Source: Patescibacteria group bacterium (GTDB taxonomy: Bacteria; Patescibacteriota; UBA1384; CAJBMM01). From it: a stretch of DNA of 64,000 bases. Position 1 is the first letter of the stretch; each line of letters opens with the position of its first letter. Positions 1 through 64,000 of the stretch are shown here, one piece after another. Under the pieces are notes generated by a model that had not been told where the DNA came from, made no database searches, and saw only the letters and a program-made list of their open reading frames with translations. Location of the stretch: positions 174,481-238,480 of the forward strand of contig JBAZWC010000001.1 in assembly GCA_041660565.1 (NCBI GenBank), in the 5' to 3' direction. The position numbers and the translations under genes were made by a program.

Positions 1-5
1 GGGGA

Positions 6-1361
6 GTGATATTGGTTGATCCTCACGGTGAGGCGGTGGAGCATATTATGGCTAGCATTCCAGAGGAGCGTATTGATGATGTGGTGCTATTTGATCCTTC
101 AGACCGCGCGCATCCGATAGGCTTTAACCTATTAGAAGCGGTTGACGAAGACTTAAAGGGCATTGTGGCGTCCGGATTTGTTGGCATCTTTAAAAAGATT
201 TTCGGTAATTCATGGGGGCCGCGTTTGGAGCACATTTTGCGTAACTCGGTTTTGGCGCTGCTCGATTATCCGGAATCAACCATGCTTGGCATCGTAAAAA
301 TGCTAACCGACAAAAAGTATCGAGAAAAAGTAGTGGCCGAAGTAAAAGACCCTGTAATCAAAGATTTCTGGGAGAACGAATTTGCAGGATGGGATCAAAA
401 GTTTGCGTCCGAGGCAGCGTCTCCAATCCTAAACAAGGTAGGACAGTTTATTGCTACTTCGACAATCCGCAATATCGTTGGGCAGCCTAAATCTACCTTT
501 GACGTACGTAAGATTATGGATGAAGGTAAAATCCTATTGATCAATCTATCACGAGGTAAGATAGGTGAGGATAACTCGTCGCTGTTGGGAGCTATGATGA
601 TCACTAAGATTCAGCTAGCTGCAATGAGCCGAGCTGATGTACCCGAAGACCAGCGCACCGACTGTTATTTGTATGTGGATGAGTTTCAAAACTTTGCTAC
701 CGAATCTTTTGCCACTATTTTGTCCGAAGCGCGTAAGTATCACCTAGATTTAATAATGGCCAACCAGTATATCGCTCAAATGCAAGAAGAGGTAAGAGAT
801 GCGGTGTTTGGTAATGTTGGGACCATTATTGCGTTCAGAGTGGGGGCGTCTGACGCCAAAGATCTGGCCCAAGAGTTTACCCCGGCGTTTATAGAGACCG
901 ATTTGGTAAACCAAGACATTCATAAAATTTACATTAAGTTGTCAATTGATGGCATTACCGGTCAGGCATTTTCGGCTAACGCCTTGCCGCCATACCGCCC
1001 AACGCAGAGTTTTGCCGAGGAAATTGTTAAACGATCACGCGAAAAATATACCATTCCGCGCTCAGAAGCAGAGGGAGTAACAGACCACGAAGGAAATCCG
1101 GTGCCAACTAAAGAAGAAGTGGCGGAAAGCCGTCTGCTACACGAGGGTGCGATTGAGCTGCCTCCAATTAAAATTAAATCTGAAAATATTATTGACGGGT
1201 TGTACTACAAGCAGATGGACGCAAAAGGGGGAGTGACGTGGTGGGAAGGGTACTCGTTAGATGAGGTGATGTCTGAAGAAGAGAAGAAGCGCCAAAAGTT
1301 TCTAACCAAAAAGATAGAGAAGATAAAGTCAGCTACAACATTGTCCGACACAAAAGAATAG
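6..1361 (+). CDS. VirD4/TraG/TrwB-like type IV secretion coupling-protein ATPase, 5'-truncated at window edge
   Basis: Frame is open to position 1. Motif YLYVDEFQNF followed by RKYHLDLIMANQ resembles the coupling-protein Walker B and Q-rich segment. Confidence 0.5.
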   Translation: MILVDPHGEAVEHIMASIPEERIDDVVLFDPSDRAHPIGFNLLEAVDEDLKGIVASGFVGIFKKIFGNSWGPRLEHILRNSVLALLDYPESTMLGIVKMLTDKKYREKVVAEVKDPVIKDFWENEFAGWDQKFASEAASPILNKVGQFIATSTIRNIVGQPKSTFDVRKIMDEGKILLINLSRGKIGEDNSSLLGAMMITKIQLAAMSRADVPEDQRTDCYLYVDEFQNFATESFATILSEARKYHLDLIMANQYIAQMQEEVRDAVFGNVGTIIAFRVGASDAKDLAQEFTPAFIETDLVNQDIHKIYIKLSIDGITGQAFSANALPPYRPTQSFAEEIVKRSREKYTIPRSEAEGVTDHEGNPVPTKEEVAESRLLHEGAIELPPIKIKSENIIDGLYYKQMDAKGGVTWWEGYSLDEVMSEEEKKRQKFLTKKIEKIKSATTLSDTKE

Positions 1362-1375
1362 AATGTTCCTATATT

Positions 1376-1406
1376 TTCGAATTTAGTGCTTAGTGCTTCG
1401 AATTTC
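1376..1406. repeat. GTGCTTCGA / TTCGAAAT-type intergenic repeat, copy 1
   Basis: tcgaatttagtgcttagtgcttcgaattt. Related units occur at 19098-19142 and 56580-56700. Confidence 0.4.
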
Positions 1407-2077
1407 CATTCCCAGCAGGGGAATGGCTTGGGGGAGAGGGTGCAAATTTGAAATACCACTACGATTGGCTATCAAAGTCGGACGAATGTGACCAAAAGCC
1501 GGATTAGCGGATTAATAGAAAATGTCATAAAAATGACTAATAATTGTCATTTTGGTGAGCATAAATAACGACTGCAATTTAAGATCAATTTACGCTCGTT
1601 TAGAGTTTAGTACTCCCCTGGAGCATAATTTGTACAGGGAAGTGGTCTAATTTAAGCTCAAATGGCCCCTTAAAGCCCTACATTAGCTTATTATATGTAA
1701 GTGAACTATTTGATCATCTAAGGTATAAAATGAGCGTAAACTGGGGTCAGATATGCTATGAATGGTGAATCTTAGGGCGACGTATTGAGTATTTGTACGA
1801 GTAATAATGACGATCAATGACTGCCAGGCATGATCAAGCGTGCATAAGTGTCGCATAAGAATCATTGTACGACACAACGTGACTTGAAGCACGATGTACG
1901 AAATTATAAATTCAAAACAAAATCAAATTAAATAAGTTCGAAATTTTTTAAAAAAATCAATTTTCTTATTACGCCCCGCCCTATCTCTGGGTAGTCTTTG
2001 TATCCTATTTTAAAATTAAAAATTTATAATTTAAAATTTATTTTTACCTCTCCCCCGTTACCACTCCCCCACTCGTA

Positions 2078-2124
2078 TTTAAGATAAAGAAATTGCCGGC
2101 CAAGAGCATGCGCTCGAGGCCGGC
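2078..2124 (-). terminator. Hairpin plus T-rich tract ending the minus-strand small-peptide operon
   Basis: gccggcc-N16-ggccggc at 2095-2124. Followed on the minus strand by aatttctttatctt. Confidence 0.4.
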
Positions 2125-2131
2125 GAGAGGG

Positions 2132-2335
2132 CTAGTCTGGCATCGTCAGTTGCCGAACGATGAATCCTGCAGCAAAGACGATGATCAGCGACAAAACCAG
2201 TGTCAGATCACTGATGTAGTGACCGATCACCGCTCCCACGGTAAAGGCAACTAGTACTATCACGAACAGGGCGGTAGGAGACATCGCTAAGGCAATTCCC
2301 CCATCCCCCTGATCCTCGCCACGATCTTGGTCCAC
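2132..2335 (-). CDS. Small GC-rich transmembrane protein (67 aa)
   Basis: GTG start preceded by gggggaggtga SD. Hydrophobic helix-rich. Part of a GC-rich operon. Confidence 0.4.
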   Translation of the reverse strand: MDQDRGEDQGDGGIALAMSPTALFVIVLVAFTVGAVIGHYISDLTLVLSLIIVFAAGFIVRQLTMPD

Positions 2336-2379
2336 ACATCACCTCCCCCGTGATTAAATAGAACATCAGATTCGGTTCA

Positions 2380-2598
2380 TCACTTCGGCGTCGTATGCAC
2401 CGGATTGTCCTCATCGCGCGCCGTCATGCCGAGCCACCCGGCAACCGCCCCTACAACAAACAGTAACGTCGCCGGTCCGTACTTACTATGGCAAACGCAC
2501 ATGGCGCAGTTGATCCACGCCCCAACGCAGCCGATGCCAAACAACAGTCGCCAGTCACGAGCACGTATCGCGTCAACCTCACGCTTCAGTGGGTTCAT
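2380..2598 (-). CDS. Small GC-rich transmembrane protein (72 aa)
   Basis: ATG at 2598 preceded by gggaggtgat SD. TM segment LLFVVGAVAGWLGM. Confidence 0.45.
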   Translation of the reverse strand: MNPLKREVDAIRARDWRLLFGIGCVGAWINCAMCVCHSKYGPATLLFVVGAVAGWLGMTARDEDNPVHTTPK

Positions 2599-2599
2599 A

Positions 2600-2746
2600 T
2601 CACCTCCCTGTGATCGAGGTGAACAGTAGGAACGCGCCAGCGAGAAGGAATGCCGCTATGACGACGCAGATGGCGATCGTCGCCACGATCCATTTGGACA
2701 GGTCGCCAACGATTGCAAGGCCGGGGTCACTGCTCGAGCTTTGCAT
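2600..2746 (-). CDS. Small GC-rich transmembrane peptide (48 aa)
   Basis: ATG at 2746 preceded by gaaaggtga SD. Single TM helix IVATIAICVVIAAFLLAGAFLLF. The upstream part of the longer ORF has no SD. Confidence 0.4.
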   Translation of the reverse strand: MQSSSSDPGLAIVGDLSKWIVATIAICVVIAAFLLAGAFLLFTSITGR

Positions 2747-2931
2747 TGCGATCACCTTTCCACGTCCACATCGGTTCGTGGAGAACTGCTTGCTCCGGGT
2801 TAACCGGCACCCGGAATGGCGACTCCCCTGCCCGTACAATCGGGGCGGGGAGAAACATCACGATCATTACAGACATGACGCATAGCATCCGACAATCCCC
2901 TTTCGCACGTCAGGTTGTTGGACAATAGCTA

Positions 2932-2971
2932 TATTATACGCCAAAAGATGGACAATGTCCATCTTCGAAAG
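2932..2971 (-). promoter_or_regulatory. 40-bp direct-repeat unit 1 containing palindrome ATGGACAATGTCCAT plus an extended -10 on the minus strand
   Basis: tattatacgccaaaagatggacaatgtccatcttcgaaag. Minus strand reads ggcgTATAAT. 35/40 identical to the unit at 3920-3959. Confidence 0.5.
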
Positions 2972-3023
2972 AAAATCGGCGGTTACGCTTCTGCGCTCCG
3001 CCGACTTTATGGAATGAGGTGTG

Positions 3024-3836
3024 TCATGCTCCTGGATTCATGGTAACTACAACGAAGTCCCCTCTACTCGCGTTTGGAATGTCGTCCATCAATCGCGTAC
3101 TTCGATAGGCAGCTACGGACTTGACGTGAAATGACGAAAGCCCGACGCTAGAGGTGTAACTGGTGTCACGAGTCCCGTCGTCGCGGATTAAGCTAATTTT
3201 GCTGGTGATCTGCCCATCTACTATGCAAGCCACTACCCACGTGTCAGATGGATTGCGTTTTGGGTGTATGACGAAGTATATCTCACCCGCGACTTGGCCA
3301 GGGCTCATCGCACCGTTAATCGGCATCAACGGAGTACAACTCCCGTCCATCACATCTTGAGGTAAAAGCTCCCCAGCAGTCAAGCTCTCGCGGAAGCTTT
3401 TGTAAAACGCTGCAGTGCCGACGAATTTCCCGCCAACATCTGGTCCGACGTGATCTGACCGGGTATCAATGTGGTATCCGAGCTTGTCGTCGGTGCTATA
3501 ACTCAGTTCAGCCGGACTCCAACCACCCATGGTAGGGCCCTTAACCACTAGACCGTCGCCCGGTACGCCGAGCTTTATCTCCTGATCGGGCAATGATTCC
3601 CCGAGCAAGATGGGAAGCGTACGGTCTGGCTGATTTTGCACCGGTTCGGCCTGCTGGGGTTGGGCTACCTGAGTTGTTGGTTCGGCCTGAGACGGGGTTG
3701 GTGCTGTTGCCATGCTACTTGCCCCGCTGTACGAGCCTTCATTGCGTCGCACAACGGTAGTAATAATACCTAGCACTACAATGATCCCGACGACCACGCA
3801 GATCAGATTCACTGTGGTCTTCACTTCGTCTTGCAT
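3024..3836 (-). CDS. GC-rich membrane-anchored protein: N-terminal TM helix, Pro/Gln/Ala-rich linker, about 180-aa C-terminal domain of unknown function
   Basis: ATG at 3836 preceded by ggaggg SD. The listed ORF extends 11 codons further with no SD. TM segment LICVVVGIIVVLGIITTVV. Confidence 0.5.
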   Translation of the reverse strand: MQDEVKTTVNLICVVVGIIVVLGIITTVVRRNEGSYSGASSMATAPTPSQAEPTTQVAQPQQAEPVQNQPDRTLPILLGESLPDQEIKLGVPGDGLVVKGPTMGGWSPAELSYSTDDKLGYHIDTRSDHVGPDVGGKFVGTAAFYKSFRESLTAGELLPQDVMDGSCTPLMPINGAMSPGQVAGEIYFVIHPKRNPSDTWVVACIVDGQITSKISLIRDDGTRDTSYTSSVGLSSFHVKSVAAYRSTRLMDDIPNASRGDFVVVTMNPGA

Positions 3837-3919
3837 GGCTTGATCCCTCCATTGAGTTTGTGCGATCATCGGTCAAGCGACGTGTTAAAGTGCAACAGTA
3901 CGCCAGTGGTTGATGGATT

Positions 3920-3959
3920 TATTATACACAAAAAAATGGACAATGTCCTTCTTCGAAAT
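3920..3959 (-). promoter_or_regulatory. 40-bp direct-repeat unit 2 with palindrome ATGGACAATGTCC plus an extended -10 (tgtgTATAAT on the minus strand)
   Basis: tattatacacaaaaaaatggacaatgtccttcttcgaaat, upstream of the 3024-3836 gene. Confidence 0.5.
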
Positions 3960-3991
3960 TACAAATTTCGCGCTATCCCCTATTCGTATGG

Positions 3992-4651
3992 TTACTCAAG
4001 ATGAGTAAGATCGTTTAGGGTGATAATTTTCCAGCTACCGTCTGTTCTATTTTCTACAACGGTAATACCGGTATTGCCTAGTACAATTCCCATAGCAAAA
4101 CAACGATAAATATCTGTAGATAATATTTCTCCAAAGACCATCTCAGCTAGAAGAGTACGTAAGAAATTAGCGTGAGTAACTACAATAATTGTATCGTCTG
4201 ACATATCAGAAAGCTGATGGATAAATTTTTTAGCGCGGGTTCGGCTGTCAGCTAGATTTTCTTCATCGCTATGATGCCATGTCTCATCTTTAAAATTTTG
4301 CCAGCGCAGTTCGTCAAGCGCAATTACTTCTGGGTCATCATTTGATCTGCCTAAATATACACTCGGACTCTTTATTTCATGAATATCGTCGTGGATGTGT
4401 AATTCAGAAGTGATAGTTTTTTGTATAATCTCCGCGGTCTGTGAGGCGCGCGGGTAAGGGCTTGTTAGTATCCGATCCACTTGGATTAATTTTAGCCGGT
4501 TTGCCACTAGTTGTGCTTGCTCACGTCCTGTTTGAGTAAGTGATGCACTAGGGCCGAGTCGTATTTTCTGCTGGTTACTTTCTGATTCACCATGACGCAC
4601 AAAATACACTTTCATAAAAGTCCTTAGTGTTTTTGAGATCGGTTTTGCCAA
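3992..4651 (-). CDS. Histidine phosphatase superfamily protein (phosphoglycerate mutase-like)
   Basis: VRHGESESN motif (RHG catalytic His) and VVTHANFLR. Confidence 0.65.
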   Translation of the reverse strand: MAKPISKTLRTFMKVYFVRHGESESNQQKIRLGPSASLTQTGREQAQLVANRLKLIQVDRILTSPYPRASQTAEIIQKTITSELHIHDDIHEIKSPSVYLGRSNDDPEVIALDELRWQNFKDETWHHSDEENLADSRTRAKKFIHQLSDMSDDTIIVVTHANFLRTLLAEMVFGEILSTDIYRCFAMGIVLGNTGITVVENRTDGSWKIITLNDLTHLE

Positions 4652-5526
4652 ACTACCAACAATGGCGTGGCGTTAAAGATTGACGAATATGTTCCCACGG
4701 TAATACCAATTAGTAGTGCTAGTACAAATCCCTTTGTACTTTCGCCACCAAGCAAGAATAGCGCCAATAACACAATTAGCACGGTTAACGAGGTGTTTAA
4801 TGATCGAGCTAGGGTTTGAGAAATTGAAACGTTAGCAACATGCTCAAAGTTACCACCCGGAGTTAACCGCAAATTCTCTCTAATTCGATCAAATACCACA
4901 ATGGTATCGTGAACAGAGAAGCCCATAATGGTTAGCAAAGCGGTGACGGTTAGACTATCCAACTCAACAAAGTCATAATATCGTCCTAGAATTGCAAACA
5001 TTCCTATTACAAATATTAAATCATGAAGCAAAGCCACCACGGCACAGATGCCAAATCGCCAAGAGTTTGCCGGCTTTGGTACTTTACGAAACGCCCAGGC
5101 AATGTAAAGAATGATAGCCAACGAGGCGATAATCACCCGCCATACCGCTTTGTTGGTTTGATCTTTGCCGATAGTTGGTCCGACCGAGGTATAAGACTTC
5201 TCAACGGTGTCTGGAATTGATTTGTTGATGGCGTCGGTAATTTGAGAATGCTGTTCGTCTGATAGCGCGTCGGTCTTAAGGATAAACCCGTTGTTGCCGG
5301 TGGTGGTGACAGATAAATTCTTCAAGTCAATTTTTGATACCGCTTGCTTTACTGCGTCTGCCGTAACCGCAGATTTGGCGGTGTATTCGATGCTGGTGCC
5401 GCTTTTGAAATCAATTCCTACTTTTACGCCATATACCGACATAAAGATAATGCCGGGAATTATGAGCACAGCCGACAGGCCAAACCATAGCCATTTATAT
5501 TTCAGTACTTGAATAGTTTTAGACAT
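4624..5526 (-). CDS. secF: Protein translocase subunit SecF
   Basis: 300 aa, six-TM SecF architecture, immediately downstream of secD. Confidence 0.85.
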   Translation of the reverse strand: MSKTIQVLKYKWLWFGLSAVLIIPGIIFMSVYGVKVGIDFKSGTSIEYTAKSAVTADAVKQAVSKIDLKNLSVTTTGNNGFILKTDALSDEQHSQITDAINKSIPDTVEKSYTSVGPTIGKDQTNKAVWRVIIASLAIILYIAWAFRKVPKPANSWRFGICAVVALLHDLIFVIGMFAILGRYYDFVELDSLTVTALLTIMGFSVHDTIVVFDRIRENLRLTPGGNFEHVANVSISQTLARSLNTSLTVLIVLLALFLLGGESTKGFVLALLIGITVGTYSSIFNATPLLVVWQNRSQKH

Positions 5527-6793
5527 GGATTAACCTTTTGAAGCGTGATATGGCTAATAATTTTAAGATTACTTGGGTTATGGTGATGGCGGTGAACAAG
5601 CTGACCAATACGCCAATCGCCAGGGTTAGGGCAAATCCTCTAATTAGCCCGGCTGTTCCCACATACAACACCAATGCGGTGATCAAAGTGGAGCTGTTGC
5701 TGTCTCTAATGCTGGTCCAGGCGCGCTTAAAACCATCGTCAATTGCTTGTAGCAGCTCTTTACCCGATCGAATTTCTTCACGCATACGTTCAAATATCAG
5801 AATATTTGCATCCACCGCCATACCGATCGACAAAATAAATCCAGCTACACCCGAAAGCGTTACCGTAACCGGCAGTAGCTTATAGATGGCAATGTTGATG
5901 AGAGTGTAAATAACCAACGCAACAATGGCAATAACGCCCGGGGTTTTATAGTAAATGACCATAAATAACATAATTAATATCATTCCTATTAACCCGGCAA
6001 GCAAACTATCTTTAAGTGATTCGGCACCCAAGGTGGCACTGATGGTTTGTTGGTTGATGATTTTAATTGGCACCGGCAAAGCACCTTGGTTTAGCTGGTT
6101 TGTTAGTTCCTTGGCAGTTTGAACGGTAAAGCTGCCCGATATAATGGCCACGCCGTCGGTGATGGCGTCATTTACGGTTGGGGTGGAAATTACCTGATCG
6201 TCTAAAACTATCGCAATCGCCTCTTTAGGATTTGCTGCTGCGGCCTTGGTGGTTGCATCAGCGAATTTTTGCTTCCCAGCGTCTTTTAACTGTAGTCGTA
6301 CCTGTGGTTCGCCGGAGATGTTATTTGAACCGCTGGAAGTGCCAAAAGTAACGCTAGCACTATCTACATCCGAGCCGGTGATAACCGTGTTGCCTTGCTG
6401 ATCTAAAAATTTAAGGTCGGGAAATTGGCCAATCTGCTTGATGGCGCCGGCAACGTCGGTTACGCCTGGTAATTCCACAATCAGGGTGGTGTCGTTGCCA
6501 CTTTTGCCTACTTGAATAGTTGGCTCGGTGACGCCGAATTTGTTAATACGATCATTGACCCGAGATTTAAGTGTGGTTAACGCCGCATCTTGTTGACTGG
6601 CGGGGATTTTGGATAGATCGGCAAGATATGTAATCTCTACTCCACCGCGTAAATCTAAGCCCTGGTGAATAAATAATGATCGTTTAAAAGAACCTAAGCT
6701 AATGTCTGGCCCGCTGGGGAGTGCAATTACCAAAGCAAACGCCGTAATAACGGCGATAAACGCAAGCCTAATGTAGAGTTTTCTTTTAATCAT
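5519..6793 (-). CDS. secD: Protein translocase subunit SecD
   Basis: GLDLRGG motif, periplasmic domain plus C-terminal TM bundle. Confidence 0.85.
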   Translation of the reverse strand: MIKRKLYIRLAFIAVITAFALVIALPSGPDISLGSFKRSLFIHQGLDLRGGVEITYLADLSKIPASQQDAALTTLKSRVNDRINKFGVTEPTIQVGKSGNDTTLIVELPGVTDVAGAIKQIGQFPDLKFLDQQGNTVITGSDVDSASVTFGTSSGSNNISGEPQVRLQLKDAGKQKFADATTKAAAANPKEAIAIVLDDQVISTPTVNDAITDGVAIISGSFTVQTAKELTNQLNQGALPVPIKIINQQTISATLGAESLKDSLLAGLIGMILIMLFMVIYYKTPGVIAIVALVIYTLINIAIYKLLPVTVTLSGVAGFILSIGMAVDANILIFERMREEIRSGKELLQAIDDGFKRAWTSIRDSNSSTLITALVLYVGTAGLIRGFALTLAIGVLVSLFTAITITQVILKLLAISRFKRLIHV

Positions 6794-6845
6794 TTATGTC
6801 TGAATAATATCGTAAAATATGAGGTAAAGTCAATGCTTACATGGC

Positions 6846-6923
6846 TGTCATCCCGGACTCGATCCGGGATCCAGACTATAAACGATTATTTTACATAGAT
6901 TCCGGGTCAAGCCCGGAATGACA
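6846..6923. mobile_element. Miniature (empty) derivative of the GIY-YIG TIR element: two hairpin-containing terminal repeats separated by 15 bp
   Basis: tgtcatcccggactcgatccgggatccagactata plus aacgattattttaca plus tagattccgggtcaagcccggaatgaca. Matches the TIRs at 28603-29018 and 40750-41128. Confidence 0.55.
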
Positions 6924-6930
6924 ATGAAGG

Positions 6931-7545
6931 TCAAGGCAAATAAATAATATCGGTTTCCGAAGTTAACTTTGGCAAGATATCATCTTCAATAATTGAAAAT
7001 TGATTGGCAATTTGATCGACAAAAGTTTTATTCACAATAGCTACACCACGATAATGCCCCGAGATTTGCATAGTTACCGCAGCGGCATATTTTTGGTGAT
7101 ATTTTTGCAGGTTATCCCAGTTAAGGTCGATTTTTTCTTGAATATTAACCAGCACAAACTGATTTGGAAGCTGGTCATATATTTGCTTCAACCCTCCCCC
7201 ACTACCCAAATCGGTGAATGAAAATTGTAATTTATCTTCAAACTGATGTTGCGCCTCTAAAATGCTTTTAATTGATTGACCGTAATGGCCGTAAATTATC
7301 ATAAACTGATCAATGCCTTCGACCAACAGGCATTTCATCACTTTTATAATATAACCAGACGATTTTTCGACTCCCCTGCCCCCAACACACACCACGGCAA
7401 AATTTAGTTCAGTTTGCGGCAAAGCAGATTTTACAAAATAATTAATGGCATTAGATCGGTTTCGCAGGCCGTTTTTCTTAACTAAGATATCAATCTGTCC
7501 TAATAGGTGTTTATCCATGGTGATTGTGATGCGCTCATGAGCCAT
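6931..7545 (-). CDS. Ribbon-helix-helix (CopG-like) domain fused to a short nucleotidyltransferase-like domain, hypothetical
   Basis: N-terminal ITITMDKHLLGQIDILVKKNG RHH pattern. VVCVGGRGVEKSSG loosely resembles the NTP-transferase G-loop. Confidence 0.35.
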   Translation of the reverse strand: MAHERITITMDKHLLGQIDILVKKNGLRNRSNAINYFVKSALPQTELNFAVVCVGGRGVEKSSGYIIKVMKCLLVEGIDQFMIIYGHYGQSIKSILEAQHQFEDKLQFSFTDLGSGGGLKQIYDQLPNQFVLVNIQEKIDLNWDNLQKYHQKYAAAVTMQISGHYRGVAIVNKTFVDQIANQFSIIEDDILPKLTSETDIIYLP

Positions 7546-7627
7546 TTTTTACCTCTTTCAATACAGATAGTATCATACTTTGTATGAAGTTTGGAAGATA
7601 GAGGGTAGATGGTAGAATATAGAGTGT

Positions 7628-8185
7628 TTAGGAAATAATTCGGATAATTTCGTTGACGACTTTTTCAAGTTCGCCGTCGTGATTGAATAACTGATAATCA
7701 AACTGGTTGGCATAGACGCGTTCTTTTTGTCCTTGCTCGATCCGCTTTTCAATATCATCGGTACTATTTTTGCGTATCGATTCAGATAATCGCTGTCGTA
7801 GCTCGATGTCATCTGCGTCGATAAAGATGGTAATACAATCTGTGCTAAAATATTTTTTTAATTCCAGTGCGCCTACCGGCATCTTATTGCAAACAACATC
7901 TGATTTTTGTAATTGATTTTCGAGTGCGTTTTTTAGTGTGCCGTAGAACTGACCGGTGGCAGACATTACTTCGTATTCGAGTAAATCGCGATTTTCGATC
8001 ATTTTTTGAAATTGCTCTTTTGAAACAAAATGATAATTTTCGCCGTCAATCTCCCCTTCTCTTTTGGGGCGCGAGGTTGCATTGACTAATTTTGACAATT
8101 TTAAATTGCGCTCTTTTAGCAGACGTTCGATGATGGTGTCTTTGCCGCAGCCGCCCGGACCAGATAGAATGATTAATTTATGCAT
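7628..8185 (-). CDS. gmk: Guanylate kinase
   Basis: LSGPGGCGKDT P-loop. ATSRPKREGEIDGENYHFVS and YGT motifs typical of Gmk. Confidence 0.7.
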   Translation of the reverse strand: MHKLIILSGPGGCGKDTIIERLLKERNLKLSKLVNATSRPKREGEIDGENYHFVSKEQFQKMIENRDLLEYEVMSATGQFYGTLKNALENQLQKSDVVCNKMPVGALELKKYFSTDCITIFIDADDIELRQRLSESIRKNSTDDIEKRIEQGQKERVYANQFDYQLFNHDGELEKVVNEIIRIIS

Positions 8186-8200
8186 ATTTACTCTCCATGG

Positions 8201-9154
8201 TTATTCAAATTGATGCAAGGCTTTTTCCAAATCTGCCGGAAGTGGGGCGGTAAAAGTTGATCGTGTATCAGATTCGGGCAGACGAATTTCTAAAGTAGAC
8301 GCATGAAGAAATTGGCGATGCAAGCCAACCCTGGCTGATAGGTCGGAAGCTTCTTTAAAGGTATAAACTTTATCCCCCATTACCGGGTGGCCTAAATAAG
8401 CGCAGTGAACTCGAATTTGATGGGTTCTGCCGGTAATCGGTCTGGCTTCAATTAAAGTTACCTTATCCCCCTTTTTACTCCGAAGCTGTGACACAATTTT
8501 AATTTCAGTGATGGCTTCTCGACCCTTCTCTGCGGAGACTAAGGCCATTTTGCGGCGGTCATTTTGATCTCGCCCTAGAAAATTGGTTACGGTAATCTCG
8601 TCTTGCTCTAACCATCCGTAAATTAGTGCCAGATAGGTTTTTTGGGCCAAATGTTTTTGAATTTGATTTGCCAAAAAAGTCATAGCCGATTTATTTTTGG
8701 CGATTATCATTGCCCCAGATGTGTCTTTATCTAACCTGTGTACAATGCCCGGGCGCATTAAACTAATTTTACTTTCCGGATCGTAAACCGCATTCTTAAT
8801 TGTAGGATCGTAAAATATGATGCGCTGTGCTACCGAATCCTCAGTATGGCTATGTGCCGGATGAGTAATTAATCCAAATGGTTTGTTTATCACCACAACA
8901 TCGCGATTTTCAAAAATTATATCCAGGTCGGCAGATTTGGTCACGGCTATTTCGGGTTCCGAATGTTTCTGAATAGTGACGACGTCGTTGACTTGGGTTA
9001 AATAACGCGATTTGATCGGATGGTCATTAACCATCACGGCGTTGTTTTCAATAAGACCTTGCCATGTTGAGCGCGAGTTCTTAGGAAATCGCGTTGCTAG
9101 AATCTTATCCAACCTAACACCACTTTCAGCGGGTGTGACGTGAAAATTTTTCAT
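8201..9154 (-). CDS. RluA-family 23S rRNA pseudouridine synthase (RluD-like) with N-terminal S4 domain
   Basis: HRLDKDTSGAMIIAKN catalytic motif. Confidence 0.8.
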   Translation of the reverse strand: MKNFHVTPAESGVRLDKILATRFPKNSRSTWQGLIENNAVMVNDHPIKSRYLTQVNDVVTIQKHSEPEIAVTKSADLDIIFENRDVVVINKPFGLITHPAHSHTEDSVAQRIIFYDPTIKNAVYDPESKISLMRPGIVHRLDKDTSGAMIIAKNKSAMTFLANQIQKHLAQKTYLALIYGWLEQDEITVTNFLGRDQNDRRKMALVSAEKGREAITEIKIVSQLRSKKGDKVTLIEARPITGRTHQIRVHCAYLGHPVMGDKVYTFKEASDLSARVGLHRQFLHASTLEIRLPESDTRSTFTAPLPADLEKALHQFE

Positions 9155-9734
9155 ATATCTTCTTACCTAATTCGAACGCAATTAATCCAAAAAATAAGAA
9201 ACCGGCCGCAATAGAAATGATAATATGTGTCTCCGGGTAATTTTGCCAAATTACTAACAGATATTTAGTGATAGTAAGCGAGATAAAACTAAAAATAAAC
9301 GATCCAATAATAGTCCAAATTAGGAACGGCCAAAATGGCATTTGGGCGAATCCGGCAATTAGTGACGACCATGGCCTTACGTAGCCAAAGTTGCGAGTAA
9401 ACAAAATGGTAATTATCCCCCACTTGTCGTACCATTCTTTAATTCGAATTTTGGCATTTTGTAGTTTTTCGTTCCGCTCAAAGAATCTGCGGGTCTTTTT
9501 ATCTCCCCATCGGCCGATAGCGTACCCAAGTATTGCTCCAACAACGTGCCCGAAGGTAATCACTAATACGGCGTAAATATATGTAATCTCACCTTTTGCA
9601 ACCTGATTTTGAGCAATGATAAAACCAATTTCGGTAGGCAGCGGAATGCCCAGATTTTCCACTACCATCACCAAAAAAGCTCCAAACATTCCCCAACCGG
9701 AAACTAAAATTTGAATTGAATGTAGCCAATGCAT
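9126..9734 (-). CDS. DedA/VTT-family membrane protein
   Basis: LGIPLPTEIGFI motif and multi-TM profile. Confidence 0.5.
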   Translation of the reverse strand: MHWLHSIQILVSGWGMFGAFLVMVVENLGIPLPTEIGFIIAQNQVAKGEITYIYAVLVITFGHVVGAILGYAIGRWGDKKTRRFFERNEKLQNAKIRIKEWYDKWGIITILFTRNFGYVRPWSSLIAGFAQMPFWPFLIWTIIGSFIFSFISLTITKYLLVIWQNYPETHIIISIAAGFLFFGLIAFELGKKIYEKFSRHTR

Positions 9735-9738
9735 ATTT

Positions 9739-10548
9739 TTATTTCTGAATAAATAATTCGTTTTGGCGGATAAATGACATTAATAAACTATGTAAAAACG
9801 GGGTGCGAAGCTGAGATTTGTATTGCAAAACCGCTTCGTTTTTCTGATCAATTTGACCTGTGGATAAATTATATTTTAACCACTTATGATCGGCGTCAAT
9901 CAAACTTATTGGAGGTAATAAGGCATTGTTGATATTATAATCTTGCGGGCGAGGAAACGCTTTATAATGTATTAAGTACGAATAAATTTTGACATTAGAA
10001 AGTGAACTTGCTTGATTAATAACGGCCGTGCCGAGTTGGCTATGGTCGGGGTGATCATCAAACGGATCGGTTACAAAGATAATCGTTGGTTTGGTCTGAG
10101 CTAATGTTTCATTGATTGATTTCTCAAGTTGAGCAGAGTATTTTGACAGTTTGGAATCTGGATAGTTGTAAAAAGAGATGTCCGGGCTTAATACTCCTAA
10201 TATGCTTCCAGCTTTGGTGGCTTCGCTACTGCGAGTCTGTTTTAGCCCGCGCTTATTGCCATCAGTGGCAAAAATGATATTTACTTTTGCTCCTGATTCG
10301 GTGGCAGACGCAATATAACCACCAACGCCCAGGGTTTCGTCGTCCTGATGTGGGGCAAAGACATCAATAACGTCGGTTTGGGTAGGAGGTGGCATATTTG
10401 AAAATAGTTCGATAGTGGCTTGGGGTAAACTGCCAAAATAGCGAAAGTAGATTAAATAGCTAAAACCAAGAATTAGGCATATTGCAGCAACAGATCTGAC
10501 TTTACGGCTTTTAGCAAATGATGTGGCTTTGGTATGGACGGAACTCAT
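9739..10548 (-). CDS. PIG-L/LmbE-family N-acetylglucosaminyl deacetylase
   Basis: APHQDDETLG and HPDH motifs, N-terminal TM helix. Confidence 0.65.
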   Translation of the reverse strand: MSSVHTKATSFAKSRKVRSVAAICLILGFSYLIYFRYFGSLPQATIELFSNMPPPTQTDVIDVFAPHQDDETLGVGGYIASATESGAKVNIIFATDGNKRGLKQTRSSEATKAGSILGVLSPDISFYNYPDSKLSKYSAQLEKSINETLAQTKPTIIFVTDPFDDHPDHSQLGTAVINQASSLSNVKIYSYLIHYKAFPRPQDYNINNALLPPISLIDADHKWLKYNLSTGQIDQKNEAVLQYKSQLRTPFLHSLLMSFIRQNELFIQK

Positions 10549-11708
10549 TTATTAGTCACCTTATTATATATTGATTCAAAATTGTCATATGATTTTTCAA
10601 TTTCGTGCTCCTCTACCATTTCTAAACTTCGCACGCCCATTTCTTTTGCTATTTTCTTATTAGCTAAAATTTGTTCGATTTTCTCTGCCATATCGTCAAC
10701 ATCACCGGGTTTAAAAATATACCCATTAACTCCATTTTGCACTAATTCCGGCAATGCGCCAGCGTTGGGGACAACTAGTGGCAGCTCGGAGGCCATTGCC
10801 TCAAGCGCTACAATTCCTTGGGTTTCGATATTTGATCCGGTAACGAATACGCTAGACATCTGGTAAAACTGAGGCAATTCGGTTTGATGGTTAATAAAAC
10901 CAATAAATGCGATATTTTTTGACTCCCCTGCCTCTTGGATGCGTTTTATCAGCTCGTCTTTTCGATTTCCCTCACCACAAACAACCATAAATATGTCATG
11001 CTTTTGGCGCAACTTTATGAATGTTTCAATTACCATCTCGGAGCTTTTATCTTGGTCTAATCTGCCAACGTGAAGGACAATTTGCTTGTCCGGGATGTGG
11101 TATTGTTTCTTAATTTCAGCAAAGTTAAAGCTAGGGAAAAATTGTTCCAAATTTACCCCATTAGAAATCACAATTGCCGGGGTGGTTAATTTGGGATGAT
11201 TAAATTTATTTCGAATGGTTGCAGATGGGAATGTGATGTAGTCGCACCGATTGTAAATATTGACCAAATATTTTTCGATGATCTTAGCCACTTGAGGGTG
11301 CACCGGTTTAAGCAACGGTAAATATGACAAAATGTAGTCAAATGCAAAATGGTTTGTCATTACCACAGGGATATCCAGCTTTTTGGCCATGCGCAAGGTG
11401 GCAACACAGGTTCCCAGCGGATCTTGCAAATGTATTACGTCGGGATGAATTTCTCGCAGCAATTTTCGGATGATGCGATAGCTAAAAATGGTGTTGCGGT
11501 GGTTGGATCGAAATGGATTTTTACGAGATCGGATGCGATGTACTGTTACGTCCCCGTCCATTTCAATTAAGGACTTCATCTTGGTTGAGGGACAAATTAC
11601 ATGTACTTCGTGACCGCGCTTTTGCATACCGAGGGCTAAATATCGTGCAAATACAGATACACCGGAGATGGTGGGTAAATAACTTTCGCTGGCGATTACA
11701 ATTTTCAT
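10545..11708 (-). CDS. Glycosyltransferase family 4 (GT-B)
   Basis: C-terminal E..G..ALEAMASELPLVVPNAGALPELV GT1/GT4 signature. Confidence 0.7.
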   Translation of the reverse strand: MKIVIASESYLPTISGVSVFARYLALGMQKRGHEVHVICPSTKMKSLIEMDGDVTVHRIRSRKNPFRSNHRNTIFSYRIIRKLLREIHPDVIHLQDPLGTCVATLRMAKKLDIPVVMTNHFAFDYILSYLPLLKPVHPQVAKIIEKYLVNIYNRCDYITFPSATIRNKFNHPKLTTPAIVISNGVNLEQFFPSFNFAEIKKQYHIPDKQIVLHVGRLDQDKSSEMVIETFIKLRQKHDIFMVVCGEGNRKDELIKRIQEAGESKNIAFIGFINHQTELPQFYQMSSVFVTGSNIETQGIVALEAMASELPLVVPNAGALPELVQNGVNGYIFKPGDVDDMAEKIEQILANKKIAKEMGVRSLEMVEEHEIEKSYDNFESIYNKVTNK

Positions 11709-12565
11709 TATCTTTTTCCGATCATTTTATCAATAAATGCTGTTAAACTGTCTGTGCCGCTAATGCGTATGCGTGGCAGCTCGTAAAGCGGAGATTTGTC
11801 GCTAGCAAAACCATAAAGCGTGGTAACGGCGCAAATATCACCCGCTTTTTTGACCTCCGAAATTGTGGTTGAGTTATATTTGCCAGCCGGATATGCAAAC
11901 ACTTTGGTGCTCCCGGCGCTCTGACTAATCTCATCGAATTGTTTAGTCGCCGAAATTGAAGCTAAATCTAAGTGATGAACGGTGTGTGCACCAATTTCCA
12001 TACCATTGGTTTGCATGGTTTGAATTTGAGTACTGGTTAGATATCGGGGGTGGTTGGTAAATCCGGAAACAATAAAAAACGTACCAGTCATCTGATATTT
12101 TTGTAACGCGGGCAGCGCGGCCGAATAAGCATCGTCATATCCGTCATCAAAAGTAATCACTACTGGTTTTGTGTCTGTCGAAAAATTGGCGGTGCAAAAG
12201 TTGGTAAGCGATATGGTGTGATAACCATTTTGGTTTAGCCAGCTTAGTTGCTGGTCAAAATTGGATGGCGTAACAGACAGGTTGAATCCGAGCTTGTCTT
12301 TTGGATCGGTGACAGTGCGAATGTAGTGATACATTAAAATTGGCACCGAGTATTTGGTGGCAGTAACCGTTGGGGCAGTGGCTTGGGGTGCTTCGTCTCC
12401 GGTGGTGTAGTGAACAGGTTGTGTGCTAGTAGCAGCGTGATTTTTTTGGTGGTGATAATAACGCGTTGTCCAAAACCCAACCCCAAAAGTAATAACAAAT
12501 ATTAATATTGCTACAATAATCAATAAATTAGGTCGTTCATCGCGACCGTGTTTGTTCTTGCTCAC
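11708..12565 (-). CDS. Polysaccharide deacetylase (NodB homology domain)
   Basis: VVITFDDGYDDAY motif, N-terminal TM helix. Confidence 0.7.
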   Translation of the reverse strand: MSKNKHGRDERPNLLIIVAILIFVITFGVGFWTTRYYHHQKNHAATSTQPVHYTTGDEAPQATAPTVTATKYSVPILMYHYIRTVTDPKDKLGFNLSVTPSNFDQQLSWLNQNGYHTISLTNFCTANFSTDTKPVVITFDDGYDDAYSAALPALQKYQMTGTFFIVSGFTNHPRYLTSTQIQTMQTNGMEIGAHTVHHLDLASISATKQFDEISQSAGSTKVFAYPAGKYNSTTISEVKKAGDICAVTTLYGFASDKSPLYELPRIRISGTDSLTAFIDKMIGKR

Positions 12566-12611
12566 TATAAGTATTTTAACAGAATTTGCGTATTTTAGCC
12601 AAAAATGACCT

Positions 12612-15431
12612 TCATTTACTCATTGACTGGGGGCAGAATTGGGCAAATGGGCAGTATTGGCAAGTAAATTTGCTTGGAGTAGCATCTAACTGCTCTTTTT
12701 CAATCAGGCCGACTATTTTATCTATACGCTCTAGCTGGCGATCAATTTGCTTTTGGGTAACGGTTTTGATGCCAAATAAATTGCTAGAGGGAAAGTACAG
12801 TGCGGTTTGCGGAATAACGTTGTGCGAATTTTGCCAAGCCAACGCGTACAACGTCAGTTGATCGCTGTCTTTGGTCTTGGTGTCTGCATCAGACTGATTC
12901 GTAACCGAACTCGACGTTTTAAAGTCGATAATCAAGGGCAATTTATTGTTCGAGATTGAGCCTAGTCCATTATGATATACTGCATCTATTCGACCGACCA
13001 ATTTGGTGGTGGTCATTTTTACTTCAAATTTATGTTCTATTGAATCAGGAGCCGGTAATTTTGCGAACATTTGATAAAAATTATTAATCTGATTTTGACA
13101 TTCAATTTTCATTTCGGCTTGGTGTTGTGCGTCTAAAAATCCTCGATTATTCCAGTTCAGTTGTAGCCGGTTTTGAAGATCGTCTAATGAGGGTAAGCGA
13201 TTTTGCTGACGCTCGGTAAAAAACCAGGCAAATAATGAGTGCATTAATGAACCCACGTTAGCCGAAAAATCGCTTGGGGCGGCCAGTTTATCTACGCTGA
13301 TAAATTTATATTTTAATGGACAATCATCATAATTTTGTAAAGTGTGCGGGTTGATTGATTTAACTTCAACCGACTTTTTTTGAGGTACAAGGCTTTCCGG
13401 GCTGGTTTCGATCAATTTTGCACTGGTTTCTTCAACTCGCGAAATGTTTGATAGCTCAGAGATAAATCGAGACTCTTTGCGCTCGCGAGTGCCTGATCCG
13501 TAAACCCTTGCTGCGCTCAAGCTAACCTCGTGTTTTGCTCGAGTGATGGCGGTATAAAACAATCGGCGCTCTTCTTTAATAAATTCTTCTGCTTCGTCGA
13601 TTGGATATTTTAGTAAGTCAGATGGAATTATATACCCTCGCTGAATGTTTATTGATGGAAATCTTCCCTCTGCCAAATTGGTGATGTACACGTATGGATA
13701 TTCGGTGCCTTTAGCGGTGTGCACAGTCAGCAGTCTTACTCCCCCACCGGCAATAATTTCTTCCGTTGCGTTGTCGGACAAAATAGTAGATAAATTTTCT
13801 ATAAAATGGAGCAGCTTATTATCAGATGAAAGCGATTCAAAGCGCTGTACGGCCGAAGTTAGGCTAAATAATCCGGTAACAATTTGGCTTGGGTCTTGAT
13901 ACATATCAGACGAGTTAAAAAACTCGGCGCGTTTTTTATACCAATTTAATATCAAATCCGAAGTTTTTAAGTGGTGAAGCTGTTTACGCGCCCACGCAAT
14001 ATCATCCAGTAAGTTTTGACAACTTTGCGTTAGTTTTTCATCACGGGCCACAATTTCTTCGATCGGCGTGTGAGTAGATTTGGTTTCGGATAAGGCGTAG
14101 ATTAATTTCTCGGGATTGATTTTATAAATCGGTGATGTTGCCAAGAAGAAAAACGGCAAAAACTGATGCGGGTCAGCTACCACTTGGCAGTAATAAACAA
14201 TCAGCTTGACTATAGGGTCGTCCATTAGACCAGCTTCGGTTTTGGTGATGAATGGGATTTGTGCCGAGGTCAGTTTTTCAGCAAAGATGCGGGATTGATT
14301 GTTGGTGCGAACCAAAACACAGCAGTCTTCCGGCTCAGCTCCGGCTTTAATCTTGGCGGTAATATCTGAGACAACCCACCTAGCCTCTTCATTTTCAGTT
14401 AGAAATGATCGAAGTGGAATGGCGGATGAGGAGCCATGTCGAGATGACACTTGCGAGCGAAGTCGCTTATCGATTTTGGCCGAAACTTCTAGCCGATCCG
14501 GGTTGTTGTGTTGAATCAGGGCGTAAGCGTTGTCTAAAATAAATTGAGGCGAGCGAAAATTATCAATTAAGGTTACAATTTTGCAATTTTGATAATGAGT
14601 ACGAAATTGTTCCATTTGCCCGGTTGTGGCGCCACGAAATCGATAAATCGATTGGTCGTCATCCCCCACTACCGTGATGTTGTGCTTTGCCGGGGCAAGC
14701 AATTTGACTATCTCGGTTTGGGCCACATTGGTGTCTTGGTATTCATCCACTAAAATATATTGATATGTTTGACGAAGCTGTGTGGTTACATTTGGGTGGT
14801 CTGACAACAGTTCGTAAGTTTTCATTAGTAAATCGCCATAATCCAAAAAATTATTGCTAAGCAGTAAGTCTTGATAAATCTGATACGCTTGGGCGAGTTC
14901 TTGTAGTTCGATGTTCTCGGGCGACTCATTGGCAAAGTCCAGTAACTTATTAGGGGAAATCAGCTCGTCTTTGCAACGCGAGAAAAAGTTTAACATTGGT
15001 TCAATCTTAACTGTTGGGTTAGACAGCGGTCTTAAATCGCCTGCCGGAAATTTTGTAATATGACTTTTGACAAATAGTTTTTGTTCAAGATCGGTTAAAA
15101 GCCTGGTAGATTCTGAGATGTTAGTGTATTGGCTAAACTGGCGCAAAATCTGCTGGCTAAAGCCATGAAAGGTGCTAATGGTGACACCAAAAACTCCAAG
15201 CGGTAATAAAATATCGACGCGCTCAGACATCTCCTTGGCCGCTTTTTCGGTAAACGTTAAGGCCAAGATGTTTTCCGGTTTGACGCCACTATCCACCAAG
15301 TAGGCAATTTTGGTGGTGATAACGGTGGTTTTACCTGTTCCGGCACCGGCAATGATCATCATTGGTCCCTGTTGGTGCTTCACCGCCGCAATTTGGTCTG
15401 GTGTTAGTTTGGAAAGATAATCATTATTCAT
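12612..15431 (-). CDS. UvrD/PcrA-family helicase fused to a C-terminal PD-(D/E)XK (RecB/Cas4-like) nuclease with Cys cluster
   Basis: AGAGTGKT Walker A at the N-terminus. 939 aa. C-terminal CQYCPFAQFCPQ iron-sulfur-type cysteines. Confidence 0.75.
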   Translation of the reverse strand: MNNDYLSKLTPDQIAAVKHQQGPMMIIAGAGTGKTTVITTKIAYLVDSGVKPENILALTFTEKAAKEMSERVDILLPLGVFGVTISTFHGFSQQILRQFSQYTNISESTRLLTDLEQKLFVKSHITKFPAGDLRPLSNPTVKIEPMLNFFSRCKDELISPNKLLDFANESPENIELQELAQAYQIYQDLLLSNNFLDYGDLLMKTYELLSDHPNVTTQLRQTYQYILVDEYQDTNVAQTEIVKLLAPAKHNITVVGDDDQSIYRFRGATTGQMEQFRTHYQNCKIVTLIDNFRSPQFILDNAYALIQHNNPDRLEVSAKIDKRLRSQVSSRHGSSSAIPLRSFLTENEEARWVVSDITAKIKAGAEPEDCCVLVRTNNQSRIFAEKLTSAQIPFITKTEAGLMDDPIVKLIVYYCQVVADPHQFLPFFFLATSPIYKINPEKLIYALSETKSTHTPIEEIVARDEKLTQSCQNLLDDIAWARKQLHHLKTSDLILNWYKKRAEFFNSSDMYQDPSQIVTGLFSLTSAVQRFESLSSDNKLLHFIENLSTILSDNATEEIIAGGGVRLLTVHTAKGTEYPYVYITNLAEGRFPSINIQRGYIIPSDLLKYPIDEAEEFIKEERRLFYTAITRAKHEVSLSAARVYGSGTRERKESRFISELSNISRVEETSAKLIETSPESLVPQKKSVEVKSINPHTLQNYDDCPLKYKFISVDKLAAPSDFSANVGSLMHSLFAWFFTERQQNRLPSLDDLQNRLQLNWNNRGFLDAQHQAEMKIECQNQINNFYQMFAKLPAPDSIEHKFEVKMTTTKLVGRIDAVYHNGLGSISNNKLPLIIDFKTSSSVTNQSDADTKTKDSDQLTLYALAWQNSHNVIPQTALYFPSSNLFGIKTVTQKQIDRQLERIDKIVGLIEKEQLDATPSKFTCQYCPFAQFCPQSMSK

Positions 15432-15471
15432 ACTACTAAGTTAGTCCAAATACCAACATTCCACAATCTAG

Positions 15472-15506
15472 AATTGGACTAATTGGATTGATTGGCTTAA
15501 TTGGAG
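15472..15506 (-). promoter_or_regulatory. Tandem CCAAT array (9-bp period) upstream of the helicase-nuclease gene
   Basis: Minus strand reads CCAATtaagCCAATcaatCCAATtagtCCAAT. Similar arrays at 22608, 26432, 27601 and 53556. Confidence 0.4.
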
Positions 15507-15526
15507 GCCCGGATGAATTATTTTAA

Positions 15527-15862
15527 TTAGATTAGTTTGTCAAAATGTTCTTGAATGACGGTTTTGGGGAGGGCGCCTACGGTAGTATCTACCACTTCCC
15601 CATCTTTAAAGAATAGTACGGTTGGAATACTCATTACGCCAAATTTTTCGGCCATTTTATTATTATCATCTACGTCTAATTTACAAACTTTAATTTTACC
15701 GGCGTATTCTGCCGCTAACGCATCGATAATTGGCGATAATACTCGACAAGGTTGGCACCAGGTGGCCCAGCAGTCAACTACTACGGGGAATTTACTTTTG
15801 AGAACAATTTGGTCAAAAGTGTCGTCGGTGACTACGACTACGTGCTGGGTTGCTTCGGGCAT
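15527..15862 (-). CDS. trxA: Thioredoxin
   Basis: WATWCQPCR active site, 111 aa. Confidence 0.85.
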   Translation of the reverse strand: MPEATQHVVVVTDDTFDQIVLKSKFPVVVDCWATWCQPCRVLSPIIDALAAEYAGKIKVCKLDVDDNNKMAEKFGVMSIPTVLFFKDGEVVDTTVGALPKTVIQEHFDKLI

Positions 15863-15911
15863 ATTCTCTCCTTGTTATTTTTTTCGTACGTTGTAATGAT
15901 ACCTTATTTTG

Positions 15912-16379
15912 TTAGGTTGATGCAATTACTTCGTCTGATTTGCTTAAGGAGTCGATTTTAGTTGATTTGGATTTATCAAACTTGGCTGTTAGATAGTTTA
16001 GAACATAATTAGTTAGATTTTGGGGGTCGCGATCGTCAATGGTCATTGATGTACTTGGCAGTAATGTGATGTTATTTTGCAATAGTTCAGATACGGTTTG
16101 ACACCACAAATTAATAAATCGAATTTCGACAAAATTAGCAGAATCAAGATCAATAAATATCATATATGGTATGATATTTTCTGATAATCCGACAATTAAT
16201 TTTCCTTGCCACCCTGAAATATCAAAAGTATGAATAATCGCTTTTTGGTCAGTTTCGGCAACGTCAATCGGTTTTTTTATCTCATCGTCAACAAATAAGC
16301 GCTCGTTATCACTATCGGCTTCAGTGATAGTCGATTTTAAAGCTTCTGGTTGAGTTAAGATATTGATCGGACTGGCCAT
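15912..16379 (-). CDS. Hypothetical protein downstream of ftsZ
   Basis: ORF only; position in the ftsAZ operon. Confidence 0.3.
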   Translation of the reverse strand: MASPINILTQPEALKSTITEADSDNERLFVDDEIKKPIDVAETDQKAIIHTFDISGWQGKLIVGLSENIIPYMIFIDLDSANFVEIRFINLWCQTVSELLQNNITLLPSTSMTIDDRDPQNLTNYVLNYLTAKFDKSKSTKIDSLSKSDEVIAST

Positions 16380-16381
16380 TA

Positions 16382-17587
16382 TTATTTGAGTTTTCGACGG
16401 ATGAATGCAGGTACGTCTAGCTGGTCATTGTCTTGGTCGTTAGTAGAATCGGTTGGGGTTTCGGTGGGCGTTTCCGATGCGCCTTGGTGTAATCCGAAAC
16501 GATCCATGGCCTCGGTTAACGGGGTTGGTTCTCTTTGGGCTTGAGGCTGTTGGTTATAATTGCCTAAAGTTGATCGGTTTGGTTGCATTGGGATTTGAGA
16601 GGTGCCGCCCAAGCCTGGTTTTTTCACCGGACGCGGAAGTTCGCCTTCAAAACCGGTGGCAATAACGGTGATTTTAACTTCACCGGACATGGCGTCATCA
16701 ATTATTGCGCCAAAGATAATATTTGCGTCTGGGTCGGCGGCTTCGGTAATGGCCTTAGCGGCTTCATCTATTTCATACATTCCGAGGTCAGGGCCGCCGG
16801 TAATGTTAAACAGAATACCTTTGGCGCCATCAATAGATAGCTCCAAAAGTGGGCTTTCGATTGCGGCTCGAGCAGCCTCGATAGCACGATTATCACCCGA
16901 TCCACGCCCAATACCCATCAAAGCAGACCCGGCATCGGACATAATGGCGCGAACATCGGCAAAGTCAACGTTAATAATGCCATGAAGCGTAATTAAATCG
17001 GAAATACCCTGCACACCTTGGCGTAGCACATCATCTACAATGCCAAATGCGTCTGACAGTGAGGTCTTTTTGTCGATGACTTGTAGCAAACGGTCATTTG
17101 GGATGGTGATAAGCGTGTCCACATTGCCTTTTAGCTCGTCGATGCCCGCTTCGGCGATTTTACGGCGGCGTTGGCCTTCAAAGCTAAATGGCTTGGTTAC
17201 AACACCAACGGTTAACGCGCCTAACTCTCTAGCGATGCTGGCAACGATTGGCGCGGCTCCCGTTCCGGTTCCGCCACCGGCGCCGTAGGTAACAAATACC
17301 ATATCGGCCCCTTTTAGGGCTTCATAAATCTCGTCTTTGTTTTCTTCGATCGCTCGGCGACCAACCTCTGGGTCTGCACCGGAGCCAAGACCTCGTGTAG
17401 AGTCTTTGCCAATTTGAATTTTAATACTGGCGTCACTGTGCCCAAGGGCTTGCGCGTCTGTATTAATACAAACAAACTCAATACTACGAAGTTTTGAGTT
17501 TATCATTCGATTTATGGCCGACCCCCCTGATCCACCAACACCCACTACCTTTATGACCGCGAAATTATCTGACTCTCGTTTTTCCAT
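16382..17587 (-). CDS. ftsZ: Cell division GTPase FtsZ
   Basis: [10 protein letters not shown] tubulin signature. Confidence 0.9.
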
Positions 17588-17701
17588 TGCGTCTCCTTTG
17601 TGGCCGATTCGGCAAATCTAGGAAAACGCCCCACCGTATCCTTGCGCCTTAATGCCAGCTTAAGCTAGATCACCCGAATCTAGCAAAATTAAGCCTTATA
17701 T

Positions 17702-18961
17702 TTAGGGTATAAATTGTTTGAAAAACCCTCGGGCTTTATCTACCACGGCTCCAACCTTAGTAAAATCTGCCCGATTGTTGGGTTTGAGTGAAGTATGGTT
17801 ATCCACATTCCACATCATTAGTCCAACACTGGTAGAATAGAGAGGATCATTCAATTTGTCAACCATCCCCGATAATGGAAGCTGTGGCCGACCAATACTG
17901 GCAGGCAAACGGAGCGTTTCTTTAACCAAATCAGTCAGTCCGCTAATCTGACAACCGCCACCGGTTAGCACTACCCCGGCGGGTAATAAACCGTCACGTC
18001 CGACGTTTCTTAATTCATCGCGCACCATTAGCAATATCTCGTTTAGTCTGGCTTCGATAATTTCGGAAACGTATTTTAGGCTAACAGTCTCGTTGTCATA
18101 ATCGCTCAGTGTACTTAGATCTAGCTGATCTTTGTCGTTGTATTGATCTGCTTTCGCCGCGCCGTGACTAATTTTGATTTTCTCTGCGGTATCAATTGAT
18201 GTGCGTAAACCGATTGCGATGTCGTTAGTAATGTTATTCGAGCCCAATGGAATGGCGGCGGTGTGCAGCACATCCCCTTCTTCAAAAATGGTCAAGGTGG
18301 TGGTTTGGGCGCCGATGTCGAGTAAAACCACTCCAAGTTCGGACTGTTTTTTAGTGATCAATGCTTTGGCAGTAGCAAGCGGCGAATAAACAATCTCTTG
18401 AATATCGATGCCAGATTGAAAAACGCATTTGGTCAAATTCTTAATTGCCATTGTGGCGCAAGAAATGATCACCGCTTCGGTTTCCAATCTAATTCCACTC
18501 ATCCCTACCGGATCACTAACGCCATCTGCGCTATCAACAGTGAACTGTCTGGGGATAATATGCAAAATGTCGCGATTCGGGGTGTTTGGCAGTACTTTGG
18601 CGGCTTGAATCACCCGATCCACATCGTGCTCAGAAATTTCGCCGTCTGCCCTAGAAATAGCAATGACGCCTTTTGAAATTGTGGATTGAATATGAGGGCC
18701 GGTGATGCCAATTACGGCGGTGGTTATTGGCGCGCCGCACATCTGCTCGGCTTCTTCCAGCGCTTGTGAAATGGAGCTGACTGTTTCTTCGATATCAACT
18801 ACCATCCCTTTGCGAGTGCCGGATGAAGGCGAATAACCTAAACCAATAATATCAACGATACCGTCTTGGAATTGTCCGACGCACGTTGCAATTTTGGTGC
18901 TTCCAACATCTAAACCAGCAATAATAGTACGCTTGGCTGTAGCGATACTGTCCTCCATCAA
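17702..18961 (-). CDS. ftsA: Cell division protein FtsA
   Basis: Actin-like ATPase fold, directly upstream of ftsZ. Confidence 0.85.
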   Translation of the reverse strand: MMEDSIATAKRTIIAGLDVGSTKIATCVGQFQDGIVDIIGLGYSPSSGTRKGMVVDIEETVSSISQALEEAEQMCGAPITTAVIGITGPHIQSTISKGVIAISRADGEISEHDVDRVIQAAKVLPNTPNRDILHIIPRQFTVDSADGVSDPVGMSGIRLETEAVIISCATMAIKNLTKCVFQSGIDIQEIVYSPLATAKALITKKQSELGVVLLDIGAQTTTLTIFEEGDVLHTAAIPLGSNNITNDIAIGLRTSIDTAEKIKISHGAAKADQYNDKDQLDLSTLSDYDNETVSLKYVSEIIEARLNEILLMVRDELRNVGRDGLLPAGVVLTGGGCQISGLTDLVKETLRLPASIGRPQLPLSGMVDKLNDPLYSTSVGLMMWNVDNHTSLKPNNRADFTKVGAVVDKARGFFKQFIP

Positions 18962-19097
18962 TTATATATTCATTATAATAGAAAAGATGACCAAATGCCA
19001 AATATCATGATGCGCCAAACATTAATATAATTCGAAATTAGAAACACGAAACAAATCCTAAATTCAAAATCTAAAAAATAAAAATTGTGATTTAAGA

Positions 19098-19142
19098 TTT
19101 CGGTGCTTATTTCGTGCTTCGATATTCGTGCTTAGTGCTTTT
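19098..19142. repeat. GTGCTT direct-repeat cluster (copy 2 of the GTGCTTCGA family)
   Basis: tcggtgcttatttcgtgcttcgatattcgtgcttagtgctt. Confidence 0.4.
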
Positions 19143-19146
19143 GGTG

Positions 19147-19551
19147 TTAGTACATCAATGTTTCAAACAGCTCTTTAACGTATGGGTAAAAGATGAGCAC
19201 GGCCACCACAGCGGCAATAAAGGCAGCAATTAGTACGGCCCCGGCAAGCGCGTCTTTAACCTCACCGATAACGGAATGGCTATCCGGATGCAAAAAATCG
19301 AGAATTTTCTCGATTGCGGTATTAATAATTTCTAAAGCAAAAACCATAGTCACAGCGATAAAAATAATCATCGCCTCAACCCTGGTGATGTGAAAAGCCA
19401 CGGATAAGAAGAATGCCAAAACTGCTGCTGTTAAATGAATACGAGCGTTTTGTTCAGTGCGTAAAAGATGTTTAACCCCTTTGATGGCGTAGCCAAAACT
19501 CTTTAACAATGTCTTGCCATCTATCCCATTCACCGGTTCTTTCATGGTCAT
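19147..19551 (-). CDS. dgkA: Diacylglycerol/undecaprenol kinase (DgkA family)
   Basis: About 130 aa, three TM helices, LKSFGYAIKGVKHLLRTEQN resembles the DgkA N-terminus. The start overlaps the ybeY 3' end and is uncertain. Confidence 0.6.
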   Translation of the reverse strand: MTMKEPVNGIDGKTLLKSFGYAIKGVKHLLRTEQNARIHLTAAVLAFFLSVAFHITRVEAMIIFIAVTMVFALEIINTAIEKILDFLHPDSHSVIGEVKDALAGAVLIAAFIAAVVAVLIFYPYVKELFETLMY

Positions 19552-19912
19552 ATCCTATCAAATGAATTAATCCGTGTAGCGTCATATCTATCATACTCTC
19601 ATTTTTAGCGAAACAAAAGCTAGGGCAAATAGAAATCGAGCCGATTATGTATGGCGATGTTTGGCGTTTTATCTCTGCCAAATTTGAAAATATGGGAAAA
19701 CTGAGCACGTCGGTTACTTTATCCACATGGCGATGCTTCTTGTTTAGAGTACGCATACGCATTGTGCCGACAAAATTGATTTCAACGATAACGTTTCCAG
19801 AAATCGATAGATCATTAAGAAAATCAAAAATCAACTGCTTAATTTCTAGCTCATTGGGCGTGTAATGGGTGGAATTAGATATTTCTACACTAATTGATAA
19901 ATCATTACGCAT
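19472..19912 (-). CDS. ybeY: rRNA maturation endoribonuclease YbeY
   Basis: HGLIHLIGYDHE zinc-binding motif. Confidence 0.8.
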   Translation of the reverse strand: MRNDLSISVEISNSTHYTPNELEIKQLIFDFLNDLSISGNVIVEINFVGTMRMRTLNKKHRHVDKVTDVLSFPIFSNLAEIKRQTSPYIIGSISICPSFCFAKNESMIDMTLHGLIHLIGYDHERTGEWDRWQDIVKEFWLRHQRG

Positions 19913-19915
19913 ATA

Positions 19916-20365
19916 CTAAGACAAGAGCTGGTTAACAATAGCGCTAACCATTCCCCCATCCGCTTTTCCTTTTAATTGTGGCATCACCGCGCCCATCACT
20001 TTTGACATATCTTGTTTGCCCACCGCGCCGGTTGATGCAATGGCTTTGGCGACAATTGCCTTTACTTCGTCTTCAGACATTTGGGCAGGCAAAAATTGCA
20101 TCAAAAAATCAATTTCCTTTTGCTCTTTTTCGGCCAATTCCGGGCGATTGCCTTGGTGATACATCTCAATAGATTGTTTGCGTTTTTTAACTTCGGTTTG
20201 TACCACTGCAATCTCGGCAGCAGCATCTAACTGATGGTTTGTCCCCACTAGCGACGCGTTCATTAGTGCACTTTTAAGCATGCGTAAAGTATTCAACTCA
20301 AAAGCATTCTGAGACTTCATAGCTTCAGTTAATTTTGTATTAATTTGATCGGTTAGAGTGGCCAT
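19916..20365 (-). CDS. GatB/YqeY domain protein
   Basis: YqeY-like helical protein. Start moved to the internal ATG (MATLTDQ) to avoid an 83-nt overlap with rpsU. Confidence 0.55.
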   Translation of the reverse strand: MATLTDQINTKLTEAMKSQNAFELNTLRMLKSALMNASLVGTNHQLDAAAEIAVVQTEVKKRKQSIEMYHQGNRPELAEKEQKEIDFLMQFLPAQMSEDEVKAIVAKAIASTGAVGKQDMSKVMGAVMPQLKGKADGGMVSAIVNQLLS

Positions 20366-20366
20366 T

Positions 20367-20561
20367 TTAGTATCCTCTCTTGATCGCTTTGCGTTCCGCC
20401 TTGCGGATAGCCGACATACGGCGTTGACCGCGGCTAGGCTCTTCGGCAAAGTAACGTTTCTTTTTTACGATCGATAAAAGACCGCTTTGCTGGATATCGC
20501 GATTAAAGCGGCGTAGGAGCACATCAAATCTTTCGTGTTCTTTTTTACGAACTTCGGTCAT
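20367..20561 (-). CDS. rpsU: 30S ribosomal protein S21
   Basis: 64 aa, basic, MTEVRKKEHERFDVLLRRF resembles the S21 N-terminus. Confidence 0.8.
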   Translation of the reverse strand: MTEVRKKEHERFDVLLRRFNRDIQQSGLLSIVKKKRYFAEEPSRGQRRMSAIRKAERKAIKRGY

Positions 20562-20783
20562 GAATTAAAATTCACCTCACCTTCGAATTTATAATGTAAT
20601 AATAACAGATCCGCAGGACTATGTCCAGCGTATCAGATGATGGAGAATTGAGGATGGATGATGGATTATTTTCTTGTTCGAGGAGTGAAACGACGAGAAC
20701 TATCTTTGTTTCCATCCTCTATCCTCCACCCTCCGATATAAAAATGAGGCGCCCCGCGATTACTCGCGAGACGCCCAGTGCGA

Positions 20784-21176
20784 TCAGGTACGCCTTGCCC
20801 ACGCGACCATGCAGTCGCAGGTGCAGAAGTTGGCGATAGGTCGGACTCGAGTGTCGTCAGGGTAGTACGCGACAACGGAAACGTGTGCAGCGGTAAAACT
20901 GATACGACCATCGCACTCAAGACACTTGACGAATCCGTTGGGGTAGCCATTGGGGTGTGGGTTTTCGTAAATCCCAAACCACACCGTCTGTGCAATGGTT
21001 GTTGTGTCACCCGGTCTTACGAGAAGATACCCGCGTATTGAATCGAGTGTCGTCAAGGTTCCTTTGGCTTCACCGGTAACGAGCCGTCGGAGCCTAGTGA
21101 GGCAGAATTCCTTCTCAGCCGGGCCCAACTCGCTGTCTGGGATGGCCGTGGGTCGGACACGATCTCTTCGCTTCAC
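20784..21176 (-). CDS. GC-rich hypothetical Cys-rich protein (about 130 aa)
   Basis: GTG start at 21176 preceded by aaagaggtga SD. CLECDGR and FCTCDC cysteine pairs. Third gene of a three-gene GC-rich operon. Confidence 0.5.
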   Translation of the reverse strand: MKRRDRVRPTAIPDSELGPAEKEFCLTRLRRLVTGEAKGTLTTLDSIRGYLLVRPGDTTTIAQTVWFGIYENPHPNGYPNGFVKCLECDGRISFTAAHVSVVAYYPDDTRVRPIANFCTCDCMVAWARRT

Positions 21177-21231
21177 AGTTGCTTCACCTCTTTTCGTTGA
21201 TGGTTGCCGCGAGCTCGCGAAACGCCCGTTG

Positions 21232-21624
21232 TCACAAACTCTCCTCGAGCATGTCTGGGATGGTGGCGGCAATCATCCTGTCCGCATCACGTTCCAGGTC
21301 ACTCAGCTCATCCAGAATATACTCTACCACCTGATGTGACAGAGACGCGTTCCGCGGATGGTCGTTTGCATATCTGGTGAGTAACCCTATCCTGGTCGCA
21401 AGTGACTGTGCGGCCAATAGCAGAGCCGCCACATCTGCAGCGCATCGATTGAACCGGCGCGGATGGGCTTGCCTTGACTCCCTGAGGCTGGTAGATAGGA
21501 ACTCAGGCAGAGTAACCTGGCACTGAGTTGCACTCCCATCTATGGCCATCCACGATCTGACCACAAGCTGTCCCGTGGTTTCGTCGTAACCGAATCCGTA
21601 TGACGATCGTACGTTTTCTGGCAC
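21232..21624 (-). CDS. GC-rich hypothetical protein (130 aa)
   Basis: GTG start preceded by aagagga SD. Middle gene of the operon. Confidence 0.5.
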   Translation of the reverse strand: MPENVRSSYGFGYDETTGQLVVRSWMAIDGSATQCQVTLPEFLSTSLRESRQAHPRRFNRCAADVAALLLAAQSLATRIGLLTRYANDHPRNASLSHQVVEYILDELSDLERDADRMIAATIPDMLEESL

Positions 21625-21660
21625 CTGTTTCCTCTTTCTACTGGGTGCTAATATGCTTCC

Positions 21661-21969
21661 CTAGCTCCCACTCCCCCTCATTCTCATATTCAGGTATTCT
21701 TGCCCTTCAACTCGAGTCATGAGAATGTGGCGGACGTAGCTGGAGAACGACGGCGTCAAGGCGCCCGCATCCAACGCCTCTTCTGATGGCCAGAAAGCGA
21801 ACTGGAAACCAGTAAACCTATCCCAAAGCTCATCGCCTCTGGCAGGTTCGGCAGTTAGAAACACTGCCACATCTTCGATTCCGAGCTCGTCGATGGTTTT
21901 GGCCAATTCTGTGGCGAGCAGCGTGTTTCCTTCCGACACCGCGGTCACATCAATCTGAGATACTGGCAC
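21661..21969 (-). CDS. GC-rich hypothetical acidic protein (102 aa)
   Basis: GTG start preceded by agaggtga SD. First gene of the operon. Confidence 0.5.
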   Translation of the reverse strand: MPVSQIDVTAVSEGNTLLATELAKTIDELGIEDVAVFLTAEPARGDELWDRFTGFQFAFWPSEEALDAGALTPSFSSYVRHILMTRVEGQEYLNMRMRGSGS

Positions 21970-22059
21970 TTAACTCACCTCTTTTCCGCCACGGAATGTT
22001 AGTCGTAGCTTTCAATCCACCTAAATGAACTAAAAGCCACGACCAAAAAATGTTAAGAT

Positions 22060-22102
22060 ACGAAAACGATAGTATTATATCATACTATCGTTTCGTGGTC
22101 AA
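22060..22102 (-). promoter_or_regulatory. Promoter (TTGACC-17-TATAAT with TGn) overlapped by a 15-bp-arm palindromic operator
   Basis: acgaaaacgatagta-ttatatca-tactatcgtttcgt (arms match except a 1-nt indel) centred on the -10. Plus-strand ggtcaa at 22097-22102 is the -35. Confidence 0.5.
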
Positions 22103-22112
22103 GGTATTTTCA

Positions 22113-22143
22113 TATAGATTCTTAGGTCTTGCCTGGAATGACA
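22113..22143. repeat. Degenerate solo terminal repeat of the GIY-YIG element family
   Basis: tatagattcttaggtcttgcctggaatgaca versus tatagattccgggtcaagcccggaatgaca. Confidence 0.35.
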
Positions 22144-22151
22144 AGGGAGGT

Positions 22152-22538
22152 TCATCCAAACTGGCTAATTGGGTTTGGTTTGGCCGAGGTCATTGGCCCT
22201 AACTCTGTTCCAGCCAATAAATGCAAATGTAGATGTTCCACTTTTTGTCCCCCATTGTGACCGTTATTGATCACAATTCGATATCCTTCTTCATCTAAAT
22301 TGCTACGGTGGGCAATTTCTTTAGCGGTAATTACTAATTTGCCCAGTATCTCTTGATCTGTTGATTGCACCTGGTCAATAGAACCGATATGTTTTTTTGG
22401 TACTACCAATAGATGAAATGGTGCGGCGGGCTCGATATCCGTAAAGGCAATAATAGCTGTGTCTTGATATTCAATTTGGGCAGGATTCTTCCCGCTAATG
22501 ATATTACAAAAAACACAGTTTTCAGTTTGATCAGGCAT
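22152..22538 (-). CDS. HIT-family (histidine triad) hydrolase
   Basis: HLHLHLL histidine triad. Confidence 0.8.
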   Translation of the reverse strand: MPDQTENCVFCNIISGKNPAQIEYQDTAIIAFTDIEPAAPFHLLVVPKKHIGSIDQVQSTDQEILGKLVITAKEIAHRSNLDEEGYRIVINNGHNGGQKVEHLHLHLLAGTELGPMTSAKPNPISQFG

Positions 22539-22607
22539 ATTTACTCCTTGTAAATTGATTATATCAACAAATCATAAAAGCACTAAATTTTCATTTTCCT
22601 AATGGTC

Positions 22608-22635
22608 AAATTGGTCCAACCGGAATAATTGGTAG
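22608..22635 (-). promoter_or_regulatory. CCAAT array upstream of the HIT gene promoter
   Basis: Minus strand reads CCAATtattccggttggaCCAATttg (18-bp spacing, twice the 9-bp period). Confidence 0.35.
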
Positions 22636-22716
22636 CTTGACATATATCTGAGTCGAGGCTATGATACTTACTGTCTCTAGAAAAAGAGATTTTTTTAGAG
22701 CAGGAAGAGAGCGGTC

Positions 22717-23439
22717 ATGCACTTTTGCCCCCTAAGGAGGGGCTCGCTGGCGAAGTATCGCCTTCATTTTCAAAAATTATATAATTATGAATTATTTAGG
22801 CTCAAATCTACCACAAAGGTAATGGGTCTGGTTTTGGTATTGGTCACGTTGCCCTACTCTGGCGTATTAGCAAATGGCTCCATCATTAAACCGTCAACAC
22901 CGGAATTAGTAATAACCAAATCGCCTACCGTATTGCAAATTGTGCCAGCGAAGCCACTAATTATGCCTGGGTTGAGTTTGTATCAGCAAAATCTGAACAA
23001 CGAAAAATCAAATATGGCTAATGTGTGGAAGCAATATGATGAAAAATCAGGATTAGATATTGAATCGCTTAATTACGATCAGATGTTTGGCCGGATCAGC
23101 AATTATTTAGACCATCAGGGTTCGCCGATGTCATCAATTGAAGATTTGCTGCAAATTGCATCAAAATATCAGATCGATCCGCGCTTAATAATTGGCGTAG
23201 CAGGTGCCGAGTCAACGTATGGAATACATATGCCAAGTGGTTCGCATAATCCGTTTGGGCTTGGCCCGACAAATCGCTACCTTACTTGGTCGGATGGATA
23301 TATGGCCGAAGCTCAGTTTTTGTATGATCATTTCATACAGTTTGGTGTGTTTTCGCCTTTTCAGATTGGCCCAAGCTATACCGGCACCGGTAGTCAAACT
23401 TGGGGTCAGTCTGTTTATTCCGTGATGATAAATATATAG
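22717..23439 (+). CDS. Secreted protein with glucosaminidase-like (peptidoglycan hydrolase) C-terminal region
   Basis: IIGVAGAESTYGIHMPSGSHNPFGLG resembles the glucosaminidase domain. Internal signal-peptide-like MGLVLVLVTL. Start ambiguous. Confidence 0.4.
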   Translation: MHFCPLRRGSLAKYRLHFQKLYNYELFRLKSTTKVMGLVLVLVTLPYSGVLANGSIIKPSTPELVITKSPTVLQIVPAKPLIMPGLSLYQQNLNNEKSNMANVWKQYDEKSGLDIESLNYDQMFGRISNYLDHQGSPMSSIEDLLQIASKYQIDPRLIIGVAGAESTYGIHMPSGSHNPFGLGPTNRYLTWSDGYMAEAQFLYDHFIQFGVFSPFQIGPSYTGTGSQTWGQSVYSVMINI

Positions 23440-23495
23440 GAACGCACCCGAGATGAATCTTCCGGGTGCGGTTAGCGTGTTGTTCTTCTGAACAG

Positions 23496-24146
23496 CTATT
23501 GATCTTGGGCAAGTTCTTCCACCATTCCGACATCGAATGTCGGGTTGGTATCCGCGTTGAACCAGACATAGAATCCGTAGCGGTCGAACCCTCCAACCGC
23601 AACGTGCTTATCCTTGGAAACCCCATGCCAACCCCAGTGATACCACTCGCCGAGTAGCCGCTCGTCATTGTGCACAATGCAGTTGGCGAAACAAACTGCT
23701 GTGACAACAGCTTCGTTTGCTCGCACAACACCCTTGGCGCAACGTTCAGGTTGATCTCCCCACCTATTCCTGGTGTGATTCCGGGCAAAGTTGAGCAAGT
23801 GATATCGCGGACTTCGCGATGAACATGCCCATTCATTCCCCGGCTTCAGCCACCATCTGTTTCGGTAGAAGTGTGGCTCTCGCTTTGCCCCATTAGTTCC
23901 GAAGAGCTGTCGCATGGCTGCAAGGGAAATGCCTGGATCGAACATCAACCGCCAATCCGCTTCGTTCTGCTGGTTTTGTCCGGCGCATTGCCGCAGTGTG
24001 TCAGCAGAGAAAAGAAGAAGGTCGATAGAACGCCCGAAATCCTCCTCCCCTAAAGCTTGCCGTGCTTGTTGCGCGGTTACAACCATTTCGCCACTAAGGA
24101 TCTCGATGGCCTCGTCGATATCAGTAACGTGAGTCATTCGCGTCAC
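23496..24146 (-). CDS. GC-rich hypothetical protein (216 aa), paralog of the 45943-46608 product
   Basis: aggggg SD. Shares ADTLRQC..DWRLM and NRWW..YHLLNF blocks with the other cassette protein. Confidence 0.5.
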   Translation of the reverse strand: MTRMTHVTDIDEAIEILSGEMVVTAQQARQALGEEDFGRSIDLLLFSADTLRQCAGQNQQNEADWRLMFDPGISLAAMRQLFGTNGAKREPHFYRNRWWLKPGNEWACSSRSPRYHLLNFARNHTRNRWGDQPERCAKGVVRANEAVVTAVCFANCIVHNDERLLGEWYHWGWHGVSKDKHVAVGGFDRYGFYVWFNADTNPTFDVGMVEELAQDQ

Positions 24147-24286
24147 CCCCCTGTCGTTGATCTGGCGAGTATTTTGTTTGGTGCTGAGGATATTGTAGCA
24201 GAATTTACATAAATAGATACTATCCTATCCGACTTTTAACTAATAACCCCATCAGATGAAATATCAGAAAAATCCTTCAATTTGGG

Positions 24287-24315
24287 TTGACAAATTCGAA
24301 AATATATGCTACAAT
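24287..24315 (+). promoter_or_regulatory. Sigma70 consensus promoter TTGACA-17-TACAAT for the SLT gene
   Basis: ttgacaaattcgaaaatatatgctacaat. The 17-nt block aaaatatatgctacaat is repeated at 48166-48182. Confidence 0.5.
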
Positions 24316-24359
24316 GGTGTGTTCTCGATGTGAGAGCATTTTTTTGTATCTTTTAGGCA

Positions 24360-24387
24360 TAGATTCCGGGTCGAGCCCGGAATGACA
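24360..24387. repeat. Solo terminal repeat of the GIY-YIG element family
   Basis: tagattccgggtcgagcccggaatgaca. Confidence 0.5.
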
Positions 24388-24427
24388 AAGAAATGTACAT
24401 TGTAGAACAGAAAGCGAGTTTAACCAA

Positions 24428-26412
<1,985 letters not shown>

Positions 26413-26431
26413 TTACACGTGTTTGATTCGA

Positions 26432-26448
26432 AATTGGTTAAATTGGAT
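26432..26448 (-). promoter_or_regulatory. CCAAT pair (9-bp spacing) upstream of eno
   Basis: Minus strand reads CCAATttaaCCAATttcg. Confidence 0.3.
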
Positions 26449-26452
26449 TGAT

Positions 26453-27538
26453 CTATCCGCTCGTTACGGTACTGCCGGGGTTTACCACTTCAATCCAAGT
26501 TTCGCCGGCGTAAAGTGTGATTAATTTACCATCAGCACCAAAAAATTGGGTGCGGTCGTATTTGCTACTTTTCGACCATGTGCCGTCAATTTTTACCCCA
26601 CCTTGATAGATTGTAGCGCTTCCCGAACCAACCGTGGGCATGGACCAGCCATTTTCGTTGATGGCCGTAGCCACAGAGCTTCGAGAAATATTTTGAATGA
26701 TCACGTTTTTGGCCGAAATTTGGCGGTTGTTGTTGGCGTCAACGTCCGGAGCTGCTGCAAGGTTGCGTAAGTAGGTGTTGTCGGTTTTATTATAATCCCA
26801 TCGTACGTCATATTGCGGGAAAGAAAAATTAATTTTAATAAACGTGGTAGCGGTAACCGGTGGCGATGGCGCCGCGCTAAAAAATGAATAGATGTCGTAT
26901 GTTTCTCTTAGTGGTGTAAACCATGTTTTTAAACTAGCCAGTTTGTAAAGTTTGTCGGTTGATGAATACATTGTGTGCTCCGTGGCCTCACTACCTCGCC
27001 GTGCACGATAGTACGATCCGGAATTCGCAAACTGATCCAGATCTTTAACTTTGTCGGCAGGGATTTTTTCTTTTAACGCGTCGTAGTTTCCGCCAACGTG
27101 AGCGTAATAACAATCATATTCATTACACCAATCAACGTAGTAGGTTCGGGCGCTCCTAATGGGGCCAACTTTTGGCGCGTCATTTGGACCGTATATGGCT
27201 AAATATCGGGTAATTCCGCCCTCTGCGATCGCCTCGTACACGAAACTGGCGGTGCTGAGGCCAAATTGAGGGCGCGCCTCTGTGTGGTTTTCAATCATCA
27301 CTCCCAGCGGATGCCGATCCGAAAGCTCTTGGGTAACCATTGTGCCATCTAATTTTGAAGCGGTTAATGGAACCGGGGTTGGTGTGGCGGTGATCTTGGG
27401 TCTGAATAAATAAAATGTTTTGTTTGACGATTTTAAGAGATTGGTATGATTGACCATATATAAATATAACGTGCCAACCGATAAAACAATAATGATCGTT
27501 ATTATAATAGCGATAAACGGGCTACGCTTAAGTTGCAT
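26453..27538 (-). CDS. Secreted/membrane-anchored hypothetical protein
   Basis: N-terminal TM helix IIITIIIVLSVGTLYLYMV, 361 aa. Confidence 0.4.
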   Translation of the reverse strand: MQLKRSPFIAIIITIIIVLSVGTLYLYMVNHTNLLKSSNKTFYLFRPKITATPTPVPLTASKLDGTMVTQELSDRHPLGVMIENHTEARPQFGLSTASFVYEAIAEGGITRYLAIYGPNDAPKVGPIRSARTYYVDWCNEYDCYYAHVGGNYDALKEKIPADKVKDLDQFANSGSYYRARRGSEATEHTMYSSTDKLYKLASLKTWFTPLRETYDIYSFFSAAPSPPVTATTFIKINFSFPQYDVRWDYNKTDNTYLRNLAAAPDVDANNNRQISAKNVIIQNISRSSVATAINENGWSMPTVGSGSATIYQGGVKIDGTWSKSSKYDRTQFFGADGKLITLYAGETWIEVVNPGSTVTSG

Positions 27539-27600
27539 CTTTCCCCTCAGAAAATTGTAAAGTTAATATAATATTTGTGATAACTAGCAAAACTGAGTCC

Positions 27601-27625
27601 TAATTGGATAATTGGACTGATTGGC
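27601..27625 (-). promoter_or_regulatory. CCAAT triple array upstream of the 26453-27538 gene
   Basis: Minus strand reads CCAATcagtCCAATtatCCAATtagg. Confidence 0.35.
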
Positions 27626-27633
27626 GGAGAGGA

Positions 27634-28488
27634 TTATTTTTTTCCAATAACCACTACTAGTTCGGTGTCAGATGTGGCCATAGTGGCATCTACTTTGGCG
27701 GTGACAGAATAACCGGTTAACGCGGCAGCTAATTCGGTAGCGAGGTCTTTTTCGTTTGCGTTTTTGTAATAAACGTAAGAAGTGGTGTATGAATACGATT
27801 TCGCATTCGCAGTGCTTGAAACGGTGAAACCGGCGGCTGTAATGACCGTGGATGCCTTTGTGGCAGCCCCAGTGACTCCCCCACCGTTAAGCACCTTAAC
27901 TGTAACAGATGCTTTGGTTAACGCAGTGGACGAGGGCGTGGCGGTAGTGGTGGTGCTTGGCGAGATAGACGGGGTTGCTGTTCCCGTTGCGGTTGGAGTT
28001 GCGCTGGTAGTGGTTGAAGGTGAGGCGGTGGTAGTAGTTTGGCTGTTGTTATAAAAAATGACAGCTTGAGAAACTAATAACGCTAAAAGCGAAATCAAGA
28101 TAATTGACAAAAATGCGGTAATCCATTTCTGTTTCTTTGATGATTTTATTACCGGCGGCATAATTGATTGAGCTGGTGGAATTTTTTGTGCCGGAGCCAT
28201 TTCGGCGGTAGCCCGTGGGATAGTTGGTGCCTTGGGCTCATCTTCATCAATTTCAGGTTTAACAGCAACTGATTGGCTGTGTTCCGGTTTGTCTTCCTTG
28301 GGTTCTGCCTTATCGTTTTCAGGTTCAGACGGAGCATCTGTAAACGCTGCGCCGTGTTCAATGGCAACGTTCTCCACTTTTTCTGATTCTGTGTCTATAT
28401 GTTTTTCAGAAGAGTCGACAGTCTTGGCAGTCTTCTCGTCTGCACTATCCGGTTCGTTCTTTTTGTTTAAGTCAAAAAATTTGGCCAT
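27634..28488 (-). CDS. LytR_C-domain membrane protein with Pro/Glu/Lys-rich and Thr/Ser-rich linkers
   Basis: C-terminal VKVLNGGGVTGAATKASTVITAAGFTV matches the LytR C-terminal domain pattern. Confidence 0.4.
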   Translation of the reverse strand: MAKFFDLNKKNEPDSADEKTAKTVDSSEKHIDTESEKVENVAIEHGAAFTDAPSEPENDKAEPKEDKPEHSQSVAVKPEIDEDEPKAPTIPRATAEMAPAQKIPPAQSIMPPVIKSSKKQKWITAFLSIILISLLALLVSQAVIFYNNSQTTTTASPSTTTSATPTATGTATPSISPSTTTTATPSSTALTKASVTVKVLNGGGVTGAATKASTVITAAGFTVSSTANAKSYSYTTSYVYYKNANEKDLATELAAALTGYSVTAKVDATMATSDTELVVVIGKK

Positions 28489-28602
28489 ATTTTAATCCCC
28501 TTCTCTATTTATATTGTCATAGATTATCAGTATTAATGCAAGGGGATAAGATCAGGTATCAAGTTCTGTCATTTTAGATTTGACGTAAGACGTTTTGTCC
28601 TT

Positions 28603-29018
28603 GTCATTCCGGACTTGATCCGGAATCTATATAAAAAAATGTATAATTAATGCTGTATGAGCAAGTATTATTATGTTTATATTCTAGCTAGTTGCAAAAA
28701 TGGTACTTTATATACTGGAGTAACAAACGACCTGATAAAAAGAGTATATGTACATAAAAACAAATACAGCCAAAAAGGCTTTACGACAAAATATGGAATT
28801 TGCCTTCTTGTTTATTATGAAATGACCGAGGATGTGAATAGCGCTATTGCCAGAGAGAAACAAATCAAAAACTGGCATAGATCATGGAAAATCCAACTTA
28901 TTAAAAGTAAAAACCCAGACTGGAAAGATCTGTATGAGGAAATTTGTATATAGTCTGTCCCGAAGTGCGCTCGGGGTTGTTTGTTTTATATAGATTCCGG
29001 ATCAAGTCCGGAATGACA
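28603..29018. mobile_element. GIY-YIG nuclease gene flanked by perfect 32-bp terminal inverted repeats (element copy 1)
   Basis: Left tgtcattccggacttgatccggaatctatata (28603-28634). Right arm (28987-29018) is its exact reverse complement. Each TIR folds as a ccgga-N-tccgg hairpin. Confidence 0.7.
28657..28953 (+). CDS. GIY-YIG nuclease family protein (UPF0213-like)
   Basis: YYVYILASCKNGTLYTGVTNDLIKRVYVHK GIY-YIG motif, 98 aa. Confidence 0.8.
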   Translation: MSKYYYVYILASCKNGTLYTGVTNDLIKRVYVHKNKYSQKGFTTKYGICLLVYYEMTEDVNSAIAREKQIKNWHRSWKIQLIKSKNPDWKDLYEEICI

Positions 29019-29020
29019 GA

Positions 29021-29641
29021 TTAGAATTTCCGGATTACGCCTTTAACTTTTCCTTGCACGGTGACGTTTTTGGTTAGAATTGGTTTCATGGTTTTGTTGG
29101 CTGGCTGCAGGCGGATGTGCGTTTTCTCTTGATAAAATCGTTTAAGCGTAACGTTTTCGCGATCAATTAACGCCACCACAATATCGCCATTTTTAGCCAC
29201 TGTGGTTTGCTCAATAATGACATAATCACCATCAAAAATGCCGTCTTCGATCATTGAATTACCTTTAACTCGTAGTGCGAACACTTTTGGCCCCATCATA
29301 TCGCGTGGGATATCAATAGTCTCATGGGTTCGAACGGCTTGGATGGGTGCACCGGCGGCAATGATGCCCATTAAAGGAGCCGAAAAGCTTTGTTCGTCCC
29401 AAGTTGGGGTTAGCTGTAGTGAGCGTGCTTCGTTGGCTTCGCGGTTTAGATATCCTTTATTAGTTAAACTGTCGATGTGCTCGGCCACGGTGGCAACGCT
29501 AGACAACTTAAAATAATCGGCGATTTCGCGGTAGCTAGGCGCGTAGCCGTTCTCTCCGATGAATTGCTCAATATAGTCCAAGGTTTGTTTTTGTCGTTTG
29601 GTTAATGGATCCATTTGTCCTCCCGATTCTACATCCAGCAT
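29021..29641 (-). CDS. lexA: LexA repressor (S24 peptidase)
   Basis: N-terminal wHTH, KGNSMIEDGIFDGDYVII catalytic Ser/Lys region. Confidence 0.8.
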   Translation of the reverse strand: MLDVESGGQMDPLTKRQKQTLDYIEQFIGENGYAPSYREIADYFKLSSVATVAEHIDSLTNKGYLNREANEARSLQLTPTWDEQSFSAPLMGIIAAGAPIQAVRTHETIDIPRDMMGPKVFALRVKGNSMIEDGIFDGDYVIIEQTTVAKNGDIVVALIDRENVTLKRFYQEKTHIRLQPANKTMKPILTKNVTVQGKVKGVIRKF

Positions 29642-29649
29642 AACCGAAC

Positions 29650-29730
29650 ATAATCCGTAGTGTCAATAGCCGGAAGATAGATGATGGTCTCCGGCTCTAC
29701 GAGCCGATAGACTCAGAGAGAGAATGGAGT
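29650..29730. repeat. Degraded internal fragment of the 157-bp MITE family, reverse orientation, no TIRs
   Basis: Reverse complement ttctctctctgagtctatcggctcgtagagccggagacc resembles the MITE A internal tttctctctccgagccgtaggtctacgagccggaggcc. Confidence 0.35.
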
Positions 29731-29739
29731 ACAATTTGA

Positions 29740-30171
29740 CTATTCTTTTTGAATCCCTTGTTCGTGATCAACGTTTTCAAAATCACTCAATTTTACTAAT
29801 TGTTCGCTGGATAAAAGCGCCTCAACCTGATCTCGGATAACGACTAGTTGGTTCTCTAAGTCAGAAAAATATTCTAATCTAGTTTTCATTTCAAACAGAT
29901 GCGCACCTAATGATGATAGTTCATCTTTCAATGCTGTCGTATAGGCAGATTCCCCGTGATCAATTTGAGGGTTATCACTGCCTGGTGCTTGCAATTCGGC
30001 CTCGATTGCTTTAATTTTCTCGACAATTTCTTGGCTTACAAGCTTTACCGATGGTGCTTGCATTTTCCAGAGTTCAACCTGTTGGTTTATTGATTGCCAT
30101 TTTGCGTTAAGATCGGTCCATAGCTCGGAAACCGGGGCATCTTCGTGATGCATTAGTTCTTGTTCGCTCAT
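29740..30171 (-). CDS. Hypothetical coiled-coil protein
   Basis: ORF only, Glu/Leu/Gln-rich heptad-like sequence. Confidence 0.35.
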   Translation of the reverse strand: MSEQELMHHEDAPVSELWTDLNAKWQSINQQVELWKMQAPSVKLVSQEIVEKIKAIEAELQAPGSDNPQIDHGESAYTTALKDELSSLGAHLFEMKTRLEYFSDLENQLVVIRDQVEALLSSEQLVKLSDFENVDHEQGIQKE

Positions 30172-30174
30172 CTA

Positions 30175-30678
30175 TTATCCTTTTTTATTTATTATACACC
30201 AAACCGCAATTGCGCAAGCGGTGGAGACGTTAAGTGAGTTCACATCGCGGTGCATTGGAATAAAAATATGCTTGGTCGATTCGGCTAGTGCAAAGCGATC
30301 AACCCCATCGACTTCGTGGCCAACAATTAGGGCGGTTTTTGGTCCTGGGGAAAAGTCGGCTAATGGGATCGCGTCAGACGTTATCTCTAGCGACACGATT
30401 TCGTATCCATTATCCTGGCATTGCTTGATGGCGTTAGACGTATTGTCAAAATATGTCCACTTAACTTTGGTTTCACCGCCCAGAGCAGTTTTGTGTATTT
30501 CGGCGCGTGGAGGAGTTGCAGTCATGCCGCATAGGTACAACTCGTCGACGTTTAATCCAGCGGCCAGTCTAAAAATCGCCCCGACGTTATACATCGACCG
30601 CACGTTGTCTAAAATAATAATCAATTTCTGTTTTGGTGTCATTATGGCAATACTAGCATAAAATTTATGCAAAATCAT
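30175..30678 (-). CDS. SpoU/TrmH-family RNA 2'-O-methyltransferase
   Basis: ALIVGHEVDGVD and C-terminal SLNVSTACAIA knot motifs. Confidence 0.6.
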   Translation of the reverse strand: MILHKFYASIAIMTPKQKLIIILDNVRSMYNVGAIFRLAAGLNVDELYLCGMTATPPRAEIHKTALGGETKVKWTYFDNTSNAIKQCQDNGYEIVSLEITSDAIPLADFSPGPKTALIVGHEVDGVDRFALAESTKHIFIPMHRDVNSLNVSTACAIAVWCIINKKG

Positions 30679-30704
30679 TTTTAATTAAATAAAATTATGG
30701 TATA

Positions 30705-30860
30705 GTTTTGCCATCCTCGGCTAGTTTAGCCAACCGTTGCTGAAGCCGCGTTTTCGCGCGGTGGAAGAGTTGGCGCCTACCAGTTTCTGGTGGGTAGTGT
30801 CATGGCATCAACTGAGTTCAAGCATGCCGTTGAGTCTTGAATCCTAAGTAGTCGGGGGTG
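30705..30860 (+). ncRNA. Candidate structured non-coding RNA immediately upstream of the reverse transcriptase (possible retron msr/msd-type template RNA)
   Basis: GC-rich untranslated stretch after an extended -10 (tggtatagt). Hairpins ccgcg-ttttcg-cgcgg, ccag-ttt-ctgg and ggggcgag-N8-ctcgcccc. No ORF with SD. Confidence 0.3.
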
Positions 30861-31907
30861 ATCGAAGGGGCGAGGACGTTCTCTCGCCCCTTGTACCTTA
30901 CATCGAAAGGTGGTGATCTGGAGTTGAGCTATGGCTTACGACCAACCGAAGCGGCTGATTGGCTGATTCGCCGCTGTGAATTACCGCGGGAGTGGCGAGG
31001 TTACTTGGCCAGTGTAGTTGTTAAGCCGAGTAGCCAGTTTTACCACCAGTGGCAAATGCCGAAGAAAAACGGTGGATATCGGGTGATCCTGTCGCCGCTT
31101 GAACCACTGAAATCCGTTCAACGCCAGATTCTTCGCCACGTGCTGTGTGACCTAAGGATTTCGAGTGCGGCACACGGATTCGTAGGTGGTAGAGACATCA
31201 TTACTAATGCTCTACCCCATCTTCAGTCTCACTCCATGCTTGGTCTAGACTTGGCGGACGCATTTGGTAACGTCTGGCTTGGTTGGATGGCGTATCGTGA
31301 ATCGCCTAGGAAGACCACAGGACTAAAACTGGGTTTGCATCTGGACACTTGGCAGGCACTGTTGCCGTTTATCAGTTATGTGGACGATGATGACGGGATT
31401 CTGCCACAAGGCGCACCAACGTCGCCGGCGATTTTCAATGCAATGTGTTGTCGAATGGACACAATGCTGCTGAAACTTGCCAAAAACGTGGGCGGAGTGT
31501 ACACACGCTACGCCGACAACCTGACCTTTTCGATGCCAGGACCTTCAGTGGGGCAAAAGTTGATCAACGCAATCTTGCGTATTGTTGATGACGATGGTTT
31601 CCCACTGAATGATGACAAAACGCAACTACTACGCAGTGCCAACAACTTTAACCGGCCACTGCGCCTGCCAGGGCTGAACATCATTAATGGCCAACTAGTT
31701 CTGCCCGCCGACACACTAAAGCGCTTTCGTAGCGCTATGTACCGCGCTGGTCAGGACAGTTGCAGTGATGATGACGAAGTGCGCGATCATGCACGTCGAT
31801 CGCGTAGAGGCATCAAGGGATACGTCATTCGCATCTACGGCGAGTTGCCGCCACAACTACGTGGCATGTACGAAAAAGGACGCATACACGCGTCCGAAGA
31901 GACCTGA
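30858..31907 (+). CDS. Reverse transcriptase, retron-type (RT domain only, 349 aa), motif C reads YADN instead of YADD
   Basis: Motifs in order: KKNGGYRVI, ITNALPH (NAxxH), LGLDLADAFGNV, LPQGAPTSPAIFN, VYTRYADNLTF. GTG start. Alternative starts are possible. Confidence 0.75.
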   Translation: MIEGARTFSRPLYLTSKGGDLELSYGLRPTEAADWLIRRCELPREWRGYLASVVVKPSSQFYHQWQMPKKNGGYRVILSPLEPLKSVQRQILRHVLCDLRISSAAHGFVGGRDIITNALPHLQSHSMLGLDLADAFGNVWLGWMAYRESPRKTTGLKLGLHLDTWQALLPFISYVDDDDGILPQGAPTSPAIFNAMCCRMDTMLLKLAKNVGGVYTRYADNLTFSMPGPSVGQKLINAILRIVDDDGFPLNDDKTQLLRSANNFNRPLRLPGLNIINGQLVLPADTLKRFRSAMYRAGQDSCSDDDEVRDHARRSRRGIKGYVIRIYGELPPQLRGMYEKGRIHASEET

Positions 31908-31937
31908 TCCCCTACTGTCCGGACTGGGTGGTGGGGG

Positions 31938-31965
31938 TTCTTTTTATATAGATTCCGGACTCGAG
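31938..31965. repeat. Partial or degenerate GIY-YIG-family terminal repeat
   Basis: tatatagattccggactcgagtcc then diverges. Confidence 0.3.
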
Positions 31966-31977
31966 TCCAAATCTAGC

Positions 31978-32015
31978 GGGCGGACACATGGGTCCGCCCC
32001 TACGGAGGTCGTGGC
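31978..32015. repeat. GC-rich hairpin repeat, copy a
   Basis: gggcggacacatgggtccgcccctacggaggtcgtgg, 8-bp stem gggcggac/gtccgccc. Copies at 49139-49205 and 63646-63710. Confidence 0.5.
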
Positions 32016-32026
32016 ACGTGTCATAA

Positions 32027-33301
32027 TCAAGCAGATAGGCGTTCTTGCAGTACCGGTAAGAGCTCGTCGATGTAGATATTATCTTGCAAGCCCGAAACCA
32101 TATCTCGCATAATAATGTGGCCGTTGATTGCCTCTTTCTGCCCAATGATTAAAGTAATGCGGGCACGCAGTCTTTCAGCAATTTGCAGTTGCTGTGAAAT
32201 GCTATCGCTTTCGGTGGCGGTAGTGGCCGAAAAACCGGCATTGTACAATTGTTGTAACAGGGGGATTGATCTTGATTTGGCTTGCTCGCCAAGCTGGGCA
32301 ATAAACACCTGAATACCCTCGGTATCAGGTAAACTAGCGTGGGCATTTTCCAAAAACTGGCTGAATTGTTGCAGATTAAAACTAAGCCCAATGGCCGTTA
32401 GCGGTTGTTCGGCAAGTTGCGAGGCAAAGTTATCATAGTGAAATCCGATTACCGACGGCACCGCTTCATCCCCTACTTTTAAGCCAAAAATGGTTTGCTC
32501 CGCCTCTTCATCGGCAGTGTAAAGGTTCGGATTGACATCATAATTGATGCCCAGAATATCGCAGGTTTCCAGTACGCCGGTAAGCTGATTGTGGCAACTT
32601 AAGCACAAATTATCCAGTAATTGTGGCATTTTGACTAGCCATTCCGCTTTGCTGTCTAACTCGCAATTTGAGATATTTTGAACGGTTGGATTTTCTTTGC
32701 ATCTTGGGCACAGATCGCTGATGTGTGGGTGGACTTGCGATTTGAATAACAGATCAAAATTGGGCCGGCATTTGGCGCATCCGTTGCTGTGCAGCATAAT
32801 TACCGGTTTTTTGAGCTTTAGATCGCACGCCAGCTTTTGTAATAACATTAGGAGCGTGGCGTTGGTGGTAGCATCTTTGGCGCCGATGACATCAAAACAG
32901 TAATAATAATTTTCGACAAATGCGTCGTCTAGCTTTCGCATCGTATTTACTTGATAAGCCAGGTGGACCGGCGGCGGCCAGTGTAAAAAGCCGTTTTCTT
33001 TGTAGCTGCGCATTAAACTGACGCGTGGATGAGCGCGCAAAACATAATGTTCGTCGTTGCTGATCATCTGAGCATCAATAAGTTGATTTTGCCAGTCTTT
33101 GGAGAACGCTAGGTCGTACAATGATTTTGATTCGATTGGTGGGGTGATGACGCGGTGATAGCCAAACGACTGAGATAAATGATCAAGAATGGAGATACTT
33201 AGTTGCCAATAGCGCTGTGAATCCGGTAAAATATCGCTTAATCCTTTTGGATTACGGTACTTGAACGGTGGTTCGACTATTTCATTACTATTTATACGCA
33301 T
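32027..33301 (-). CDS. Histidyl-tRNA synthetase-like protein with degenerate class II catalytic motifs and a CxxC..CxxC insertion
   Basis: N-terminal KGLSDILPDSQRYWQ resembles HisRS. LRAHPRV replaces LRPEGT, motif 2 arginines absent, motif 3 reads GFHYDN instead of GGRYD. C-terminal anticodon-binding-like ITLIIGQKEAINGHIIMRDM. Confidence 0.55.
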   Translation of the reverse strand: MRINSNEIVEPPFKYRNPKGLSDILPDSQRYWQLSISILDHLSQSFGYHRVITPPIESKSLYDLAFSKDWQNQLIDAQMISNDEHYVLRAHPRVSLMRSYKENGFLHWPPPVHLAYQVNTMRKLDDAFVENYYYCFDVIGAKDATTNATLLMLLQKLACDLKLKKPVIMLHSNGCAKCRPNFDLLFKSQVHPHISDLCPRCKENPTVQNISNCELDSKAEWLVKMPQLLDNLCLSCHNQLTGVLETCDILGINYDVNPNLYTADEEAEQTIFGLKVGDEAVPSVIGFHYDNFASQLAEQPLTAIGLSFNLQQFSQFLENAHASLPDTEGIQVFIAQLGEQAKSRSIPLLQQLYNAGFSATTATESDSISQQLQIAERLRARITLIIGQKEAINGHIIMRDMVSGLQDNIYIDELLPVLQERLSA

Positions 33302-33441
33302 TGCCCCTCGATGTATTCAGTTACTAACTGAGCCAAAGTGTAGCAGTTAGCATTTTTTTGTCAAGAGGAGGGGGTGTTGCGCGCAAAATTGTATCGTCAG
33401 CGCCCTTTGCGCGAAACGTTTTTGCGGCTTATAAAAAAATA

Positions 33442-33470
33442 TTGACATAAATATATTATCGGGGTAGAAT
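33442..33470 (+). promoter_or_regulatory. Promoter TTGACA-17-TAGAAT for the GC-rich cassette gene
   Basis: ttgacataaatatattatcggggtagaat, followed by a ggggggagga SD. Confidence 0.45.
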
Positions 33471-33511
33471 GTTCTTGCGTTATCACACGCTGGGGGGAGG
33501 ATATAACGGAA

Positions 33512-33949
33512 ATGAGGTTTCAGGAAACGGTCAAAATGCCGGTTCCAGAAGCGGTGACTATCCCACCGGTTTCCGGGTGGGCTGACATCGTACAGCACAG
33601 TGATAAGAGCATATGTCGCTTGTACCTGGCGGTGACTAGTGCTTCTGATGAGCCGGCAATGTGCGGCAAGGACGTTCTGTACAGGATGAGTCTCAATTGT
33701 AAGACGAGCCACTGTGCGGGCTCGGCGCATGCCGCCTGGCTTCTGGAATGCCCAGAGTCCCGGATTCCGGTTGAATGGCAGCAGGCTAAGCATCTCTTCT
33801 TCCTGAGGGAGGTGTGGGGAGATGAGCAGGGTTACTTGCATGTGTTGGTTGCCCAGCCTGAAGAAGCCGGGAAGTGGACCTTCGGCTATCTAGCCGACTT
33901 CGGCGCCGCCTTGATGGGTCCGCGCGATTGGGTGGTGATGATCGATTGA
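33512..33949 (+). CDS. GC-rich hypothetical protein (145 aa)
   Basis: ATG preceded by a ggggggagga SD. GC-rich coding between AT-rich flanks. Confidence 0.45.
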   Translation: MRFQETVKMPVPEAVTIPPVSGWADIVQHSDKSICRLYLAVTSASDEPAMCGKDVLYRMSLNCKTSHCAGSAHAAWLLECPESRIPVEWQQAKHLFFLREVWGDEQGYLHVLVAQPEEAGKWTFGYLADFGAALMGPRDWVVMID

Positions 33950-34022
33950 CGCCGCCCCTATCCCCCGTTCCGAGGACAACTTGGATCGGGGGAAACTATT
34001 TTTCAATGAATGAATATAAATA

Positions 34023-36500
34023 TTATATGACCATTTCTAGTTCGTCTGAAGTGCGACGAATTAGGACGGTTTTGTTTGGGTTAATTTTTCCCATCAACAC
34101 ACCATCGGCAATTTTATCTTCAATTAAAGTTTGAATAGCGCGGCGAATTGGGCGCGCCCCGTTTTTGGGCTCAAAACCTTTTTCGGCCAGATATTTTCGG
34201 GCGGTTAGGTCAATTTGTAGCTTAATCCCCTTCTCATTCAATCTGGTTAAAAGTTGATTAACTTGGATATCTACAATTTGGCGGATATTTTCCGGCGTTA
34301 AGGGCTTAAAAACAATTGCTTGATCTATTCGGTTTAATAGTTCGGGTTTCATTAGTACCTTAAGTTCTTTGAGCAATTTATCCTTAAGTTGATCATAAGA
34401 TTGGCTGGAGTTTGCGGAATTAAAACCAATTTCGGCATGATGCGTTAGTTCGTCTAGTCCGATGTTGCTGGTCATAATAATAATCGCATGACGAAAATCA
34501 ATCTTGCGCCCCTTGGTATCGGTGATAAACCCATCCTCTAAAATTTGTAATAGAATGTTAAAGGTATCTGGGTGGGCTTTTTCAATTTCATCCAGTAAAA
34601 CCACGCTATATGGATGTCGTCGAATAATTTCGGTTAGTTTGCCGCCTTCTTCGTAACCAATATATCCGGCGGGTGCCCCAATCAACCTAGAAACATTATG
34701 CTTTTCCATAAATTCGGACATATCAATTTTAACTAACGCGTCATCTTTGCCATAAACGCGTCTAGCAATCACCCGCGCCAGCTCTGTCTTGCCCACCCCG
34801 CTTGGCCCAAGAAAGATAAACGAACCAACCGGCCGGTTTGTCTGGCTAATGCCGGTACGCGAGCGCTTGATGGCATTTGAGACGGCAGAAATGGCTTCGG
34901 TTTGCCCGATTATCTCTTTGGCAATAATGGTCTCAATATTTTTGATTTGATTTAATTCGGTTTTGGCTAAAGTTGAGGTGGGGGTGTCGGTGATTTGCGC
35001 CACAGTTTTTTCGATGTCAGAAACGCTTACTAGCGGTTGTCTTGCACTGCTAACTCGATTGTAATTTTTTATCTGATTGTCTATTTTGACAATCTGTTTT
35101 TGTAACTGGTCTGCCACATCGTATCGCTCTTCAAATACGGCGCGATCTTTCTCTTCGGACAACTGATCTTTTTGTTTAATTAAGTTGATCACGCTGGTTT
35201 TTTGGCGCTGATGCATCCGCACGTCGGCTGCGCTTTCATCTAACAAGTCGATCGCCTTGTCTGGCAAAAATCGCCCCGTAATGTACCGAGTGGACAGATT
35301 AACCGCTGCTTCAATGGCTTCGTCGGTAATAGTGACTTGATGATGTTTTTCGTAATTTGCTTTAAGCCCGTGCAAAATTTTGATAGTATCTTTGGGCGTT
35401 GGCTCGGCCACGATAATCGTTTGAAACCGACGCGTTAGTGCCGCATCTTTTTCGATGTGTTTTTGAAATTCATCCAATGTGGTGGCGCCAATCAACCGAA
35501 TTTGACCTTTGGCCAGTGCCGGTTTCAATATCTGTGAAGCGTCTAGCGAGCCTTCGGCGCTACCGGCGCCAATAATGGTGTGTAGCTCGTCGATAAAAAT
35601 GATGCAGTCATTTAATTTGGTAATAGAGTTGATGAATTTTTTGATTCGTTCTTCAAATTGGCCGCGATACATCGTACCCGCCACCATTAGCGATAAATCT
35701 AAATTAAGTACTCTAAAGCCATTGAGGGCGGACGGCACATCGCCATTCGCGATTCGCTGTGCCAATCCCTCTACAATAGCGGTTTTCCCCACCCCGGGTT
35801 CGCCAATAAGCACCGGATTGTTTTTGGTGCGGCGGGATAATATTTTAATTACTCGGTCAATTTCAATTTCGCGGCCGATAACCGGGTCTAGCTCGCCTTT
35901 TCTAGCTTGATCTGTAAGGTCGGTGGCGTAAAGTGCGGCCGGGCTGTTAGCAGATTTCCGGGTTTTGGCGCTAACCGGATCGTCGGGCTGGTTTTGATTA
36001 AATTCAAAATCGTTATCCATATCAAAATTGATGCGGTTTACTCGATCTAATTCCTCAAACAGATTATTGATGTTGGTGGTAATGTTGTCTGGGTTGCCAG
36101 CGCACTCTGAGACTAGCTTATATGCCGAGTTTTCCTTAAACGATAACGTTGCTAACAACAGATGCTCGGTGTCTAGGCCAACATGCCCAAGGGTGGCGGT
36201 TAACTGCATCGCTTTTTCCAAAACGTTAATCAGATCTTTGGTGACCATCGACTTTGGGTCGCTTTGCTCCGCTAAATCATTTTTATGCGCGTTTAGGTAC
36301 TCATCGGCCTTGGTTAGGGTTAAGCCGTTATTGATTAAGACACCGTGTGCCAATGAATCCGGCAATATAAGCAGCGCAAGAATAATATGATATGTGGCTA
36401 AAGGCACATTATTTGCCATAGCGATTTCTTGCGCTTTGATTAACACATCGCGGGTGCTGGGGCTAAATTTTGAAAATTGATCTTCTTGCATATTTGCCAA
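34023..36500 (-). CDS. clpC: ATP-dependent Clp protease ATP-binding subunit ClpC-like (Clp_N plus two AAA+ modules)
   Basis: Two Walker A motifs (GEPGVGKT, GPSGVGKT), N-terminal Clp repeats. Confidence 0.8.
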   Translation of the reverse strand: MANMQEDQFSKFSPSTRDVLIKAQEIAMANNVPLATYHIILALLILPDSLAHGVLINNGLTLTKADEYLNAHKNDLAEQSDPKSMVTKDLINVLEKAMQLTATLGHVGLDTEHLLLATLSFKENSAYKLVSECAGNPDNITTNINNLFEELDRVNRINFDMDNDFEFNQNQPDDPVSAKTRKSANSPAALYATDLTDQARKGELDPVIGREIEIDRVIKILSRRTKNNPVLIGEPGVGKTAIVEGLAQRIANGDVPSALNGFRVLNLDLSLMVAGTMYRGQFEERIKKFINSITKLNDCIIFIDELHTIIGAGSAEGSLDASQILKPALAKGQIRLIGATTLDEFQKHIEKDAALTRRFQTIIVAEPTPKDTIKILHGLKANYEKHHQVTITDEAIEAAVNLSTRYITGRFLPDKAIDLLDESAADVRMHQRQKTSVINLIKQKDQLSEEKDRAVFEERYDVADQLQKQIVKIDNQIKNYNRVSSARQPLVSVSDIEKTVAQITDTPTSTLAKTELNQIKNIETIIAKEIIGQTEAISAVSNAIKRSRTGISQTNRPVGSFIFLGPSGVGKTELARVIARRVYGKDDALVKIDMSEFMEKHNVSRLIGAPAGYIGYEEGGKLTEIIRRHPYSVVLLDEIEKAHPDTFNILLQILEDGFITDTKGRKIDFRHAIIIMTSNIGLDELTHHAEIGFNSANSSQSYDQLKDKLLKELKVLMKPELLNRIDQAIVFKPLTPENIRQIVDIQVNQLLTRLNEKGIKLQIDLTARKYLAEKGFEPKNGARPIRRAIQTLIEDKIADGVLMGKINPNKTVLIRRTSDELEMVI

Positions 36501-36566
36501 TTTTAAATTTTAAATTATTAATTTTAAGTGAATAAGACCAAATTTTAAATGGTTAACTATCAGATA

Positions 36567-36723
36567 CTGTCATTTCGACTCCTCGACATTCCAGTCGAGG
36601 GTGGAGAAATCTCTAAATAAAACCGGAAGGAATTCTTTCTCAGATTTCTCTCTCCGAGCCGTAGGTCTACGAGCCGGAGGCCAACATATTCGAATTGACA
36701 TTCTCATTGGGTCGAAATGACAG
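36567..36723. mobile_element. 157-bp MITE-like element, copy A, with terminal inverted repeats ctgtcatttcgac / gtcgaaatgacag
   Basis: 13-bp TIRs. About 75-80% identical to the copy at 39467-39589. Confidence 0.55.
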
Positions 36724-36734
36724 CTAGAACGAAT

Positions 36735-37907
36735 CTATTTAGACTTAGGTTTAGTTTTCGACGCTGGCTTTTTAACCTTAGCTTCTTTAGCAGGTTTTTC
36801 TGCTTTGGTTGTTTTTTTGGCAGATTTCTTAGGTGCTTCCTCAGCCACGGCTTCAACAACCGGCTCATCACCTTCTTTGTTAATGTCTAAATTCCATCCG
36901 GTCAGTTTACTGGCCAAACGAACGTTCTGACCATTGCGACCAATGGCCAACGATAACTGATCCTCGGGCACAGTGACAATGGCACTGCGCTCATTCTCGT
37001 TCAGGGTTACTTTAATGACTTTGGCTGGTGACAATGCATTGGTAATAAATTGTATTGGATTTTCATCCCATAAAATAATATCGATTTTTTCTTCGCCAAG
37101 TTCCTCTAAAATTGCTTTGACGCGAATGCCGTGTTGGCCAACGCACGAACCAACCGGATCTAACCCCTCTTGCAAGGCGGTTACCGCCACTTTTGAGCGG
37201 GTTCCGGCTTCACGTGAGATAGATCGAATTTCTACCGTACCGGCGGCAATTTCGGGTACTTCTAATTCAAATAACTTGGCTACAATAGCGGCGTCGGCGC
37301 GAGAAACTGAAACCTGAGGCCCGCGCATTGTTTCTACCACTTCTTTTACAAAAACTTTCAAACGGTTGCCCACTTGATATCGCTCACCGCGAATTTGCTC
37401 AACCGGAAACATAATTCCGTTGATTTTGCCTAAGTTGATTACTACATTTTCACCCTCAATTTGCTGAACCGAACCGTTAAGTAGCATATGCTCTTTTTCT
37501 TTGAACTCTTGATACAGCAACTCGCGCTCTGCTTCGCGGATGCGCTGAATGATTACTTGTTTGGCGGTTTGAGCGGCAATACGACCAAAATCACTTTCGG
37601 TTGGTAGCGGGATGATTACCTCTTCGCCGACAACCGGTTTTTTGGTAAACAATTTTGCTTGTTCTACCGTCATTTCGGCTTCAAGCTCTTTGATTTCGTC
37701 ATCTGCAACAATGTTATAAACACGCTCGACTTTCATTTGGTCGGTTTCCGGGTCTAAATGAACACGAATAATTTGATCCGGGCGTCCAAAATCTTTACGA
37801 TAAGCGGCAGCTAAGGCGGCTTCGACAGTTTCTAGAATGATCTCTTTAGATAGCCCTTTTTCTTCGGCTATCTGGGCAATGGCGGAAACAATTGGATTTG
37901 TGGCCAT
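36735..37907 (-). CDS. nusA: Transcription termination/antitermination factor NusA
   Basis: S1 and KH domains, basic Lys-rich C-terminal tail. Confidence 0.85.
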   Translation of the reverse strand: MATNPIVSAIAQIAEEKGLSKEIILETVEAALAAAYRKDFGRPDQIIRVHLDPETDQMKVERVYNIVADDEIKELEAEMTVEQAKLFTKKPVVGEEVIIPLPTESDFGRIAAQTAKQVIIQRIREAERELLYQEFKEKEHMLLNGSVQQIEGENVVINLGKINGIMFPVEQIRGERYQVGNRLKVFVKEVVETMRGPQVSVSRADAAIVAKLFELEVPEIAAGTVEIRSISREAGTRSKVAVTALQEGLDPVGSCVGQHGIRVKAILEELGEEKIDIILWDENPIQFITNALSPAKVIKVTLNENERSAIVTVPEDQLSLAIGRNGQNVRLASKLTGWNLDINKEGDEPVVEAVAEEAPKKSAKKTTKAEKPAKEAKVKKPASKTKPKSK

Positions 37908-38126
37908 ATTTTTCTCCTCTTATATATGTATTATATCGCATATTAGCGTTTAAAAAAGCGGGCGATTGTCATCGTCCACTAACAGAAGTATATCAAAAGT
38001 ATCGACTCTTGTCAAACACTATCAGTTAAAGATGATGATATCTATGGCAAATATTTGTAAATAGTGGTATAATCATAATGTTCAGCTTAGCTGAAAGTAC
38101 ACTTCACAGAAGGGGGAGCGAAAATC

Positions 38127-38663
38127 GTGGCGATTGATGTTGAGCTCAATCCGTTGCTTTCCGACCCGTGTTATCGCGGGCGCGCAATGCGAATGGCGCG
38201 TCGGATTACGGGTAATCCAGACGACGCTGAGGATGTTGCTCAATGCGTGATGCTCAGGGCGTGGCGGGCAAATCCGCAGAATCTAAGGAGTCCAGAAGCG
38301 TGGATGACGTGTATCACTCGTCGTGTGGCACTCGATCGTATTCGCGCCAACAACAATCGGCGCAAGTATCTAGGCATTGCGGTCAGCTTGGATGAGGTGT
38401 GGGAAGGTAACGACACCCTCGTACGCCAGTTAGCGGACTTCACTCAAGATCCGGCGCAGATAATCGAAGACCGCGTAATCGACGATCGCCTACACAATGC
38501 CTTATTGGTGGTGCCGCAGATGTTTCGCGCGCCATTCACTATGCACGTTGTCGGCGGAATGTCATACGACGACATCGCCCAAAAGCTGGGTATCCCGATT
38601 GGAACGGTCAAGTCTCGTATCAATCGGGCGCGGACGATCTTGCGCGGACAGCTCAGCGCTTAG
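38127..38663 (+). CDS. ECF-type sigma-70 family sigma factor, GC-rich cassette
   Basis: Region 2 DAEDVAQCVMLRAWR and region 4 MSYDDIAQKLGIPIGTVKSRINRAR. GTG start preceded by gaaggggga SD. Extended -10 tggtataat upstream. Confidence 0.7.
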   Translation: MAIDVELNPLLSDPCYRGRAMRMARRITGNPDDAEDVAQCVMLRAWRANPQNLRSPEAWMTCITRRVALDRIRANNNRRKYLGIAVSLDEVWEGNDTLVRQLADFTQDPAQIIEDRVIDDRLHNALLVVPQMFRAPFTMHVVGGMSYDDIAQKLGIPIGTVKSRINRARTILRGQLSA

Positions 38664-38724
38664 TAGCCCTTTGCCGGAACATCGGCAAGGGGCTTCATTT
38701 TTGCAAATTTTCAACCTCGCAGAA

Positions 38725-39450
38725 CTATTTTTGATTTGTCAGGCGCATCCACAGAATCAAAATAAACATTTTTGGCAAAGCCAGTTGACGCTTAAAACGC
38801 TTTGGTTCGTGAACTAACCGCCACAACCACTCAAAACCGGCATTGCGCCAAGCTAGCGGCGGACGCTTTTTTACCCCGGCTAAATAATCAAACGTACCAC
38901 CAACACCCATCATTACCGGTACATTAAGCTCATTTTTATGTTGATGAATCCAGATGTCTTGTTTTGGGGCGCCCCAGGCAATCAGTAAAATGGACGGTTG
39001 ATGACGGAGGATGGTGGGGATAACCTCGGGATCGTCTGGTGAGCCTTCGTAAACCCCGGCAATTTTTAAGGTTGGATGTTCGGTGGTCCATAGATCGGCT
39101 ACTTTTTGTGCAACGCCGTTTCGGCCGCCCAGTAAAAAGATGGAAAATCCTTGCTCCGCTGCCATTTTAGCGATGAACTGGGTTAAATCGACACCAGTAA
39201 TGCGAGATGGAATCGGCTGATGTAGTAGTTTTGCCGCTAACACAATTCCCGCACCATCGGCTACGCTAATATCGGCCGAATTTAGAGTTGCCTTAAATAA
39301 TGGGTTGTGGCGCGCCTCCATCACAAATTCGGTGTTAACGGTGCAGATTTGATGTGGGGTTTTTGAGTCCACAAATCGGTGCACCTGCGCCAATATCTGG
39401 TCAAGCGTTAATAGGTCTATTTTAATGTCCAAAATGGAACATTTTATCAT
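38725..39450 (-). CDS. WecB/TagA/CpsF-family glycosyltransferase
   Basis: GVDLTQFIAKMAAEQGFSIFLLGG pattern of the WecG/TagA family. Confidence 0.6.
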   Translation of the reverse strand: MIKCSILDIKIDLLTLDQILAQVHRFVDSKTPHQICTVNTEFVMEARHNPLFKATLNSADISVADGAGIVLAAKLLHQPIPSRITGVDLTQFIAKMAAEQGFSIFLLGGRNGVAQKVADLWTTEHPTLKIAGVYEGSPDDPEVIPTILRHQPSILLIAWGAPKQDIWIHQHKNELNVPVMMGVGGTFDYLAGVKKRPPLAWRNAGFEWLWRLVHEPKRFKRQLALPKMFILILWMRLTNQK

Positions 39451-39466
39451 ATCTGACTCGACGACT

Positions 39467-39589
39467 TGTCATCTCGACTCCTCGAGCATTGTCGAGAGGG
39501 TGGAGAGATCTCAAAAAAACTGGATGGAATTCTTTCTCAGATTTCTCCGACGCGGTCGATCTGCGGATCTCCCCGGGTCGAAATGACAG
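39467..39589. mobile_element. MITE-like element, copy B (about 125 bp), with TIRs tgtcatctcgac / gtcgaaatgacag
   Basis: Shares TIRs and internal ctcgac..gtcgag..ggtggaga..ggaattctttctcagatttctc with copy A. Confidence 0.55.
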
Positions 39590-39594
39590 TTATA

Positions 39595-40686
39595 TTATTT
39601 TTCTTCCACAATTCTTCGAATATTATTATTAAACTCGTCCAAAGAGAATTTTTCGGCGTGACTTTTGATTGCCTTGGGGTTTAGTTTAGATTCGATTTTA
39701 TCCAACTGTTTAATGCCATCAATCATTCCCGCTGTACTTTGATCTTGGAATAAGATGCCAGTTTGGTTGTGTACTACGGTTTCGGTGGCTCCGCCTTTAT
39801 CAAATGCTACTACCGGACGGCCGGCGGCCATGCCTTCCACCGGCACCAAGCCAAAATCATCAATTCCCGGCCACAGTATGGCACGGCAGTGTTCAACTTG
39901 ATTTATCACTTCCTCGTCAGTCATGAATCCCATAAATTTAATTGTTGGTCCAGCCATCTGTTGCAAGCGTTCCTTGTCTTCGCCGCTGCCGATAATATGT
40001 AGCGGGCGTTTTAGCTCGTTGCAGGCTTGAATTGCCAGCTCTACCCGTTTTGGCGGGGTTAGGCGACAAATTGTCAGATAATAATCATCAACTTTTTCGG
40101 CAATTTTGTATTTATCAACTTCCACTCCGGGATAAATTACCTTACTGTCTCGTCGATAAAATTTGGTTACGCGATCTTTGACCGTGCCACTGTTGGCGTA
40201 AAGCTCATCTCCACGCTGCGCCGCCAAAAAATCCCATTGACGCAAATTGTGCAAAAATCGCTGAGCTACTGCGCCTTTTACCCCTTTGTCCCATCCTTTT
40301 TCTTTTAGGTATTGGTAATGGTAATCCCACAAAAAGCGCGTTGGAGTATGGTAATAGCTAATATGGCGGGTTCCCGGCTGAGTGATAACGCCGTGAGCAA
40401 AGGCACTGGAAAATGATAAAACCGTATCGAACTCAGATAAGTCAAACGATTCGATGGCCATGGGGTAAAGTGGCATTGCCATGGTGTGTCCGCGACGATT
40501 AAGCATGGAGTGCTTATCGATGAATGAAGATCGCACATCGCAATCATCAAAACGATGCCCGATTTTTTCGGGGTCGTATCTTAACGTAAAAATTGGGGCA
40601 TCTGGAAATAGATCGTGTACCTGGTGCGTTACTTTTTCAGCTCCGCCATAGGTCATCAAAAAATCGTGAATAATTGCTAGTTTCAT
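39595..40686 (-). CDS. Glycosyltransferase family 4
   Basis: GT-B C-terminal signature LVPVEGMAAGRPVVAFDKGG. Confidence 0.65.
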   Translation of the reverse strand: MKLAIIHDFLMTYGGAEKVTHQVHDLFPDAPIFTLRYDPEKIGHRFDDCDVRSSFIDKHSMLNRRGHTMAMPLYPMAIESFDLSEFDTVLSFSSAFAHGVITQPGTRHISYYHTPTRFLWDYHYQYLKEKGWDKGVKGAVAQRFLHNLRQWDFLAAQRGDELYANSGTVKDRVTKFYRRDSKVIYPGVEVDKYKIAEKVDDYYLTICRLTPPKRVELAIQACNELKRPLHIIGSGEDKERLQQMAGPTIKFMGFMTDEEVINQVEHCRAILWPGIDDFGLVPVEGMAAGRPVVAFDKGGATETVVHNQTGILFQDQSTAGMIDGIKQLDKIESKLNPKAIKSHAEKFSLDEFNNNIRRIVEEK

Positions 40687-40749
40687 AGTTTTATCTTAGC
40701 ACAACTGTCTTAATAGATCGAGATACACTTTTTATATGTCGTCCTCGTT

Positions 40750-41128
40750 GTCATTCCCGCGAAGGCGGGAATCCAGTCTATAAAAAAATGTATAATTATG
40801 GTATGGATAAATATTATTACGTATATATTCTCGCAAGTGATCGGAATGGCACTCTGTATATTGGAGTTACATCAGATTTAGTTGGCAGGATTTATCAACA
40901 TAAAAAAGACTGCGACGAAAAAGGATTCACCGCACAATATCAGGTTCACCGTTTGGTATATTATGAAATGACTAAGGACGTAAACAGCGCCATCACTAGA
41001 GAGAAACAGATTAAAAAATGGAACAGATCATGGAAAAAACGTTTAATTGAAACTAAAAATCCGGAGTGGAAAGACCTATACGAGGAAATTCATTCATAGA
41101 CTGGATTCCCGCCTTCGCGGGAATGACA
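40750..41128. mobile_element. GIY-YIG nuclease gene flanked by perfect 32-bp TIRs (element copy 2)
   Basis: Left tgtcattcccgcgaaggcgggaatccagtcta. Right arm is its exact reverse complement. Hairpin stem cccgc/gcggg replaces ccgga/tccgg of copy 1 (compensatory). Confidence 0.7.
40788..41099 (+). CDS. GIY-YIG nuclease family protein (paralog of the 28657-28953 product)
   Basis: YYVYILASDRNGTLYIGVTSDLVGRIYQHK. C-terminus KNPEWKDLYEEI is shared with copy 1. Stop codon lies inside the right TIR. Confidence 0.8.
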   Translation: MYNYGMDKYYYVYILASDRNGTLYIGVTSDLVGRIYQHKKDCDEKGFTAQYQVHRLVYYEMTKDVNSAITREKQIKKWNRSWKKRLIETKNPEWKDLYEEIHS

Positions 41129-41139
41129 CCCGATTATGT

Positions 41140-42195
41140 TTATTTATAACTCCATAACACAGATCGCTTAAACGCGTCTAGGTTATCTACCGCAATTAAG
41201 GTGCCTTTGGCAACGCAGAACAGCGGGTCTTCGGCAATTTGGCATGGTACACCGGTTACTTTGCTCATTAAGCTATCAAACTGACGCAATTGAGAAGTGC
41301 CACCGGTCATCACAATCCCCTTGTCCATTACGTCGGCTGCCAGCTCGGGCGGAGTTTTTTGCAAAACCGATTTTACCGCGTTCAAAATCTCGGCAATTTC
41401 TTCTTTGATGCTGGTCATTACATCGGTTGAAGTAACAATAACGCTTTCGGGTAGGCCGGAAATGGTGTTACATCCCGAAACTTCCATCGAGAGCTCTTTA
41501 GCTAATGGCATCACCGTGCCAATACGAATTTTAATTTCTTCGGCTGTCTGTTCGCCAATTACTAGATTGTATTTTTTTCGCATGTAGGCTGCAATGGCAG
41601 TGTCAATCTTGTTGCCGCCCACTCGTACCGATGTAGCCGCCACAATATCGCCAAGCGCGATCACCGCTACCTCGGTGGTACCGCCGCCGATGTCAATAAT
41701 CATGCTTCCGGATGGGGTGTTGATTGGGATGCCCGCTCCTAAAGCCGCAGCAATGGGTTCTTTAACTAAGTACGCATGTTTTGCGCCGGCTTGGGTGATG
41801 GCGTCGATAACCGCGCGCCGTTCAGTAGAAGTTATGCCCGCTGGAATAGAAACCATTACATCTGGTTTGATGATGCGGATTGATCCCGAAACCTTATTGA
41901 TGCAATGTCTAAGCATAGCTTCGGTAATGCGATAGTTGGCAATCACCCCGTCTTTTAATGGATGATTTGCCACAATTGACTCTGGAGTACGGCCGAGCAT
42001 TTTCTTGGCTTCCTCGCCAATGGCCATAATTTTATTGTTAGATGCTTCCAGCGCCACAACCGTAGGCTCATTTAATACCACGCCTCTTTTGGGGAGACTG
42101 ACGATGGTGTTAGTTGTTCCTAGATCGATTGCAATTCGCGCCATATTATTCCTTGTAAGCGATGTTAGTATAAAAGAAAATGTCCGAATATACAA
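41140..42195 (-). CDS. mreB: Rod shape-determining protein MreB
   Basis: IAIDLGTTNT phosphate-1 motif, actin fold. Confidence 0.85.
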   Translation of the reverse strand: MYIRTFSFILTSLTRNNMARIAIDLGTTNTIVSLPKRGVVLNEPTVVALEASNNKIMAIGEEAKKMLGRTPESIVANHPLKDGVIANYRITEAMLRHCINKVSGSIRIIKPDVMVSIPAGITSTERRAVIDAITQAGAKHAYLVKEPIAAALGAGIPINTPSGSMIIDIGGGTTEVAVIALGDIVAATSVRVGGNKIDTAIAAYMRKKYNLVIGEQTAEEIKIRIGTVMPLAKELSMEVSGCNTISGLPESVIVTSTDVMTSIKEEIAEILNAVKSVLQKTPPELAADVMDKGIVMTGGTSQLRQFDSLMSKVTGVPCQIAEDPLFCVAKGTLIAVDNLDAFKRSVLWSYK

Positions 42196-42250
42196 CTTGT
42201 GATTAAAACTATAACAAGAATTTAAAATTTAAAATTTAAAATTGTCCTAG

Positions 42251-43384
42251 GTGTGGTATAATTGCAGTATGATAATTGGCATAAACGCCTCTGCGCTTAC
42301 TCTGGAGCACAAAACTGGTGTCGAAAAATACACCGAGCACATTATTCGTGCGCTAATTAAGCGTGCGGACAAAAAGCATCAATTTAAGTTGTACTCCCCT
42401 ATCCCGCTGAGTGGTGATTTTGCCGCACATCAAGTGGTACTTAAATCTCATGGTTTGCCGTGGACACAAGTTAGATTGTCGGTTGAACTAATGCGGCATC
42501 GCCCCGATGTATTTTTTCAACCTAGCTACATGCTGCCTCCTGTTTGTCCATGTCCAAGTGTAACAACTGTACACGACATCGCTTGGAAGCACTTTCCCCA
42601 AGGGTACAGCCAAGATCAAACTAAAAAACTACATCTGGCGATAGACCGGATAATCAAACTCAAAAGCACCATTATTGTACCAAGCATTGATACCAAAAAA
42701 GATCTGATGCATTTTTTCAAAATCAATCAAAACAACATCAACGTTATCCCCGAGGCGTTGGTGGAGCTGCCGGTTGGAGATATCAATTTACATCCAAATA
42801 TTGCCAAAATGGCGGACCGCGATATCGTTTTGTCCGTTGGGCGGCTTGAAGCGCGAAAAAATACTTTGACGCTGGTTAAAGCGTTTCGAGTTTTGGTTAA
42901 AGATCACCTCAAAAATTCCCCCACCAAACCAGTGTTGGTACTAATTGGGCAGGCGGGGTTTGGGGCGGATGAGATTTTTGCCGAGGTAAACAAAGCCAAA
43001 AACGATGGCATTGAAATATTGGTGCTAAATAATGTGGATGATTCCGCGTTAAGCTGTTGGATGTCTGTGGCAAAAATGCTAGTTTATCCATCGCTGTTTG
43101 AAGGGTTCGGATTGCCAATTTTGCAGGCGTTTGCTGCCAAGATTCCGGTTATCACCAGTAAGACATCCGCTATGCCAGAAGTTGGTGGAGGTGCGGTTGC
43201 GTATTTGAATAATCCGAAAGACGAAGACGAGCTGGCGATACTAATCAACAATTTACTGTTTAGTAATGCCAAACGAGAAATTTTGATAGACAAAGGGCAA
43301 ACTAGACTAAATGATTTTTCGTGGGAAAAAGCGGCCGATCAAACGTTGGCAGTTCTGCTGGCGGCTGGAACAAAAAATTCATAA
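42251..43384 (+). CDS. Glycosyltransferase family 4
   Basis: PSLFEGFGLPILQAFAAKIPVITS signature. True start probably the internal ATG (MIIGINAS). Confidence 0.65.
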   Translation: MWYNCSMIIGINASALTLEHKTGVEKYTEHIIRALIKRADKKHQFKLYSPIPLSGDFAAHQVVLKSHGLPWTQVRLSVELMRHRPDVFFQPSYMLPPVCPCPSVTTVHDIAWKHFPQGYSQDQTKKLHLAIDRIIKLKSTIIVPSIDTKKDLMHFFKINQNNINVIPEALVELPVGDINLHPNIAKMADRDIVLSVGRLEARKNTLTLVKAFRVLVKDHLKNSPTKPVLVLIGQAGFGADEIFAEVNKAKNDGIEILVLNNVDDSALSCWMSVAKMLVYPSLFEGFGLPILQAFAAKIPVITSKTSAMPEVGGGAVAYLNNPKDEDELAILINNLLFSNAKREILIDKGQTRLNDFSWEKAADQTLAVLLAAGTKNS

Positions 43385-43402
43385 GAGTATAATTAGAGTT
43401 AA

Positions 43403-44107
43403 ATGCTAAATATTAAACCAACACATCACAAAATATCCGATACCGTTAGGCGCATTATTCTAGTGCTGGTATTTGTGATTGTTGCGTCAGTGGTGATCGG
43501 ATATGCCGGCGGGTATCGGCTTAATTTCAATAACTTTTCCATTGAAGCCACCGGAGCAATCTCTCTGTCTGGATCTGATACTGCATTAACCGTTAAATTA
43601 AACGACCGCACCGTTGGTGCTTCATTACCGGTTTATCTTAATGATCTAAAGCCAAATCAATCATACTCAATTTCGGTACAAAAAGATGGCTATACAAAAT
43701 GGTCACGTACAGTGACGGTTTTGCCTAATATGGTAGCAAATTTTGGGCCAATTCTCTTGTTTAGGCTTGAACAAGCTCCAATTGCCTCCACCACCGCAGA
43801 CGTAACTAGCTGGTGTAAAAGCAACACGCCATTCGGTAAGCAACTGGTAATTGACAACAGTGACATTAGGATTCAAAAGGACTTTGTCACCCGCGTCAGC
43901 GCACCGGTGGTCAATGCTTGCTGGTTTAATGATGGTTTTCATATTGCGTACGCCACCGCCGATGAAATACACGTGATTGATAATGATGGGTACAATGATG
44001 TAACTGTGGTGACCGCCACAACTCCAATTCAGCAAATGGGCGTAAATACCAAAGACAGCGAAATTGATTATTTTGACGGTACAAATTGGTACAAATTAAA
44101 TATCTAA
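43403..44107 (+). CDS. Membrane-anchored hypothetical protein with PEGA-like beta domain
   Basis: N-terminal TM helix. SYSISVQKDGYTKWSRTVTV resembles the PEGA motif end. Confidence 0.35.
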   Translation: MLNIKPTHHKISDTVRRIILVLVFVIVASVVIGYAGGYRLNFNNFSIEATGAISLSGSDTALTVKLNDRTVGASLPVYLNDLKPNQSYSISVQKDGYTKWSRTVTVLPNMVANFGPILLFRLEQAPIASTTADVTSWCKSNTPFGKQLVIDNSDIRIQKDFVTRVSAPVVNACWFNDGFHIAYATADEIHVIDNDGYNDVTVVTATTPIQQMGVNTKDSEIDYFDGTNWYKLNI

Positions 44108-44173
44108 AAAACGAGCCCCTGCTCGTTTTTTATCTTGTGGAGCGATTAGTACGCTCAGCGAACCAACTTACGT

Positions 44174-45256
44174 TTATAGATTTTGAATTTGCTCTTTGGC
44201 GTTTTTGATGAATTTTCCAAAACGATGGTCTTTTTGTTTTTTCTCTAACTCGGACAATTCATAATATTCCGACTCTTTTTTGAGACTGATAAAATTATGA
44301 TATTTGCTCTCTTCCAGACTACCCAATTTTACGGCGTCTAATACATTACACCCGGGTTCTTGAGTGTGCGTACAATCCGCATACTTGCATTGTTTAGATA
44401 ATGAAATAATCTGATCAAAAACATTATCTACGCTGACACTTGAATTTGTCAGCCCTACCTCTCTCATTCCGGGATTGTCTATTACAATCGCGCCGCTATC
44501 AAGAAAATACATATCTCTGCCCGTGGTTGTGTGCCTACCCCGGCCAGTGCGAGTATCAATACCCTGGGTGTCAATGACTTCTTTACCAATTAACTTGTTG
44601 ATTAAAGACGATTTCCCGACTCCCGATGATCCGAGAAAACAATACGTTCTACCTTTGATTAAATAATTTTTTAGCTCGTCTAGCCCGTTGCCGAGATAAT
44701 TGCTGGTTTGAATCAAATCAATATCGTTAAATCGATCTTTAATTTGATTTATCTTGAGTTCCAATTCAGATTCCGGAGCTAAATCAATCTTATTGATGAT
44801 AATCGCCGGCTTTGCGCCACCATCACTGACTATTGCTAAGTATCGTTCAATGCGATTAAGGCTAAAATCTTGATCAATAGAGGTGACTAAGAACGCCACA
44901 TCAATGTTGGTTGCGATTATTTGTATATCATTATTCCCGCTGGCTTTTCTCTTAATCATGGAGATTCTGGGAAGCACTTGGTTGATCACTGCTTTTGAGT
45001 CGCCTGCATCCGAAAAACTGACCCAATCGCCTACAGCCGGGTAGTCTTCTCTGGACTGAGCGTTAAATATCCGCTTTCCGGTAATTTTCGCGAAATATTC
45101 CCCTGTAGTATTTATGATTTGATAGGCACCTTTGTGTTCCGCAACTACTCGCGCAACCTGAAGGTTATTTTTGGTTTGAGCACTGTGTTCAAGCTGGGAA
45201 TAATGTTGATAACCAAAATCAATGCTTCGGTTGATATTATGATTAATTTTCGTCAT
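44174..45256 (-). CDS. rsgA: Ribosome small-subunit-dependent GTPase A (RsgA/YjeQ)
   Basis: Circularly permuted GTPase order NKIDL then GSSGVGKSSLINKL, C-terminal zinc-finger cysteines CKYADCTHTQEPGC. Confidence 0.8.
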   Translation of the reverse strand: MTKINHNINRSIDFGYQHYSQLEHSAQTKNNLQVARVVAEHKGAYQIINTTGEYFAKITGKRIFNAQSREDYPAVGDWVSFSDAGDSKAVINQVLPRISMIKRKASGNNDIQIIATNIDVAFLVTSIDQDFSLNRIERYLAIVSDGGAKPAIIINKIDLAPESELELKINQIKDRFNDIDLIQTSNYLGNGLDELKNYLIKGRTYCFLGSSGVGKSSLINKLIGKEVIDTQGIDTRTGRGRHTTTGRDMYFLDSGAIVIDNPGMREVGLTNSSVSVDNVFDQIISLSKQCKYADCTHTQEPGCNVLDAVKLGSLEESKYHNFISLKKESEYYELSELEKKQKDHRFGKFIKNAKEQIQNL

Positions 45257-45291
45257 GTTATTAACGCGATCAGTATTTTAAAGTCATATTT

Positions 45292-45342
45292 ACCACGTTT
45301 ATCGTGGTGGAACGCTGAGCGTTCCTATTACCACGCTTAGCG
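45292..45342 (-). terminator. Three tandem short hairpins in the tRNA-Leu 3' trailer
   Basis: Minus strand reads ACCACG-ctaa-GCGTGGT aata GGAACGC-tca-GCGTTCC ACCACG-ataaa-CGTGGT. The first hairpin begins with the tRNA ACCA end. No strong T-tract. Confidence 0.35.
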
Positions 45343-45427
45343 TGGTGGGCGAGGAGGGAGTTGAACCCACACACCTTACGGTACACGATTTTGAGTCGTG
45401 CGCGTCTGCCAGTTCCGCCACTCGCCC
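45343..45427 (-). tRNA. tRNA-Leu(CAA)
   Basis: Cloverleaf derived by hand: 7-bp acceptor GGGCGAG/CTCGCCC, anticodon stem CACGA/UCGUG with loop CUCAAAA, long variable arm, T-loop GGTTCAACTCC, encoded CCA. Confidence 0.85.
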
Positions 45428-45486
45428 ATTGTTATTATTATACTAGAAAATTTGTAAAAAGTATAGATTGAATCAAAAATATAAGA

Positions 45487-45512
45487 GGTAGGCGACAAGA
45501 TGTCGCCTACCC
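45487..45512 (-). terminator. Hairpin terminator for the 45530-45793 gene
   Basis: ggtaggcgac-aagat-gtcgcctacc 10-bp stem, followed on the minus strand by tcttatattttt. Confidence 0.45.
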
Positions 45513-45529
45513 TTGTGGCATGACAGTGA

Positions 45530-45793
45530 TCAGCTCCGAATTCGGCATCGATACCTCTTGGTTCGATCGATCTCCGTTGACTTCACCAGGCCATGCATCT
45601 CCGCGCACGATTTGGCCTGAAGGAATACCGGAAGATCCTCGAACTCAACGACACGAAGATTCATGACCGGCATGCTGCCCCTGCAGTACATATCCTCTAC
45701 TTCAGGGCCGTAATCGACGATTTCCTGTGGAACTATCACTAGCTCAACGATAGCGCCCTCGGGAATCCAATTCCCGCAATCTGCGTATGGCAT
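45530..45793 (-). CDS. GC-rich hypothetical protein (87 aa), divergent partner of the 45943-46608 gene
   Basis: ATG preceded by a caaaggagaacgacc SD. GC-rich codons. Confidence 0.5.
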   Translation of the reverse strand: MPYADCGNWIPEGAIVELVIVPQEIVDYGPEVEDMYCRGSMPVMNLRVVEFEDLPVFLQAKSCAEMHGLVKSTEIDRTKRYRCRIRS

Positions 45794-45873
45794 GGTCGTT
45801 CTCCTTTGCGAACAAACGACAGAGTAGTGTTAGCGCAATAATATTCTACCACATTGCGCCGAATATGTACATA

Positions 45874-45902
45874 TTGACACATGGCAACGATATCAGTATA
45901 AT
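45874..45902 (+). promoter_or_regulatory. Exact sigma70 consensus promoter TTGACA-17-TATAAT
   Basis: ttgacacatggcaacgatatcagtataat, followed by a ggaggggg SD and ATG at 45943. Confidence 0.55.
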
Positions 45903-45942
45903 TGTGGGGATGGTTTCCAATCTCATTTCGACGGAGGGGGCG

Positions 45943-46608
45943 ATGGGAGTAACATGCGATCGGGTTGACGAGGAAGGTGCAATCGCAATCCTCGGCGAGG
46001 ATAACGTTGTACTTCCTCGAATGTGTGGGGTTTCTGCAGACGCTGTGGTGGATATCCCGTTTACGGCTGACGCACTGCGCCGGTGCCAACAGGATAACCT
46101 GGGAGGATTATCTGACTGGCGGTTGGTGTGTGTGAGAGGCTACTCACTGCTTGAGATGGTCAAGGTATTCCGGGTTAGCACGACGGGGCGCGACTGCTTC
46201 GAAGGCTCCGAGGGGTACGACTGGTGGTTTCGGAAGTCGTGGGCAACGCGGTTGGGAGAGCCGGGCTACCATCTGATCGATTTCACCCTGCGATTCGGTG
46301 GGATGTGCCTGGACTCTCGGTGCAAGCGTATTTCGGAAATGAGCGGTGTTCATGTACCTGACACCGCCGAGCTATCCGAAGCGATGCTGAGAGCGGCTCG
46401 CTGTTCAAACCCCAGGCAGCTACCTCACGACCGAGAGCATGGTGAGTTTCACGTCGGCAGCTTTACCGTGCCGTTTGGCCCGAGTAGCGCGTTCAGGCGG
46501 GTGTGGAGCGGACTCAACATTAACGCTCGGTACGTCGTTACGGAAGAGGTTGGCATGGGGGTGTTCACAAACGTCGGGGTATACCTGGCGAAGGACCGCA
46601 ACTGCTGA
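45943..46608 (+). CDS. GC-rich hypothetical protein (about 221 aa), paralog of the 23496-24146 product
   Basis: ATG at 45943 after a GGAGGGGG SD. The listed longer ORF starts inside the promoter. Shared blocks ADALRRCQQDN..DWRLV and DWWFRK..YHLIDF. Confidence 0.55.
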   Translation: MGVTCDRVDEEGAIAILGEDNVVLPRMCGVSADAVVDIPFTADALRRCQQDNLGGLSDWRLVCVRGYSLLEMVKVFRVSTTGRDCFEGSEGYDWWFRKSWATRLGEPGYHLIDFTLRFGGMCLDSRCKRISEMSGVHVPDTAELSEAMLRAARCSNPRQLPHDREHGEFHVGSFTVPFGPSSAFRRVWSGLNINARYVVTEEVGMGVFTNVGVYLAKDRNC

Positions 46609-46680
46609 GACTGCAAGCGATAGGGCGACGGCTAACAAGCTGCCGCCCTAACATATATTCCAGATTGTCATGGTCATACC

Positions 46681-46710
46681 TTGACAAAGTATGATCGATT
46701 ATGCTATAAT
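46681..46710 (+). promoter_or_regulatory. Promoter TTGACA-18-TATAAT for the sortase gene
   Basis: ttgacaaagtatgatcgattatgctataat. The ORF-track start at 46681 is the -35 TTG, not a start codon. Confidence 0.5.
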
Positions 46711-46734
46711 ATAGTTGTCAGTGAGGAACGTAAT

Positions 46735-47526
46735 TTGAACACACAGACAATTTCAACTAAAGATCTAATTTTAACCGAAGATGATGTTCGTCGGCTGATT
46801 TTTGGTGCCAAGACTGGTCATCAACGTAAACCGTTGAAAATTAATAAATATATCAAAAATGTGGCTCTGCTATTCATTTTGTTTGCCGCTGTCTTTATCG
46901 CCTTAAATTCCCCTGCTTATTATATGAAAGCCAAATTTATTTACCAAAACAACTTTGTTTCGCAAAAACAAACCCAAAATACCAGCATCAATGCACCGGT
47001 AATTACCTCTGGTACCGGTTCGGCCAGCACATCAACTACAAATGCTGCGGGCATTACTAACGTACTAGCCGACAACTATTTATACATTGATCGTATTAGC
47101 CTTGCTGCGCCGATTATTTGGGATGTTGCAGACGATAACGCCAGCCAGCTTAAAAATCTGCAAAATGGGGTGATAGATTTGGCCGGGCAAGCTAAACCGG
47201 GTCAAAACGGCAATATCTTTATTGTTGGTCATAGTTCGTACTCAATTTTTGCCAAAGGACATTACAAAACCGTATTTGCTTTGCTACCAGAGTTGGTTGT
47301 GGGCGATAAAATTACTATCACATATCAAAATCAAACATATAAATATGTTGTTACAGCTACAAAAGTGGTTAACCCCAACGATGTCAGTATTCGTGAGAAT
47401 ACCGCAGATCAAACTTTAACTCTAATGACATGTGTTCCGGTGGGCACAAACCTAAACCGTTTGGCAGTAATTGCCAAACCGGTAAACGCCAGTGTTTCAT
47501 CCAATTTGTTACCATTGGTTAAGTAA
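46735..47526 (+). CDS. Sortase-family transpeptidase
   Basis: TLTLMTC catalytic Cys motif, N-terminal TM helix. TTG start after a gtgaggaac SD. Confidence 0.65.
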   Translation: MNTQTISTKDLILTEDDVRRLIFGAKTGHQRKPLKINKYIKNVALLFILFAAVFIALNSPAYYMKAKFIYQNNFVSQKQTQNTSINAPVITSGTGSASTSTTNAAGITNVLADNYLYIDRISLAAPIIWDVADDNASQLKNLQNGVIDLAGQAKPGQNGNIFIVGHSSYSIFAKGHYKTVFALLPELVVGDKITITYQNQTYKYVVTATKVVNPNDVSIRENTADQTLTLMTCVPVGTNLNRLAVIAKPVNASVSSNLLPLVK

Positions 47527-47562
47527 CTTAGGCCTCCTAGGTTGCTTATGGGTATGGGCAAT

Positions 47563-47584
47563 AACACCAAATAGGTGTTTTTTG
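47563..47584 (+). terminator. Hairpin plus T5 terminator after the sortase gene
   Basis: aacacc-aaat-aggtgtt followed by ttttt. Confidence 0.4.
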
Positions 47585-47613
47585 TTGCTTATTTGCGTAA
47601 AATTTTGTATAAT
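47585..47613 (+). promoter_or_regulatory. Promoter TTGCTT-17-TATAAT for the 47656-48006 cassette
   Basis: ttgcttatttgcgtaaaattttgtataat, then a ggggaggtga SD. Confidence 0.5.
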
Positions 47614-47655
47614 AGCGAAAGCGTATCATCTTGCTCATGGGGAGGTGAGAACAAA

Positions 47656-48006
47656 GTGTCAGATGAAGTGCGAATGGGTGTGCATCCTGATCCAGAGGTG
47701 CAGGCGGCAATTGTTGCACTGGAAGAGGCACTGGATGCAACTCGCCATATCTCGCGAGGGCATATTCTTACTGTCAATTGGGGCGATCGTGGTGGATTCG
47801 TCCTTGCGGCCGGAGGTCTGTGTCTTACGAGATATCAGCGAGTAACGTCACAATCGCTCGGAAACAGGCTGCACATTGCCGTCACTAGCCTAAACAACGC
47901 CATACTGGCCGATAGGAGTGCCACCGGGCGCGGTGCTGAGGTTGTTATCAAGCTGTCGAGTGGACAGGAGTACCGTTCGAGCAACGGTGTGACTTGCACC
48001 GGCTAG
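47656..48006 (+). CDS. GC-rich hypothetical protein (116 aa)
   Basis: GTG 7 nt after the GGAGGTGA SD. Gly/Ala-rich. Confidence 0.5.
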   Translation: MSDEVRMGVHPDPEVQAAIVALEEALDATRHISRGHILTVNWGDRGGFVLAAGGLCLTRYQRVTSQSLGNRLHIAVTSLNNAILADRSATGRGAEVVIKLSSGQEYRSSNGVTCTG

Positions 48007-48029
48007 TTGTTGATGGCAGGTTGGACTCG

Positions 48030-48062
48030 TGGCCGTCGGAAAGTTCGACGGCCATTCATTTT
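48030..48062 (+). terminator. Rho-independent terminator
   Basis: tggccgtcg-gaaagtt-cgacggcca 9-bp stem followed by ttcatttt. Confidence 0.5.
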
Positions 48063-48077
48063 ACATATTTTTAGTTA

Positions 48078-48108
48078 GTTCAGGTAATAAACTATTTCCG
48101 GTCATATC
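48078..48108. repeat. Left copy of an about 30-bp direct repeat duplicating the last codons of gpmI (pseudo C-terminus MTGNSLLPELTKNM* on the minus strand)
   Basis: ttcaggtaataaactatttccggtcatatcc versus 49228-49258 ttcgggtaataaactatttccggtcatatcg. 26-bp exact core. Confidence 0.55.
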
Positions 48109-48153
48109 CGGTCATAATATTCGGGGTCTAATTTGGTTTAGCCGTGGCGCATC

Positions 48154-48182
48154 TTGACATATCTCAAAATATATGCTACAAT
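48154..48182 (+). promoter_or_regulatory. Sigma70 consensus promoter TTGACA-17-TACAAT for the 48506-48937 cassette
   Basis: ttgacatatctcaaaatatatgctacaat. Same 17-nt -10 block as the SLT promoter at 24287. Confidence 0.5.
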
Positions 48183-48505
48183 ACAGTATAACAATTAGGC
48201 TAGGCTCAAACTTAATCTAATCGTGACTGGACATTAACAACTATATATACCGCCTCAAGAGAGGATAAATCGTGCACAAGCATCGTGTAACGCTTTGTTC
48301 TCTCTCGAGGCGGTAACTCCCGCCCGAACGGCCGTGGCAGGTTGAATAAGTTTCATTCTGACGCCGAATGCTACGGGGAATGCCCTTTAAGGGCCACTAG
48401 GACGGGAGCATGTGGCGCTCCCAAATCCGATTTCATCCAGAATCTCTGGGAAAGCGGAATCACACGCCACAATCAGTTTTTCAGCCCCTGGGAGGGGGCA
48501 AAATA

Positions 48506-48937
48506 GTGGAAACGAAAACCCTGGCGAACGCAGTTGACGAGTTCGCCGAAATGGCGGCACGAGCAAGCGCGCCGCCTGTAGTGAAACCCGAGCCGATCTG
48601 GCTTGTGTGCCTCGAGTCCATGTTCGGCAGCGCCGCAATCGGCACCGCCGAGATCGTCGAGCGACTCCGGGCGGAGTTCTCTGTCCGGGAGCTGGACTTC
48701 AGAGGCACGTGCCGTGGGTGTACCCCCGACGTGTCGTTTAGCGAGGGATACTACTCCACTGTGCACGGTGAGATGGAGTACTACCGGTGGAGTACCCTTC
48801 GAATCGGCGACGAAGTCGATTACGACGGCCGCACATGGGTCGTCGTTCACAATGTGGGGAAGAGTGGCAACATGTGCTGCCCCGCCACTCACAAGCTAGT
48901 TCTTGTCCCTGTCGATGAACTCCATGGCAGGGCCTAG
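48506..48937 (+). CDS. GC-rich hypothetical Cys-containing protein (143 aa)
   Basis: GTG 8 nt after a gggaggggg SD. The listed ORF extends to ATG 48410 without a comparable SD. A roughly 320-nt structured leader precedes it. Confidence 0.5.
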   Translation: METKTLANAVDEFAEMAARASAPPVVKPEPIWLVCLESMFGSAAIGTAEIVERLRAEFSVRELDFRGTCRGCTPDVSFSEGYYSTVHGEMEYYRWSTLRIGDEVDYDGRTWVVVHNVGKSGNMCCPATHKLVLVPVDELHGRA

Positions 48938-49028
48938 GCACCCCGAGGGAGGACGGCAGTACGCCGTCCCCCTCCTATCCCAGAATTCACTAGTTCTCTA
49001 ATGAATTGTGGTGGTGGGAATAGATTAA

Positions 49029-49068
49029 AAACAAACAACCCTGTCTAATTTGACAGGGTTGTTTGTTT
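49029..49068. terminator. Strong bidirectional hairpin terminator (17-bp stem) between cassette I and gpmI
   Basis: aaacaaacaaccctgtc-taattt-gacagggttgtttgttt, with T-rich sequence on both sides. Confidence 0.55.
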
Positions 49069-49138
49069 ATCTGAGCCCAATATTCTTGTTAGATGAGATG
49101 AACGGGACGATAACTGTATCCTAACGGTTCATGCTAAC

Positions 49139-49205
49139 GGGAGGACATCCTCCTTCGCGCAAGGCTACGGGAGGACATGTGAGTCCTCCCCTACGTAGGT
49201 CGTAA
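49139..49205. repeat. GC-rich tandem-hairpin repeat, copy b
   Basis: gggaggacatcctcc ... cgggaggacatgtgagtcctcccctacgtaggtcgtaa. Confidence 0.5.
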
Positions 49206-49213
49206 AACCCAAT

Positions 49214-50836
49214 TTAACTTTTTGTGAGTTCGGGTAATAAACTATTTCCGGTCATATCGGCCGGTTTGGGTAGGCCTAGAAGCTCCAGAACCGTTGGAGC
49301 AACGTCTGCCAGCGTGTGCTCGGATTGCATAATATCAGCTAAAATATTTTGTTGATCCGGGGTTGTAGCGGGAGCAGATAAAGTGTGATCTCGGCTAATC
49401 ATAATAAACGGCACCGGATTAACTGTGTGCATAGTTTCAGTTTTTTGATCTCGATGGAGACCGATCATTTGTTCTGCATGACCATGATCAGCGGTAATTA
49501 ACACTACATTATTTTGATTTAAGGCCAGCTCAATTACCCGTTTTACCTGTTTATCAATCACTTGAACGGCAACCGAGGTGGCGGTGATGTCACCGGTATG
49601 GCCGACCATATCTACATTGGCGTAATTTGCCACAATAAATTGATACTTTTGCTCTTTCATATTTGCCAGTAACTTGTTGGTCATTGGCTCCGCCGACATT
49701 TCCGGCGCCTGATTATAAGTAACCACATCTGGCGATGGCACAATAATGCGGTCTTCACCCGGATACGGTTCTTCGCGGCCACCGTTAAAAAAGAAGGTAA
49801 CGTGAGCATATTTCTCACTTTCGGCAATGTGGAATTGCTTGAATCCGGCCTCAGAAATAAGTTTACCAAGGGTGTTTTGAATTTGGATTGGCTCAAAAAG
49901 TACCGGCATTGGAACTGGCAAACGATAGCTGGTAATTCCGGCGTAAAAGATATTTTTGGGTGGTTTAAAAAATAATCCCAATTTTTGTTCACCCAGAAAT
50001 ACCTTGGCCAATTGTCTAGACCTGTCGGCGCGGAAGTTAAAACAAACAACAGCATCGTTATCGTGGACCGTGTAAATCTGGTTATTATCAGTAATTACGC
50101 ATGATGGGAAAAATTCATCCTCAAACCCTTTGCGATACATAGTTGATATCGCTTGCTCAGCTGTTGGAAATCTTTCACCAATTCCATCTACCATCGCTTT
50201 ATACGCTACGGCTGTTCTGGACCAATGGTTGTCTCTGTCTAGCGAATAAAACCGACCGACAATCGAGGCAATTTTACCCAGATTATTAGTCTTTAATTTG
50301 TTCTCTAATTGGCTAATAAAATTAAATGCCGAGGTGGTGCCGCTGTCACGACCATCAAGAGTGATATGAAAATAAGTTTTAGTGATGTTATTCTTTTTGG
50401 CGAAATCGGCTAACGCAAGAGCGTGATCGATGTGTGAGTGCACGCCACCATCTGATAGCAAGCCGTAGATATGTAGCGCTGAATCATATTTTTTGATTTG
50501 CTCATTAATTTTTAACAACGTTGGATTGTTCATAAACGATCCGTCATTGATAGAATTTCCAATGCGAGTCATATCTTGAAACACCACTCTACCGGTGCCG
50601 ATACTAGAGTGCCCGATCTCGGAGTTCCCTACTTTTCCACTTGGTCCGACCACCTTTTTGAATGCTTGCAAAATTGTATGAGGATATGTGCGCCAATACA
50701 AATTCATAATGTCGGGGTTGTTCATAGTGATGGCGTTGCCGCCCCAACTAGGACTAATCCCCCATCCATCTAAAATTAGCAATACAACTGATTGGGCTGT
50801 TTTTGGATTGTTTGGCATATAATTATTATATATCAA
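49214..50836 (-). CDS. gpmI: 2,3-bisphosphoglycerate-independent phosphoglycerate mutase
   Basis: LLILDGWGISPSWGGNAI N-terminal metalloenzyme motif, 540 aa. Confidence 0.85.
   Translation of the reverse strand: MIYNNYMPNNPKTAQSVVLLILDGWGISPSWGGNAITMNNPDIMNLYWRTYPHTILQAFKKVVGPSGKVGNSEIGHSSIGTGRVVFQDMTRIGNSINDGSFMNNPTLLKINEQIKKYDSALHIYGLLSDGGVHSHIDHALALADFAKKNNITKTYFHITLDGRDSGTTSAFNFISQLENKLKTNNLGKIASIVGRFYSLDRDNHWSRTAVAYKAMVDGIGERFPTAEQAISTMYRKGFEDEFFPSCVITDNNQIYTVHDNDAVVCFNFRADRSRQLAKVFLGEQKLGLFFKPPKNIFYAGITSYRLPVPMPVLFEPIQIQNTLGKLISEAGFKQFHIAESEKYAHVTFFFNGGREEPYPGEDRIIVPSPDVVTYNQAPEMSAEPMTNKLLANMKEQKYQFIVANYANVDMVGHTGDITATSVAVQVIDKQVKRVIELALNQNNVVLITADHGHAEQMIGLHRDQKTETMHTVNPVPFIMISRDHTLSAPATTPDQQNILADIMQSEHTLADVAPTVLELLGLPKPADMTGNSLLPELTKS
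49228..49258. repeat. Right copy of the about 30-bp direct repeat (the authentic 3' end of gpmI)
   Basis: Encodes DMTGNSLLPELTKS* on the minus strand. Confidence 0.55.
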
Positions 50837-50859
50837 ACCAATGAAAATGACTAAACCGA

Positions 50860-52443
50860 CTAACTTTCGGAACTTTGCGAAATTAAACTATTAAGTACCA
50901 TTGTTTTTGGTTTAATGATTCCGATAATTTGTAACACAGTTGGGGCTACATTACCCAAACATCCACCTTCAACAAGCTGTATTTTGGCCAATTCGTGATC
51001 CTTTGTGGCAACAATAAGCGGTACCGGATTGTTGGTATGCTCGGTATCTGGCAGACCAGATTCTGGATTCACCATCTCCTCTGCGTTTCCATGATCAGCG
51101 GTTACTACCATCGTTCCATTCACTTTTTGTACCGCTTTCCAAATTTGGTCTATGCATTTGTCTATGGTTTCTACTGCAGTAATGGTGGCACGAATATCGC
51201 CCGTGTGGCCTACCATATCGGCATTGGCAAAGTTAATAACATAAAAATTGTATTTATTGGCGTTTAATTGCTCAAGAATTGCTTTAGTGATAGGTTTAGC
51301 AGACATTTCTGGCGACTTGTTGTAGGTTGCAACCTTAGGTGACGGGATTAATAATCGATTTTCCGAAGCGACCGGCGACTCCGCGCCACCGTTAAAGAAA
51401 TAAGTCACGTGAGCGTACTTTTCGGTTTCTGCAACGTGAAACTGATGTAATCCAGCCTCTGCAACACATTCAGCCAGTGATTTATCCACTGGTTCGGGAT
51501 TAAACGCAACAGATACCGGTAAGCCGGTTTGATATGAGGTAAAAGTGATGATATTTAGTTTGGGAATGCTCGATTCTTTTTTAAACGCGGCATCTTTCTG
51601 GCAAAACGCTTTAACTATTTGTCTCATTCGGTCTGAGCGAAAGTTATAGCAAATCACTAAATCTCCGTCAGACATTTTGGTCAGATTTTCTTTTTTATCT
51701 CGTACCACCATTGGTTCGATAAATTCGTCGATGATACCTTCTTTGTAGCTTTTCGAAATGGCGTCCACCGGATCATCAACCATCTTGCCTTGCCCAAACA
51801 CCATGGCTTGATACGCTTTCTCGGTACGTTCCCATCTATTGTCTCGGTCCATGGCGTAATATCGCCCACTTATGGTGGCTAAATGGGCATTACTGTGGTT
51901 ACTTTTAAGAAATTGCTCCAAATGTCTAACAAACTGAATTGCGCTAGTTGGCTCGGTGTCACGCCCGTCTGTTAGCGCATGAATTGCTACTTTTTCCGCT
52001 TTTAATATCTTACATAGCTCGATTAGGGCAAATAAATGATTGATGTGACCGTGTACTCCTCCATCAGATAAAATTCCCACCAGATGGATGGTTTTCTTTG
52101 CTTTAATGGCTTTTACGATGCCATCAACTAAAACTGGGTTAGAAAAAAAGTGACGATTTTTAATTTCATCATCAATTAGCGGTAAAAATTGTTTCACTAC
52201 CTTTCCGGCGCCGATATTTAAGTGGCCGACTTCGGAATTTCCCATTACCCCACGAGGCAAACCAACGGCCTGCTCGGACGCTTTGAGCTGAGTGTGAGGC
52301 ATAGTACGCCACAGATCGTTCATCACCGGAGTTTTGGCCATGGCAATCGCATTTCCACCCCAAGACGGCGCGATTCCCCATCCGTCTAAAATGATTAGTA
52401 ATAGCGGCAAATGTTGAAATTGCTCTTTAACCGGTTCTGCCAA
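50860..52443 (-). CDS. gpmI: 2,3-bisphosphoglycerate-independent phosphoglycerate mutase, tandem paralog
   Basis: LLIILDGWGIAPSWGGNAI. 527 aa. About half the residues identical to the adjacent copy, estimated by eye. Confidence 0.85.
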   Translation of the reverse strand: MAEPVKEQFQHLPLLLIILDGWGIAPSWGGNAIAMAKTPVMNDLWRTMPHTQLKASEQAVGLPRGVMGNSEVGHLNIGAGKVVKQFLPLIDDEIKNRHFFSNPVLVDGIVKAIKAKKTIHLVGILSDGGVHGHINHLFALIELCKILKAEKVAIHALTDGRDTEPTSAIQFVRHLEQFLKSNHSNAHLATISGRYYAMDRDNRWERTEKAYQAMVFGQGKMVDDPVDAISKSYKEGIIDEFIEPMVVRDKKENLTKMSDGDLVICYNFRSDRMRQIVKAFCQKDAAFKKESSIPKLNIITFTSYQTGLPVSVAFNPEPVDKSLAECVAEAGLHQFHVAETEKYAHVTYFFNGGAESPVASENRLLIPSPKVATYNKSPEMSAKPITKAILEQLNANKYNFYVINFANADMVGHTGDIRATITAVETIDKCIDQIWKAVQKVNGTMVVTADHGNAEEMVNPESGLPDTEHTNNPVPLIVATKDHELAKIQLVEGGCLGNVAPTVLQIIGIIKPKTMVLNSLISQSSES

Positions 52444-52461
52444 ATTCCCCTCCTAAAAACC

Positions 52462-53505
52462 TTATATCAATTTTTTCTTTAAATTCTCGATTCGGTCCAT
52501 TTCCACCGGATCTTCGCCGTTTAATAACGCCAAATAATAGCTTACATAATCACCAAAAATAATCTGCGCCAACATTAGCCCTAATTTTGAATTGATTTGA
52601 TCGAATGTCGGGTTTAACACCAAAGCACCGGCGGCGCTAAACTCATCGCCGACCAATTTAACGCGCTTGCGATTTTGGGGATGATCAAAATGGGAATCTA
52701 AAAAGATGACAGCCGAAGATTTGACAATATCCAATGGCAATTTATATCCCAAATACATGTTGTGGCACATCTCTGGCATTGGTTCAATAAATGCCACAAT
52801 TTTGGCATTTTCGTTAAGCTGGCCTTTCCAACGCGTGCCAACGGCAAACGAAAATCCGCTACCAACCACAAAAACCATTTTATCAACTAGCTTTTGGGCA
52901 AATTCTGCTGTTTCGGCTTTCATTTTTTCTACCGGCCAATGGGCTAGCACCTCGGTTACGGCGCCATCAATTAATGTCTTTGGATTATCTGAATCAGGCA
53001 AAAAATGCGCCTTGAGCATTACCCCATACGCGATACCAAGCGTGTATGGCAGACCTACTCGGGGAGCTACCGGATACGTAAATTGCAACAGTGAAATATG
53101 GTATTGTTTTGCCCATTCTGCCAGTTTGCCACCGGTGGTAATGCAAACCATTGGGCAACCAAGTGCGCGCGCTTCCTCTGCCGCCGACAGCGTTTCTTCG
53201 GTATTACCGGAGAAGCTGGTCACACACACCGCATCGGTTGCGTTAACGTATGGAGGTAAATGATAGTCAGATACTACCTCAACCGGCACCTTGCCATCGG
53301 TTTTGGCTAAAGTCGAAAGAATTGTATATCCCATTCCAGACCCGCCCATACCTAGGCCAATCACCCTTTTGGCGTTCATAAATTCTTTAGTTGGCTCAAA
53401 ACCATAACCAATTTGTGCCGCTTTTTTAAACTCCGGTAGAAATTCATCGATTCGCGCCAGCATATTGCTGGAATCGTGTTTTTGGGCAAGAGAGTCGTAG
53501 TCCAT
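52462..53505 (-). CDS. SIS-domain bifunctional phosphoglucose/phosphomannose isomerase-like protein
   Basis: GLGMGGSGMGYTIL and SFSGNTEETL SIS signatures. Confidence 0.6.
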   Translation of the reverse strand: MDYDSLAQKHDSSNMLARIDEFLPEFKKAAQIGYGFEPTKEFMNAKRVIGLGMGGSGMGYTILSTLAKTDGKVPVEVVSDYHLPPYVNATDAVCVTSFSGNTEETLSAAEEARALGCPMVCITTGGKLAEWAKQYHISLLQFTYPVAPRVGLPYTLGIAYGVMLKAHFLPDSDNPKTLIDGAVTEVLAHWPVEKMKAETAEFAQKLVDKMVFVVGSGFSFAVGTRWKGQLNENAKIVAFIEPMPEMCHNMYLGYKLPLDIVKSSAVIFLDSHFDHPQNRKRVKLVGDEFSAAGALVLNPTFDQINSKLGLMLAQIIFGDYVSYYLALLNGEDPVEMDRIENLKKKLI

Positions 53506-53555
53506 AATTCATCTCCTAATTATAGGATAAGCATAGCACAATAATTACCCCGATT

Positions 53556-53592
53556 CCAATTGGATTAATTGGAGTGATTTTGGTAAATTGGT
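53556..53592 (-). promoter_or_regulatory. CCAAT array upstream of the SIS-isomerase gene promoter
   Basis: Minus strand reads CCAATttaccaaaatcactCCAATtaatCCAATtgg. Confidence 0.35.
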
Positions 53593-53601
53593 TAGAAATT
53601 A

Positions 53602-53629
53602 TTGTAAAATTGCCGTTTTCTGGTATAAT
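53602..53629 (+). promoter_or_regulatory. Promoter TTGTAA-16-TATAAT with TGn extended -10
   Basis: ttgtaaaattgccgttttctggtataat, then a gggaggag SD. Confidence 0.45.
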
Positions 53630-53673
53630 TTGGACTAGTCATAGCACCACCACAACTTAACTCCCGGGAGGAG

Positions 53674-54510
53674 ATGATGGAAACGGTTAGGCCGCATCGC
53701 GAAATCTGCGTCACCGGTACAAAAACGATCGATCAGCTTTTCAAGGTCGCCGCTGAGTTTGTAAAGGCTCGGGCGGTTCGCGCATGTGCTACATCGAGCT
53801 TGATCGATCAAAGACTCGTAATTGGCGTGTTAGCCAGCTCAAAGACATTGCGGGGTCTGGCAAACCACTGGCCAATGCGGTATCCACGATGCGACACACT
53901 GAAGAGGTTGTTTGCCCTGGGCTGTCATGCTGCTGAAATGCGGTTGCATCTGAACATCTCTGACACGGATCGGCTGGTAGAGGAAGTCGAGTTGGCACAT
54001 TGGATGTGCGGCGAAAGGCTGTCCGGTATCCAGCTGAATATGTGCTGGCCGCCGGAGTACTTGCTCACGGAGCTGCACCGGAGGCGGCCGGAAACGGATC
54101 TGCTGTTGCAGATTGGCGCGAACGCGTTACTCGAGTTCGAGGCGACGCATGGTGGCGCCATCCCGTTCTATGACGTTAAATGCATTGTTGCCCGTGTTGG
54201 GCAGTACGGCTCCAGCATTAATCGGGTATTGCTTGACCCGAGTGGTGGTTGCGGCGTCCCGATGAATGTGGACCGCCTGCGACCGGTTGTCGAGGGGTTG
54301 AACCACGCATTCCCCAACCTAGGCATCGGAGTTGCCGGTGGGCTGTGCGCCGAGACACTGCTGTCCATCGCGCCGCTGATCGAAGCCTGTCCAACGCTGA
54401 GCATCGATGCCGAGGGGCGTCTGCGCAATCCGGACACCGACGAGCTGGATATGGGCCGTGTCGAAGGCTATCTGACCGCAGCTTTCGACCTGTTCTACCC
54501 TCAAGCGTGA
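53674..54510 (+). CDS. GC-rich TIM-barrel protein resembling phosphoribosylanthranilate isomerase (TrpF-like)
   Basis: N-terminal REICVTGT resembles KICGIT. LLDPSGGCG and IGVAGGLCAETLLSI align with TrpF GGtG and lAGGLnpeNV blocks. The match was made by eye. Confidence 0.45.
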   Translation: MMETVRPHREICVTGTKTIDQLFKVAAEFVKARAVRACATSSLIDQRLVIGVLASSKTLRGLANHWPMRYPRCDTLKRLFALGCHAAEMRLHLNISDTDRLVEEVELAHWMCGERLSGIQLNMCWPPEYLLTELHRRRPETDLLLQIGANALLEFEATHGGAIPFYDVKCIVARVGQYGSSINRVLLDPSGGCGVPMNVDRLRPVVEGLNHAFPNLGIGVAGGLCAETLLSIAPLIEACPTLSIDAEGRLRNPDTDELDMGRVEGYLTAAFDLFYPQA

Positions 54511-54520
54511 TCAACACACT

Positions 54521-54556
54521 GCCGCCTTGCCCGGTTCGGGTAAGGCGGCTTAAATT
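54521..54556 (+). terminator. Rho-independent terminator
   Basis: gccgcctt-gcccggttcgggt-aaggcggc followed by ttaaatttat. Confidence 0.55.
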
Positions 54557-54609
54557 TATCTATTGCATAAGAAAATCTTATCCTTTACCATAAAGTAAAG
54601 GAGAAAAAT

Positions 54610-54840
54610 ATGTTTTATCGACACCCACGGGAAAAGAACTTTTTGGATGTGGCCATGGCGTTTATCGTCGTTGGTGCGTTCATTTTAACCTACGGAATTA
54701 TCCAATGGGGAGTAAACGTTGGCAATTCCGAGGTTGTGTACAATTTGCCATCGGAGAAAATCATTGGTGGCTTGGTGGTAATGGGTTTGGGCTACATTCA
54801 ATTGCAATTAGAACTGATCCGATCTCGCAATAACAAGTAA
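54610..54840 (+). CDS. Small membrane protein (76 aa)
   Basis: aaaggagaaaaat SD. Two hydrophobic helices. Confidence 0.4.
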   Translation: MFYRHPREKNFLDVAMAFIVVGAFILTYGIIQWGVNVGNSEVVYNLPSEKIIGGLVVMGLGYIQLQLELIRSRNNK

Positions 54841-54878
54841 AGTGTGCTAAAATACACTCAAATTGTTAAATATATATT

Positions 54879-55619
54879 ATGAGACTAAATCGATACATCG
54901 CCTCATCTGGTTTATGTTCGCGACGCAAGGCAGACGAGCTTATTCAATCTGGCAAAGTTCGAGTTAACGGTGTAATATCCGAAGATTTTGTGGATGTTAA
55001 TGTTGGTAGCGATAAGATTGAGTATTTGACTGCGCCAAATGTTTGGGCTGAGCTAAAATTAGATCAAGAATTGGTGGTTTATGCCTTAAATAAACCGCTG
55101 GATTACGTTTGTAGCGCATTAGATGCTCACAACGCCAAATTAGTGATAGATTTGGTGCCAAAAACCGCACGCGTCTTTCCGGTTGGCCGGCTAGATAAAG
55201 ATAGCACCGGCCTGCTATTACTGACCAATGATGGAGATTTGACCAACAAACTGACTAGTCCGGCACAGCATATTCAGAAAACGTATTTGGTTAAATGTCA
55301 TATTCCGCCAAACTATAATCGGTCGCAACTCAAGCTAAACTTAAAGAAGCTATCTACCGGCATTGTTTTAGATGGATATCCTACCCTGCCGGCAAAAATT
55401 AAGCTAAGAGAAGAGCTGAATGATGACCACATCTTGTTTGAGATGACGTTATTTGAGGGGAAAAACCGACAAATTCGCCGAATGTGTCAAAAAATCGGAT
55501 TGAATGTGGTTGAGCTTTCGCGCGTATCGATTGGCGGGCTTCAGTTATCCGACCTTAAAATTGACGTGGGGCATTATATTAAGTTAAACAATAATCAAAT
55601 TAAACTATTATTGAAATGA
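54879..55619 (+). CDS. RsuA/RluB-family pseudouridine synthase with S4 domain
   Basis: MRLNRYIASSGLCSRRKADELI S4 motif, GRLDKDSTGLLLLTNDG catalytic Asp. Confidence 0.75.
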   Translation: MRLNRYIASSGLCSRRKADELIQSGKVRVNGVISEDFVDVNVGSDKIEYLTAPNVWAELKLDQELVVYALNKPLDYVCSALDAHNAKLVIDLVPKTARVFPVGRLDKDSTGLLLLTNDGDLTNKLTSPAQHIQKTYLVKCHIPPNYNRSQLKLNLKKLSTGIVLDGYPTLPAKIKLREELNDDHILFEMTLFEGKNRQIRRMCQKIGLNVVELSRVSIGGLQLSDLKIDVGHYIKLNNNQIKLLLK

Positions 55620-56575
55620 TGCACAAACTCTTGCTTGTAATATCCGTATTCATAACCGCCTTTATTAGCCCGGCGGTTTCATCGCATTTTGATCAACGTA
55701 TGATTATCAAAACGCCGGTTATTCATATTAATCCCCCTATAATCTCTACACCGGCAATTATTCCGACTCTGGGTAAACTAGATACCTTATCAATTTTAGC
55801 CCAGAGTTATTTGGTGTATGAGCCGTCAACTGCCACCGTGCTGGTTGAAAAAAACGGGTACACTAAAAGACCAACCGCCAGTACTATCAAAATTATGACC
55901 GCGGTTTTGACCATCGAAAACAAGAAAATGGAGGAAGTAATAACGGTTTCGCCTCTTGCCGCGTCTCAACCGGGGTCAACTGCCGGGCTTAAAGCGGGTG
56001 AAAAAATTACGGTTGAAAACGCGCTTTATGGGTTATTATTAAATTCGGGCAACGATTGCGCCTGGGCGTTGGCTGAATACGTTGGGGGTACCGAAGAGCG
56101 TTTTGTCGAGATGATGAATGTGCGGGGCAAAAGTCTTGGCCTAACCACGTTTCATGCTAACGACCCGGCCGGATTAGATGAGTCAGCCACAACCGGCACC
56201 TACGCTTCCCCGTTTGACATTGCCAAACTGCTTAGCTATGCCATGAAATATCCGGCTTTGTCAAAAATTATGACCACAAAGAACTATACTCTTTATAATA
56301 CCAGTGGGAAGAACGCTCGCATTTTATTAAACTCGAATCGATTTATTCAAAATGATGACAATCGCATTATTGGGGGCAAAACCGGTACCGGGTCAAATAT
56401 CAGTGTTGGGGGTGCCGGTCACGTGCTGGTAGTAGCGGCAAAACAAGACGGATACACCATCATTGCCATTGTGGACGGTACAACCATAGACAGTAATACT
56501 GCGTCATATGACCAGCTGAAGATACTGCTAGATTTTACATTTGCCAACATTGTTCCAACCACCAAAACTTGGTAA
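55616..56575 (+). CDS. D-alanyl-D-alanine carboxypeptidase (PBP5/DacA-like serine peptidase S11)
   Basis: STIK (SxxK), SGN and KTGT motifs in order. Confidence 0.75.
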   Translation: MMHKLLLVISVFITAFISPAVSSHFDQRMIIKTPVIHINPPIISTPAIIPTLGKLDTLSILAQSYLVYEPSTATVLVEKNGYTKRPTASTIKIMTAVLTIENKKMEEVITVSPLAASQPGSTAGLKAGEKITVENALYGLLLNSGNDCAWALAEYVGGTEERFVEMMNVRGKSLGLTTFHANDPAGLDESATTGTYASPFDIAKLLSYAMKYPALSKIMTTKNYTLYNTSGKNARILLNSNRFIQNDDNRIIGGKTGTGSNISVGGAGHVLVVAAKQDGYTIIAIVDGTTIDSNTASYDQLKILLDFTFANIVPTTKTW

Positions 56576-56579
56576 CGGA

Positions 56580-56700
56580 GTAAGCACGAAACTCGAAATA
56601 CGGAGCACGAAACAAGCACCAAAATCTCAAATCACAATTTTTAATTTTTAAATTTCGGATTTATAATTTGTTTCGAATTTCGAAATTAGTGCTTCGAGTT
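56580..56700. repeat. Long imperfect inverted repeat of AAGCACGAAA / TTTCGAAATTAGTGCTT units between convergent genes (GTGCTTCGA family copy 3)
   Basis: Left arm aagcacgaaactcgaaat..agcacgaaacaagcac pairs with right arm tttcgaatttcgaaattagtgcttcga. Right arm overlaps the rnc stop. Confidence 0.35.
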
Positions 56701-57396
56701 TTCGGAATTGAGGTACTCAATACCGGCAACAGCTGCTTGGATTTGAGCTAACTGTTTAGAGTTCCCCTGGCCGGTACCAATTTGTTTATCGTTTAGGTAT
56801 ACACCAACTGTAAATATTTTTTGATGGTCTGGCCCTTGTTCGTCTAGCACCTTATAGTTTGGCGTAATGCCGTGTTTTTCTTGGGTGATTTCTTGCAGCT
56901 GACTTTTAGGATCAATGTGCTGGCCGCTTTGTAAAATTGTATCTAAATGCACTAAGACGAATTTGGCAATAAACTGTTTGATCGGTTCGTACCCCCCATC
57001 TAAGAACATCGCCCCAATTAAAGCCTCAAAAGCGTTAGCTAAAATTAGTTGTTTGGCTTTTCCACCGCTTTTTGCCTCACCATGGCTTAAATACATCAAA
57101 TCGCCAAAACCGATATTTTCGGAAATTTCGGCTAAGTGCTGACCACGAACCAGCGCCGAACGCCAGTTGGTTAGTTCGCCTTCCGGTTTGTTATATTTTA
57201 AATATAAATATTCGGTAACCACTAATTCCAAAACGGCATCACCCAAAAATTCAAGCCGCTCGTTGTTCTCCAAACCCAACTGTCTATTTTCATTTAATGC
57301 TGAGCGGTGAATAAAAACACGCTGCAATAAATTGCGGTCACTAAAAGTGTAACCAATTTGAGTTTCTAGGGCATCAAAATTACGTTCTGGGAGCAT
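56686..57396 (-). CDS. rnc: Ribonuclease III
   Basis: ERLEFLGDAVLELVVTEYLY signature, C-terminal dsRBD. Confidence 0.85.
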   Translation of the reverse strand: MLPERNFDALETQIGYTFSDRNLLQRVFIHRSALNENRQLGLENNERLEFLGDAVLELVVTEYLYLKYNKPEGELTNWRSALVRGQHLAEISENIGFGDLMYLSHGEAKSGGKAKQLILANAFEALIGAMFLDGGYEPIKQFIAKFVLVHLDTILQSGQHIDPKSQLQEITQEKHGITPNYKVLDEQGPDHQKIFTVGVYLNDKQIGTGQGNSKQLAQIQAAVAGIEYLNSENSKH

Positions 57397-57400
57397 GATA

Positions 57401-57910
57401 TTACCTTATTTCATCATCGGGCATAACGTGGGCGGTTATTGGTAGTGGATCTGGCTCAACTTCGGAGTCAATAGTTTTAAGAATTTCTTCAACTTCCGGT
57501 TCTTTTGGAATGTCGCTTGAGCGATATAATGTGCCAAGTACTCCATTAATAAATTTGCTTGAATTATCGGACCCGAACGATTTTGCCAATTCAACCGCTT
57601 CGTTAATAACCACTTTTGCCGGCACCGAACGATCGATTATTAGTTCGTATGTCGCAAGGCGCAAAATGGTTTTGTCGATAACCGCAACCTGGTCAAGTGG
57701 CCAGTCTGGAGCGGATTTTTGGATCAAATCATCAATCTTCTCGATATTTGCCACAATCCCATTAACCATTGGTACAATATATTCTTTGTCGGTAATAGCA
57801 TCAAATTGGCTGATGTTTCTTAAAGCGACTTGTTCAATATCTTGGTCGCGACGAAAATCCCATTCGTATACAGATTGCATTACGATGGTTCGGGATAAAT
57901 GTCGATTCAT
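57401..57910 (-). CDS. nusB: Transcription antitermination factor NusB
   Basis: NusB helical fold pattern (RTIVMQSVYEWDF..LDQVAVIDKTILRLATYEL). Confidence 0.75.
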   Translation of the reverse strand: MNRHLSRTIVMQSVYEWDFRRDQDIEQVALRNISQFDAITDKEYIVPMVNGIVANIEKIDDLIQKSAPDWPLDQVAVIDKTILRLATYELIIDRSVPAKVVINEAVELAKSFGSDNSSKFINGVLGTLYRSSDIPKEPEVEEILKTIDSEVEPDPLPITAHVMPDDEIR

Positions 57911-57930
57911 TTCAAGCCCCTTAAGGTAAT

Positions 57931-58152
57931 TTATTTATCTGTTTTAGGTGCGGTTTCAGTGGCGGCCGGGGTGGCTTCAACTTTCGCTACTACCTGTTTG
58001 CCGCGATATTGACCACAATTTTCGCAAACAGCATGAGATTGTCTAGGCGCGTGACAGTTTGGGCAAAACATTACTGTAGGCAGAGTTGCACTTAGCTGGC
58101 TGCGTCTGGTGCCTGAGCGCATGTGCGACATTCGTTTTTTTGGCATTGCCAT
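57931..58152 (-). CDS. rpmF: 50S ribosomal protein L32
   Basis: MAMPKKRMSHMRSGTRRSQ L32 N-terminus, C-terminal CxxC..CxxC zinc ribbon. Confidence 0.8.
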   Translation of the reverse strand: MAMPKKRMSHMRSGTRRSQLSATLPTVMFCPNCHAPRQSHAVCENCGQYRGKQVVAKVEATPAATETAPKTDK

Positions 58153-58194
58153 GGTGTTATTCCTTTTCTTCTATATTACATGATTTTGGTTATT

Positions 58195-58683
58195 TTAGCT
58201 AGTTTTGTGAGTGTGATTTGGGTTGCTATTTAGGTCTATGCCGCATTCGGGGCAAAGTCCGCGGCAATCTGTTTTACATACTGGATATTCAGTCAGATCC
58301 AAGGCGGTTGTATCAATGATAGCTTGTGTTAGGTTAATAGTATCATCGCTATGAATTTGATAATTTAGGTCATCGTTATTGCGGCTATATTCATATTGAT
58401 CCGATGAGTCAATTTTTTGTTCAATCTCTTTTTGACATTTGATACAAACAGTTTGATAACTTGTCGTTGTTGCTAATGAAAGATCGAGCACTGGATAATT
58501 ATTCGTCCACTCGAGGTTGACACCAATTGGGCCAATTAAATCCAATCCAACCAATTTCGAACCAATTAATTGGTTGATCTCAATCTGATCAGCCGCACTC
58601 TCACCCTTTGGCAAGCGAGTAAACTGGTTGATGTGATAATGTTCTAATGATTGTTTTACCATAATACCGATATTATAACACAA
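58195..58683 (-). CDS. YceD/DUF177-family protein
   Basis: Located upstream of rpmF as in many bacteria. C-terminal CKTDCRGLCPECG cysteines. Confidence 0.65.
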   Translation of the reverse strand: MCYNIGIMVKQSLEHYHINQFTRLPKGESAADQIEINQLIGSKLVGLDLIGPIGVNLEWTNNYPVLDLSLATTTSYQTVCIKCQKEIEQKIDSSDQYEYSRNNDDLNYQIHSDDTINLTQAIIDTTALDLTEYPVCKTDCRGLCPECGIDLNSNPNHTHKTS

Positions 58684-58718
58684 AATATTCTATTATTACA
58701 ATAGTAACTCAAAAAATA

Positions 58719-58747
58719 TAGACAAGAGTATAATAATCATATATAAT
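58719..58747 (+). promoter_or_regulatory. Promoter TAGACA-17-TATAAT
   Basis: tagacaagagtataataatcatatataat, then an agggag SD. Confidence 0.45.
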
Positions 58748-58787
58748 ATCATCAGCATTTCACGGCTACGTCTCAAGGGAGAAATGA

Positions 58788-59564
58788 GTGCGACAATACA
58801 TCGAAGTGGTTGGGATTTCGTCCGTCGAAGAGGCGCACTGCGTTGTGGAGCATTATCACAACGCACGACCAATTGGTTCGGAGATTATTCTGAGGCTTGG
58901 AATAGTGGCAAAACCTAACTTGGTTGGTGTCCAGCGAGACGAGCAGATCACCCATGCCGTCTGCAACCAGTGCTTGTGTTGGTCCGATGTTGACGTGTGC
59001 ATGCACTGGTACGATCAAACCGGGGCGCCTACCGACCTGATGGCAGTCGTTACCGGTACGTACGCGGTTGCAGGGTTCAACCTCAGTCATTTGCAACTCG
59101 ACATACCTGAACTTCCTGACCCGGGTTTGCTAGGTACTGCGGTTCACGCGACGCGCAGCAATGGCTTACGGGTGGTGCTGTCACTTGGCTGTAATCAGCT
59201 GTTAGACAATGGGTACGACAGCGATGAGCCCGACTACGGCCCGTTGATAGAACGTCTGTCTGAATATGCGACCGATGGTTATGTTGACCAGCTAGTGATA
59301 AAGCCCGGGTGGCTCGGAAACAAAGTAAACCTACGTTTACTGATACAGGCTGTTCGGGAGCTATATCCACGGTGGGGTGTCACCATATTCGACGGGCTTG
59401 TATTACCGACCGCGATAGGTGAGGTCAGAGAGCTTGCCATGGAGTTCGGCGGTGTCTCTGTCTCCGCGCACCATCAGCTGTTTGCCTGTCCGGGAGGCCC
59501 GGAGCTGTCAGAAACGCGGGTATTGTGCTTTATCCAGGAGGGGTTGCGTGTTCTGGGCACCTAG
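58788..59564 (+). CDS. GC-rich TrpF-like TIM-barrel paralog (258 aa), related to the 53674-54510 product
   Basis: IEVVGISSVEEAH N-terminus. KPGWLGNKVN and FDGLVLPTAIGEV align with the PSGGCG and VAGGLCAE blocks of the other cassette protein. Confidence 0.45.
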   Translation: MRQYIEVVGISSVEEAHCVVEHYHNARPIGSEIILRLGIVAKPNLVGVQRDEQITHAVCNQCLCWSDVDVCMHWYDQTGAPTDLMAVVTGTYAVAGFNLSHLQLDIPELPDPGLLGTAVHATRSNGLRVVLSLGCNQLLDNGYDSDEPDYGPLIERLSEYATDGYVDQLVIKPGWLGNKVNLRLLIQAVRELYPRWGVTIFDGLVLPTAIGEVRELAMEFGGVSVSAHHQLFACPGGPELSETRVLCFIQEGLRVLGT

Positions 59565-59579
59565 TCGTTACGTCCAATT

Positions 59580-59608
59580 CGCCGCGAGGATTCTACTCGC
59601 GGCGTTTT
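59580..59608 (+). terminator. Rho-independent terminator
   Basis: cgccgcgag-gattcta-ctcgcggcg 9-bp stem followed by tttt. Confidence 0.6.
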
Positions 59609-59638
59609 AAGTATCTATATATGTGATAAAATTAAAGT

Positions 59639-60403
59639 ATGAAAAAAATACTTGTAATTGTTATTGCCGTAGCTGGGATAGTTTTGGGTGCTTTGTATTA
59701 CCTAAATTCTAGAAAAACGCCAACTGCGCCGGTTGCAACTGCAACTCCAACAGTTATTCCGTCTGCAAGTGTTACTCCATCCACTACGTCAACTCCGACT
59801 CCAACCCCAACCTCGGCATCCACTCCAACCGCAACCCCAAGTAAAGTCAGCTCGATCAAATTAGATGTGCCGTTTATTAGTCAGGCGCCATTGTTGGTTT
59901 GGGATGCACTTCACGAGGATGCTTGTGAAGAAGCTAGTTTAATTATGGTGCTACATTATTTAGATAAAACAAAAATATCCAGCGCAAATGCCGCAGAAGA
60001 CGAAATACAAAGTATGATAAAGTATGAAGAATCGGTTGGGCTTGAGAAAAGTATTACCATTTCTCAACTAGCAGACGTGGCCAAGCACTATGGGATAACT
60101 AATACCAAAGTCAAAGAAGACGCAACTGCGGCAGATTTGAAAAATGAGTTGACACAAAATCACGTTGTAATTTTACCGGCAGCTGGCAGAGAGTTACACA
60201 ATCCACACTTCACCGCCCCGGGGCCTATCTATCATATGCTGGTGTTAACCGGATTTGACCAAACCGGTTTTATCACCAACGACCCAGGGACAAAATACGG
60301 TGAAGACTATCGGTACACTTTTGATGTACTGATAAACGCTATTCATGATTGGGACCCGGCAGATATTGAAAACGGGGCAAAGAACTATTTAATTTTTGAA
60401 TAA
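59639..60403 (+). CDS. Secreted/membrane-anchored C39-like peptidase domain protein with Thr/Pro-rich linker
   Basis: N-terminal TM helix. FISQAPLLVWDALHEDACEEASLIMVLHY resembles the peptidase_C39-like Q..C region. Confidence 0.4.
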   Translation: MKKILVIVIAVAGIVLGALYYLNSRKTPTAPVATATPTVIPSASVTPSTTSTPTPTPTSASTPTATPSKVSSIKLDVPFISQAPLLVWDALHEDACEEASLIMVLHYLDKTKISSANAAEDEIQSMIKYEESVGLEKSITISQLADVAKHYGITNTKVKEDATAADLKNELTQNHVVILPAAGRELHNPHFTAPGPIYHMLVLTGFDQTGFITNDPGTKYGEDYRYTFDVLINAIHDWDPADIENGAKNYLIFE

Positions 60404-60530
60404 GTAAGATACAACGACTTTAGCCTTAGGAGTGCTTGGAGGCATAGATCTTTGAACAAATGTCTTACTTTGTATGACAAAAAATTAGAACAAAGATTGT
60501 ATTATTATTTTTTGTTGCAATAATCAAGGT

Positions 60531-61124
60531 ATGAATGCTAAAATTTTCGATAATTTGGCAAAAATAATATCGATTGTTTTTAGTCCGTACTTAATTAACA
60601 TGTTTGCGCCAATAATATTGATCTTATTTGTGAACGGCCAAAATATGTCGTCAATTTTTTATATTGAGTTATGGTACCTATTTGATGTAGCATTACCAGG
60701 ATTATATATTGTTAGAATCCAGGGCAGAAAGTTCATTTCAGATTTGCATATTCAAAACAAAGACAACCGCTTGTTGCCAATGTTAATGATAGTACTGTGT
60801 TCCGCTTTACTGGTGATTATATACCAGTATATTGATGCTCCAAAATTGATAATTATTTCAGCGTTTGTGTTTTTCGTTAATACCATCGTCATTTTATCTA
60901 TAACTATTTTCTGGAAAATCAGTATTCATATTGCTGCATACTCCGGAATTATCTCTATATTGGGATTAGTGATATCCGGACAGGCTTTTTGGCTTATGTT
61001 ATTAATCCCACTCATAATCTGGGCACGAGTACGGCGCAAAAGACACACGGTCTGGCAAGGAATTTGGGGTGGTTTTGTGCCGTTCGTAATTACATATCTT
61101 ATACTACTGGTAGTTTCGCCGTAA
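60531..61124 (+). CDS. Polytopic membrane protein, hypothetical
   Basis: Five or six hydrophobic helices. Confidence 0.4.
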   Translation: MNAKIFDNLAKIISIVFSPYLINMFAPIILILFVNGQNMSSIFYIELWYLFDVALPGLYIVRIQGRKFISDLHIQNKDNRLLPMLMIVLCSALLVIIYQYIDAPKLIIISAFVFFVNTIVILSITIFWKISIHIAAYSGIISILGLVISGQAFWLMLLIPLIIWARVRRKRHTVWQGIWGGFVPFVITYLILLVVSP

Positions 61125-61126
61125 AA

Positions 61127-63613
61127 TTATTTGGTAACAATATTTACCAGTTTATCCGGAACATAAATCACTTTTAATATTCCTTGGTTTAGCAACGGCG
61201 AAATTTTACTATCTTGTTTTGCCGCCGTAACAACTTCTGTTTCAGAAGTATGAATAGGTATGATAATCTTTGATCTTACTTTGCCATTAACTTGCACTAC
61301 AATGGTGACATTTTCATCAATTGCTAGTTTTGGATCAATTTTTGGCCAACTGGTATTAAATATTGATGTATCGTGTCCGATTTTTTGCCATAACTCTTCG
61401 ACCAAATGCGGCGCGAATGGCGCGAGTAGCTGTAATAAATATTCATATTGGGTGACGTTGATGGTTTTTAGGGTAGATAAATGGTTGGCAAATATCATTA
61501 GTTGAGAAATGGCGGTGTTGAACTGCATTTTTTCAATATCGCTTGTAACTTTAATAACGGACTTAGCGGTAATCAAATCAATTTGCTCTGAACCCTTGTC
61601 TTCTAGGAGTTCCGACAGGGATGCTGCTTTATACAAGAACCGCGATGACCCTTGGAGGCCTTGAATATCAAACGAGCACATTTCGTTCCAGCTGCCAATA
61701 AACATCATGTAAACTCTTAGCGCGTCTGCGCCAAACTTGGTAATTACATCGTCCGGGCTAACTACATTCCCTTTGGATTTGCTCATTTTTTCAACTTCAA
61801 CCGTTAATACTTCACTGGTCGATTTATGGAATGCCATTTCACCATCTACTACCACATCCGAAATATGAACGTATCGTCCGGCGGAATCTTTGTAGGCGTT
61901 TGCCAAAACTATTCCAACTGATTCCAACCGTTGAAATGGTTCAGATGTGGGCACCAACTTTTGGTCAAACAAAAACTTATGCCAGAATCGCGCGTAAAGC
62001 AAGTGTAAAACCGCATGTTCGGCGCCGCCCAAATAACAGTCAACAGGCAACCATTCTTTTAATAACGCTTGGCTAGCAAACTCAGCTTTATTTTGAGGGT
62101 CGATAAATCGCAAATAATACCAACACGAACCGGCCCACTGTGGCATGGTGTTAGTTTCGCGCTTAGCTGCCCCGCCACACTTGGGGCATTTTACATTTAC
62201 CCAATCAGAAATTGCAGCTAGCGGTGATTCACCGGTACCGGTTGGTTCGTACTTTTCAACCTCAGGTAATTTTACCGGCAGGTCTGCATCTGGCACCGGT
62301 ACCGCGCCACATTTATCACAGTGAATAATGGGAATGGGTTCGCCCCAGTATCGCTGGCGTGAAAATACCCAGTCTCTTAATTTGTATTGAGTTTTTAGTT
62401 CGGCTAGATGATTTTGGCTCAATTTCGCCACAATTTTCTTAGTTGCATCGTTAACAGTTAGACCATTGAACTCGCCTGAATTTTCTAATACACCGTCGCC
62501 AACGTATGGCAATTGTCCTTCACTATCTTTTGATTTTATTACCGAGATAATTGGTAGTTGATGTTTCTGAGCAAATGCATAGTCCCGTTCGTCGTGTGCC
62601 GGCACGGCCATAATGGCGCCGGTGCCGTAATGTGGCAAAACATAGTTGGCAATCCATATTGGAATTTTGGCATCGTTAACCGGATTTATAGCGTAAGTAC
62701 CGCTAAAAACGCCGGTTTTGGGCTTATCCACTGCAATGCGCTCAAACTCACTTATTTCGGCTGTATCCTTAATGTACCGCTCAACCTCAGCGCGCTGGTC
62801 TGGGCTGACTACTGAGCCAACCAGAGGGTGTTCTGGGGCAAGAACGACGTAGGTGGCACCAAACAAGGTGTCTAGACGGGTGGTGAATACTTCGGCCATC
62901 TGATTAGATTTTTCGAGTCTAAATTTGATTGTAGCGCCGTTAGATTTGCCAATCCAGTTTCGCTGCATTGTTATGATATGTTCCGGCCAATCTAATTGAT
63001 CTAAATCTGCTAATAATCGATCAGCATAGGCAGTAATTTTTAGCATCCACTGGCGCATATTGCGTTTTTCAACCAAAGTGCCGCAACGCTCGCATTTGCC
63101 GTTAATCACCTCTTCGTTTGCCAAACCGGTTTTGTCTTTGGGGCACCAATTAATTGGAACATCGGCTTCATAAGCCAAACCCGCCTTATACAGTTGGATA
63201 AATATCCACTGAGTCCATTTGTAATATTCCGGGTTGGTGGTATTGATTTCACGGTCCCAGTTATAGCCAAAACCTAACTCGGACATTTGACGCTTGATAT
63301 TAGAGATGTTTTTTGAGGTTGAAACGGTTGGATGAACCGAGTGCTTGATTGCGTAATTTTCAGCGGGCAGGCCAAATGCGTCCCATCCGGTTGGATGCAG
63401 CACCGAGTGACCATTCATCATTAAATATTTTGACAACACATCTGACGCGGTATAAATTCGCACGTGCCCAATATGCATGCCGTCTCCGGAAGGATACGGA
63501 AACATATCTAATACATATTTTTTACTTTTAGACGAAGTTGGGGCGTTAAATTGCTTGGAGTCAGCCCATATCTTTTGCCATTTATGATCAAGTTGCGGAA
63601 AGTCGTATTTCAT
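61127..63613 (-). CDS. leuS: Leucyl-tRNA synthetase
   Basis: HIGH (MHIGHVR) and KMSKS motifs, 828 aa. Confidence 0.9.
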   Translation of the reverse strand: MKYDFPQLDHKWQKIWADSKQFNAPTSSKSKKYVLDMFPYPSGDGMHIGHVRIYTASDVLSKYLMMNGHSVLHPTGWDAFGLPAENYAIKHSVHPTVSTSKNISNIKRQMSELGFGYNWDREINTTNPEYYKWTQWIFIQLYKAGLAYEADVPINWCPKDKTGLANEEVINGKCERCGTLVEKRNMRQWMLKITAYADRLLADLDQLDWPEHIITMQRNWIGKSNGATIKFRLEKSNQMAEVFTTRLDTLFGATYVVLAPEHPLVGSVVSPDQRAEVERYIKDTAEISEFERIAVDKPKTGVFSGTYAINPVNDAKIPIWIANYVLPHYGTGAIMAVPAHDERDYAFAQKHQLPIISVIKSKDSEGQLPYVGDGVLENSGEFNGLTVNDATKKIVAKLSQNHLAELKTQYKLRDWVFSRQRYWGEPIPIIHCDKCGAVPVPDADLPVKLPEVEKYEPTGTGESPLAAISDWVNVKCPKCGGAAKRETNTMPQWAGSCWYYLRFIDPQNKAEFASQALLKEWLPVDCYLGGAEHAVLHLLYARFWHKFLFDQKLVPTSEPFQRLESVGIVLANAYKDSAGRYVHISDVVVDGEMAFHKSTSEVLTVEVEKMSKSKGNVVSPDDVITKFGADALRVYMMFIGSWNEMCSFDIQGLQGSSRFLYKAASLSELLEDKGSEQIDLITAKSVIKVTSDIEKMQFNTAISQLMIFANHLSTLKTINVTQYEYLLQLLAPFAPHLVEELWQKIGHDTSIFNTSWPKIDPKLAIDENVTIVVQVNGKVRSKIIIPIHTSETEVVTAAKQDSKISPLLNQGILKVIYVPDKLVNIVTK

Positions 63614-63645
63614 AAGTTAACATTAGCATAAATATCATGAGCGGT

Positions 63646-63710
63646 GTAGGGGAGGACCCGTGTGTCCTCCCGCGGGCGGACATGTGAGTCCGCCCCTACG
63701 ATGCTCGTAA
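63646..63710. repeat. GC-rich tandem-hairpin repeat, copy c
   Basis: gtaggggaggacccgtgtgtcctcccgcgggcggacatgtgagtccgcccctacgatgctcgtaa. The outer gtagggg/cccctac arms enclose two hairpins. Confidence 0.5.
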
Positions 63711-63763
63711 TGTACAATGTTGATATGGACTTTTGCCGTCATTTAAGTTACATTTTAATCAAG

Positions 63764-64000
63764 ATGAATCAAACCGATAGCTCAATTTATTCAAAAACTG
63801 GTAAGGGGCCAGATTTGATATTGCTTCATGGTTGGCGCAATGATCGATCAATTTTTGATAATATTGTCCCAGAGCTTGCCAAGAACTTCACTTGCTGGAC
63901 TATTGATTTGCCCGGTTTCGGCAGTAACCCTCGCCCAAAAACCAGTTGGGATATTAAACAATACGCTAACTACGTTAATCGCTTTATTGACGAGCATAAC
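63764..64000 (+). CDS. Alpha/beta-hydrolase fold protein, 3'-truncated at window end
   Basis: LILLHGWRNDRS..LPGFGSNP pattern typical of an alpha/beta hydrolase N-terminus. Runs off the window. Confidence 0.5.
   Translation, partial: MNQTDSSIYSKTGKGPDLILLHGWRNDRSIFDNIVPELAKNFTCWTIDLPGFGSNPRPKTSWDIKQYANYVNRFIDEHN

Follow-up and report, generated by a model that had tools for sequence, protein, structure and literature searches.

Island A is a GC-rich block of ~1.9 kb that spans ~2079-3975 of the window (the whole 64,000-nucleotide stretch of a Patescibacteria genome analysed here), with every gene on the minus strand, and it is best explained as the cargo that this genome carries in a hypervariable slot for accessory genes in one Patescibacteria family; to this explanation as a whole we give a probability of about 0.55. 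Its composition is foreign, and it comprises two autonomous units. Each has a near-consensus sigma-70 promoter, a hairpin terminator, and between them one or more genes preceded by strong ribosome-binding sites; together the units encode a single-pass membrane protein with a ~190-aa domain and three to four tiny peptides that have one or two membrane segments apiece. The original prediction, made from the letters of this stretch, missed the conserved hypervariable slot, which in relatives holds analogous small-peptide operons. Orphan in its content and ordinary in kind, island A belongs with islets already documented in this phylum.

A hypervariable slot next to secF

The slot lies between secD-secF and a histidine-phosphatase gene on one side and a conserved TraG/VirD4-like ATPase gene on the other. 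Relatives were reached via SecF homologs and their contigs, giving a comparison set of eight related loci from ~six distinct lineages with SecF 68-79% identical (no close relative came up when GTDB genomes were scanned for SecF). Their flanks follow the order UvrD...Gmk-RHH-SecD-SecF-[gap]-TraG-like-sigma70_r4, where the gap measures 0.9-4 kb, differs in content per lineage, and has no Pfam match. A comparison with relatives had been proposed along with the original prediction, and it found the block missing from all of the related genomes at this slot: 8 of the 8 loci keep the flanking genes and have no island A at the syntenic site. What the gap holds instead includes, in loci L012 and L007, an islet of three tiny membrane peptides (49, 37, and 32 aa) whose genes have strong ribosome-binding sites and an ATGA overlap, at GC 0.53-0.58 and third-codon-position GC (GC3) 0.58-0.71 versus 0.36 in secF; in L002-L006, a 68-74-aa membrane peptide; and in L009, membrane proteins of 43 aa and 144 aa.

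Conserved G-rich motifs mark both boundaries of the slot. Motif 1, on the secF side (3971-3989, minus strand, reading ATACGAATAGGGGATAGCG), lies 2 nt past the stop of the histidine-phosphatase gene, and in the form AATAG(TG/TA)GGGGATAGCG it also comes right after secF, past its stop, in both L012 and L007. Motif 2, on the TraG side (2060-2078, minus strand, reading ATACGAGTGGGGGAGTGG), is common to L002-L006, L007, L012, and L009. Within these motifs sit the two copies of a 14-nt flanking direct repeat, the left at 2065-2078 (TCCCCCACTCGTAT on the plus strand) and the right at 3976-3989, which are identical at 12 of 14 positions and make up all the matches in the window, two versus 0.14 expected. 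Depending on window size, 2/500 to 52/2000 shuffles reach the observed match (p ~0.004-0.026), a figure to be read with the copies being conserved locus motifs as well.

Composition and extent

In 300-nt windows, GC runs at 0.52-0.60 over 2100-3900 and at 0.33-0.45 in both flanks, which bears out the earlier description of a GC-rich block on an AT-richer background; elsewhere GC is ~42%, versus 52-60% in island A. Codon usage, the companion check that had been proposed, agrees, with GC3 of 0.56-0.73 in the island genes versus 0.31-0.47 in 15 host genes, such that GC and GC3 both set island A apart from the host. Run SRR18595301, assembled independently in Logan, reproduces window positions 1-6918 at 100% identity, both junctions included, and since the two assemblies agree across these junctions, island A is not a binning or MAG-assembly artefact. 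No mobility domain (integrase, transposase) or tRNA was found in or beside island A, the sole tRNA of the 64-kb window being at 45343; Rfam gave no match in or near it, and phage and plasmid BLAST with the island DNA and with the products of genes D, B, and A gave none either. Roughly ten similar GC-rich autonomous units are scattered over the 64-kb window, and these further islets, too, consist of a promoter, an orphan gene, and a terminator.

Two transcription units

Unit 1 runs from promoter P_D through gene D, which encodes a membrane-anchored protein of 270 aa, to a hairpin terminator; unit 2 runs from promoter P_small through three annotated genes for tiny membrane peptides and an unannotated 53-aa ORF to a second hairpin. 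The three tiny minus-strand genes of the original prediction are indeed there, at 67, 72, and 48 aa, and hydropathy places one or two membrane segments in each of the four ORFs A, B, C, and D. Gene A (2132-2335, minus strand; WC773_00830) starts with GTG and encodes 67 aa, with an acidic N-terminus followed by two hydrophobic segments. Gene B (2380-2598, minus strand; WC773_00835) encodes 72 aa with membrane segments at residues 17-37 and 42-60, a basic N-terminus, and a charged C-terminus (RDEDNPVHTTPK). Gene C (2600-2746, minus strand), called by JGI only, encodes 48 aa with one long membrane segment; gene B starts 1 nt past its stop, with the B Shine-Dalgarno site lying within the end of C.

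The count of three peptides overlooked a fourth small ORF, candidate gene C0 (2727-2888, minus strand; 53 aa with a hydrophobic N-terminus), which overlaps gene C by 20 nt, starts ~36 nt past the predicted transcription start, and has its own Shine-Dalgarno site, AAGGGG, ~8 nt upstream. Under a coding log-odds model trained on the other islets with island A left out, C0 scores +0.10 and gene A +0.22 in their own frames, the other five frames being negative in both cases. The exact C0 sequence has no entry in the protein collection. Alternatively to its translation, the region would be a ~180-nt leader, the structure of which is not significant (z -1.4). A Shine-Dalgarno site had been claimed for every peptide gene, and sites are found at A (GGGGGAGGTGA), B (GGGAGGTGA), and C (GGAAAGGTGA), the last being weaker; gene D has GGAGGG.

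Both units close in strong hairpins, which the earlier reading had left out. The operon terminator (2095-2125, minus strand) is a GCCGGCC...GGCCGGC hairpin followed by a U-rich tail (dG -23.9 kcal/mol, z -3.6), and the terminator of gene D (2978-3008, minus strand; dG -22.7 kcal/mol, z -4.25) is a hairpin whose U-tail enters copy 1 of the promoter repeat described below; for each, 0 of 200 shuffles fold equally well.

The search for homologs of the small peptides took in an exact-cluster look-up, the family libraries, tblastn against phage, and scans with patterns. Scanning IMG/VR for D, B, and A and JGI metagenomes for B returned no match, and searches of Pfam, PHROGs, NCBIfam, and PADLOC with all five island products and with P0007, the homolog of D introduced next, gave sub-threshold noise from hydrophobic segments only.

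Gene D and its single homolog

Gene D (3024-3836, minus strand; WC773_00840) encodes 270 aa, laid out as an 8-residue N-terminal tail, a membrane helix (~9-32), a linker rich in Ala, Pro, Gln, and Thr (~34-75), and a beta-rich domain of ~190 aa. This agrees with the original description of a membrane helix, a linker, and a C-terminal domain without known family, and AlphaFold2 models the N-terminal helix confidently at residues 2-33. Across a search scope of ~15 billion proteins, with exhaustive HMMER over 1.84 billion representatives that recovered D and P0007, the sole homolog of D is P0007, a protein of the same architecture and 23-26% identity on a 1.1-kb contig. A word-indexed search with D found itself alone, the profile built from D and P0007 found nothing further, and the D sequence profile had no match in the PDB. 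Structurally, the models of D are poor (pLDDT 38.5 from the single sequence, 43.6 from the two sequences), too poor for the Foldseek hits against the PDB and BFVD to have meaning (best E 0.16-0.46, TM-scores <0.2). The positive-inside rule gives opposite topologies for D and P0007, and the leader of D has no significant structure. The segment bounded by the promoter repeat measures 988 bp and comprises D, its terminator, and one promoter copy, which fits an addition of D along with one promoter copy.

A duplicated promoter with a putative operator

Ahead of each unit stands a copy of a 46-nt repeat, 85% identical between copies, which upholds the claim of a duplicated element upstream of both. 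Copy 1 (2925-2970, minus strand) holds P_small at 2933-2961 (TGGACA-17-TATAAT) and a 21-nt palindrome; copy 2 (3913-3958, minus strand) holds P_D at 3921-3949 (AGGACA-17-TATAAT) and a degenerate palindrome. The two promoters match the consensus at 11/12 (P_small) and 10/12 (P_D) positions and are the top two in the region, and the 29-nt core pattern of the repeat has two sites in the window, both in island A, with 0 expected. An extended -10 had been proposed for them, and neither has a TGn, TATAAT being preceded by GCG and GTG.

The palindrome claimed at the -35 position stands for copy 1, where it is perfect over 21 nt (AAGATGGACAATGTCCATCTT, 2945-2965) and contains the -35 hexamer; in copy 2 just the GGACAATGTCC core is left (3938-3948). 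An extra half-site, TGGACAAT (2919-2926, assigned to no strand), coincides with the predicted P_small transcription start, 30 nt from the palindrome half-site at 2949. This is the third half-site of the original prediction, with ttggacaat starting one base later than claimed, and 3 of the 4 copies of TGGACAAT in the 64-kb window sit in island A promoters. From its symmetry and position, we infer that the palindrome acts as an operator: together with its -35 hexamer and the extra half-site at the transcription start, it would bind a dimeric repressor encoded elsewhere, and one such repressor would switch both units together. Because the units share a duplicated promoter with a -35 palindrome, their co-regulation, also part of the original prediction, is reasonable to infer, and both are likely under one repressor.

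The main competitor here, which we regard as possible at well below even odds, is that the repeat is a promoter duplication and nothing else, the palindrome being an accident or a structural feature around the TGGACA -35 with no operator function and the units being constitutive. Consistent with this, there is no regulator gene in island A or nearby; copy 2 is without the outer arms and has its -35 weakened to AGGACA; the palindrome is absent from the promoter of the P0007 gene; and the promoter of the host gene rpsU, TGGACAtaGTCC-17-TATTAT, suggests that a GGAC-N3-GTCC context at the -35 may be a general promoter flavour of this genome. Against it, a perfect 10-1-10 palindrome of 21 nt, its centre immediately beyond the -35 hexamer, would hardly arise by chance, the third half-site falls exactly at the transcription start 30 nt off, and GGACNNNGTCC is found 3 times where 0.28 are expected, each time at 17 nt from a -10 hexamer. 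A search with the operator pattern gave 0 matches in metagenome and genome contig collections that did not include the source genome.

Alternative readings of the locus

A bolder interpretation, which we consider doubtful, would turn the slot between secF and the TraG-like gene into a dedicated cassette-exchange site. Here the two G-rich motifs (core AGTGGGGGA) would serve for recombination or as att-like sites, and the DNA swapped between them would be unrelated GC-rich promoter-gene-terminator cassettes, typically with operons of tiny membrane peptides; the ~ten units in the window would then reflect an unrecognised, integrase-less mode of acquiring and expressing genes for foreign membrane proteins in ultra-small symbiotic bacteria, with D and P0007 as the putative founding members of a new membrane-anchored protein family. 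The flanking repeat, short and part of conserved locus motifs, may be regulatory rather than recombinational, and since no significant flanking direct repeats were found at six other GC-rich islets, it is not a general feature. Were cassettes truly exchanged at the slot, it would serve well as a marker of strain-level variation and give a handle on arms-race functions (phage exclusion, host recognition) in organisms that cannot yet be genetically manipulated.

Functionally, island A could also be a remnant phage lysis or superinfection-exclusion module (a moron), with holin- or antiholin-like peptides and D as a membrane-anchored exclusion protein or wall-acting enzyme, and we judge this unlikely. 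Gene B, at 72 aa with two segments, a basic N-terminus, and a charged C-terminus, has what we take to be the size and layout of a class II holin; the units resemble morons in having their own promoter and terminator and atypical GC; and the membrane region of D has a weak, non-significant similarity to a Sie-like PHROG family (E 0.2). However, endolysin, phage structural, and integrase genes are lacking, the flanks are conserved chromosomal sequence, no match was found in PHROGs, 50,697 phage genomes, or IMG/VR contigs, no hydrolase domain was found in D or its neighbours, and four small peptides behind a strong promoter would be atypical for a lysis cassette. The holin or lysis module suggested in the original prediction is accordingly unsupported, there being no endolysin or phage gene nearby, no match in PHROG or phage databases, and a conserved chromosomal synteny around it.

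The neighbouring ATPase invites another assignment, one that we hold to be quite improbable, in which the island products are accessory membrane parts of the TraG/VirD4-like secretion or DNA-transfer apparatus, the small proteins being pilin-like or VirB3-like and D a VirB8-like single-pass protein. Island A lies ~700 bp from the 3' end of the TraG-like ATPase gene (PF02534, PF12696), which shares a conserved cluster with another ATPase, a TrwB-like one, and small membrane proteins recur in the same slot of relatives. Yet no type IV secretion family in Pfam or NCBIfam is matched, the island genes are convergent with the ATPase gene and not co-transcribed with it, the two differ in GC, and the contents of the slot vary while the ATPase cluster is conserved.

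That the ORFs are spurious, in a chimeric or contaminant insert, is very hard to maintain: every product is an orphan and all data come from a single source sample, but two assemblies agree base for base over both junctions, 5 of 5 ORFs score as coding in their own frame only and come with ribosome-binding sites, coupling, promoters, and terminators, and a distant homolog of D shares its architecture. Finally, the original prediction had also offered the cassette as a membrane-stress module, which is conceivable, or as an anti-sigma-like partner of the orphan ECF sigma factor encoded at 38127-38663 (PF04542 and PF08281), the gene of which is GC-rich too, is flanked by nusA and a WecG-family gene, and has no adjacent anti-sigma gene; as a partner of this factor, whether anti-sigma or membrane-stress, island A is scarcely credible, and the reading is contradicted by the domain layout, in that ~8 cytoplasmic residues ahead of the D helix leave D without a cytoplasmic sigma-binding domain and the ≤17 in the peptides are too few for one, and it is left unsupported by the 34 kb between the genes, the sigma-70 rather than ECF type of the island promoters, and the lack of any match to anti-sigma families.

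Origin and significance

We return to the reading of island A as the local occupant of a hypervariable slot. Genomic islands are documented in Patescibacteria, with up to 13% of genome length ascribed to horizontal transfer (PMC12455944). Island A was probably acquired horizontally or swapped in through recombination, at the bracketing motifs or close to them, and its donor pool would have had ~55% GC; D and one promoter copy would have been added beside a small-peptide operon. A search for a donor or homologous copy elsewhere found no DNA or protein relative beyond P0007. Fast in-place divergence under a GC-favouring process could take the place of repeated acquisition, because relatives also have GC-rich small-peptide genes at the slot. 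The products would sit in the cell membrane and make up a fast-evolving accessory set of the envelope. Its likeliest roles would be to exclude phage or foreign DNA, to defend against them, or to interact with the host cell; housekeeping would be less likely.

In Patescibacteria, whose genomes are tiny and whose cells live attached to others, the envelope proteins thought to mediate this lifestyle are mostly uncharacterised. Island A offers a clean, small case of such a genome gaining new membrane proteins, in a slot with a fixed position, ready-made expression signals, and quick turnover of content, and its putative operator is testable.

Comparison with known systems

Like integron cassettes, island A presents array-like units separated by a repeated element with an imperfect palindrome; unlike them, its repeat is a 5' promoter and not an attC, and there is no integrase, attI, or R'/R'' core site. 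Genes B and A resemble class II holins in their ~70 aa and two membrane segments, and B in its charged C-terminus, whereas holin/lysis cassettes differ in their endolysin, phage context, and family matches, none of which is seen here, and in having a holin/antiholin pair in place of four peptides. A closer parallel is the phage moron, a concept that reportedly goes back to Hendrix and colleagues and describes autonomous promoter-gene-terminator insertions of atypical composition. The island units similarly have their own near-consensus promoter and hairpin terminator, a GC unlike that of their flanks, a position between genes that in relatives are neighbours or almost so, and small membrane or accessory products, but they lie in a conserved chromosomal neighbourhood rather than a prophage, with no phage genes or phage-database similarity.

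With genomic islands and hotspots (PMC12455944), island A shares atypical composition, lineage-specific content, orphan genes, and a fixed core-gene slot, and its short flanking direct repeat may be a further likeness. It differs in being tiny (1.9 kb), in having no integrase, tRNA, or mobility genes, and in its bracketing repeats, which are conserved locus motifs that are present also with different cargo. The L012/L007 operon has no detectable sequence similarity to island A, differs from it in peptide number and topology, and lacks a D-like gene and the palindromic promoter repeat, but it matches the island in position and orientation relative to secF, GC excess, strong ribosome-binding sites, overlapping start and stop codons, terminator, and bracketing motifs.

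Composition and gene content of island A

The genes of island A (NCBI locus tags WC773_00830 to WC773_00840) lie on a 516,109-bp contig of a Patescibacteria metagenome-assembled genome, whose SecF has its nearest relatives at 68-79% identity, with Berkelbacteria SecF at ~58%. Since an independent Logan assembly of SRR18595301 agrees with window positions 1-6918 with 0 mismatches, an assembly artefact is ruled out, and the insert is physically present in the source genome. Compositionally, the GC-rich block on an AT-rich background was borne out, with GC of 0.52-0.60 over ~2100-3900 versus 0.33-0.45 on either side (300-nt windows), and GC3 of 0.56-0.73 in the island genes versus 0.31-0.47 in host genes (n=15); the adjoining histidine-phosphatase gene has a GC3 of 0.31.

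The four ORFs named in the original prediction, A (2132-2335), B (2380-2598), C (2600-2746) and D (3024-3836), are all present on the minus strand, and the membrane segments predicted for their products were recovered by hydropathy, with one or two in each: two in A, residues 17-37 and 42-60 in B, a single long segment in C, and residues 3-32 in D, an N-terminal segment that AlphaFold2 models as a confident helix. Shine-Dalgarno sites, originally described for A, B and C, are strong at A, B and D and weaker at C, and gene B starts 1 nt past the stop codon of gene C. An unannotated 53-aa minus-strand ORF with its own Shine-Dalgarno site, C0 (2727-2888), begins ~36 nt into the predicted transcript and occupies an otherwise 180-nt leader. 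A codon model whose training set was confined to genes from the remaining GC-rich islets gave each of the five island A ORFs, C0 included, a positive score in its own frame and a lower one in every other frame. Searches of Pfam, PHROGs, NCBIfam and PADLOC gave nothing above noise for any of the five products. In the protein collection A, B and C are each a singleton; they have no relatives in phage genomes or IMG/VR, and B has none in JGI metagenome contigs.

For gene D, a word-indexed search of 5.8 billion proteins returned only the protein itself. When 1.84 billion cluster representatives were scanned exhaustively with HMMER, one further protein emerged, P0007 (E 3.6e-4); its pairwise alignment with D covers 235 residues at 23% identity (E 3e-10). 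In both, a membrane helix at the N-terminus is followed by a linker rich in Pro, Ala, Thr and Gln and by a ~190-aa C-terminal domain bearing the motifs LGYH and TW..C, and a two-sequence profile recruited no additional members, leaving a near-unique protein family that is among the points of note here. Structure models of D were poor (pLDDT 38-44); they suggest a beta-rich C-terminal domain, and fold searches with these low-confidence models gave noise only. The contig encoding P0007 (1,113 bp, ~55% GC) is a promoter-gene-terminator unit, with TGgTATAAT at 33-41, a hairpin terminator behind the gene, and termini forming a perfect 13-nt inverted repeat (1-13 and 1099-1111; CATGTTCTATGTT / AACATAGAACATG).

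Duplicated promoters and a candidate operator

The near-identical repeats reported ahead of the two transcription units are real, sharing 85% identity over 46 nt (copy 1, 2925-2970, with the small-peptide promoter P_small; copy 2, 3913-3958, with the gene D promoter), and a 29-nt core has no further copy within the window. Their likeness spans ~46-50 nt, from an upstream TTTCGAAG through the palindrome and -35, the spacer and the -10, the leaders not being included. Each copy holds one of the region's two best promoter-like sites, TGGACA-17-TATAAT (11/12) and AGGACA-17-TATAAT (10/12), and neither carries the extended -10 (TGn) once assigned to them. Strong minus-strand hairpin terminators close the small-peptide unit at 2095-2125 (dG -23.9, z -3.6) and the gene D unit at 2978-3008 (dG -22.7, z -4.25).

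The palindrome ascribed to both repeats is perfect in copy 1, where it proved longer than first stated (21 nt, 10-1-10, AAGATGGACAATGTCCATCTT, 2945-2965), and is reduced to its core GGACAATGTCC in copy 2; a third half-site does exist, at 2919-2926 rather than 2917-2925. The motif GGACNNNGTCC occurs 3 times in 64 kb versus 0.28 expected, two of the three in island A promoters. Of the 4 copies of TGGACAAT in the window, 3 belong to these promoters; one of the 3 sits at the start of the P_small transcript, with 30 nt between it and the palindrome. Repressor operators classically show such an arrangement, with a perfect 21-nt dyad over the -35 and a half-site on the same face at +1, and the clean candidate operator that these sites form is one point of note. 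As island A encodes no regulator gene, we infer this role from the arrangement of sites. The chief rival on regulation is that a promoter was merely duplicated, the palindrome having no operator function; the site is absent from the promoter of the D homolog P0007. The third GGACNNNGTCC copy lies in the minus-strand promoter of rpsU (ribosomal protein S21; gene 20367-20561), 17 nt upstream of TATTAT (TGGACAtaGTCC-17-TATTAT, 20599-20627), a -10 spacing as in the island A promoters, directly behind the terminator (20776-20747) of a neighbouring GC-rich islet.

A hypervariable slot behind secF

Across contigs bearing the closest SecF proteins, the upstream gene order is kept (UvrD-like helicase, polysaccharide deacetylase, GT4, PIG-L, VTT, RluD, Gmk, RHH, SecD, SecF), as are the genes beyond the gap, namely a convergent TraG/VirD4-like ATPase (DUF8128), a sigma70_r4/HARE-HTH gene and a second TrwB-like ATPase. 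The window shares this order around secF, and the variable portion is the gap behind secF. In L002-L006 it spans ~1 kb and encodes one membrane peptide of 68-74 aa, in L007 and L012 it spans 0.9 kb, in L008 it holds two coiled-coil ORFs, in L014 a 211-aa and a 139-aa ORF, and in L009/L010 six ORFs over 4 kb. The gap ORFs examined had no Pfam match, and the presence/absence comparison that had been proposed found no island A gene in any relative's gap examined. The gap of L012/L007 is itself a GC-rich islet (0.53-0.58 vs 0.39; GC3 0.58-0.71 vs 0.36 for secF) in which three genes, oriented as secF is, specify tiny single-pass peptides of 49, 37 and 32 aa. Their Shine-Dalgarno sites are strong, a start and a stop codon overlap as ATGA, and the islet has a terminator; its design is that of the C0-C-B-A operon, although sequence similarity is not detectable. 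Given these differing contents, island A occupies a hypervariable slot that repeatedly houses GC-rich small-membrane-peptide operons. The histidine-phosphatase gene (3992-4651; PF00300, E 3e-32), host-like in composition and overlapping the secF end by 28 nt, is missing at the slot in all relatives examined and is thus a second, older lineage-specific addition to it. The window's TraG/VirD4-like ATPase (6-1361; L011 5558-8230) has 890 aa versus 1049-1140 aa in relatives, without their low-complexity C-terminal tail of ~200 aa.

An imperfect 14-nt direct repeat surrounds island A (TCCCCCACTCGTAT at 2065-2078, TCCCCTATTCGTAT at 3976-3989); these are its only matches in the window versus 0.14 expected, and 12/14 was attained in 0.4-2.6% of boundary-window shuffles. 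Both copies fall within conserved locus motifs: AATAG(TG)GGGGATAGCG (secF strand) comes after the stop codon of secF in L012/L007 and after that of the histidine-phosphatase gene in the window, and A(A/G)GTGGGGGAGTG is shared, towards TraG, by L002-L006, L007, L012, L009 and the window. In several lineages, then, a pair of related G-rich motifs encloses the variable cargo; the motifs may serve in recombination, or may be regulatory or RNA elements. The recurrence of the small-peptide design at a motif-bracketed slot is a further point of note. The ~700-bp non-coding stretch past the TraG-like gene (1362-2078) has no Rfam match and contains elements kept in relatives (L002 11590-11930; L012 7480-7780): a hairpin GTGTCGCATAAGAATCATTGTACGACAC (1848-1876), CCCCGCCCTATCT (~1974-1986) and CCACTCCCCCACT (2060-2072).

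Other GC-rich islets

Overall, the window has a mosaic make-up, with ~10 GC-rich islets (0.51-0.56 GC vs 0.42) making up ~20% of the sequence, at approximately 16.5-17.5k, 20.7-22.0k, 23.4-24.1k, 30.8-32.1k, 33.5-34.0k, 38.1-39.2k, 45.5-46.7k, 47.7-49.0k, 53.7-54.6k and 58.8-59.6k (span 16468-59595). Most are single autonomous units of a near-consensus sigma-70 promoter, an ORF without Pfam match and a strong hairpin terminator (e.g., 53602-53629, 53674-54510 and 54521-54549; or 58719-58747, 58788-59564 and 59580-59604, respectively), and six other islets showed no significant flanking repeat. One islet (30700-31937) carries a reverse transcriptase gene (30858-31907; RVT_1, E 3e-18) preceded by ~150 nt of GC-rich, hairpin-prone sequence and ending in a terminator at 31909-31937; its look is that of a retron, and it has no Rfam match. 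Orphan proteins of two separate islets, 23496-24146 (-) and 45787-46608 (+), are paralogs (30% identity, 143 aa, E 3e-10), the latter islet adjoining the window's only tRNA gene, tRNA-Leu (45343-45427). An ECF-type sigma factor gene (38127-38663; Sigma70_r2 + r4_2) stands solo and GC-rich, with nusA on one side and a WecG-family glycosyltransferase gene on the other; its promoter has a TGgTATAAT extended -10 at ~38066-38074, and no anti-sigma candidate is adjacent.

Proposed origin and role

The observation behind the original prediction stands with minor corrections, and its reading is partly supported: membrane proteins are encoded by two autonomous sigma-70 units, compositionally foreign, in a slot with lineage-specific content. 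A remnant of a phage lysis or exclusion module, such as the holin-like one once suggested, is possible given the shape of the products, but only that shape favours it; there is no endolysin, no phage setting and no similarity to phage sequences. Neither family matches nor conservation support an accessory part of the TraG-like apparatus. An anti-sigma-like partner of the ECF sigma at 38127 fails because of the domain layout (~8 cytoplasmic residues), the 34-kb distance and the sigma-70-type promoters.

We instead infer an islet of a kind already known, made up of orphan genes and gained by horizontal transfer at a hotspot. The block would have been acquired or swapped in from a source pool of ~55% GC; a repeat-bounded 988-bp segment, comprising gene D with its terminator and a single copy of the promoter, would have joined the small-peptide operon, duplicating the promoter, and both units would be co-repressed through the palindrome. 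The products would be fast-evolving accessory factors of the envelope, active in exclusion/defence or host interaction. In unit design island A resembles phage morons, although its setting is chromosomal, and the slot behaves like the recombination hotspots and genomic islets documented for Patescibacteria, in which horizontal transfer has been credited with up to 13% of genome length (PMC12455944).

Follow-up and report, generated by a model that had tools for sequence, protein, structure and literature searches.

GC-Rich Islands and the Genomic Backbone

The window considered here is a 64,000-nt stretch of a contig from a metagenome-assembled Patescibacteria genome. Eleven GC-rich loci (I1 to I11) are dispersed along it, comprising 13 transcription units and occupying approximately 11 kb, or 17% of its length (Table 1). 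An earlier note had described such blocks within an AT-rich genome. A GC peak is found at every coordinate it listed, with 400-nt windows reaching 0.52–0.61 GC as against ~0.36–0.47 in the backbone, but the genome is only moderately AT-rich, since the backbone stands at about 42–43% GC and the window as a whole at 44.2%. The island loci range from 0.51 to 0.59. Third-position GC (GC3) separates the two sets without overlap (Mann-Whitney, p = 1.8e-8), spanning 0.52–0.73 in 14 island ORFs (mean 0.605) and 0.30–0.48 in 47 backbone ORFs (mean 0.411, sd 0.046). Codon usage differs in the same manner (island versus backbone, CTG 0.32 and 0.13, CGG 0.21 and 0.09, TTA 0.06 and 0.30). Cys (3.3x), Arg (2.0x) and Trp (2.0x) are over-represented in the island proteins, and Lys (0.36x) and Ile (0.54x) are scarce. 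Their Arg/Lys ratio is 3.3 and their GARP/FYMINK ratio 1.0–2.3, the latter compared to a backbone median of 0.73.

Table 1. Coordinates of the islands and associated features in the window.
Feature	Position	Strand	Description
I1	2050..3960	-	Two tandem units, GC 0.51–0.59
I1 unit a	3024-3869	-	281-aa membrane-anchored protein
I1 unit b	2100-2925	-	Short TM-peptide ORFs only, no long ORF in 2100-2900
I1 promoter/operator copies	3913-3958; 2925-2970		46 nt, 85% identical
I2	20747..22102	-	Three-ORF operon, GC3 0.58–0.60
I2 ORFs	21661-21969; 21232-21624; 20784-21272	-
I2 promoter	22102		TTGACC-17-TATAAT with TG
I2 terminator	20747-20776
I3	23496..24250	-	216-aa protein (23496-24146), uncharacterised family (alignment A3)
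I4	30700..31937	+	Retron-type RT 30858-31907, 349 aa; structured RNA region upstream
I5	33442..34000	+	145-aa orphan ORF 33512-33949; terminator
I5 promoter	33442		TTGACA-17-TAGAAT
I6	38044..38694	+	Stand-alone ECF sigma factor 38127-38663, 178 aa
tRNA-Leu	45343-45427		59 nt from I7
I7	45486..46650	both	Two divergent genes sharing an AT-rich internal promoter region (45794-45942)
I7 gene	45530-45793	-	87 aa
I7 promoter	45874		TTGACA-17-TATAAT
I7 gene	45943-46608	+	221 aa, A3-family paralog
I8	47600..48055	+	116-aa orphan ORF 47656-48006; terminator 48029-48055
I9	48069..49258	+	Promoter 48154-48182, 323-nt structured leader, 143-aa ORF 48506-48937, hairpins
I9 direct repeat	48069-48108; 49219-49258		40 nt, 37/40 identical, exact core 26 nt
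iPGM gene	49214-50836	-	3' end holds the right I9 repeat copy
I10	53602..54549	+	277-aa PRAI/TrpF-like TIM-barrel protein 53677-54510
I11	58719..59604	+	ORF 58788-59564, 258 aa; diverged paralog of the I10 protein
I11 promoter	58719		TAGACA-17-TATAAT

A compositional mosaic in a metagenome-assembled genome is the type of signal that assembly chimeras or binning contamination produce. Here, such an artifact is highly improbable, given that two Logan contigs from run SRR18595301 (L001 and L004) are 100% identical to the window over 4.3 and 17.2 kb, across island–backbone junctions, and the longer one covers five island loci with both flanks. The 516-kb NCBI/JGI contig carries the same proteins, and each island measures just 0.5–1.9 kb and is set between backbone genes.

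Anatomy of the Transcription Units

The islands share a common organization, much as the earlier note had described it. A promoter-like match of at least 9.5 out of 12 lies within 150 nt upstream in ten of the 13 units, several promoters scoring 11–12 of the 12 sigma70 consensus positions, while weaker -35 elements occur in three units (those of 23496, 48506 and the RT/ncRNA). The start codon follows the -10 element by 40–53 nt in most strong-promoter units, Shine-Dalgarno sequences are GGAGG-like, and GTG starts occur in 7/13. A hairpin of -20 to -29 kcal/mol follows 11 of the 13 units; that of I1 unit b reaches just -10.6 kcal/mol, and that of the second I7 unit lacks a T-run. Putative palindromic operators, also noted previously, overlap island promoters. 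In I1 a module with the palindrome AAGATGGACATTGTCCATCTT is duplicated ahead of both units, and in I2 a 12+12 palindrome, AAACGATAGTATGATATAATACTATCGTTT, overlaps the promoter.

Backbone promoters follow the same consensus, and the promoters of the islands had been thought to be captured from the host. This is doubtful, as AT-rich promoter segments sit inside I7, between its divergent genes, and inside I1, as the second promoter/operator copy, which indicates that the host did not supply them. As an alternative, the earlier note had proposed that the units make up a dispersed accessory system under joint regulation. One candidate would be a regulon controlled by the ECF sigma factor of I6 or by a single repressor. 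Of the 14 GTATAAT sequences that the window contains, half lie upstream of island units, marking 7/13 of these, and the operator common to both I1 units and the uniform leader lengths would also fit such a system. However, comparison of the 13 upstream regions revealed no operator or motif in common beyond the general extended -10 element, which backbone promoters use too; the palindromes differ from island to island, the promoters are of the sigma70 rather than the ECF type, and the gene contents are functionally unrelated. A single regulatory system is thus quite unlikely.

Genes Carried by the Islands

The retron-type reverse transcriptase (RT) and the ECF sigma factor reported earlier could both be verified. 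The I4 RT matches the PADLOC RT_XIII profile (E = 5.9e-59) and, under the cutoff, the NCBIfam retron St85 RT (E = 3.9e-41). As in retrons such as Ec86 and those of PADLOC type XIII, which combine an RT with an msr/msd ncRNA and an effector, the highest-scoring profiles for the protein are those of retron RTs, the NAxxH motif is retained, and the ~170 nt directly upstream are a structured RNA region closed by a long-range helix (fold z = -4.58). It differs from these systems in that motif C reads YADN (31509-31520) instead of the catalytic YADD, the VTG triplet is replaced by LPG, no effector gene adjoins it and the RNA region has no retron RNA match in Rfam. I4 probably encodes a solo retron RT, now degenerate, together with its ncRNA. 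The I6 protein carries the Pfam domains Sigma70_r2 and r4_2 and scores 68 bits against TIGR02937 (cutoff 42.9); no anti-sigma gene adjoins it. Every relative found for these two proteins is at most 39% identical.

Two paralog pairs that had been noted were likewise recovered by sequence comparison. The I3 protein and the 221-aa I7 protein are 30% identical (blastp, E = 5e-9) and belong to a family of 236 representative clusters (A3). An AlphaFold2 model of the I3 protein (pLDDT 94) gives weak matches to CLec-like domains in the PDB (best E = 0.026), and the fold is possibly C-type-lectin-like. The second pair consists of the I10 and I11 proteins (hhalign probability 96.9%, E = 1.5e-10; hmmsearch 4.2e-9). 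The model of the I10 protein (pLDDT 94.5) matches TrpF and DUF1341 at E of about 1e-8 (Foldseek), and a profile search of the PDB hit 4aaj at E = 0.015; the I10 family resembles these phosphate-binding TIM barrels in the predicted (beta/alpha)8 barrel and in the motifs LLDPSGGxG and GVAGGL, which recall the phosphate-binding loops of TrpF. Nonetheless, identity amounts to just 11–15%, neither Pfam nor NCBIfam assigns the protein to a family, a tryptophan-pathway context is lacking, the family is spread over Patescibacteria and phages, and the I11 copy has lost the motifs (LLDPSGG to VIKPGWLG and DAEGRLR to SAHHQLF).

The small TM peptides that the earlier note had listed are present among the translations of I1 unit b. 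No profile from Pfam, PADLOC, NCBIfam or PHROG matched I1, and family searches with the I2 and I5 ORFs were also without match. The structured leader of I9 has a fold z of -5.79.

Accessory Status and Signs of Insertion

Several observations support the proposal that the islands represent the window's accessory genome and are foreign in composition. Three distant relatives (L006, L007 and L008), compared over window positions 39–54 kb, are syntenic with the backbone at 50–88% amino acid identity and contain no islands. In these genomes the homolog of the gene at 43403 and the sortase gene are adjacent; PGI, iPGM and iPGM are contiguous; and none of ~53 genes exceeds a GC3 of 0.59. The att-like duplication mentioned in the earlier note is real, I9 being flanked by a direct repeat whose right copy includes the final codons of an iPGM gene, and I7 lies beside a tRNA-Leu gene. 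Flanking repeats were detected in just one of the 11 islands, and mobility genes such as integrases or transposases were absent from the ORFs scanned in or beside them. Island genes are oriented at random (8 on the plus and 6 on the minus strand), compared to 10 and 37 for the backbone (Fisher p = 0.018). Furthermore, the nine island proteins present in a collection of ~15 billion proteins have no relative there of at least 90% identity outside this metagenome-assembled genome. The nearest non-self homologs found are just 30–44% identical.

Origin of the Islands

Taken together, the GC-rich blocks are rather probably horizontally acquired accessory islets in a small, Saccharibacteria-related CPR chromosome, with a donor pool that most likely consists of other Patescibacteria and/or their phages rather than an actinobacterial host. 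The modules would have come from one or several higher-GC genomes, roughly 55–60% GC, the pooled island GC3 of 0.60 pointing to donors of ~55%. Each islet holds one to three genes, is complete from promoter to terminator and sits between housekeeping genes; entry would have been through natural transformation or site-specific insertion. Amelioration may have been partial, leaving GC3 at ~0.60 compared to 0.41 in the backbone and proteins still Arg-rich and Lys/Ile-poor. Since the modules bring sigma70-type promoters of their own, in several cases accompanied by palindromic operators, they would be expressed and regulated independently. Their contents form a miscellany of an RT with its ncRNA, an ECF sigma factor, two TIM-barrel and two A3 paralogs, a membrane-anchored protein, TM peptides and orphan ORFs.

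Homologs of the I10 and A3 families provide evidence on this point. In five of seven other CPR contigs, these homologs stand out as local peaks of GC (binomial P = 3e-5), including an A3 homolog in contig L015 that is likewise a GC island, and in the remaining two (L014 and L023) they match the background. This is the pattern predicted by recurrent transfer followed by amelioration, and suggests that the two families were transferred recurrently. The same recurrence of GC maxima, in genes whose proteins are only 30–44% identical to the window proteins, would also fit resident genes that were never transferred, their GC being raised or kept in place by mRNA or codon selection or, where recombination is frequent, by GC-biased gene conversion. 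In addition, the GC increase begins right after the -10 element and stops at the terminator, and in a neighbor-joining tree the I10 protein is sister to a subfamily from other low-to-mid-GC, Patescibacteria-type contigs (taxonomy not displayed) and not to the high-GC viral clade, a placement that also fits a donor pool among Patescibacteria. However, in L014, in L023 and in each of the seven viral contigs the GC of I10-family genes, 0.43 to 0.73, follows the background, which indicates that there is no universal compositional constraint. Backbone genes likely to be highly expressed (those for FtsZ, enolase, NusA and L32) have a GC3 of just 0.39–0.45, and a GC3 shift of +0.2 is far above the effects reported for gene conversion. 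Considering also the absence of the islands in syntenic relatives and the att-like repeat at I9, an origin in place is unlikely.

The earlier note had favored repeated acquisition from a high-GC actinobacterial host of an episymbiont, followed by promoter capture. Among GTDB genomes, the nearest is a metagenome-assembled genome of Saccharibacteria, and cultivated Saccharibacteria live on Actinobacteria. The amino acid make-up of the island proteins is indeed of a high-GC type; their second-position GC implies a genome of ~69% GC, and since this bias is stronger than GC3 would suggest, a much higher-GC, older donor is possible. The weak labelled matches of the I6 sigma factor include Actinomycetota, namely Ilumatobacteraceae, Acidimicrobiia and Prescottella and Pseudonocardia plasmids, but its matches are just 33–39% identical and Flavobacteriales are among them, while the best labelled RT matches are from Methylobacterium, Clostridium, Bacteroides and Listeria. 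None of the 233 homologs of the I10 protein is labelled actinobacterial; those with a name all come from Patescibacteria, the sole exception being a partial protein with a Chloroflexi label. Family members also occur in phage-like IMG/VR contigs of 0.55–0.71 GC and in a GenBank entry of 485 kb named "uncultured phage"; of two IMG/VR contigs checked, one encodes RecT and the other an R2K ATP-grasp and a DHHA1 protein, with most ORFs lacking a Pfam match. Matches to the A3 family have a mid-GC make-up (median GARP/FYMINK 1.03), and island GC3 is low compared to the values of at least 0.85 typical of Actinomyces-type genomes. Finally, TTGACA/TATAAT promoters with AT-rich spacers, as found inside the islands, are not the usual actinobacterial style. 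An actinobacterial host is thus an improbable donor.

Relation to Known Systems

The islands belong to a known kind of feature, horizontally acquired islets, and are unusual for being GC-richer than their host, given that acquired genes are usually AT-richer. An accessory set composed entirely of GC-rich genes is atypical and only partly explained. They also differ from other islets in being tiny, mostly single-gene modules with their own consensus promoter and terminator, in the lack of a detected integrase or transposase, and in that no donor was identified for any of them among homologs 30–44% identical. On the other hand, they resemble the "alien genes" of the Lawrence-Ochman amelioration framework, recognised by atypical composition, and the horizontally acquired islands reported in Patescibacteria (PMC12455944) in their codon and base composition far from that of the host core, their scattering among core genes and absence from relatives, the position of one island beside a tRNA gene and of another within a direct repeat, and their accessory or uncharacterised functions. 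In 125 aquifer Patescibacteria genomes, horizontal transfer has been reported to account for up to 13% of genome length, with exchange within Patescibacteria, the dominant route, making up 83% of single-gene transfers (PMC12455944). Integron gene cassettes differ from the islands in that the latter form no tandem array, show no intI or attC sites, carry a promoter per unit and are dispersed over 57 kb in mixed orientations; the two are alike as compact, mobile-looking single-ORF units of accessory or uncharacterised function, some followed by imperfect palindromes.

Composition and Organization of the Islands

The genes of the window (locus tags WC773_00840 to WC773_01140 on the source's 516,109-bp contig) comprise a housekeeping backbone and a set of GC-rich islands, which are regarded with moderate confidence as accessory genome gained by horizontal transfer. 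The backbone encodes SecD, FtsZ, FtsA, MreB, NusA, RsgA, LeuRS, a Clp ATPase, a UvrD/PD-(D/E)XK helicase-nuclease, enolase, PGI, two iPGM paralogs, sortase, LexA, RNase III, NusB and L32. Only two genomes were found in GTDB through PGI, both distant (a Candidatus Saccharibacteria MAG at 54% identity and an unclassified bacterium at 50%), and the host is accordingly a Saccharibacteria-related CPR bacterium. An earlier note on this DNA described the genome as AT-rich; the islands do stand out against the backbone, but the genome (44.2% GC in the window) is moderately and not strongly AT-rich. Assembly chimerism, which would make the islands an artifact of joining, is excluded by independent assemblies that are identical across the island junctions, and Logan contigs from run SRR18595301 match the window at 100% identity.

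In a sliding profile, GC climbs from 0.36-0.47 in the background to 0.52-0.61 wherever the earlier note had placed a GC-rich coding block. Third-position GC (GC3) bears this out, with 0.52-0.73 in the 14 island ORFs and 0.30-0.48 in the 47 backbone ORFs, ranges that do not overlap (Mann-Whitney p = 1.8e-8). CTG makes up 0.32 of the Leu codons in the islands and 0.13 in the backbone, with CGG (0.21 vs 0.09) and TTA (0.06 vs 0.30) also differing, and the island proteins are enriched in Cys (3.3x), Arg (2.0x) and Trp (2.0x) and depleted in Lys (0.36x) and Ile (0.54x) relative to the backbone. In sum the islands amount to about 11 kb, which would make 17% of the window recently gained accessory DNA in the form of minimal self-expressing modules.

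This modular organization is apparent in the anatomy of the transcription units. In 10 of the 13 units the 150 nt searched upstream contain a sigma70-like match scoring 9.5/12 or better, and most of these have 40-53 nt between the -10 element and the start codon. The Shine-Dalgarno sequences are GGAGG-like, GTG is the start codon in 7/13, and 11/13 units end in their own 3' hairpin of -20 to -29 kcal/mol, all in keeping with the earlier description; the hairpin of unit I1b reaches only -10.6 kcal/mol and that of I7b lacks a T-run. The same promoter consensus occurs at backbone genes (e.g., 46681, 38015, 22637, and 24287), so that the label "host-style" is fair. A capture of these promoters from the host had also been proposed, but I1 and I7 have AT-rich promoter segments in their interior, and therefore the promoters arrived with the modules. 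Comparison of the motifs likewise gives no support to the suggested alternative of a single dispersed, co-regulated system: an extended -10 consensus is indeed common to the islands, but it is the only such upstream element, and the operators differ between islands. In contrast to an integron cassette array, the islands are dispersed and in mixed orientation, each having its own promoter, and no integrase was found among the window ORFs scanned.

Absence from Relatives and Possible Marks of Insertion

Three related loci (L006, L007, and L008), obtained from a metagenome scan and a genome scan, overlap the window at 39-54 kb only. They represent distant relatives, with backbone proteins sharing about 50-88% amino acid identity with the window (MreB 81-89%, iPGM 62-71%). 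In all three, the homolog of gene 43403 lies directly beside sortase and the PGI-iPGM-iPGM order is unbroken; over the compared 39-54 kb, islands I7, I8, and I9 are absent, and I10 is likewise missing beside PGI. Between sortase and PGI, L007 and L008 carry other genes of ordinary GC. None of the approximately 53 genes in these loci has a GC3 above 0.59, and the standard deviation of 800-nt GC windows is 0.021-0.029, compared with 0.044 in the window.

Two islands carry possible marks of insertion. A direct repeat of 40 nt (37/40, with an exact core of 26 nt) flanks I9, and its right copy forms the last iPGM codons; this is the att-like duplication that had been noticed at one unit, the classic footprint of a putative insertion at a gene 3' end. 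I7 lies 59 nt from tRNA-Leu, while at the nine islands other than I7 and I9 no flanking direct repeats of at least 11 nt were found. The strand split also differs, with 8 island ORFs on the + strand and 6 on the - strand against 10 and 37 in the backbone (Fisher p = 0.018), and for the nine island proteins present in the protein collection no relatives of at least 90% identity occur outside the source MAG; a tenth, queried from an uncalled start, has no entry there. Taken together, the absence from relatives, the I9 repeat, the tRNA-Leu next to I7, the strand split and the lack of such close relatives support horizontal acquisition, and the earlier view of the islands as the accessory genome of the window is supported. 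Being distinct in composition from the host core and, in the case of I7 to I10, missing at the syntenic sites of relatives, they resemble horizontally acquired islets, and they constitute a fresh example of this known feature class, not a new kind of system. Acquired genes are typically AT-richer than their host; the accessory set of the window is uniformly GC-richer, which is an unusual polarity. A literature search on GC-rich islands in Saccharibacteria returned nothing specific. The window offers a clean case for studying how a reduced genome gains genes and how these ameliorate, and in the tiny genomes of Patescibacteria the route by which functions are gained bears on host adaptation.

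Gene Content of the Islands

The reverse transcriptase (RT) of I4 was correctly recognized as retron-type in the earlier note, scoring 5.9e-59 with PADLOC RT_XIII and matching many other retron RT models; its match to the NCBIfam retron St85 RT is 3.9e-41, but at 141 bits this lies under the 235-bit cutoff. While it falls with retron RTs, it differs from a retron in lacking an intact YxDD motif and a cognate effector in the same operon. Read directly from the sequence, motif C is YADN instead of YADD (TAC GCC GAC AAC) and the retron VTG triplet is LPG. No effector gene adjoins the RT; on its 3' side lie a terminator and an aaRS-like gene in convergent orientation, and on its 5' side a divergent backbone gene. 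The 171 nt upstream are strongly structured (-65.9 kcal/mol, z = -4.58 vs shuffled sequence), with a long-range closing helix, which makes them a candidate msr/msd region; there is no Rfam match. The locus appears to be a solo retron, possibly degenerating, and its YADN enzyme may be inactive or repurposed. A diversity-generating retroelement, in which the RT would target possibly C-type-lectin-like paralogs, was considered and rejected, as the window has no TR/VR-like repeat pair and the RT scores as retron-type.

Island I6 encodes the ECF sigma factor that had been predicted, consisting of regions 2 and 4 only (Pfam r2 8e-15, r4_2 8e-14) and scoring above the superfamily cutoff (TIGR02937, 68.4 bits vs 42.9). 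It departs from known ECF loci in having no co-transcribed anti-sigma partner, the unit being monocistronic and closed by a terminator. The two paralog pairs noted earlier were also recovered. One belongs to an uncharacterized family, here termed A3 (30% identity, blastp E = 5e-9), which comprises 236 representative clusters; its AlphaFold model is confident (pLDDT 94), with only weak matches in the PDB, to C-type-lectin-like domains (best E = 0.026). The other is a pair of distant paralogs in I10 and I11 (hhalign probability 96.9%). The I10 protein belongs to the PRAI-like 53677 family with 233 homologs and is predicted to be a TIM barrel closest to TrpF and DUF1341 (pLDDT 94.5; Foldseek E ~1e-8), while the I11 copy has lost the conserved motifs of the family. 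As anticipated, small transmembrane (TM) peptides are present, being the only products of their region, which has in common with its neighbor gene a duplicated 46-nt promoter/operator module. Apart from the RT and the sigma factor, no island protein matched PHROGs, PADLOC, Pfam or NCBIfam, the sole exception being a weak match to PADLOC JetA (E = 0.0036). That the islands might be structured non-coding RNAs instead of genes was rejected for most of them on account of the homolog families and high-confidence folds; across the window, tRNA-Leu is the only Rfam match. The 323-nt leader of I9 is highly structured (-121 kcal/mol, z = -5.8) and contains a hairpin of about 68 nt, with no Rfam family above noise. 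The coordinates of these features are listed below.

Positions of the islands, their genes and the repeats in the window
Feature	Position	Description
I2	20747-22102	island
I3	23496-24250	island
I4	30700-31937	island with RT
I6	38044-38694	island with ECF sigma factor
I7	45486-46650	island
I8	47600-48055	island
I9	48069-49258	island
I10	53602-54549	island
I11	58719-59604	island
TM peptides	2100-2900	region of short ORFs
Neighbor gene	3024-3869	shares 46-nt module
JetA-like ORF	21232-21624	weak match
A3 copy 1	23496-24146	paralog
A3 copy 2	45943-46608	paralog
RT gene	30858-31907	retron-type
RT motif C	31509-31520	YADN
Sigma factor gene	38127-38663	ECF
Sigma unit terminator	38665-38694
I9 promoter	48154-48182	upstream of 48506 start
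I9 leader	48188-48510	structured
I9 leader hairpin	48248-48315	~68 nt
53677 copy	53677-54510	TIM barrel
53677 paralog	58788-59564	motifs lost
Mini-element 1	28602-29018	GIY-YIG
Mini-element 2	40749-41128	GIY-YIG
Solo hairpin	6886-6923	intergenic
Solo hairpin	22125-22160	intergenic
Solo hairpin	24350-24387	intergenic
Second-family hairpin	31977-32014
Second-family hairpin	49168-49205
Second-family hairpin	63646-63672
Second-family hairpin	63673-63710
iPGM pair	49214-52443	tandem paralogs

Origin of the Islands

An actinobacterial donor, as proposed earlier, is not borne out by the closest homologs of the 53677 family, the A3 family, the sigma factor or the RT. Named homologs of the 53677 family come from Patescibacteria (Parcubacteria, Uhrbacteria, Wildermuthbacteria) and one partial Chloroflexi-labeled protein, with a best non-self identity of 44%, and the nearest island homologs overall lie at 30-44%. 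A3-family matches have a mid-GC amino acid make-up (median GARP/FYMINK 1.03). The best matches of the sigma factor (33-39% identical) are a mix of Actinomycetota, Flavobacteriales and unlabeled sequences, and the best labeled matches of the RT, at no more than 38% identity, are scattered over Methylobacterium, Clostridium, Bacteroides, and Listeria. An actinobacterial codon signature would be a GC3 of at least about 0.85, or the remnant of one in decay; here pooled GC1 and GC3 (0.60) point to a donor with about 54-55% GC, while GC2 points to about 69%. A source of higher GC and greater age is possible, but nothing points specifically to Actinobacteria.

The 53677 family has also been found in seven IMG/VR contigs of GC 0.44-0.71. 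The two that were checked both look phage-like, L022 encoding RecT and L018 a DHHA1 protein and an R2K ATP-grasp, and Pfam matches are lacking for most of their ORFs. Three of the IMG/VR contigs with a homolog (L018, L019, L022) are 98-163 kb long with GC 0.69-0.71. A further homolog is carried by LR745208.1, a 485-kb GenBank entry labeled "uncultured phage". The family is therefore common to CPR bacteria and huge phages. A neighbor-joining tree places the window protein beside the long subfamily found in other contigs of Patescibacteria type, which have low to mid GC, as its sister group, and not beside the high-GC viral clade. A link to a gene pool common to Patescibacteria and phages is possible; the pool from which the window draws seems to extend to other Patescibacteria and to huge phages but not to the presumed host.

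Recurrence in Other Genomes

The DNA around homologs was fetched from seven other CPR contigs. In 5/7 the homolog forms a local peak in GC (binomial P = 3e-5), with 0.554 against surroundings of 0.427 (L011), 0.539 against 0.477 (L012), 0.580 against 0.492 (L003), 0.558 against 0.507 (L002) and 0.599 against 0.451, with a GC3 of 0.77 (L015). The homologs in L014 (background 0.55) and in L023 match their surroundings in GC, as do those in the viral contigs, which indicates that the families have no intrinsic GC. Both families recur in lower-GC Patescibacteria as single genes of foreign composition. This is most simply read as repeated transfer out of GC-richer members of a shared pool, with amelioration afterwards. 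A published survey of aquifer Patescibacteria fits this reading: of the single-gene transfers, 83% occurred within the phylum (PMC12455944). Two uncharacterized families, the PRAI-like TIM barrel and the possibly C-type-lectin-like protein, are flagged in this way as recurrently transferred.

The rival explanation, in which selection on composition or gene conversion raised the GC of the islands in place with no transfer, is weakened by three observations: the copies in L014, in L023 and in viral contigs track their background, relatives lack the islands, and backbone genes that are likely highly expressed have a low GC3. A GC content of the 53677 family fixed in every genome was rejected on the behavior of L023 and the viral contigs.

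One of these contigs, L003 (Logan SRR34572458, 1-20840, Patescibacteria-type), is even more mosaic than the window. GC3 is 0.63-0.76 in 12 of its 22 genes and 0.33-0.53 in the others, and the GC-rich set takes in a ROK-family gene and a DUF5680 gene beside the PRAI-like homolog.

Hairpin Repeats and GIY-YIG Mini-Elements

Two AT-rich mini-elements of about 400 bp are present in the window, each encoding a single GIY-YIG nuclease of about 100 aa on its own (70% identical between the two; Pfam PF01541) and bounded by terminal inverted repeats of 38-41 nt, which also form hairpins (TGTCATTCCGG...CCGGAATCTATA). The hairpin also occurs alone, at three intergenic sites, two of them adjoining the promoters of I2 and I3, and the window contains 7 hairpin cores against 0.5 expected. 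A mini-element with dispersed solo hairpins resembles a REPtron, with a GIY-YIG nuclease instead of RAYT. A second hairpin family, which is GC-rich (CGGGMGGACAyrTGrGTCCKCCCCTAC), occurs 4 times where 0.2 copies would be expected; one copy lies at the 3' border of I4, one at that of I9, and the remaining two stand back-to-back after LeuRS. The hairpins of interest at islet borders are of the TGTCATTCC and GTCCKCCCCTAC kinds, and copies are found at four island borders.

A more speculative and rather improbable reading is that a pool of GC-rich single-gene modules, each complete from promoter to terminator, moves among Patescibacteria and huge phages, inserting without a classical integrase, perhaps at breaks at the REP-like hairpins of the GIY-YIG elements, or through natural transformation. 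If true, it would explain why several unrelated CPR genomes carry the same families as GC-rich islands of one gene each, why these are GC-rich instead of showing the usual AT-rich composition, and why hairpin copies occur at the four island borders.

Strand Composition and Duplication in the Backbone

Cumulative GC skew of the + strand rises from 0 to about 7 over the whole window, AT skew being mostly negative, which makes this strand G- and T-rich. Despite this, 79% of the backbone genes lie on the - strand, so that at four-fold sites the coding strands of the backbone are rich in C and A (C 0.288 vs G 0.198), an orientation that is the reverse of the usual preference of genes for the leading strand. 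The tandem iPGM paralogs, which are 45% identical, adjoin PGI, and the iPGM-iPGM-PGI layout is kept in the related genomes L005-L008, so that the duplication is an old one within a reduced genome.

Follow-up and report, generated by a model that had tools for sequence, protein, structure and literature searches.

Why does the spacer between hit and rpsU measure 1590 bp in a small Saccharibacteria-like (Patescibacteria) genome, and what might the DNA within it do? The spacer spans a promoter, a palindrome, three open reading frames (ORFs) and a terminator, together referred to here as the cassette, and we analysed it in the setting of a 64-kb window, the whole stretch of DNA under study.

The promoter (22074-22102, minus strand, read from 22102 to 22074) is of sigma-70 type and near consensus, with TTGACC-17-TATAAT matching at 11/12 positions and an extended -10 TG, and it places the predicted transcription start at ~22067. 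The window contains three sequences of the form TTGAC-N16-18-TATAAT, where 0.2 would be expected. Its spacer and -10, together with the predicted start, are spanned by a near-perfect 38-bp palindrome (22060-22097), a putative operator, whose arms, ACGAAACGATAGTA and TACTATCGTTTTCGT, enclose an 8-bp centre and differ by a 1-nt indel; the 30-bp core has 14/15 pairs matched around a centre at 22078/22079. Two palindromes of such quality are present in the window, compared to 0.04 expected in random sequence, indicating that the palindrome is non-random. Both the promoter and the overlying palindrome had been described in an earlier note on this DNA, and both were confirmed.

As a reading of the sequence, a repressor operator is plausible but unproven. 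The fold energy of the palindrome is strand-symmetric (-17.5 / -17.0 kcal/mol), and this equal stability on both strands is consistent with a protein site on double-stranded DNA. The earlier note had proposed looking for further half-sites and for a repressor, and this check came back empty: there is no second half-site copy within the 64-kb window, and Pfam, PHROGs, NCBIfam and PADLOC revealed neither a repressor nor a DNA-binding domain in the cassette proteins. A half-site that is unique in the window suggests a dedicated regulator. Scanning the palindrome against IMG/VR gave no match.

The cassette could also be real while its palindrome is no operator, acting instead as a terminator or insulator hairpin for hit, or being an incidental or recombination structure, with expression then constitutive. 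The palindrome lies 55 nt past the hit stop, and in a transcript reading through from hit it folds into a 15-bp RNA hairpin; hit was assigned no terminator elsewhere. The one further palindrome of equal quality (49029-49068) has the appearance of a bidirectional terminator, and the lack of a repressor hit also fits this possibility. Against it, the palindrome was not called as a terminator because its stem is AT-rich and no U-tract follows directly, its axis of symmetry falls on the -10 of the 11/12 promoter, and its pairs are Watson-Crick only, while G-U pairs occur in the genuine RNA hairpin of the leader. We regard a non-operator role as unlikely.

That leader hairpin, a 22-bp stem in the 5' UTR (21999-22046, minus strand) with six G-U pairs, is strand-specific, since it folds at -29.0 kcal/mol in the sense direction (z -9.3) and at -9.9 kcal/mol in antisense; it is likely to be an mRNA stabiliser or a regulatory element. 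At the other end of the operon, a strong intrinsic terminator (20738-20776, minus strand; hairpin 20776-20747) starts 8 nt past the ORF3 stop, with a 13-bp stem containing 9 G-C pairs followed by CATTTTTAT. Both elements had been missed in the earlier reading of the sequence. Between the terminator and the rpsU promoter lies a 108-nt imperfect hairpin (20631-20738; -42.5 / -38.4 kcal/mol, z -5.6 / -3.5), which is inside the extra DNA and present as a single copy in the window, and whose membership of the cassette is uncertain. The rpsU promoter itself (TGGACA-17-TATTAT, 20599-20627, minus strand) is a boundary feature outside the operon, with its -35 within the palindrome GGACTATGTCC. The earlier note had placed this palindrome at about 20612-20622, at the distal end of the operon, and had related it to the island A operator; it is present, with its position corrected to 20616-20626, which is beyond the operon terminator and overlaps the -35 of rpsU. 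Two duplicated promoters of island A do have -35 palindromes that GGACTATGTCC resembles.

Within these boundaries, three minus-strand ORFs begin at GTG codons behind AAGAGG(TGA)-type ribosome-binding sites: ORF1 (21969-21661) and ORF3 (21176-20784) are preceded by an identical 12-mer, GAAAAGAGGTGA, and ORF2 (21624-21232) by AAAGAGGAA. Their GC content is 0.54-0.56, compared to a window mean of 0.44, in agreement with the earlier description of three GC-rich ORFs with Shine-Dalgarno sequences and GTG starts. Also borne out was the proposal that the listed 162-aa ORF is better begun at GTG 21176, a start with better support than TTG 21272. The ORFs look coding, including in their codon-position composition, and they tile 87% of the unit, versus 24 +/- 19% in shuffles, with 0/2000 shuffles reaching as high a value. 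ORF1 and ORF2 share one frame, interrupted by a single TAG, and may be a gene that has been broken.

The ORFs encode three small cytoplasmic proteins, none of which has a paralogue in the window. P1 (102 aa, acidic, pI 4.3) is annotated at NCBI as a hypothetical protein (MFA6081967.1), P2 (130 aa, acidic, pI 4.9) contains no lysine, and P3 (130 aa, basic, pI 8.8) is the least certain gene, being absent from the output of the Logan gene caller for a second assembly. The AlphaFold and Foldseek check suggested in the earlier note succeeded in part. For P2, an AF2 model from the single sequence (pLDDT 80.8) predicts a compact fold, a three-strand beta-meander with three helices including a long hairpin, for which Foldseek against PDB and BFVD returned no significant fold match; the P3 model (pLDDT 36) is unusable. 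The paired cysteines that had been pointed out in the last protein, CLEC and FCTCDC, are present in the P3 translation as C85-x2-C88 and F117-C118-T-C-D-C122.

Searches for homologues returned little. No significant match to P1-P3 was found in Pfam, PHROGs, NCBIfam or PADLOC, a PDB sequence search and a scan against IMG/VR gave no match, and no toxin or antitoxin family and no RHH, HTH, AbrB or PhD fold was detected in the three proteins using Pfam, NCBIfam, PHROGs, PADLOC and PDB sequences. Among the defence profiles of PADLOC-DB v2, JetA alone aligned, to the helical stretch of P2 (E 0.0036, 14 bits), and the neighbouring retron reverse transcriptase, serving as a positive control, was recovered at 5.9e-59. 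The best Pfam entry for P3, DUF7576, lies below its cut-off (E 0.0086; 16.4 bits versus 27). Against 5.8 billion clusters each protein matched only itself, where P1 and P2 were searched by a word-indexed method that very remote relatives could escape, and a full phmmer search of P3 against 1.84 billion representatives retrieved P3 itself and two repeat-protein artefacts. Using tblastn of P1-P3 against phages and plasmids, the sole match was between P1 and a tail-region protein of phage NatCom_17901 (database E 0.09, 40% identity over 86 aa, 12 gaps), a match that we set aside as unsupported, since P1 fits no tail family in PHROGs or Pfam.

Such isolation would be expected if the cassette were inert or decaying foreign DNA, its ORFs being untranslated or remnants, for example of a single gene broken by the TAG between P1 and P2. 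The shared frame of these two proteins fits this idea, as do the missing gene call and poor model of P3. However, the three ORFs are intact and each keeps a ribosome-binding site that is strong and at the right distance, an identical 12-mer in two cases; they tile the unit far more fully than expected by chance, neither promoter nor terminator is damaged, and P2 folds confidently from its single sequence, all of which makes decay quite unlikely.

Next to the cassette, the flanking genes hit, rpsU, yqeY, ybeY, dgk, ftsA, ftsZ and eno are chromosomal, and no phage genes surround it and no PHROGs matches were obtained, arguing against residence in a prophage. The neighbour comparison over 20600-22150 proposed in the earlier note was made with two relatives, one closer (L002, FtsA 82% identical) and one more distant (L004, a Ca. 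Saccharibacteria MAG, FtsA 71%); searching genome contigs with FtsA alone yielded no relative, and an FtsA alignment search yielded one. Both relatives keep the order eno..hit-rpsU-yqeY-ybeY-dgk-ftsA-ftsZ and lack the cassette, and since hit and rpsU are only 135 bp (L002) and 222 bp (L004) apart in these syntenic genomes, the cassette is a lineage-specific insertion. Its linkage to the flanks is real, as a second assembly (a Logan contig) is 100% identical across 12.2 kb. No integrase, transposase, terminal inverted repeats or target-site duplication were found at the cassette using family profiles and an end search, and there is no tRNA next to it.

The composition of the cassette sets it apart from core genes, with a GC3 of 0.58-0.60 versus 0.30-0.48, an R/(K+R) ratio of 0.78-1.0 versus ~0.37, and synonymous-codon log-likelihood ratios of +0.09 to +0.18 versus -0.08 to -0.29. 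In GC3 and in its strong preference for Arg over Lys it matches ~10 further islands in the window that are GC-rich and equipped with promoters, among them a retron reverse transcriptase (30858-31907), an ECF sigma factor (38127-38663) and orphan ORF islands at 3024, 23496, 45787, 48410, 53674 and 58788. About one-fifth of the genes in the window are GC-rich, Arg-rich insertions with near-consensus promoters between core genes, and each relative holds different insertions.

That the locus is ancestral, with separate losses in the relatives and no gain in this genome, is very unlikely. Small symbiont genomes readily shed genes, and the comparison comprises two relatives only; yet the cassette is missing from both, the nearer as well as the more remote, it is unusual in composition for this genome, and the other slots of the conserved block are filled by lineage-specific genes that differ from genome to genome. 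Highly improbable is either a structured non-coding RNA locus, which the strong leader hairpin and the frequency of RNA genes among GC-rich islands of AT-rich genomes might suggest but which the Rfam covariance models (no match at gathering score or E<=1), codon periodicity and ribosome-binding sites speak against, or an SOS unit controlled by LexA, whose gene is 7 kb away (29021-29641) but has no half-site copy in its upstream region.

We favour the view that the cassette is probably a horizontally acquired, self-contained transcription unit in the hit-rpsU spacer, moron-like yet chromosomal. In the mechanism that we propose, the near-consensus extended -10 promoter would drive a leader bearing a stable 5' hairpin, followed by P1, P2 and P3, and transcription should end at the strong terminator ahead of rpsU. 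The 38-bp palindrome, judged from its sequence, may be the site at which a dedicated repressor, dimeric or tetrameric, binds to hold this strong promoter off, and the simplest form of control would be autoregulation by one of the cassette products. P3 is the best candidate for this role because of its basic N-terminal arm and possible zinc-ribbon, although naming it as the repressor is only a guess.

The earlier note had suggested a toxin, stress or mobile-element module. An accessory or mobile origin is supported by the foreign composition of the cassette and its absence in two relatives, while the toxin and stress functions find no direct support. A conflict-type payload (toxin-antitoxin-like, defence or anti-defence) is a low-confidence guess, made from the control architecture and the sibling islands, retron reverse transcriptase included, and on no other basis. 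Carried further, this guess would yield an undescribed three-component conflict system of episymbiotic Saccharibacteria with three new protein families, in which P2 would have a beta-meander/helical-hairpin fold not seen before and P3, as a zinc-ribbon protein, would repress its own synthesis from the 38-bp operator, the whole belonging to a genome-wide set of GC-rich, promoter-equipped cassettes that move into and out of intergenic slots between core genes without dedicated recombinases, for example by natural transformation; taken jointly, these proposals are unlikely to hold.

By itself, the cassette is an ordinary accessory insertion, another orphan operon confined to one lineage; operons of this sort are common, and experiments are needed to interpret them. 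Its main value is as a clean example of the wider island pattern in this genome. If its cargo served in conflict or host interaction, cassettes of this kind would offer a compact entry to accessory-gene flux in ultra-small episymbionts. The promoter-plus-palindrome would be a regulatory part that is easy to test.

Among known modules, the C-terminus of P3 (residues 85-126) resembles those of the TRASH / zf-FCS / YHS type, sharing by eye the pattern C-x2-C-(D)G-x-I ... F-C-[ST]-x2-C-x3-aromatic, giving the weak DUF7576 match, and carrying the cysteine signature C-x2-C ... F-C-[ST]-x2-C of TRASH/zf-FCS, with no profile reaching significance and a structure model too poor to use for this region. 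Its cysteine spacer of 29 residues is longer than the 19-22 residues of TRASH. Closer to home, the sibling islands are like the cassette in having a GC3 of 0.54-0.68, far more Arg than Lys, GTG starts, a location between core genes and a near-consensus sigma-70 promoter at the island edge, but they have no sequence similarity to it and each carries a different promoter palindrome.

Autoregulated type II and tripartite toxin-antitoxin operons (for example omega-epsilon-zeta and paaR-paaA-parE) share with the cassette a small operon, small proteins including acidic ones, a patchy accessory distribution and an inverted repeat over the promoter, as in autorepression by an antitoxin or regulator; in the cassette promoter such a repeat is present and, judging by its expected frequency, is non-random. 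The cassette differs in having no detectable toxin, antitoxin, RHH, HTH or AbrB domain, and the sizes and order of its genes fit no known family.

A further likeness is to phage morons of the HK97/HK022 type, as defined in PMC3594210. Like a moron, the cassette has its own promoter and factor-independent terminator at its flanks, deviates in GC and composition, and sits between genes that are adjacent in relatives. Unlike a moron, it is part of a cellular chromosome, flanked by hit and rpsU near ftsA and ftsZ, with no phage or prophage, and it comprises three genes with a long palindrome over their promoter. This overlying palindrome suggests repression, rather than expression out of a silent prophage.

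Between hit and rpsU on the minus strand lies a three-ORF unit, the cassette (products P1, P2 and P3), which we find firmly supported as a real, self-contained and horizontally acquired transcription unit. By sequence comparison the source organism is a Saccharibacteria relative: its FtsA aligns at 71% identity with that of a 'Candidatus Saccharibacteria' MAG (L004) and at 82% with that of a metagenome contig (L002). Both relatives share the gene order eno - SLT-like - p240 - hit - rpsU - yqeY - ybeY - dgk - ftsA - ftsZ, with a hit-rpsU spacer of 135 bp (L002) and 222 bp (L004) versus 1590 bp here. The neighbour comparison proposed in the earlier note thus finds the cassette missing from 2/2 relatives, as is the neighbouring island 23496-24146. 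Other slots of the conserved block hold extra genes, which in L004 are VanX-like (D-Ala-D-Ala dipeptidase-like; 2171-2974), adenylosuccinate-lyase-like (5265-6647) and CheR-like (9042-9887), and in L002 two orphan ORFs (4860-5321, 5446-5811); some of these lineage-specific genes are GC-rich. Misassembly does not explain the linkage: across 12.2 kb that include the cassette and its two flanks, the sequence is identical in an independently made Logan assembly of SRR18595301. Elsewhere that assembly fragments the genome into short contigs (L001, L005, L006; ~24388, ~28630, ~41100-45400), and the contig end near 24388, adjoining island 23496-24146, may point to strains that differ at island borders. 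An ancestral locus lost in the relatives is an unlikely alternative. The cassette is not marked by an integrase or a tRNA, nor by a target duplication or terminal repeats. Its composition is foreign.

This composition places it in one of two gene classes in the window, core genes and island genes, the latter comprising the cassette and about nine other GC-rich, Arg-rich, promoter-equipped insertions (2051-3901, 23351-24201, 30701-32251, 33451-34101, 38051-38801, 45801-46751, 47601-49101, 53601-54651 and 58751-59651). Core and island genes differ in GC3 (0.30-0.48 versus 0.54-0.68), Lys (6.7% versus 2.4%), Arg (3.8% versus 7.8%) and start codon (ATG versus mostly GTG), and the synonymous-codon log-likelihood ratio per codon (+0.09 to +0.18 in ORF1-ORF3, -0.08 to -0.29 in core genes) groups the three ORFs with the islands. 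The ~10 GC-rich islands lie between core genes, contain mostly orphan ORFs and account for about 1 in 5 window genes; most begin with a near-consensus sigma-70 promoter, and promoter palindromes differ from island to island. Island genes include a retron-type reverse transcriptase (30858-31907, plus strand, in island 30701-32251; PADLOC RT_XIII 5.9e-59, Pfam RVT_1 3.2e-18), an ECF-type sigma factor (38127-38663, plus strand; Sigma70_r2 and r4_2) whose island is rich in GC and Arg and has a promoter of its own (38044-38073), and two paralogous orphans (23496-24146, minus strand, and 45787-46608, plus strand; 30% identity over 143 aa, E 2e-9). Two small stand-alone GIY-YIG proteins (28657-28953 and 40788-41099, both plus strand), 70% identical to each other, are encoded in AT-rich DNA (GC 0.32-0.35).

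Transcription of the cassette would start from a minus-strand promoter, TTGACC-17-TATAAT with an extended -10 TG (22102..22074; 11/12 match; predicted start ~22067), beginning 50 nt past the stop of hit (HIT family; minus strand, stop at 22152; Pfam E 1.5e-24); TTGAC-N16-18-TATAAT occurs 3 times in 64 kb versus 0.2 expected. The spacer, -10 and predicted start are enclosed by a palindrome (22060-22097) whose arms, ACGAAACGATAGTA and TACTATCGTTTTCGT, differ by one additional A. Its core is a 30-bp repeat with zero loop and 14/15 pairs matched; palindromes this good occur twice in the window (22079, 49049) versus 0.04 times in first-order random sequence. The fold energy is the same for both strands (-17.5 and -17.0 kcal/mol), giving the palindrome the look of a double-stranded DNA protein-binding site. 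The earlier note had read it as a repressor operator over the -10, which is plausible but unproven: this reading is favoured because the palindrome is non-random, strand-symmetric, exactly over the -10 and start, and unique in the window, but no regulator was identified. A search of the 64-kb window revealed no second copy of the half-site (one arm), and no homologous loci were found in which to follow palindrome conservation. The LexA homologue (29021-29641, minus strand; LexA_DNA_bind and Peptidase_S24) is unlikely as regulator, since the half-site is missing upstream of its own gene; lexA likely starts at ATG ~29614, with TTGACA upstream, and a palindromic SOS box could not be clearly made out there. 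Charge and Cys motif prompt the guess that P3 is an autorepressor. Alternatively, the palindrome could be a terminator or insulator of hit, close to whose stop it lies; its strand-equal stability and exact placement over the -10 and start favour a putative operator. A separate 40-bp palindrome (49029-49068; AAACAAACAACCCTGTCTAA/TTTGACAGGGTTGTTTGTTT, 19/20 matched), which lies between convergent genes and contains TTGACA, is probably a bidirectional terminator.

The leader contains a 22-bp hairpin (21999-22046) of -29.0 kcal/mol (z -9.3) on the sense strand and only -9.9 kcal/mol on the antisense strand, where it is weak because 6 of its pairs are G-U; this strand specificity indicates that the structure forms in RNA, within the operon transcript. 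At the other end, 8 nt past the ORF3 stop, a terminator (20776..20747, minus strand; 13-bp stem, 9 G-C pairs, T-run) gives the cassette a defined 3' end, absent from the earlier account. In the ORF2-ORF3 gap (21207-21232, minus strand), GGGCGTTTCGCGAGCTCGCG repeats the terminator 5' arm (GGGCGTCTCGCGAG) and includes a perfect 12-nt palindrome, CGCGAGCTCGCG; the stretch may serve for internal processing or attenuation.

ORF1 (21969-21661, 102 aa), ORF2 (21624-21232, 130 aa) and ORF3 (21176-20784, 130 aa) are all on the minus strand and, as first described, start with GTG, each preceded at 4-7 nt by an AAGAGG-type ribosome-binding site; the proposed ORF3 start at GTG 21176 is better backed than TTG 21272 of the listed 162-aa ORF. 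An identical 12-mer, GAAAAGAGGTGA, precedes ORF1 and ORF3, and rpsU, here and in the relatives, likewise has GAGGTGA as its ribosome-binding site. Decaying foreign sequence is a rival reading, and P1 and P2 do share one frame, with a single TAG and 12 codons between them; P2 nevertheless has a ribosome-binding site of its own, codon positions are coding-like in all three ORFs (GC1 > GC2 < GC3; G1 0.34-0.41), and ORFs cover 87% of the unit versus 24 +/- 19% in dinucleotide shuffles, a share reached in 0/2000. A non-coding RNA locus or SOS control, for which the leader hairpin and the nearby lexA might speak, is the weakest alternative: Rfam gave no match to the cassette at gathering score or E<=1, and the half-site is missing upstream of lexA.

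In all three proteins arginine far exceeds lysine and membrane segments are absent; P1 (pI 4.3, one Lys) and P2 (pI 4.9, no Lys) are acidic, while P3 (pI 8.8, four Lys) is basic and Cys-rich. Pfam, PHROGs, NCBIfam and PADLOC profiles gave nothing significant, and no significant relative was found in the PDB by sequence, in IMG/VR scans, or among 50,697 phage and 72,556 plasmid records searched by tblastn. Among 5.8 billion clusters each protein matches only itself (on a 516,109-bp JGI contig), and a full phmmer search of P3 against 1.84 billion representatives returned itself and two repeat-protein artefacts; P1 in NCBI is MFA6081967.1 (WC773_00935, 'Patescibacteria group bacterium' MAG). Similarity of P1 to a tail-region protein of phage NatCom_17901 was rejected (database E 0.09, without profile support). 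The paired cysteines noticed earlier in P3, C85-x2-C88 and F117-C-T-C-D-C122, appear by eye compatible with a TRASH/zf-FCS pattern; the sole profile echo is DUF7576 (E 0.0086, under the Pfam cut-off), and a single-sequence AF2 model was unusable (pLDDT 36). For P2, the best single-sequence model was confident (pLDDT 80.8, pTM 0.62; the remaining four 50-66), predicting a beta-meander of three strands and then three helices, which include a long hairpin; Foldseek, suggested in the earlier note, turned up no significant counterpart in either PDB or BFVD.

The distal palindrome that the earlier note attached to the operon, GGACTATGTCC, is indeed similar to the -35 regions of two mutually duplicate promoters in island A, but it lies at 20616-20626, past the cassette terminator and over the -35 of a separate rpsU promoter (TGGACA-17-TATTAT; 20627..20599, minus strand), which places it outside the operon. 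The island-A module (~35 nt, TTTCGAAGAnGGACATTGTCCAT...TATAAT; 2933-2968 and 3921-3956, minus strand) has its -35 in a palindrome, which in the copy at 2941-2961 is a perfect 21-bp one, AAGATGGACATTGTCCATCTT; ORF 3024-3836 is driven by one copy, and three small hydrophobic ORFs (2600-2839, 2380-2598, 2132-2335) by the other. Between terminator and rpsU promoter lies an imperfect 108-nt hairpin (20631-20738), single-copy in the window. Within it starts a 47-aa ORF (20572-20715, minus strand) with a strong GGAGGA ribosome-binding site, which extends across the rpsU promoter to stop 11 nt short of the rpsU start; although probably spurious, it could encode a leader peptide.

The earlier description of the unit proves accurate, and its interpretation is borne out in part. 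The mobile-element side of the earlier idea agrees with the foreign composition and the absence from both relatives; a toxin or stress function has no direct support, and P1-P3 match no family. A conflict-type or toxin-antitoxin-like role, proposed from cassette architecture and sibling islands only, is held with low confidence, and the cassette is of modest interest unless a function emerges. It is an orphan case of a familiar type, the lineage-specific accessory cassette. Morons are defined by their own promoter and terminator, deviant GC, and a site flanked by two genes that are neighbours in related genomes (PMC3594210); the cassette shares all of these features but is situated in a cellular chromosome and not in a phage.
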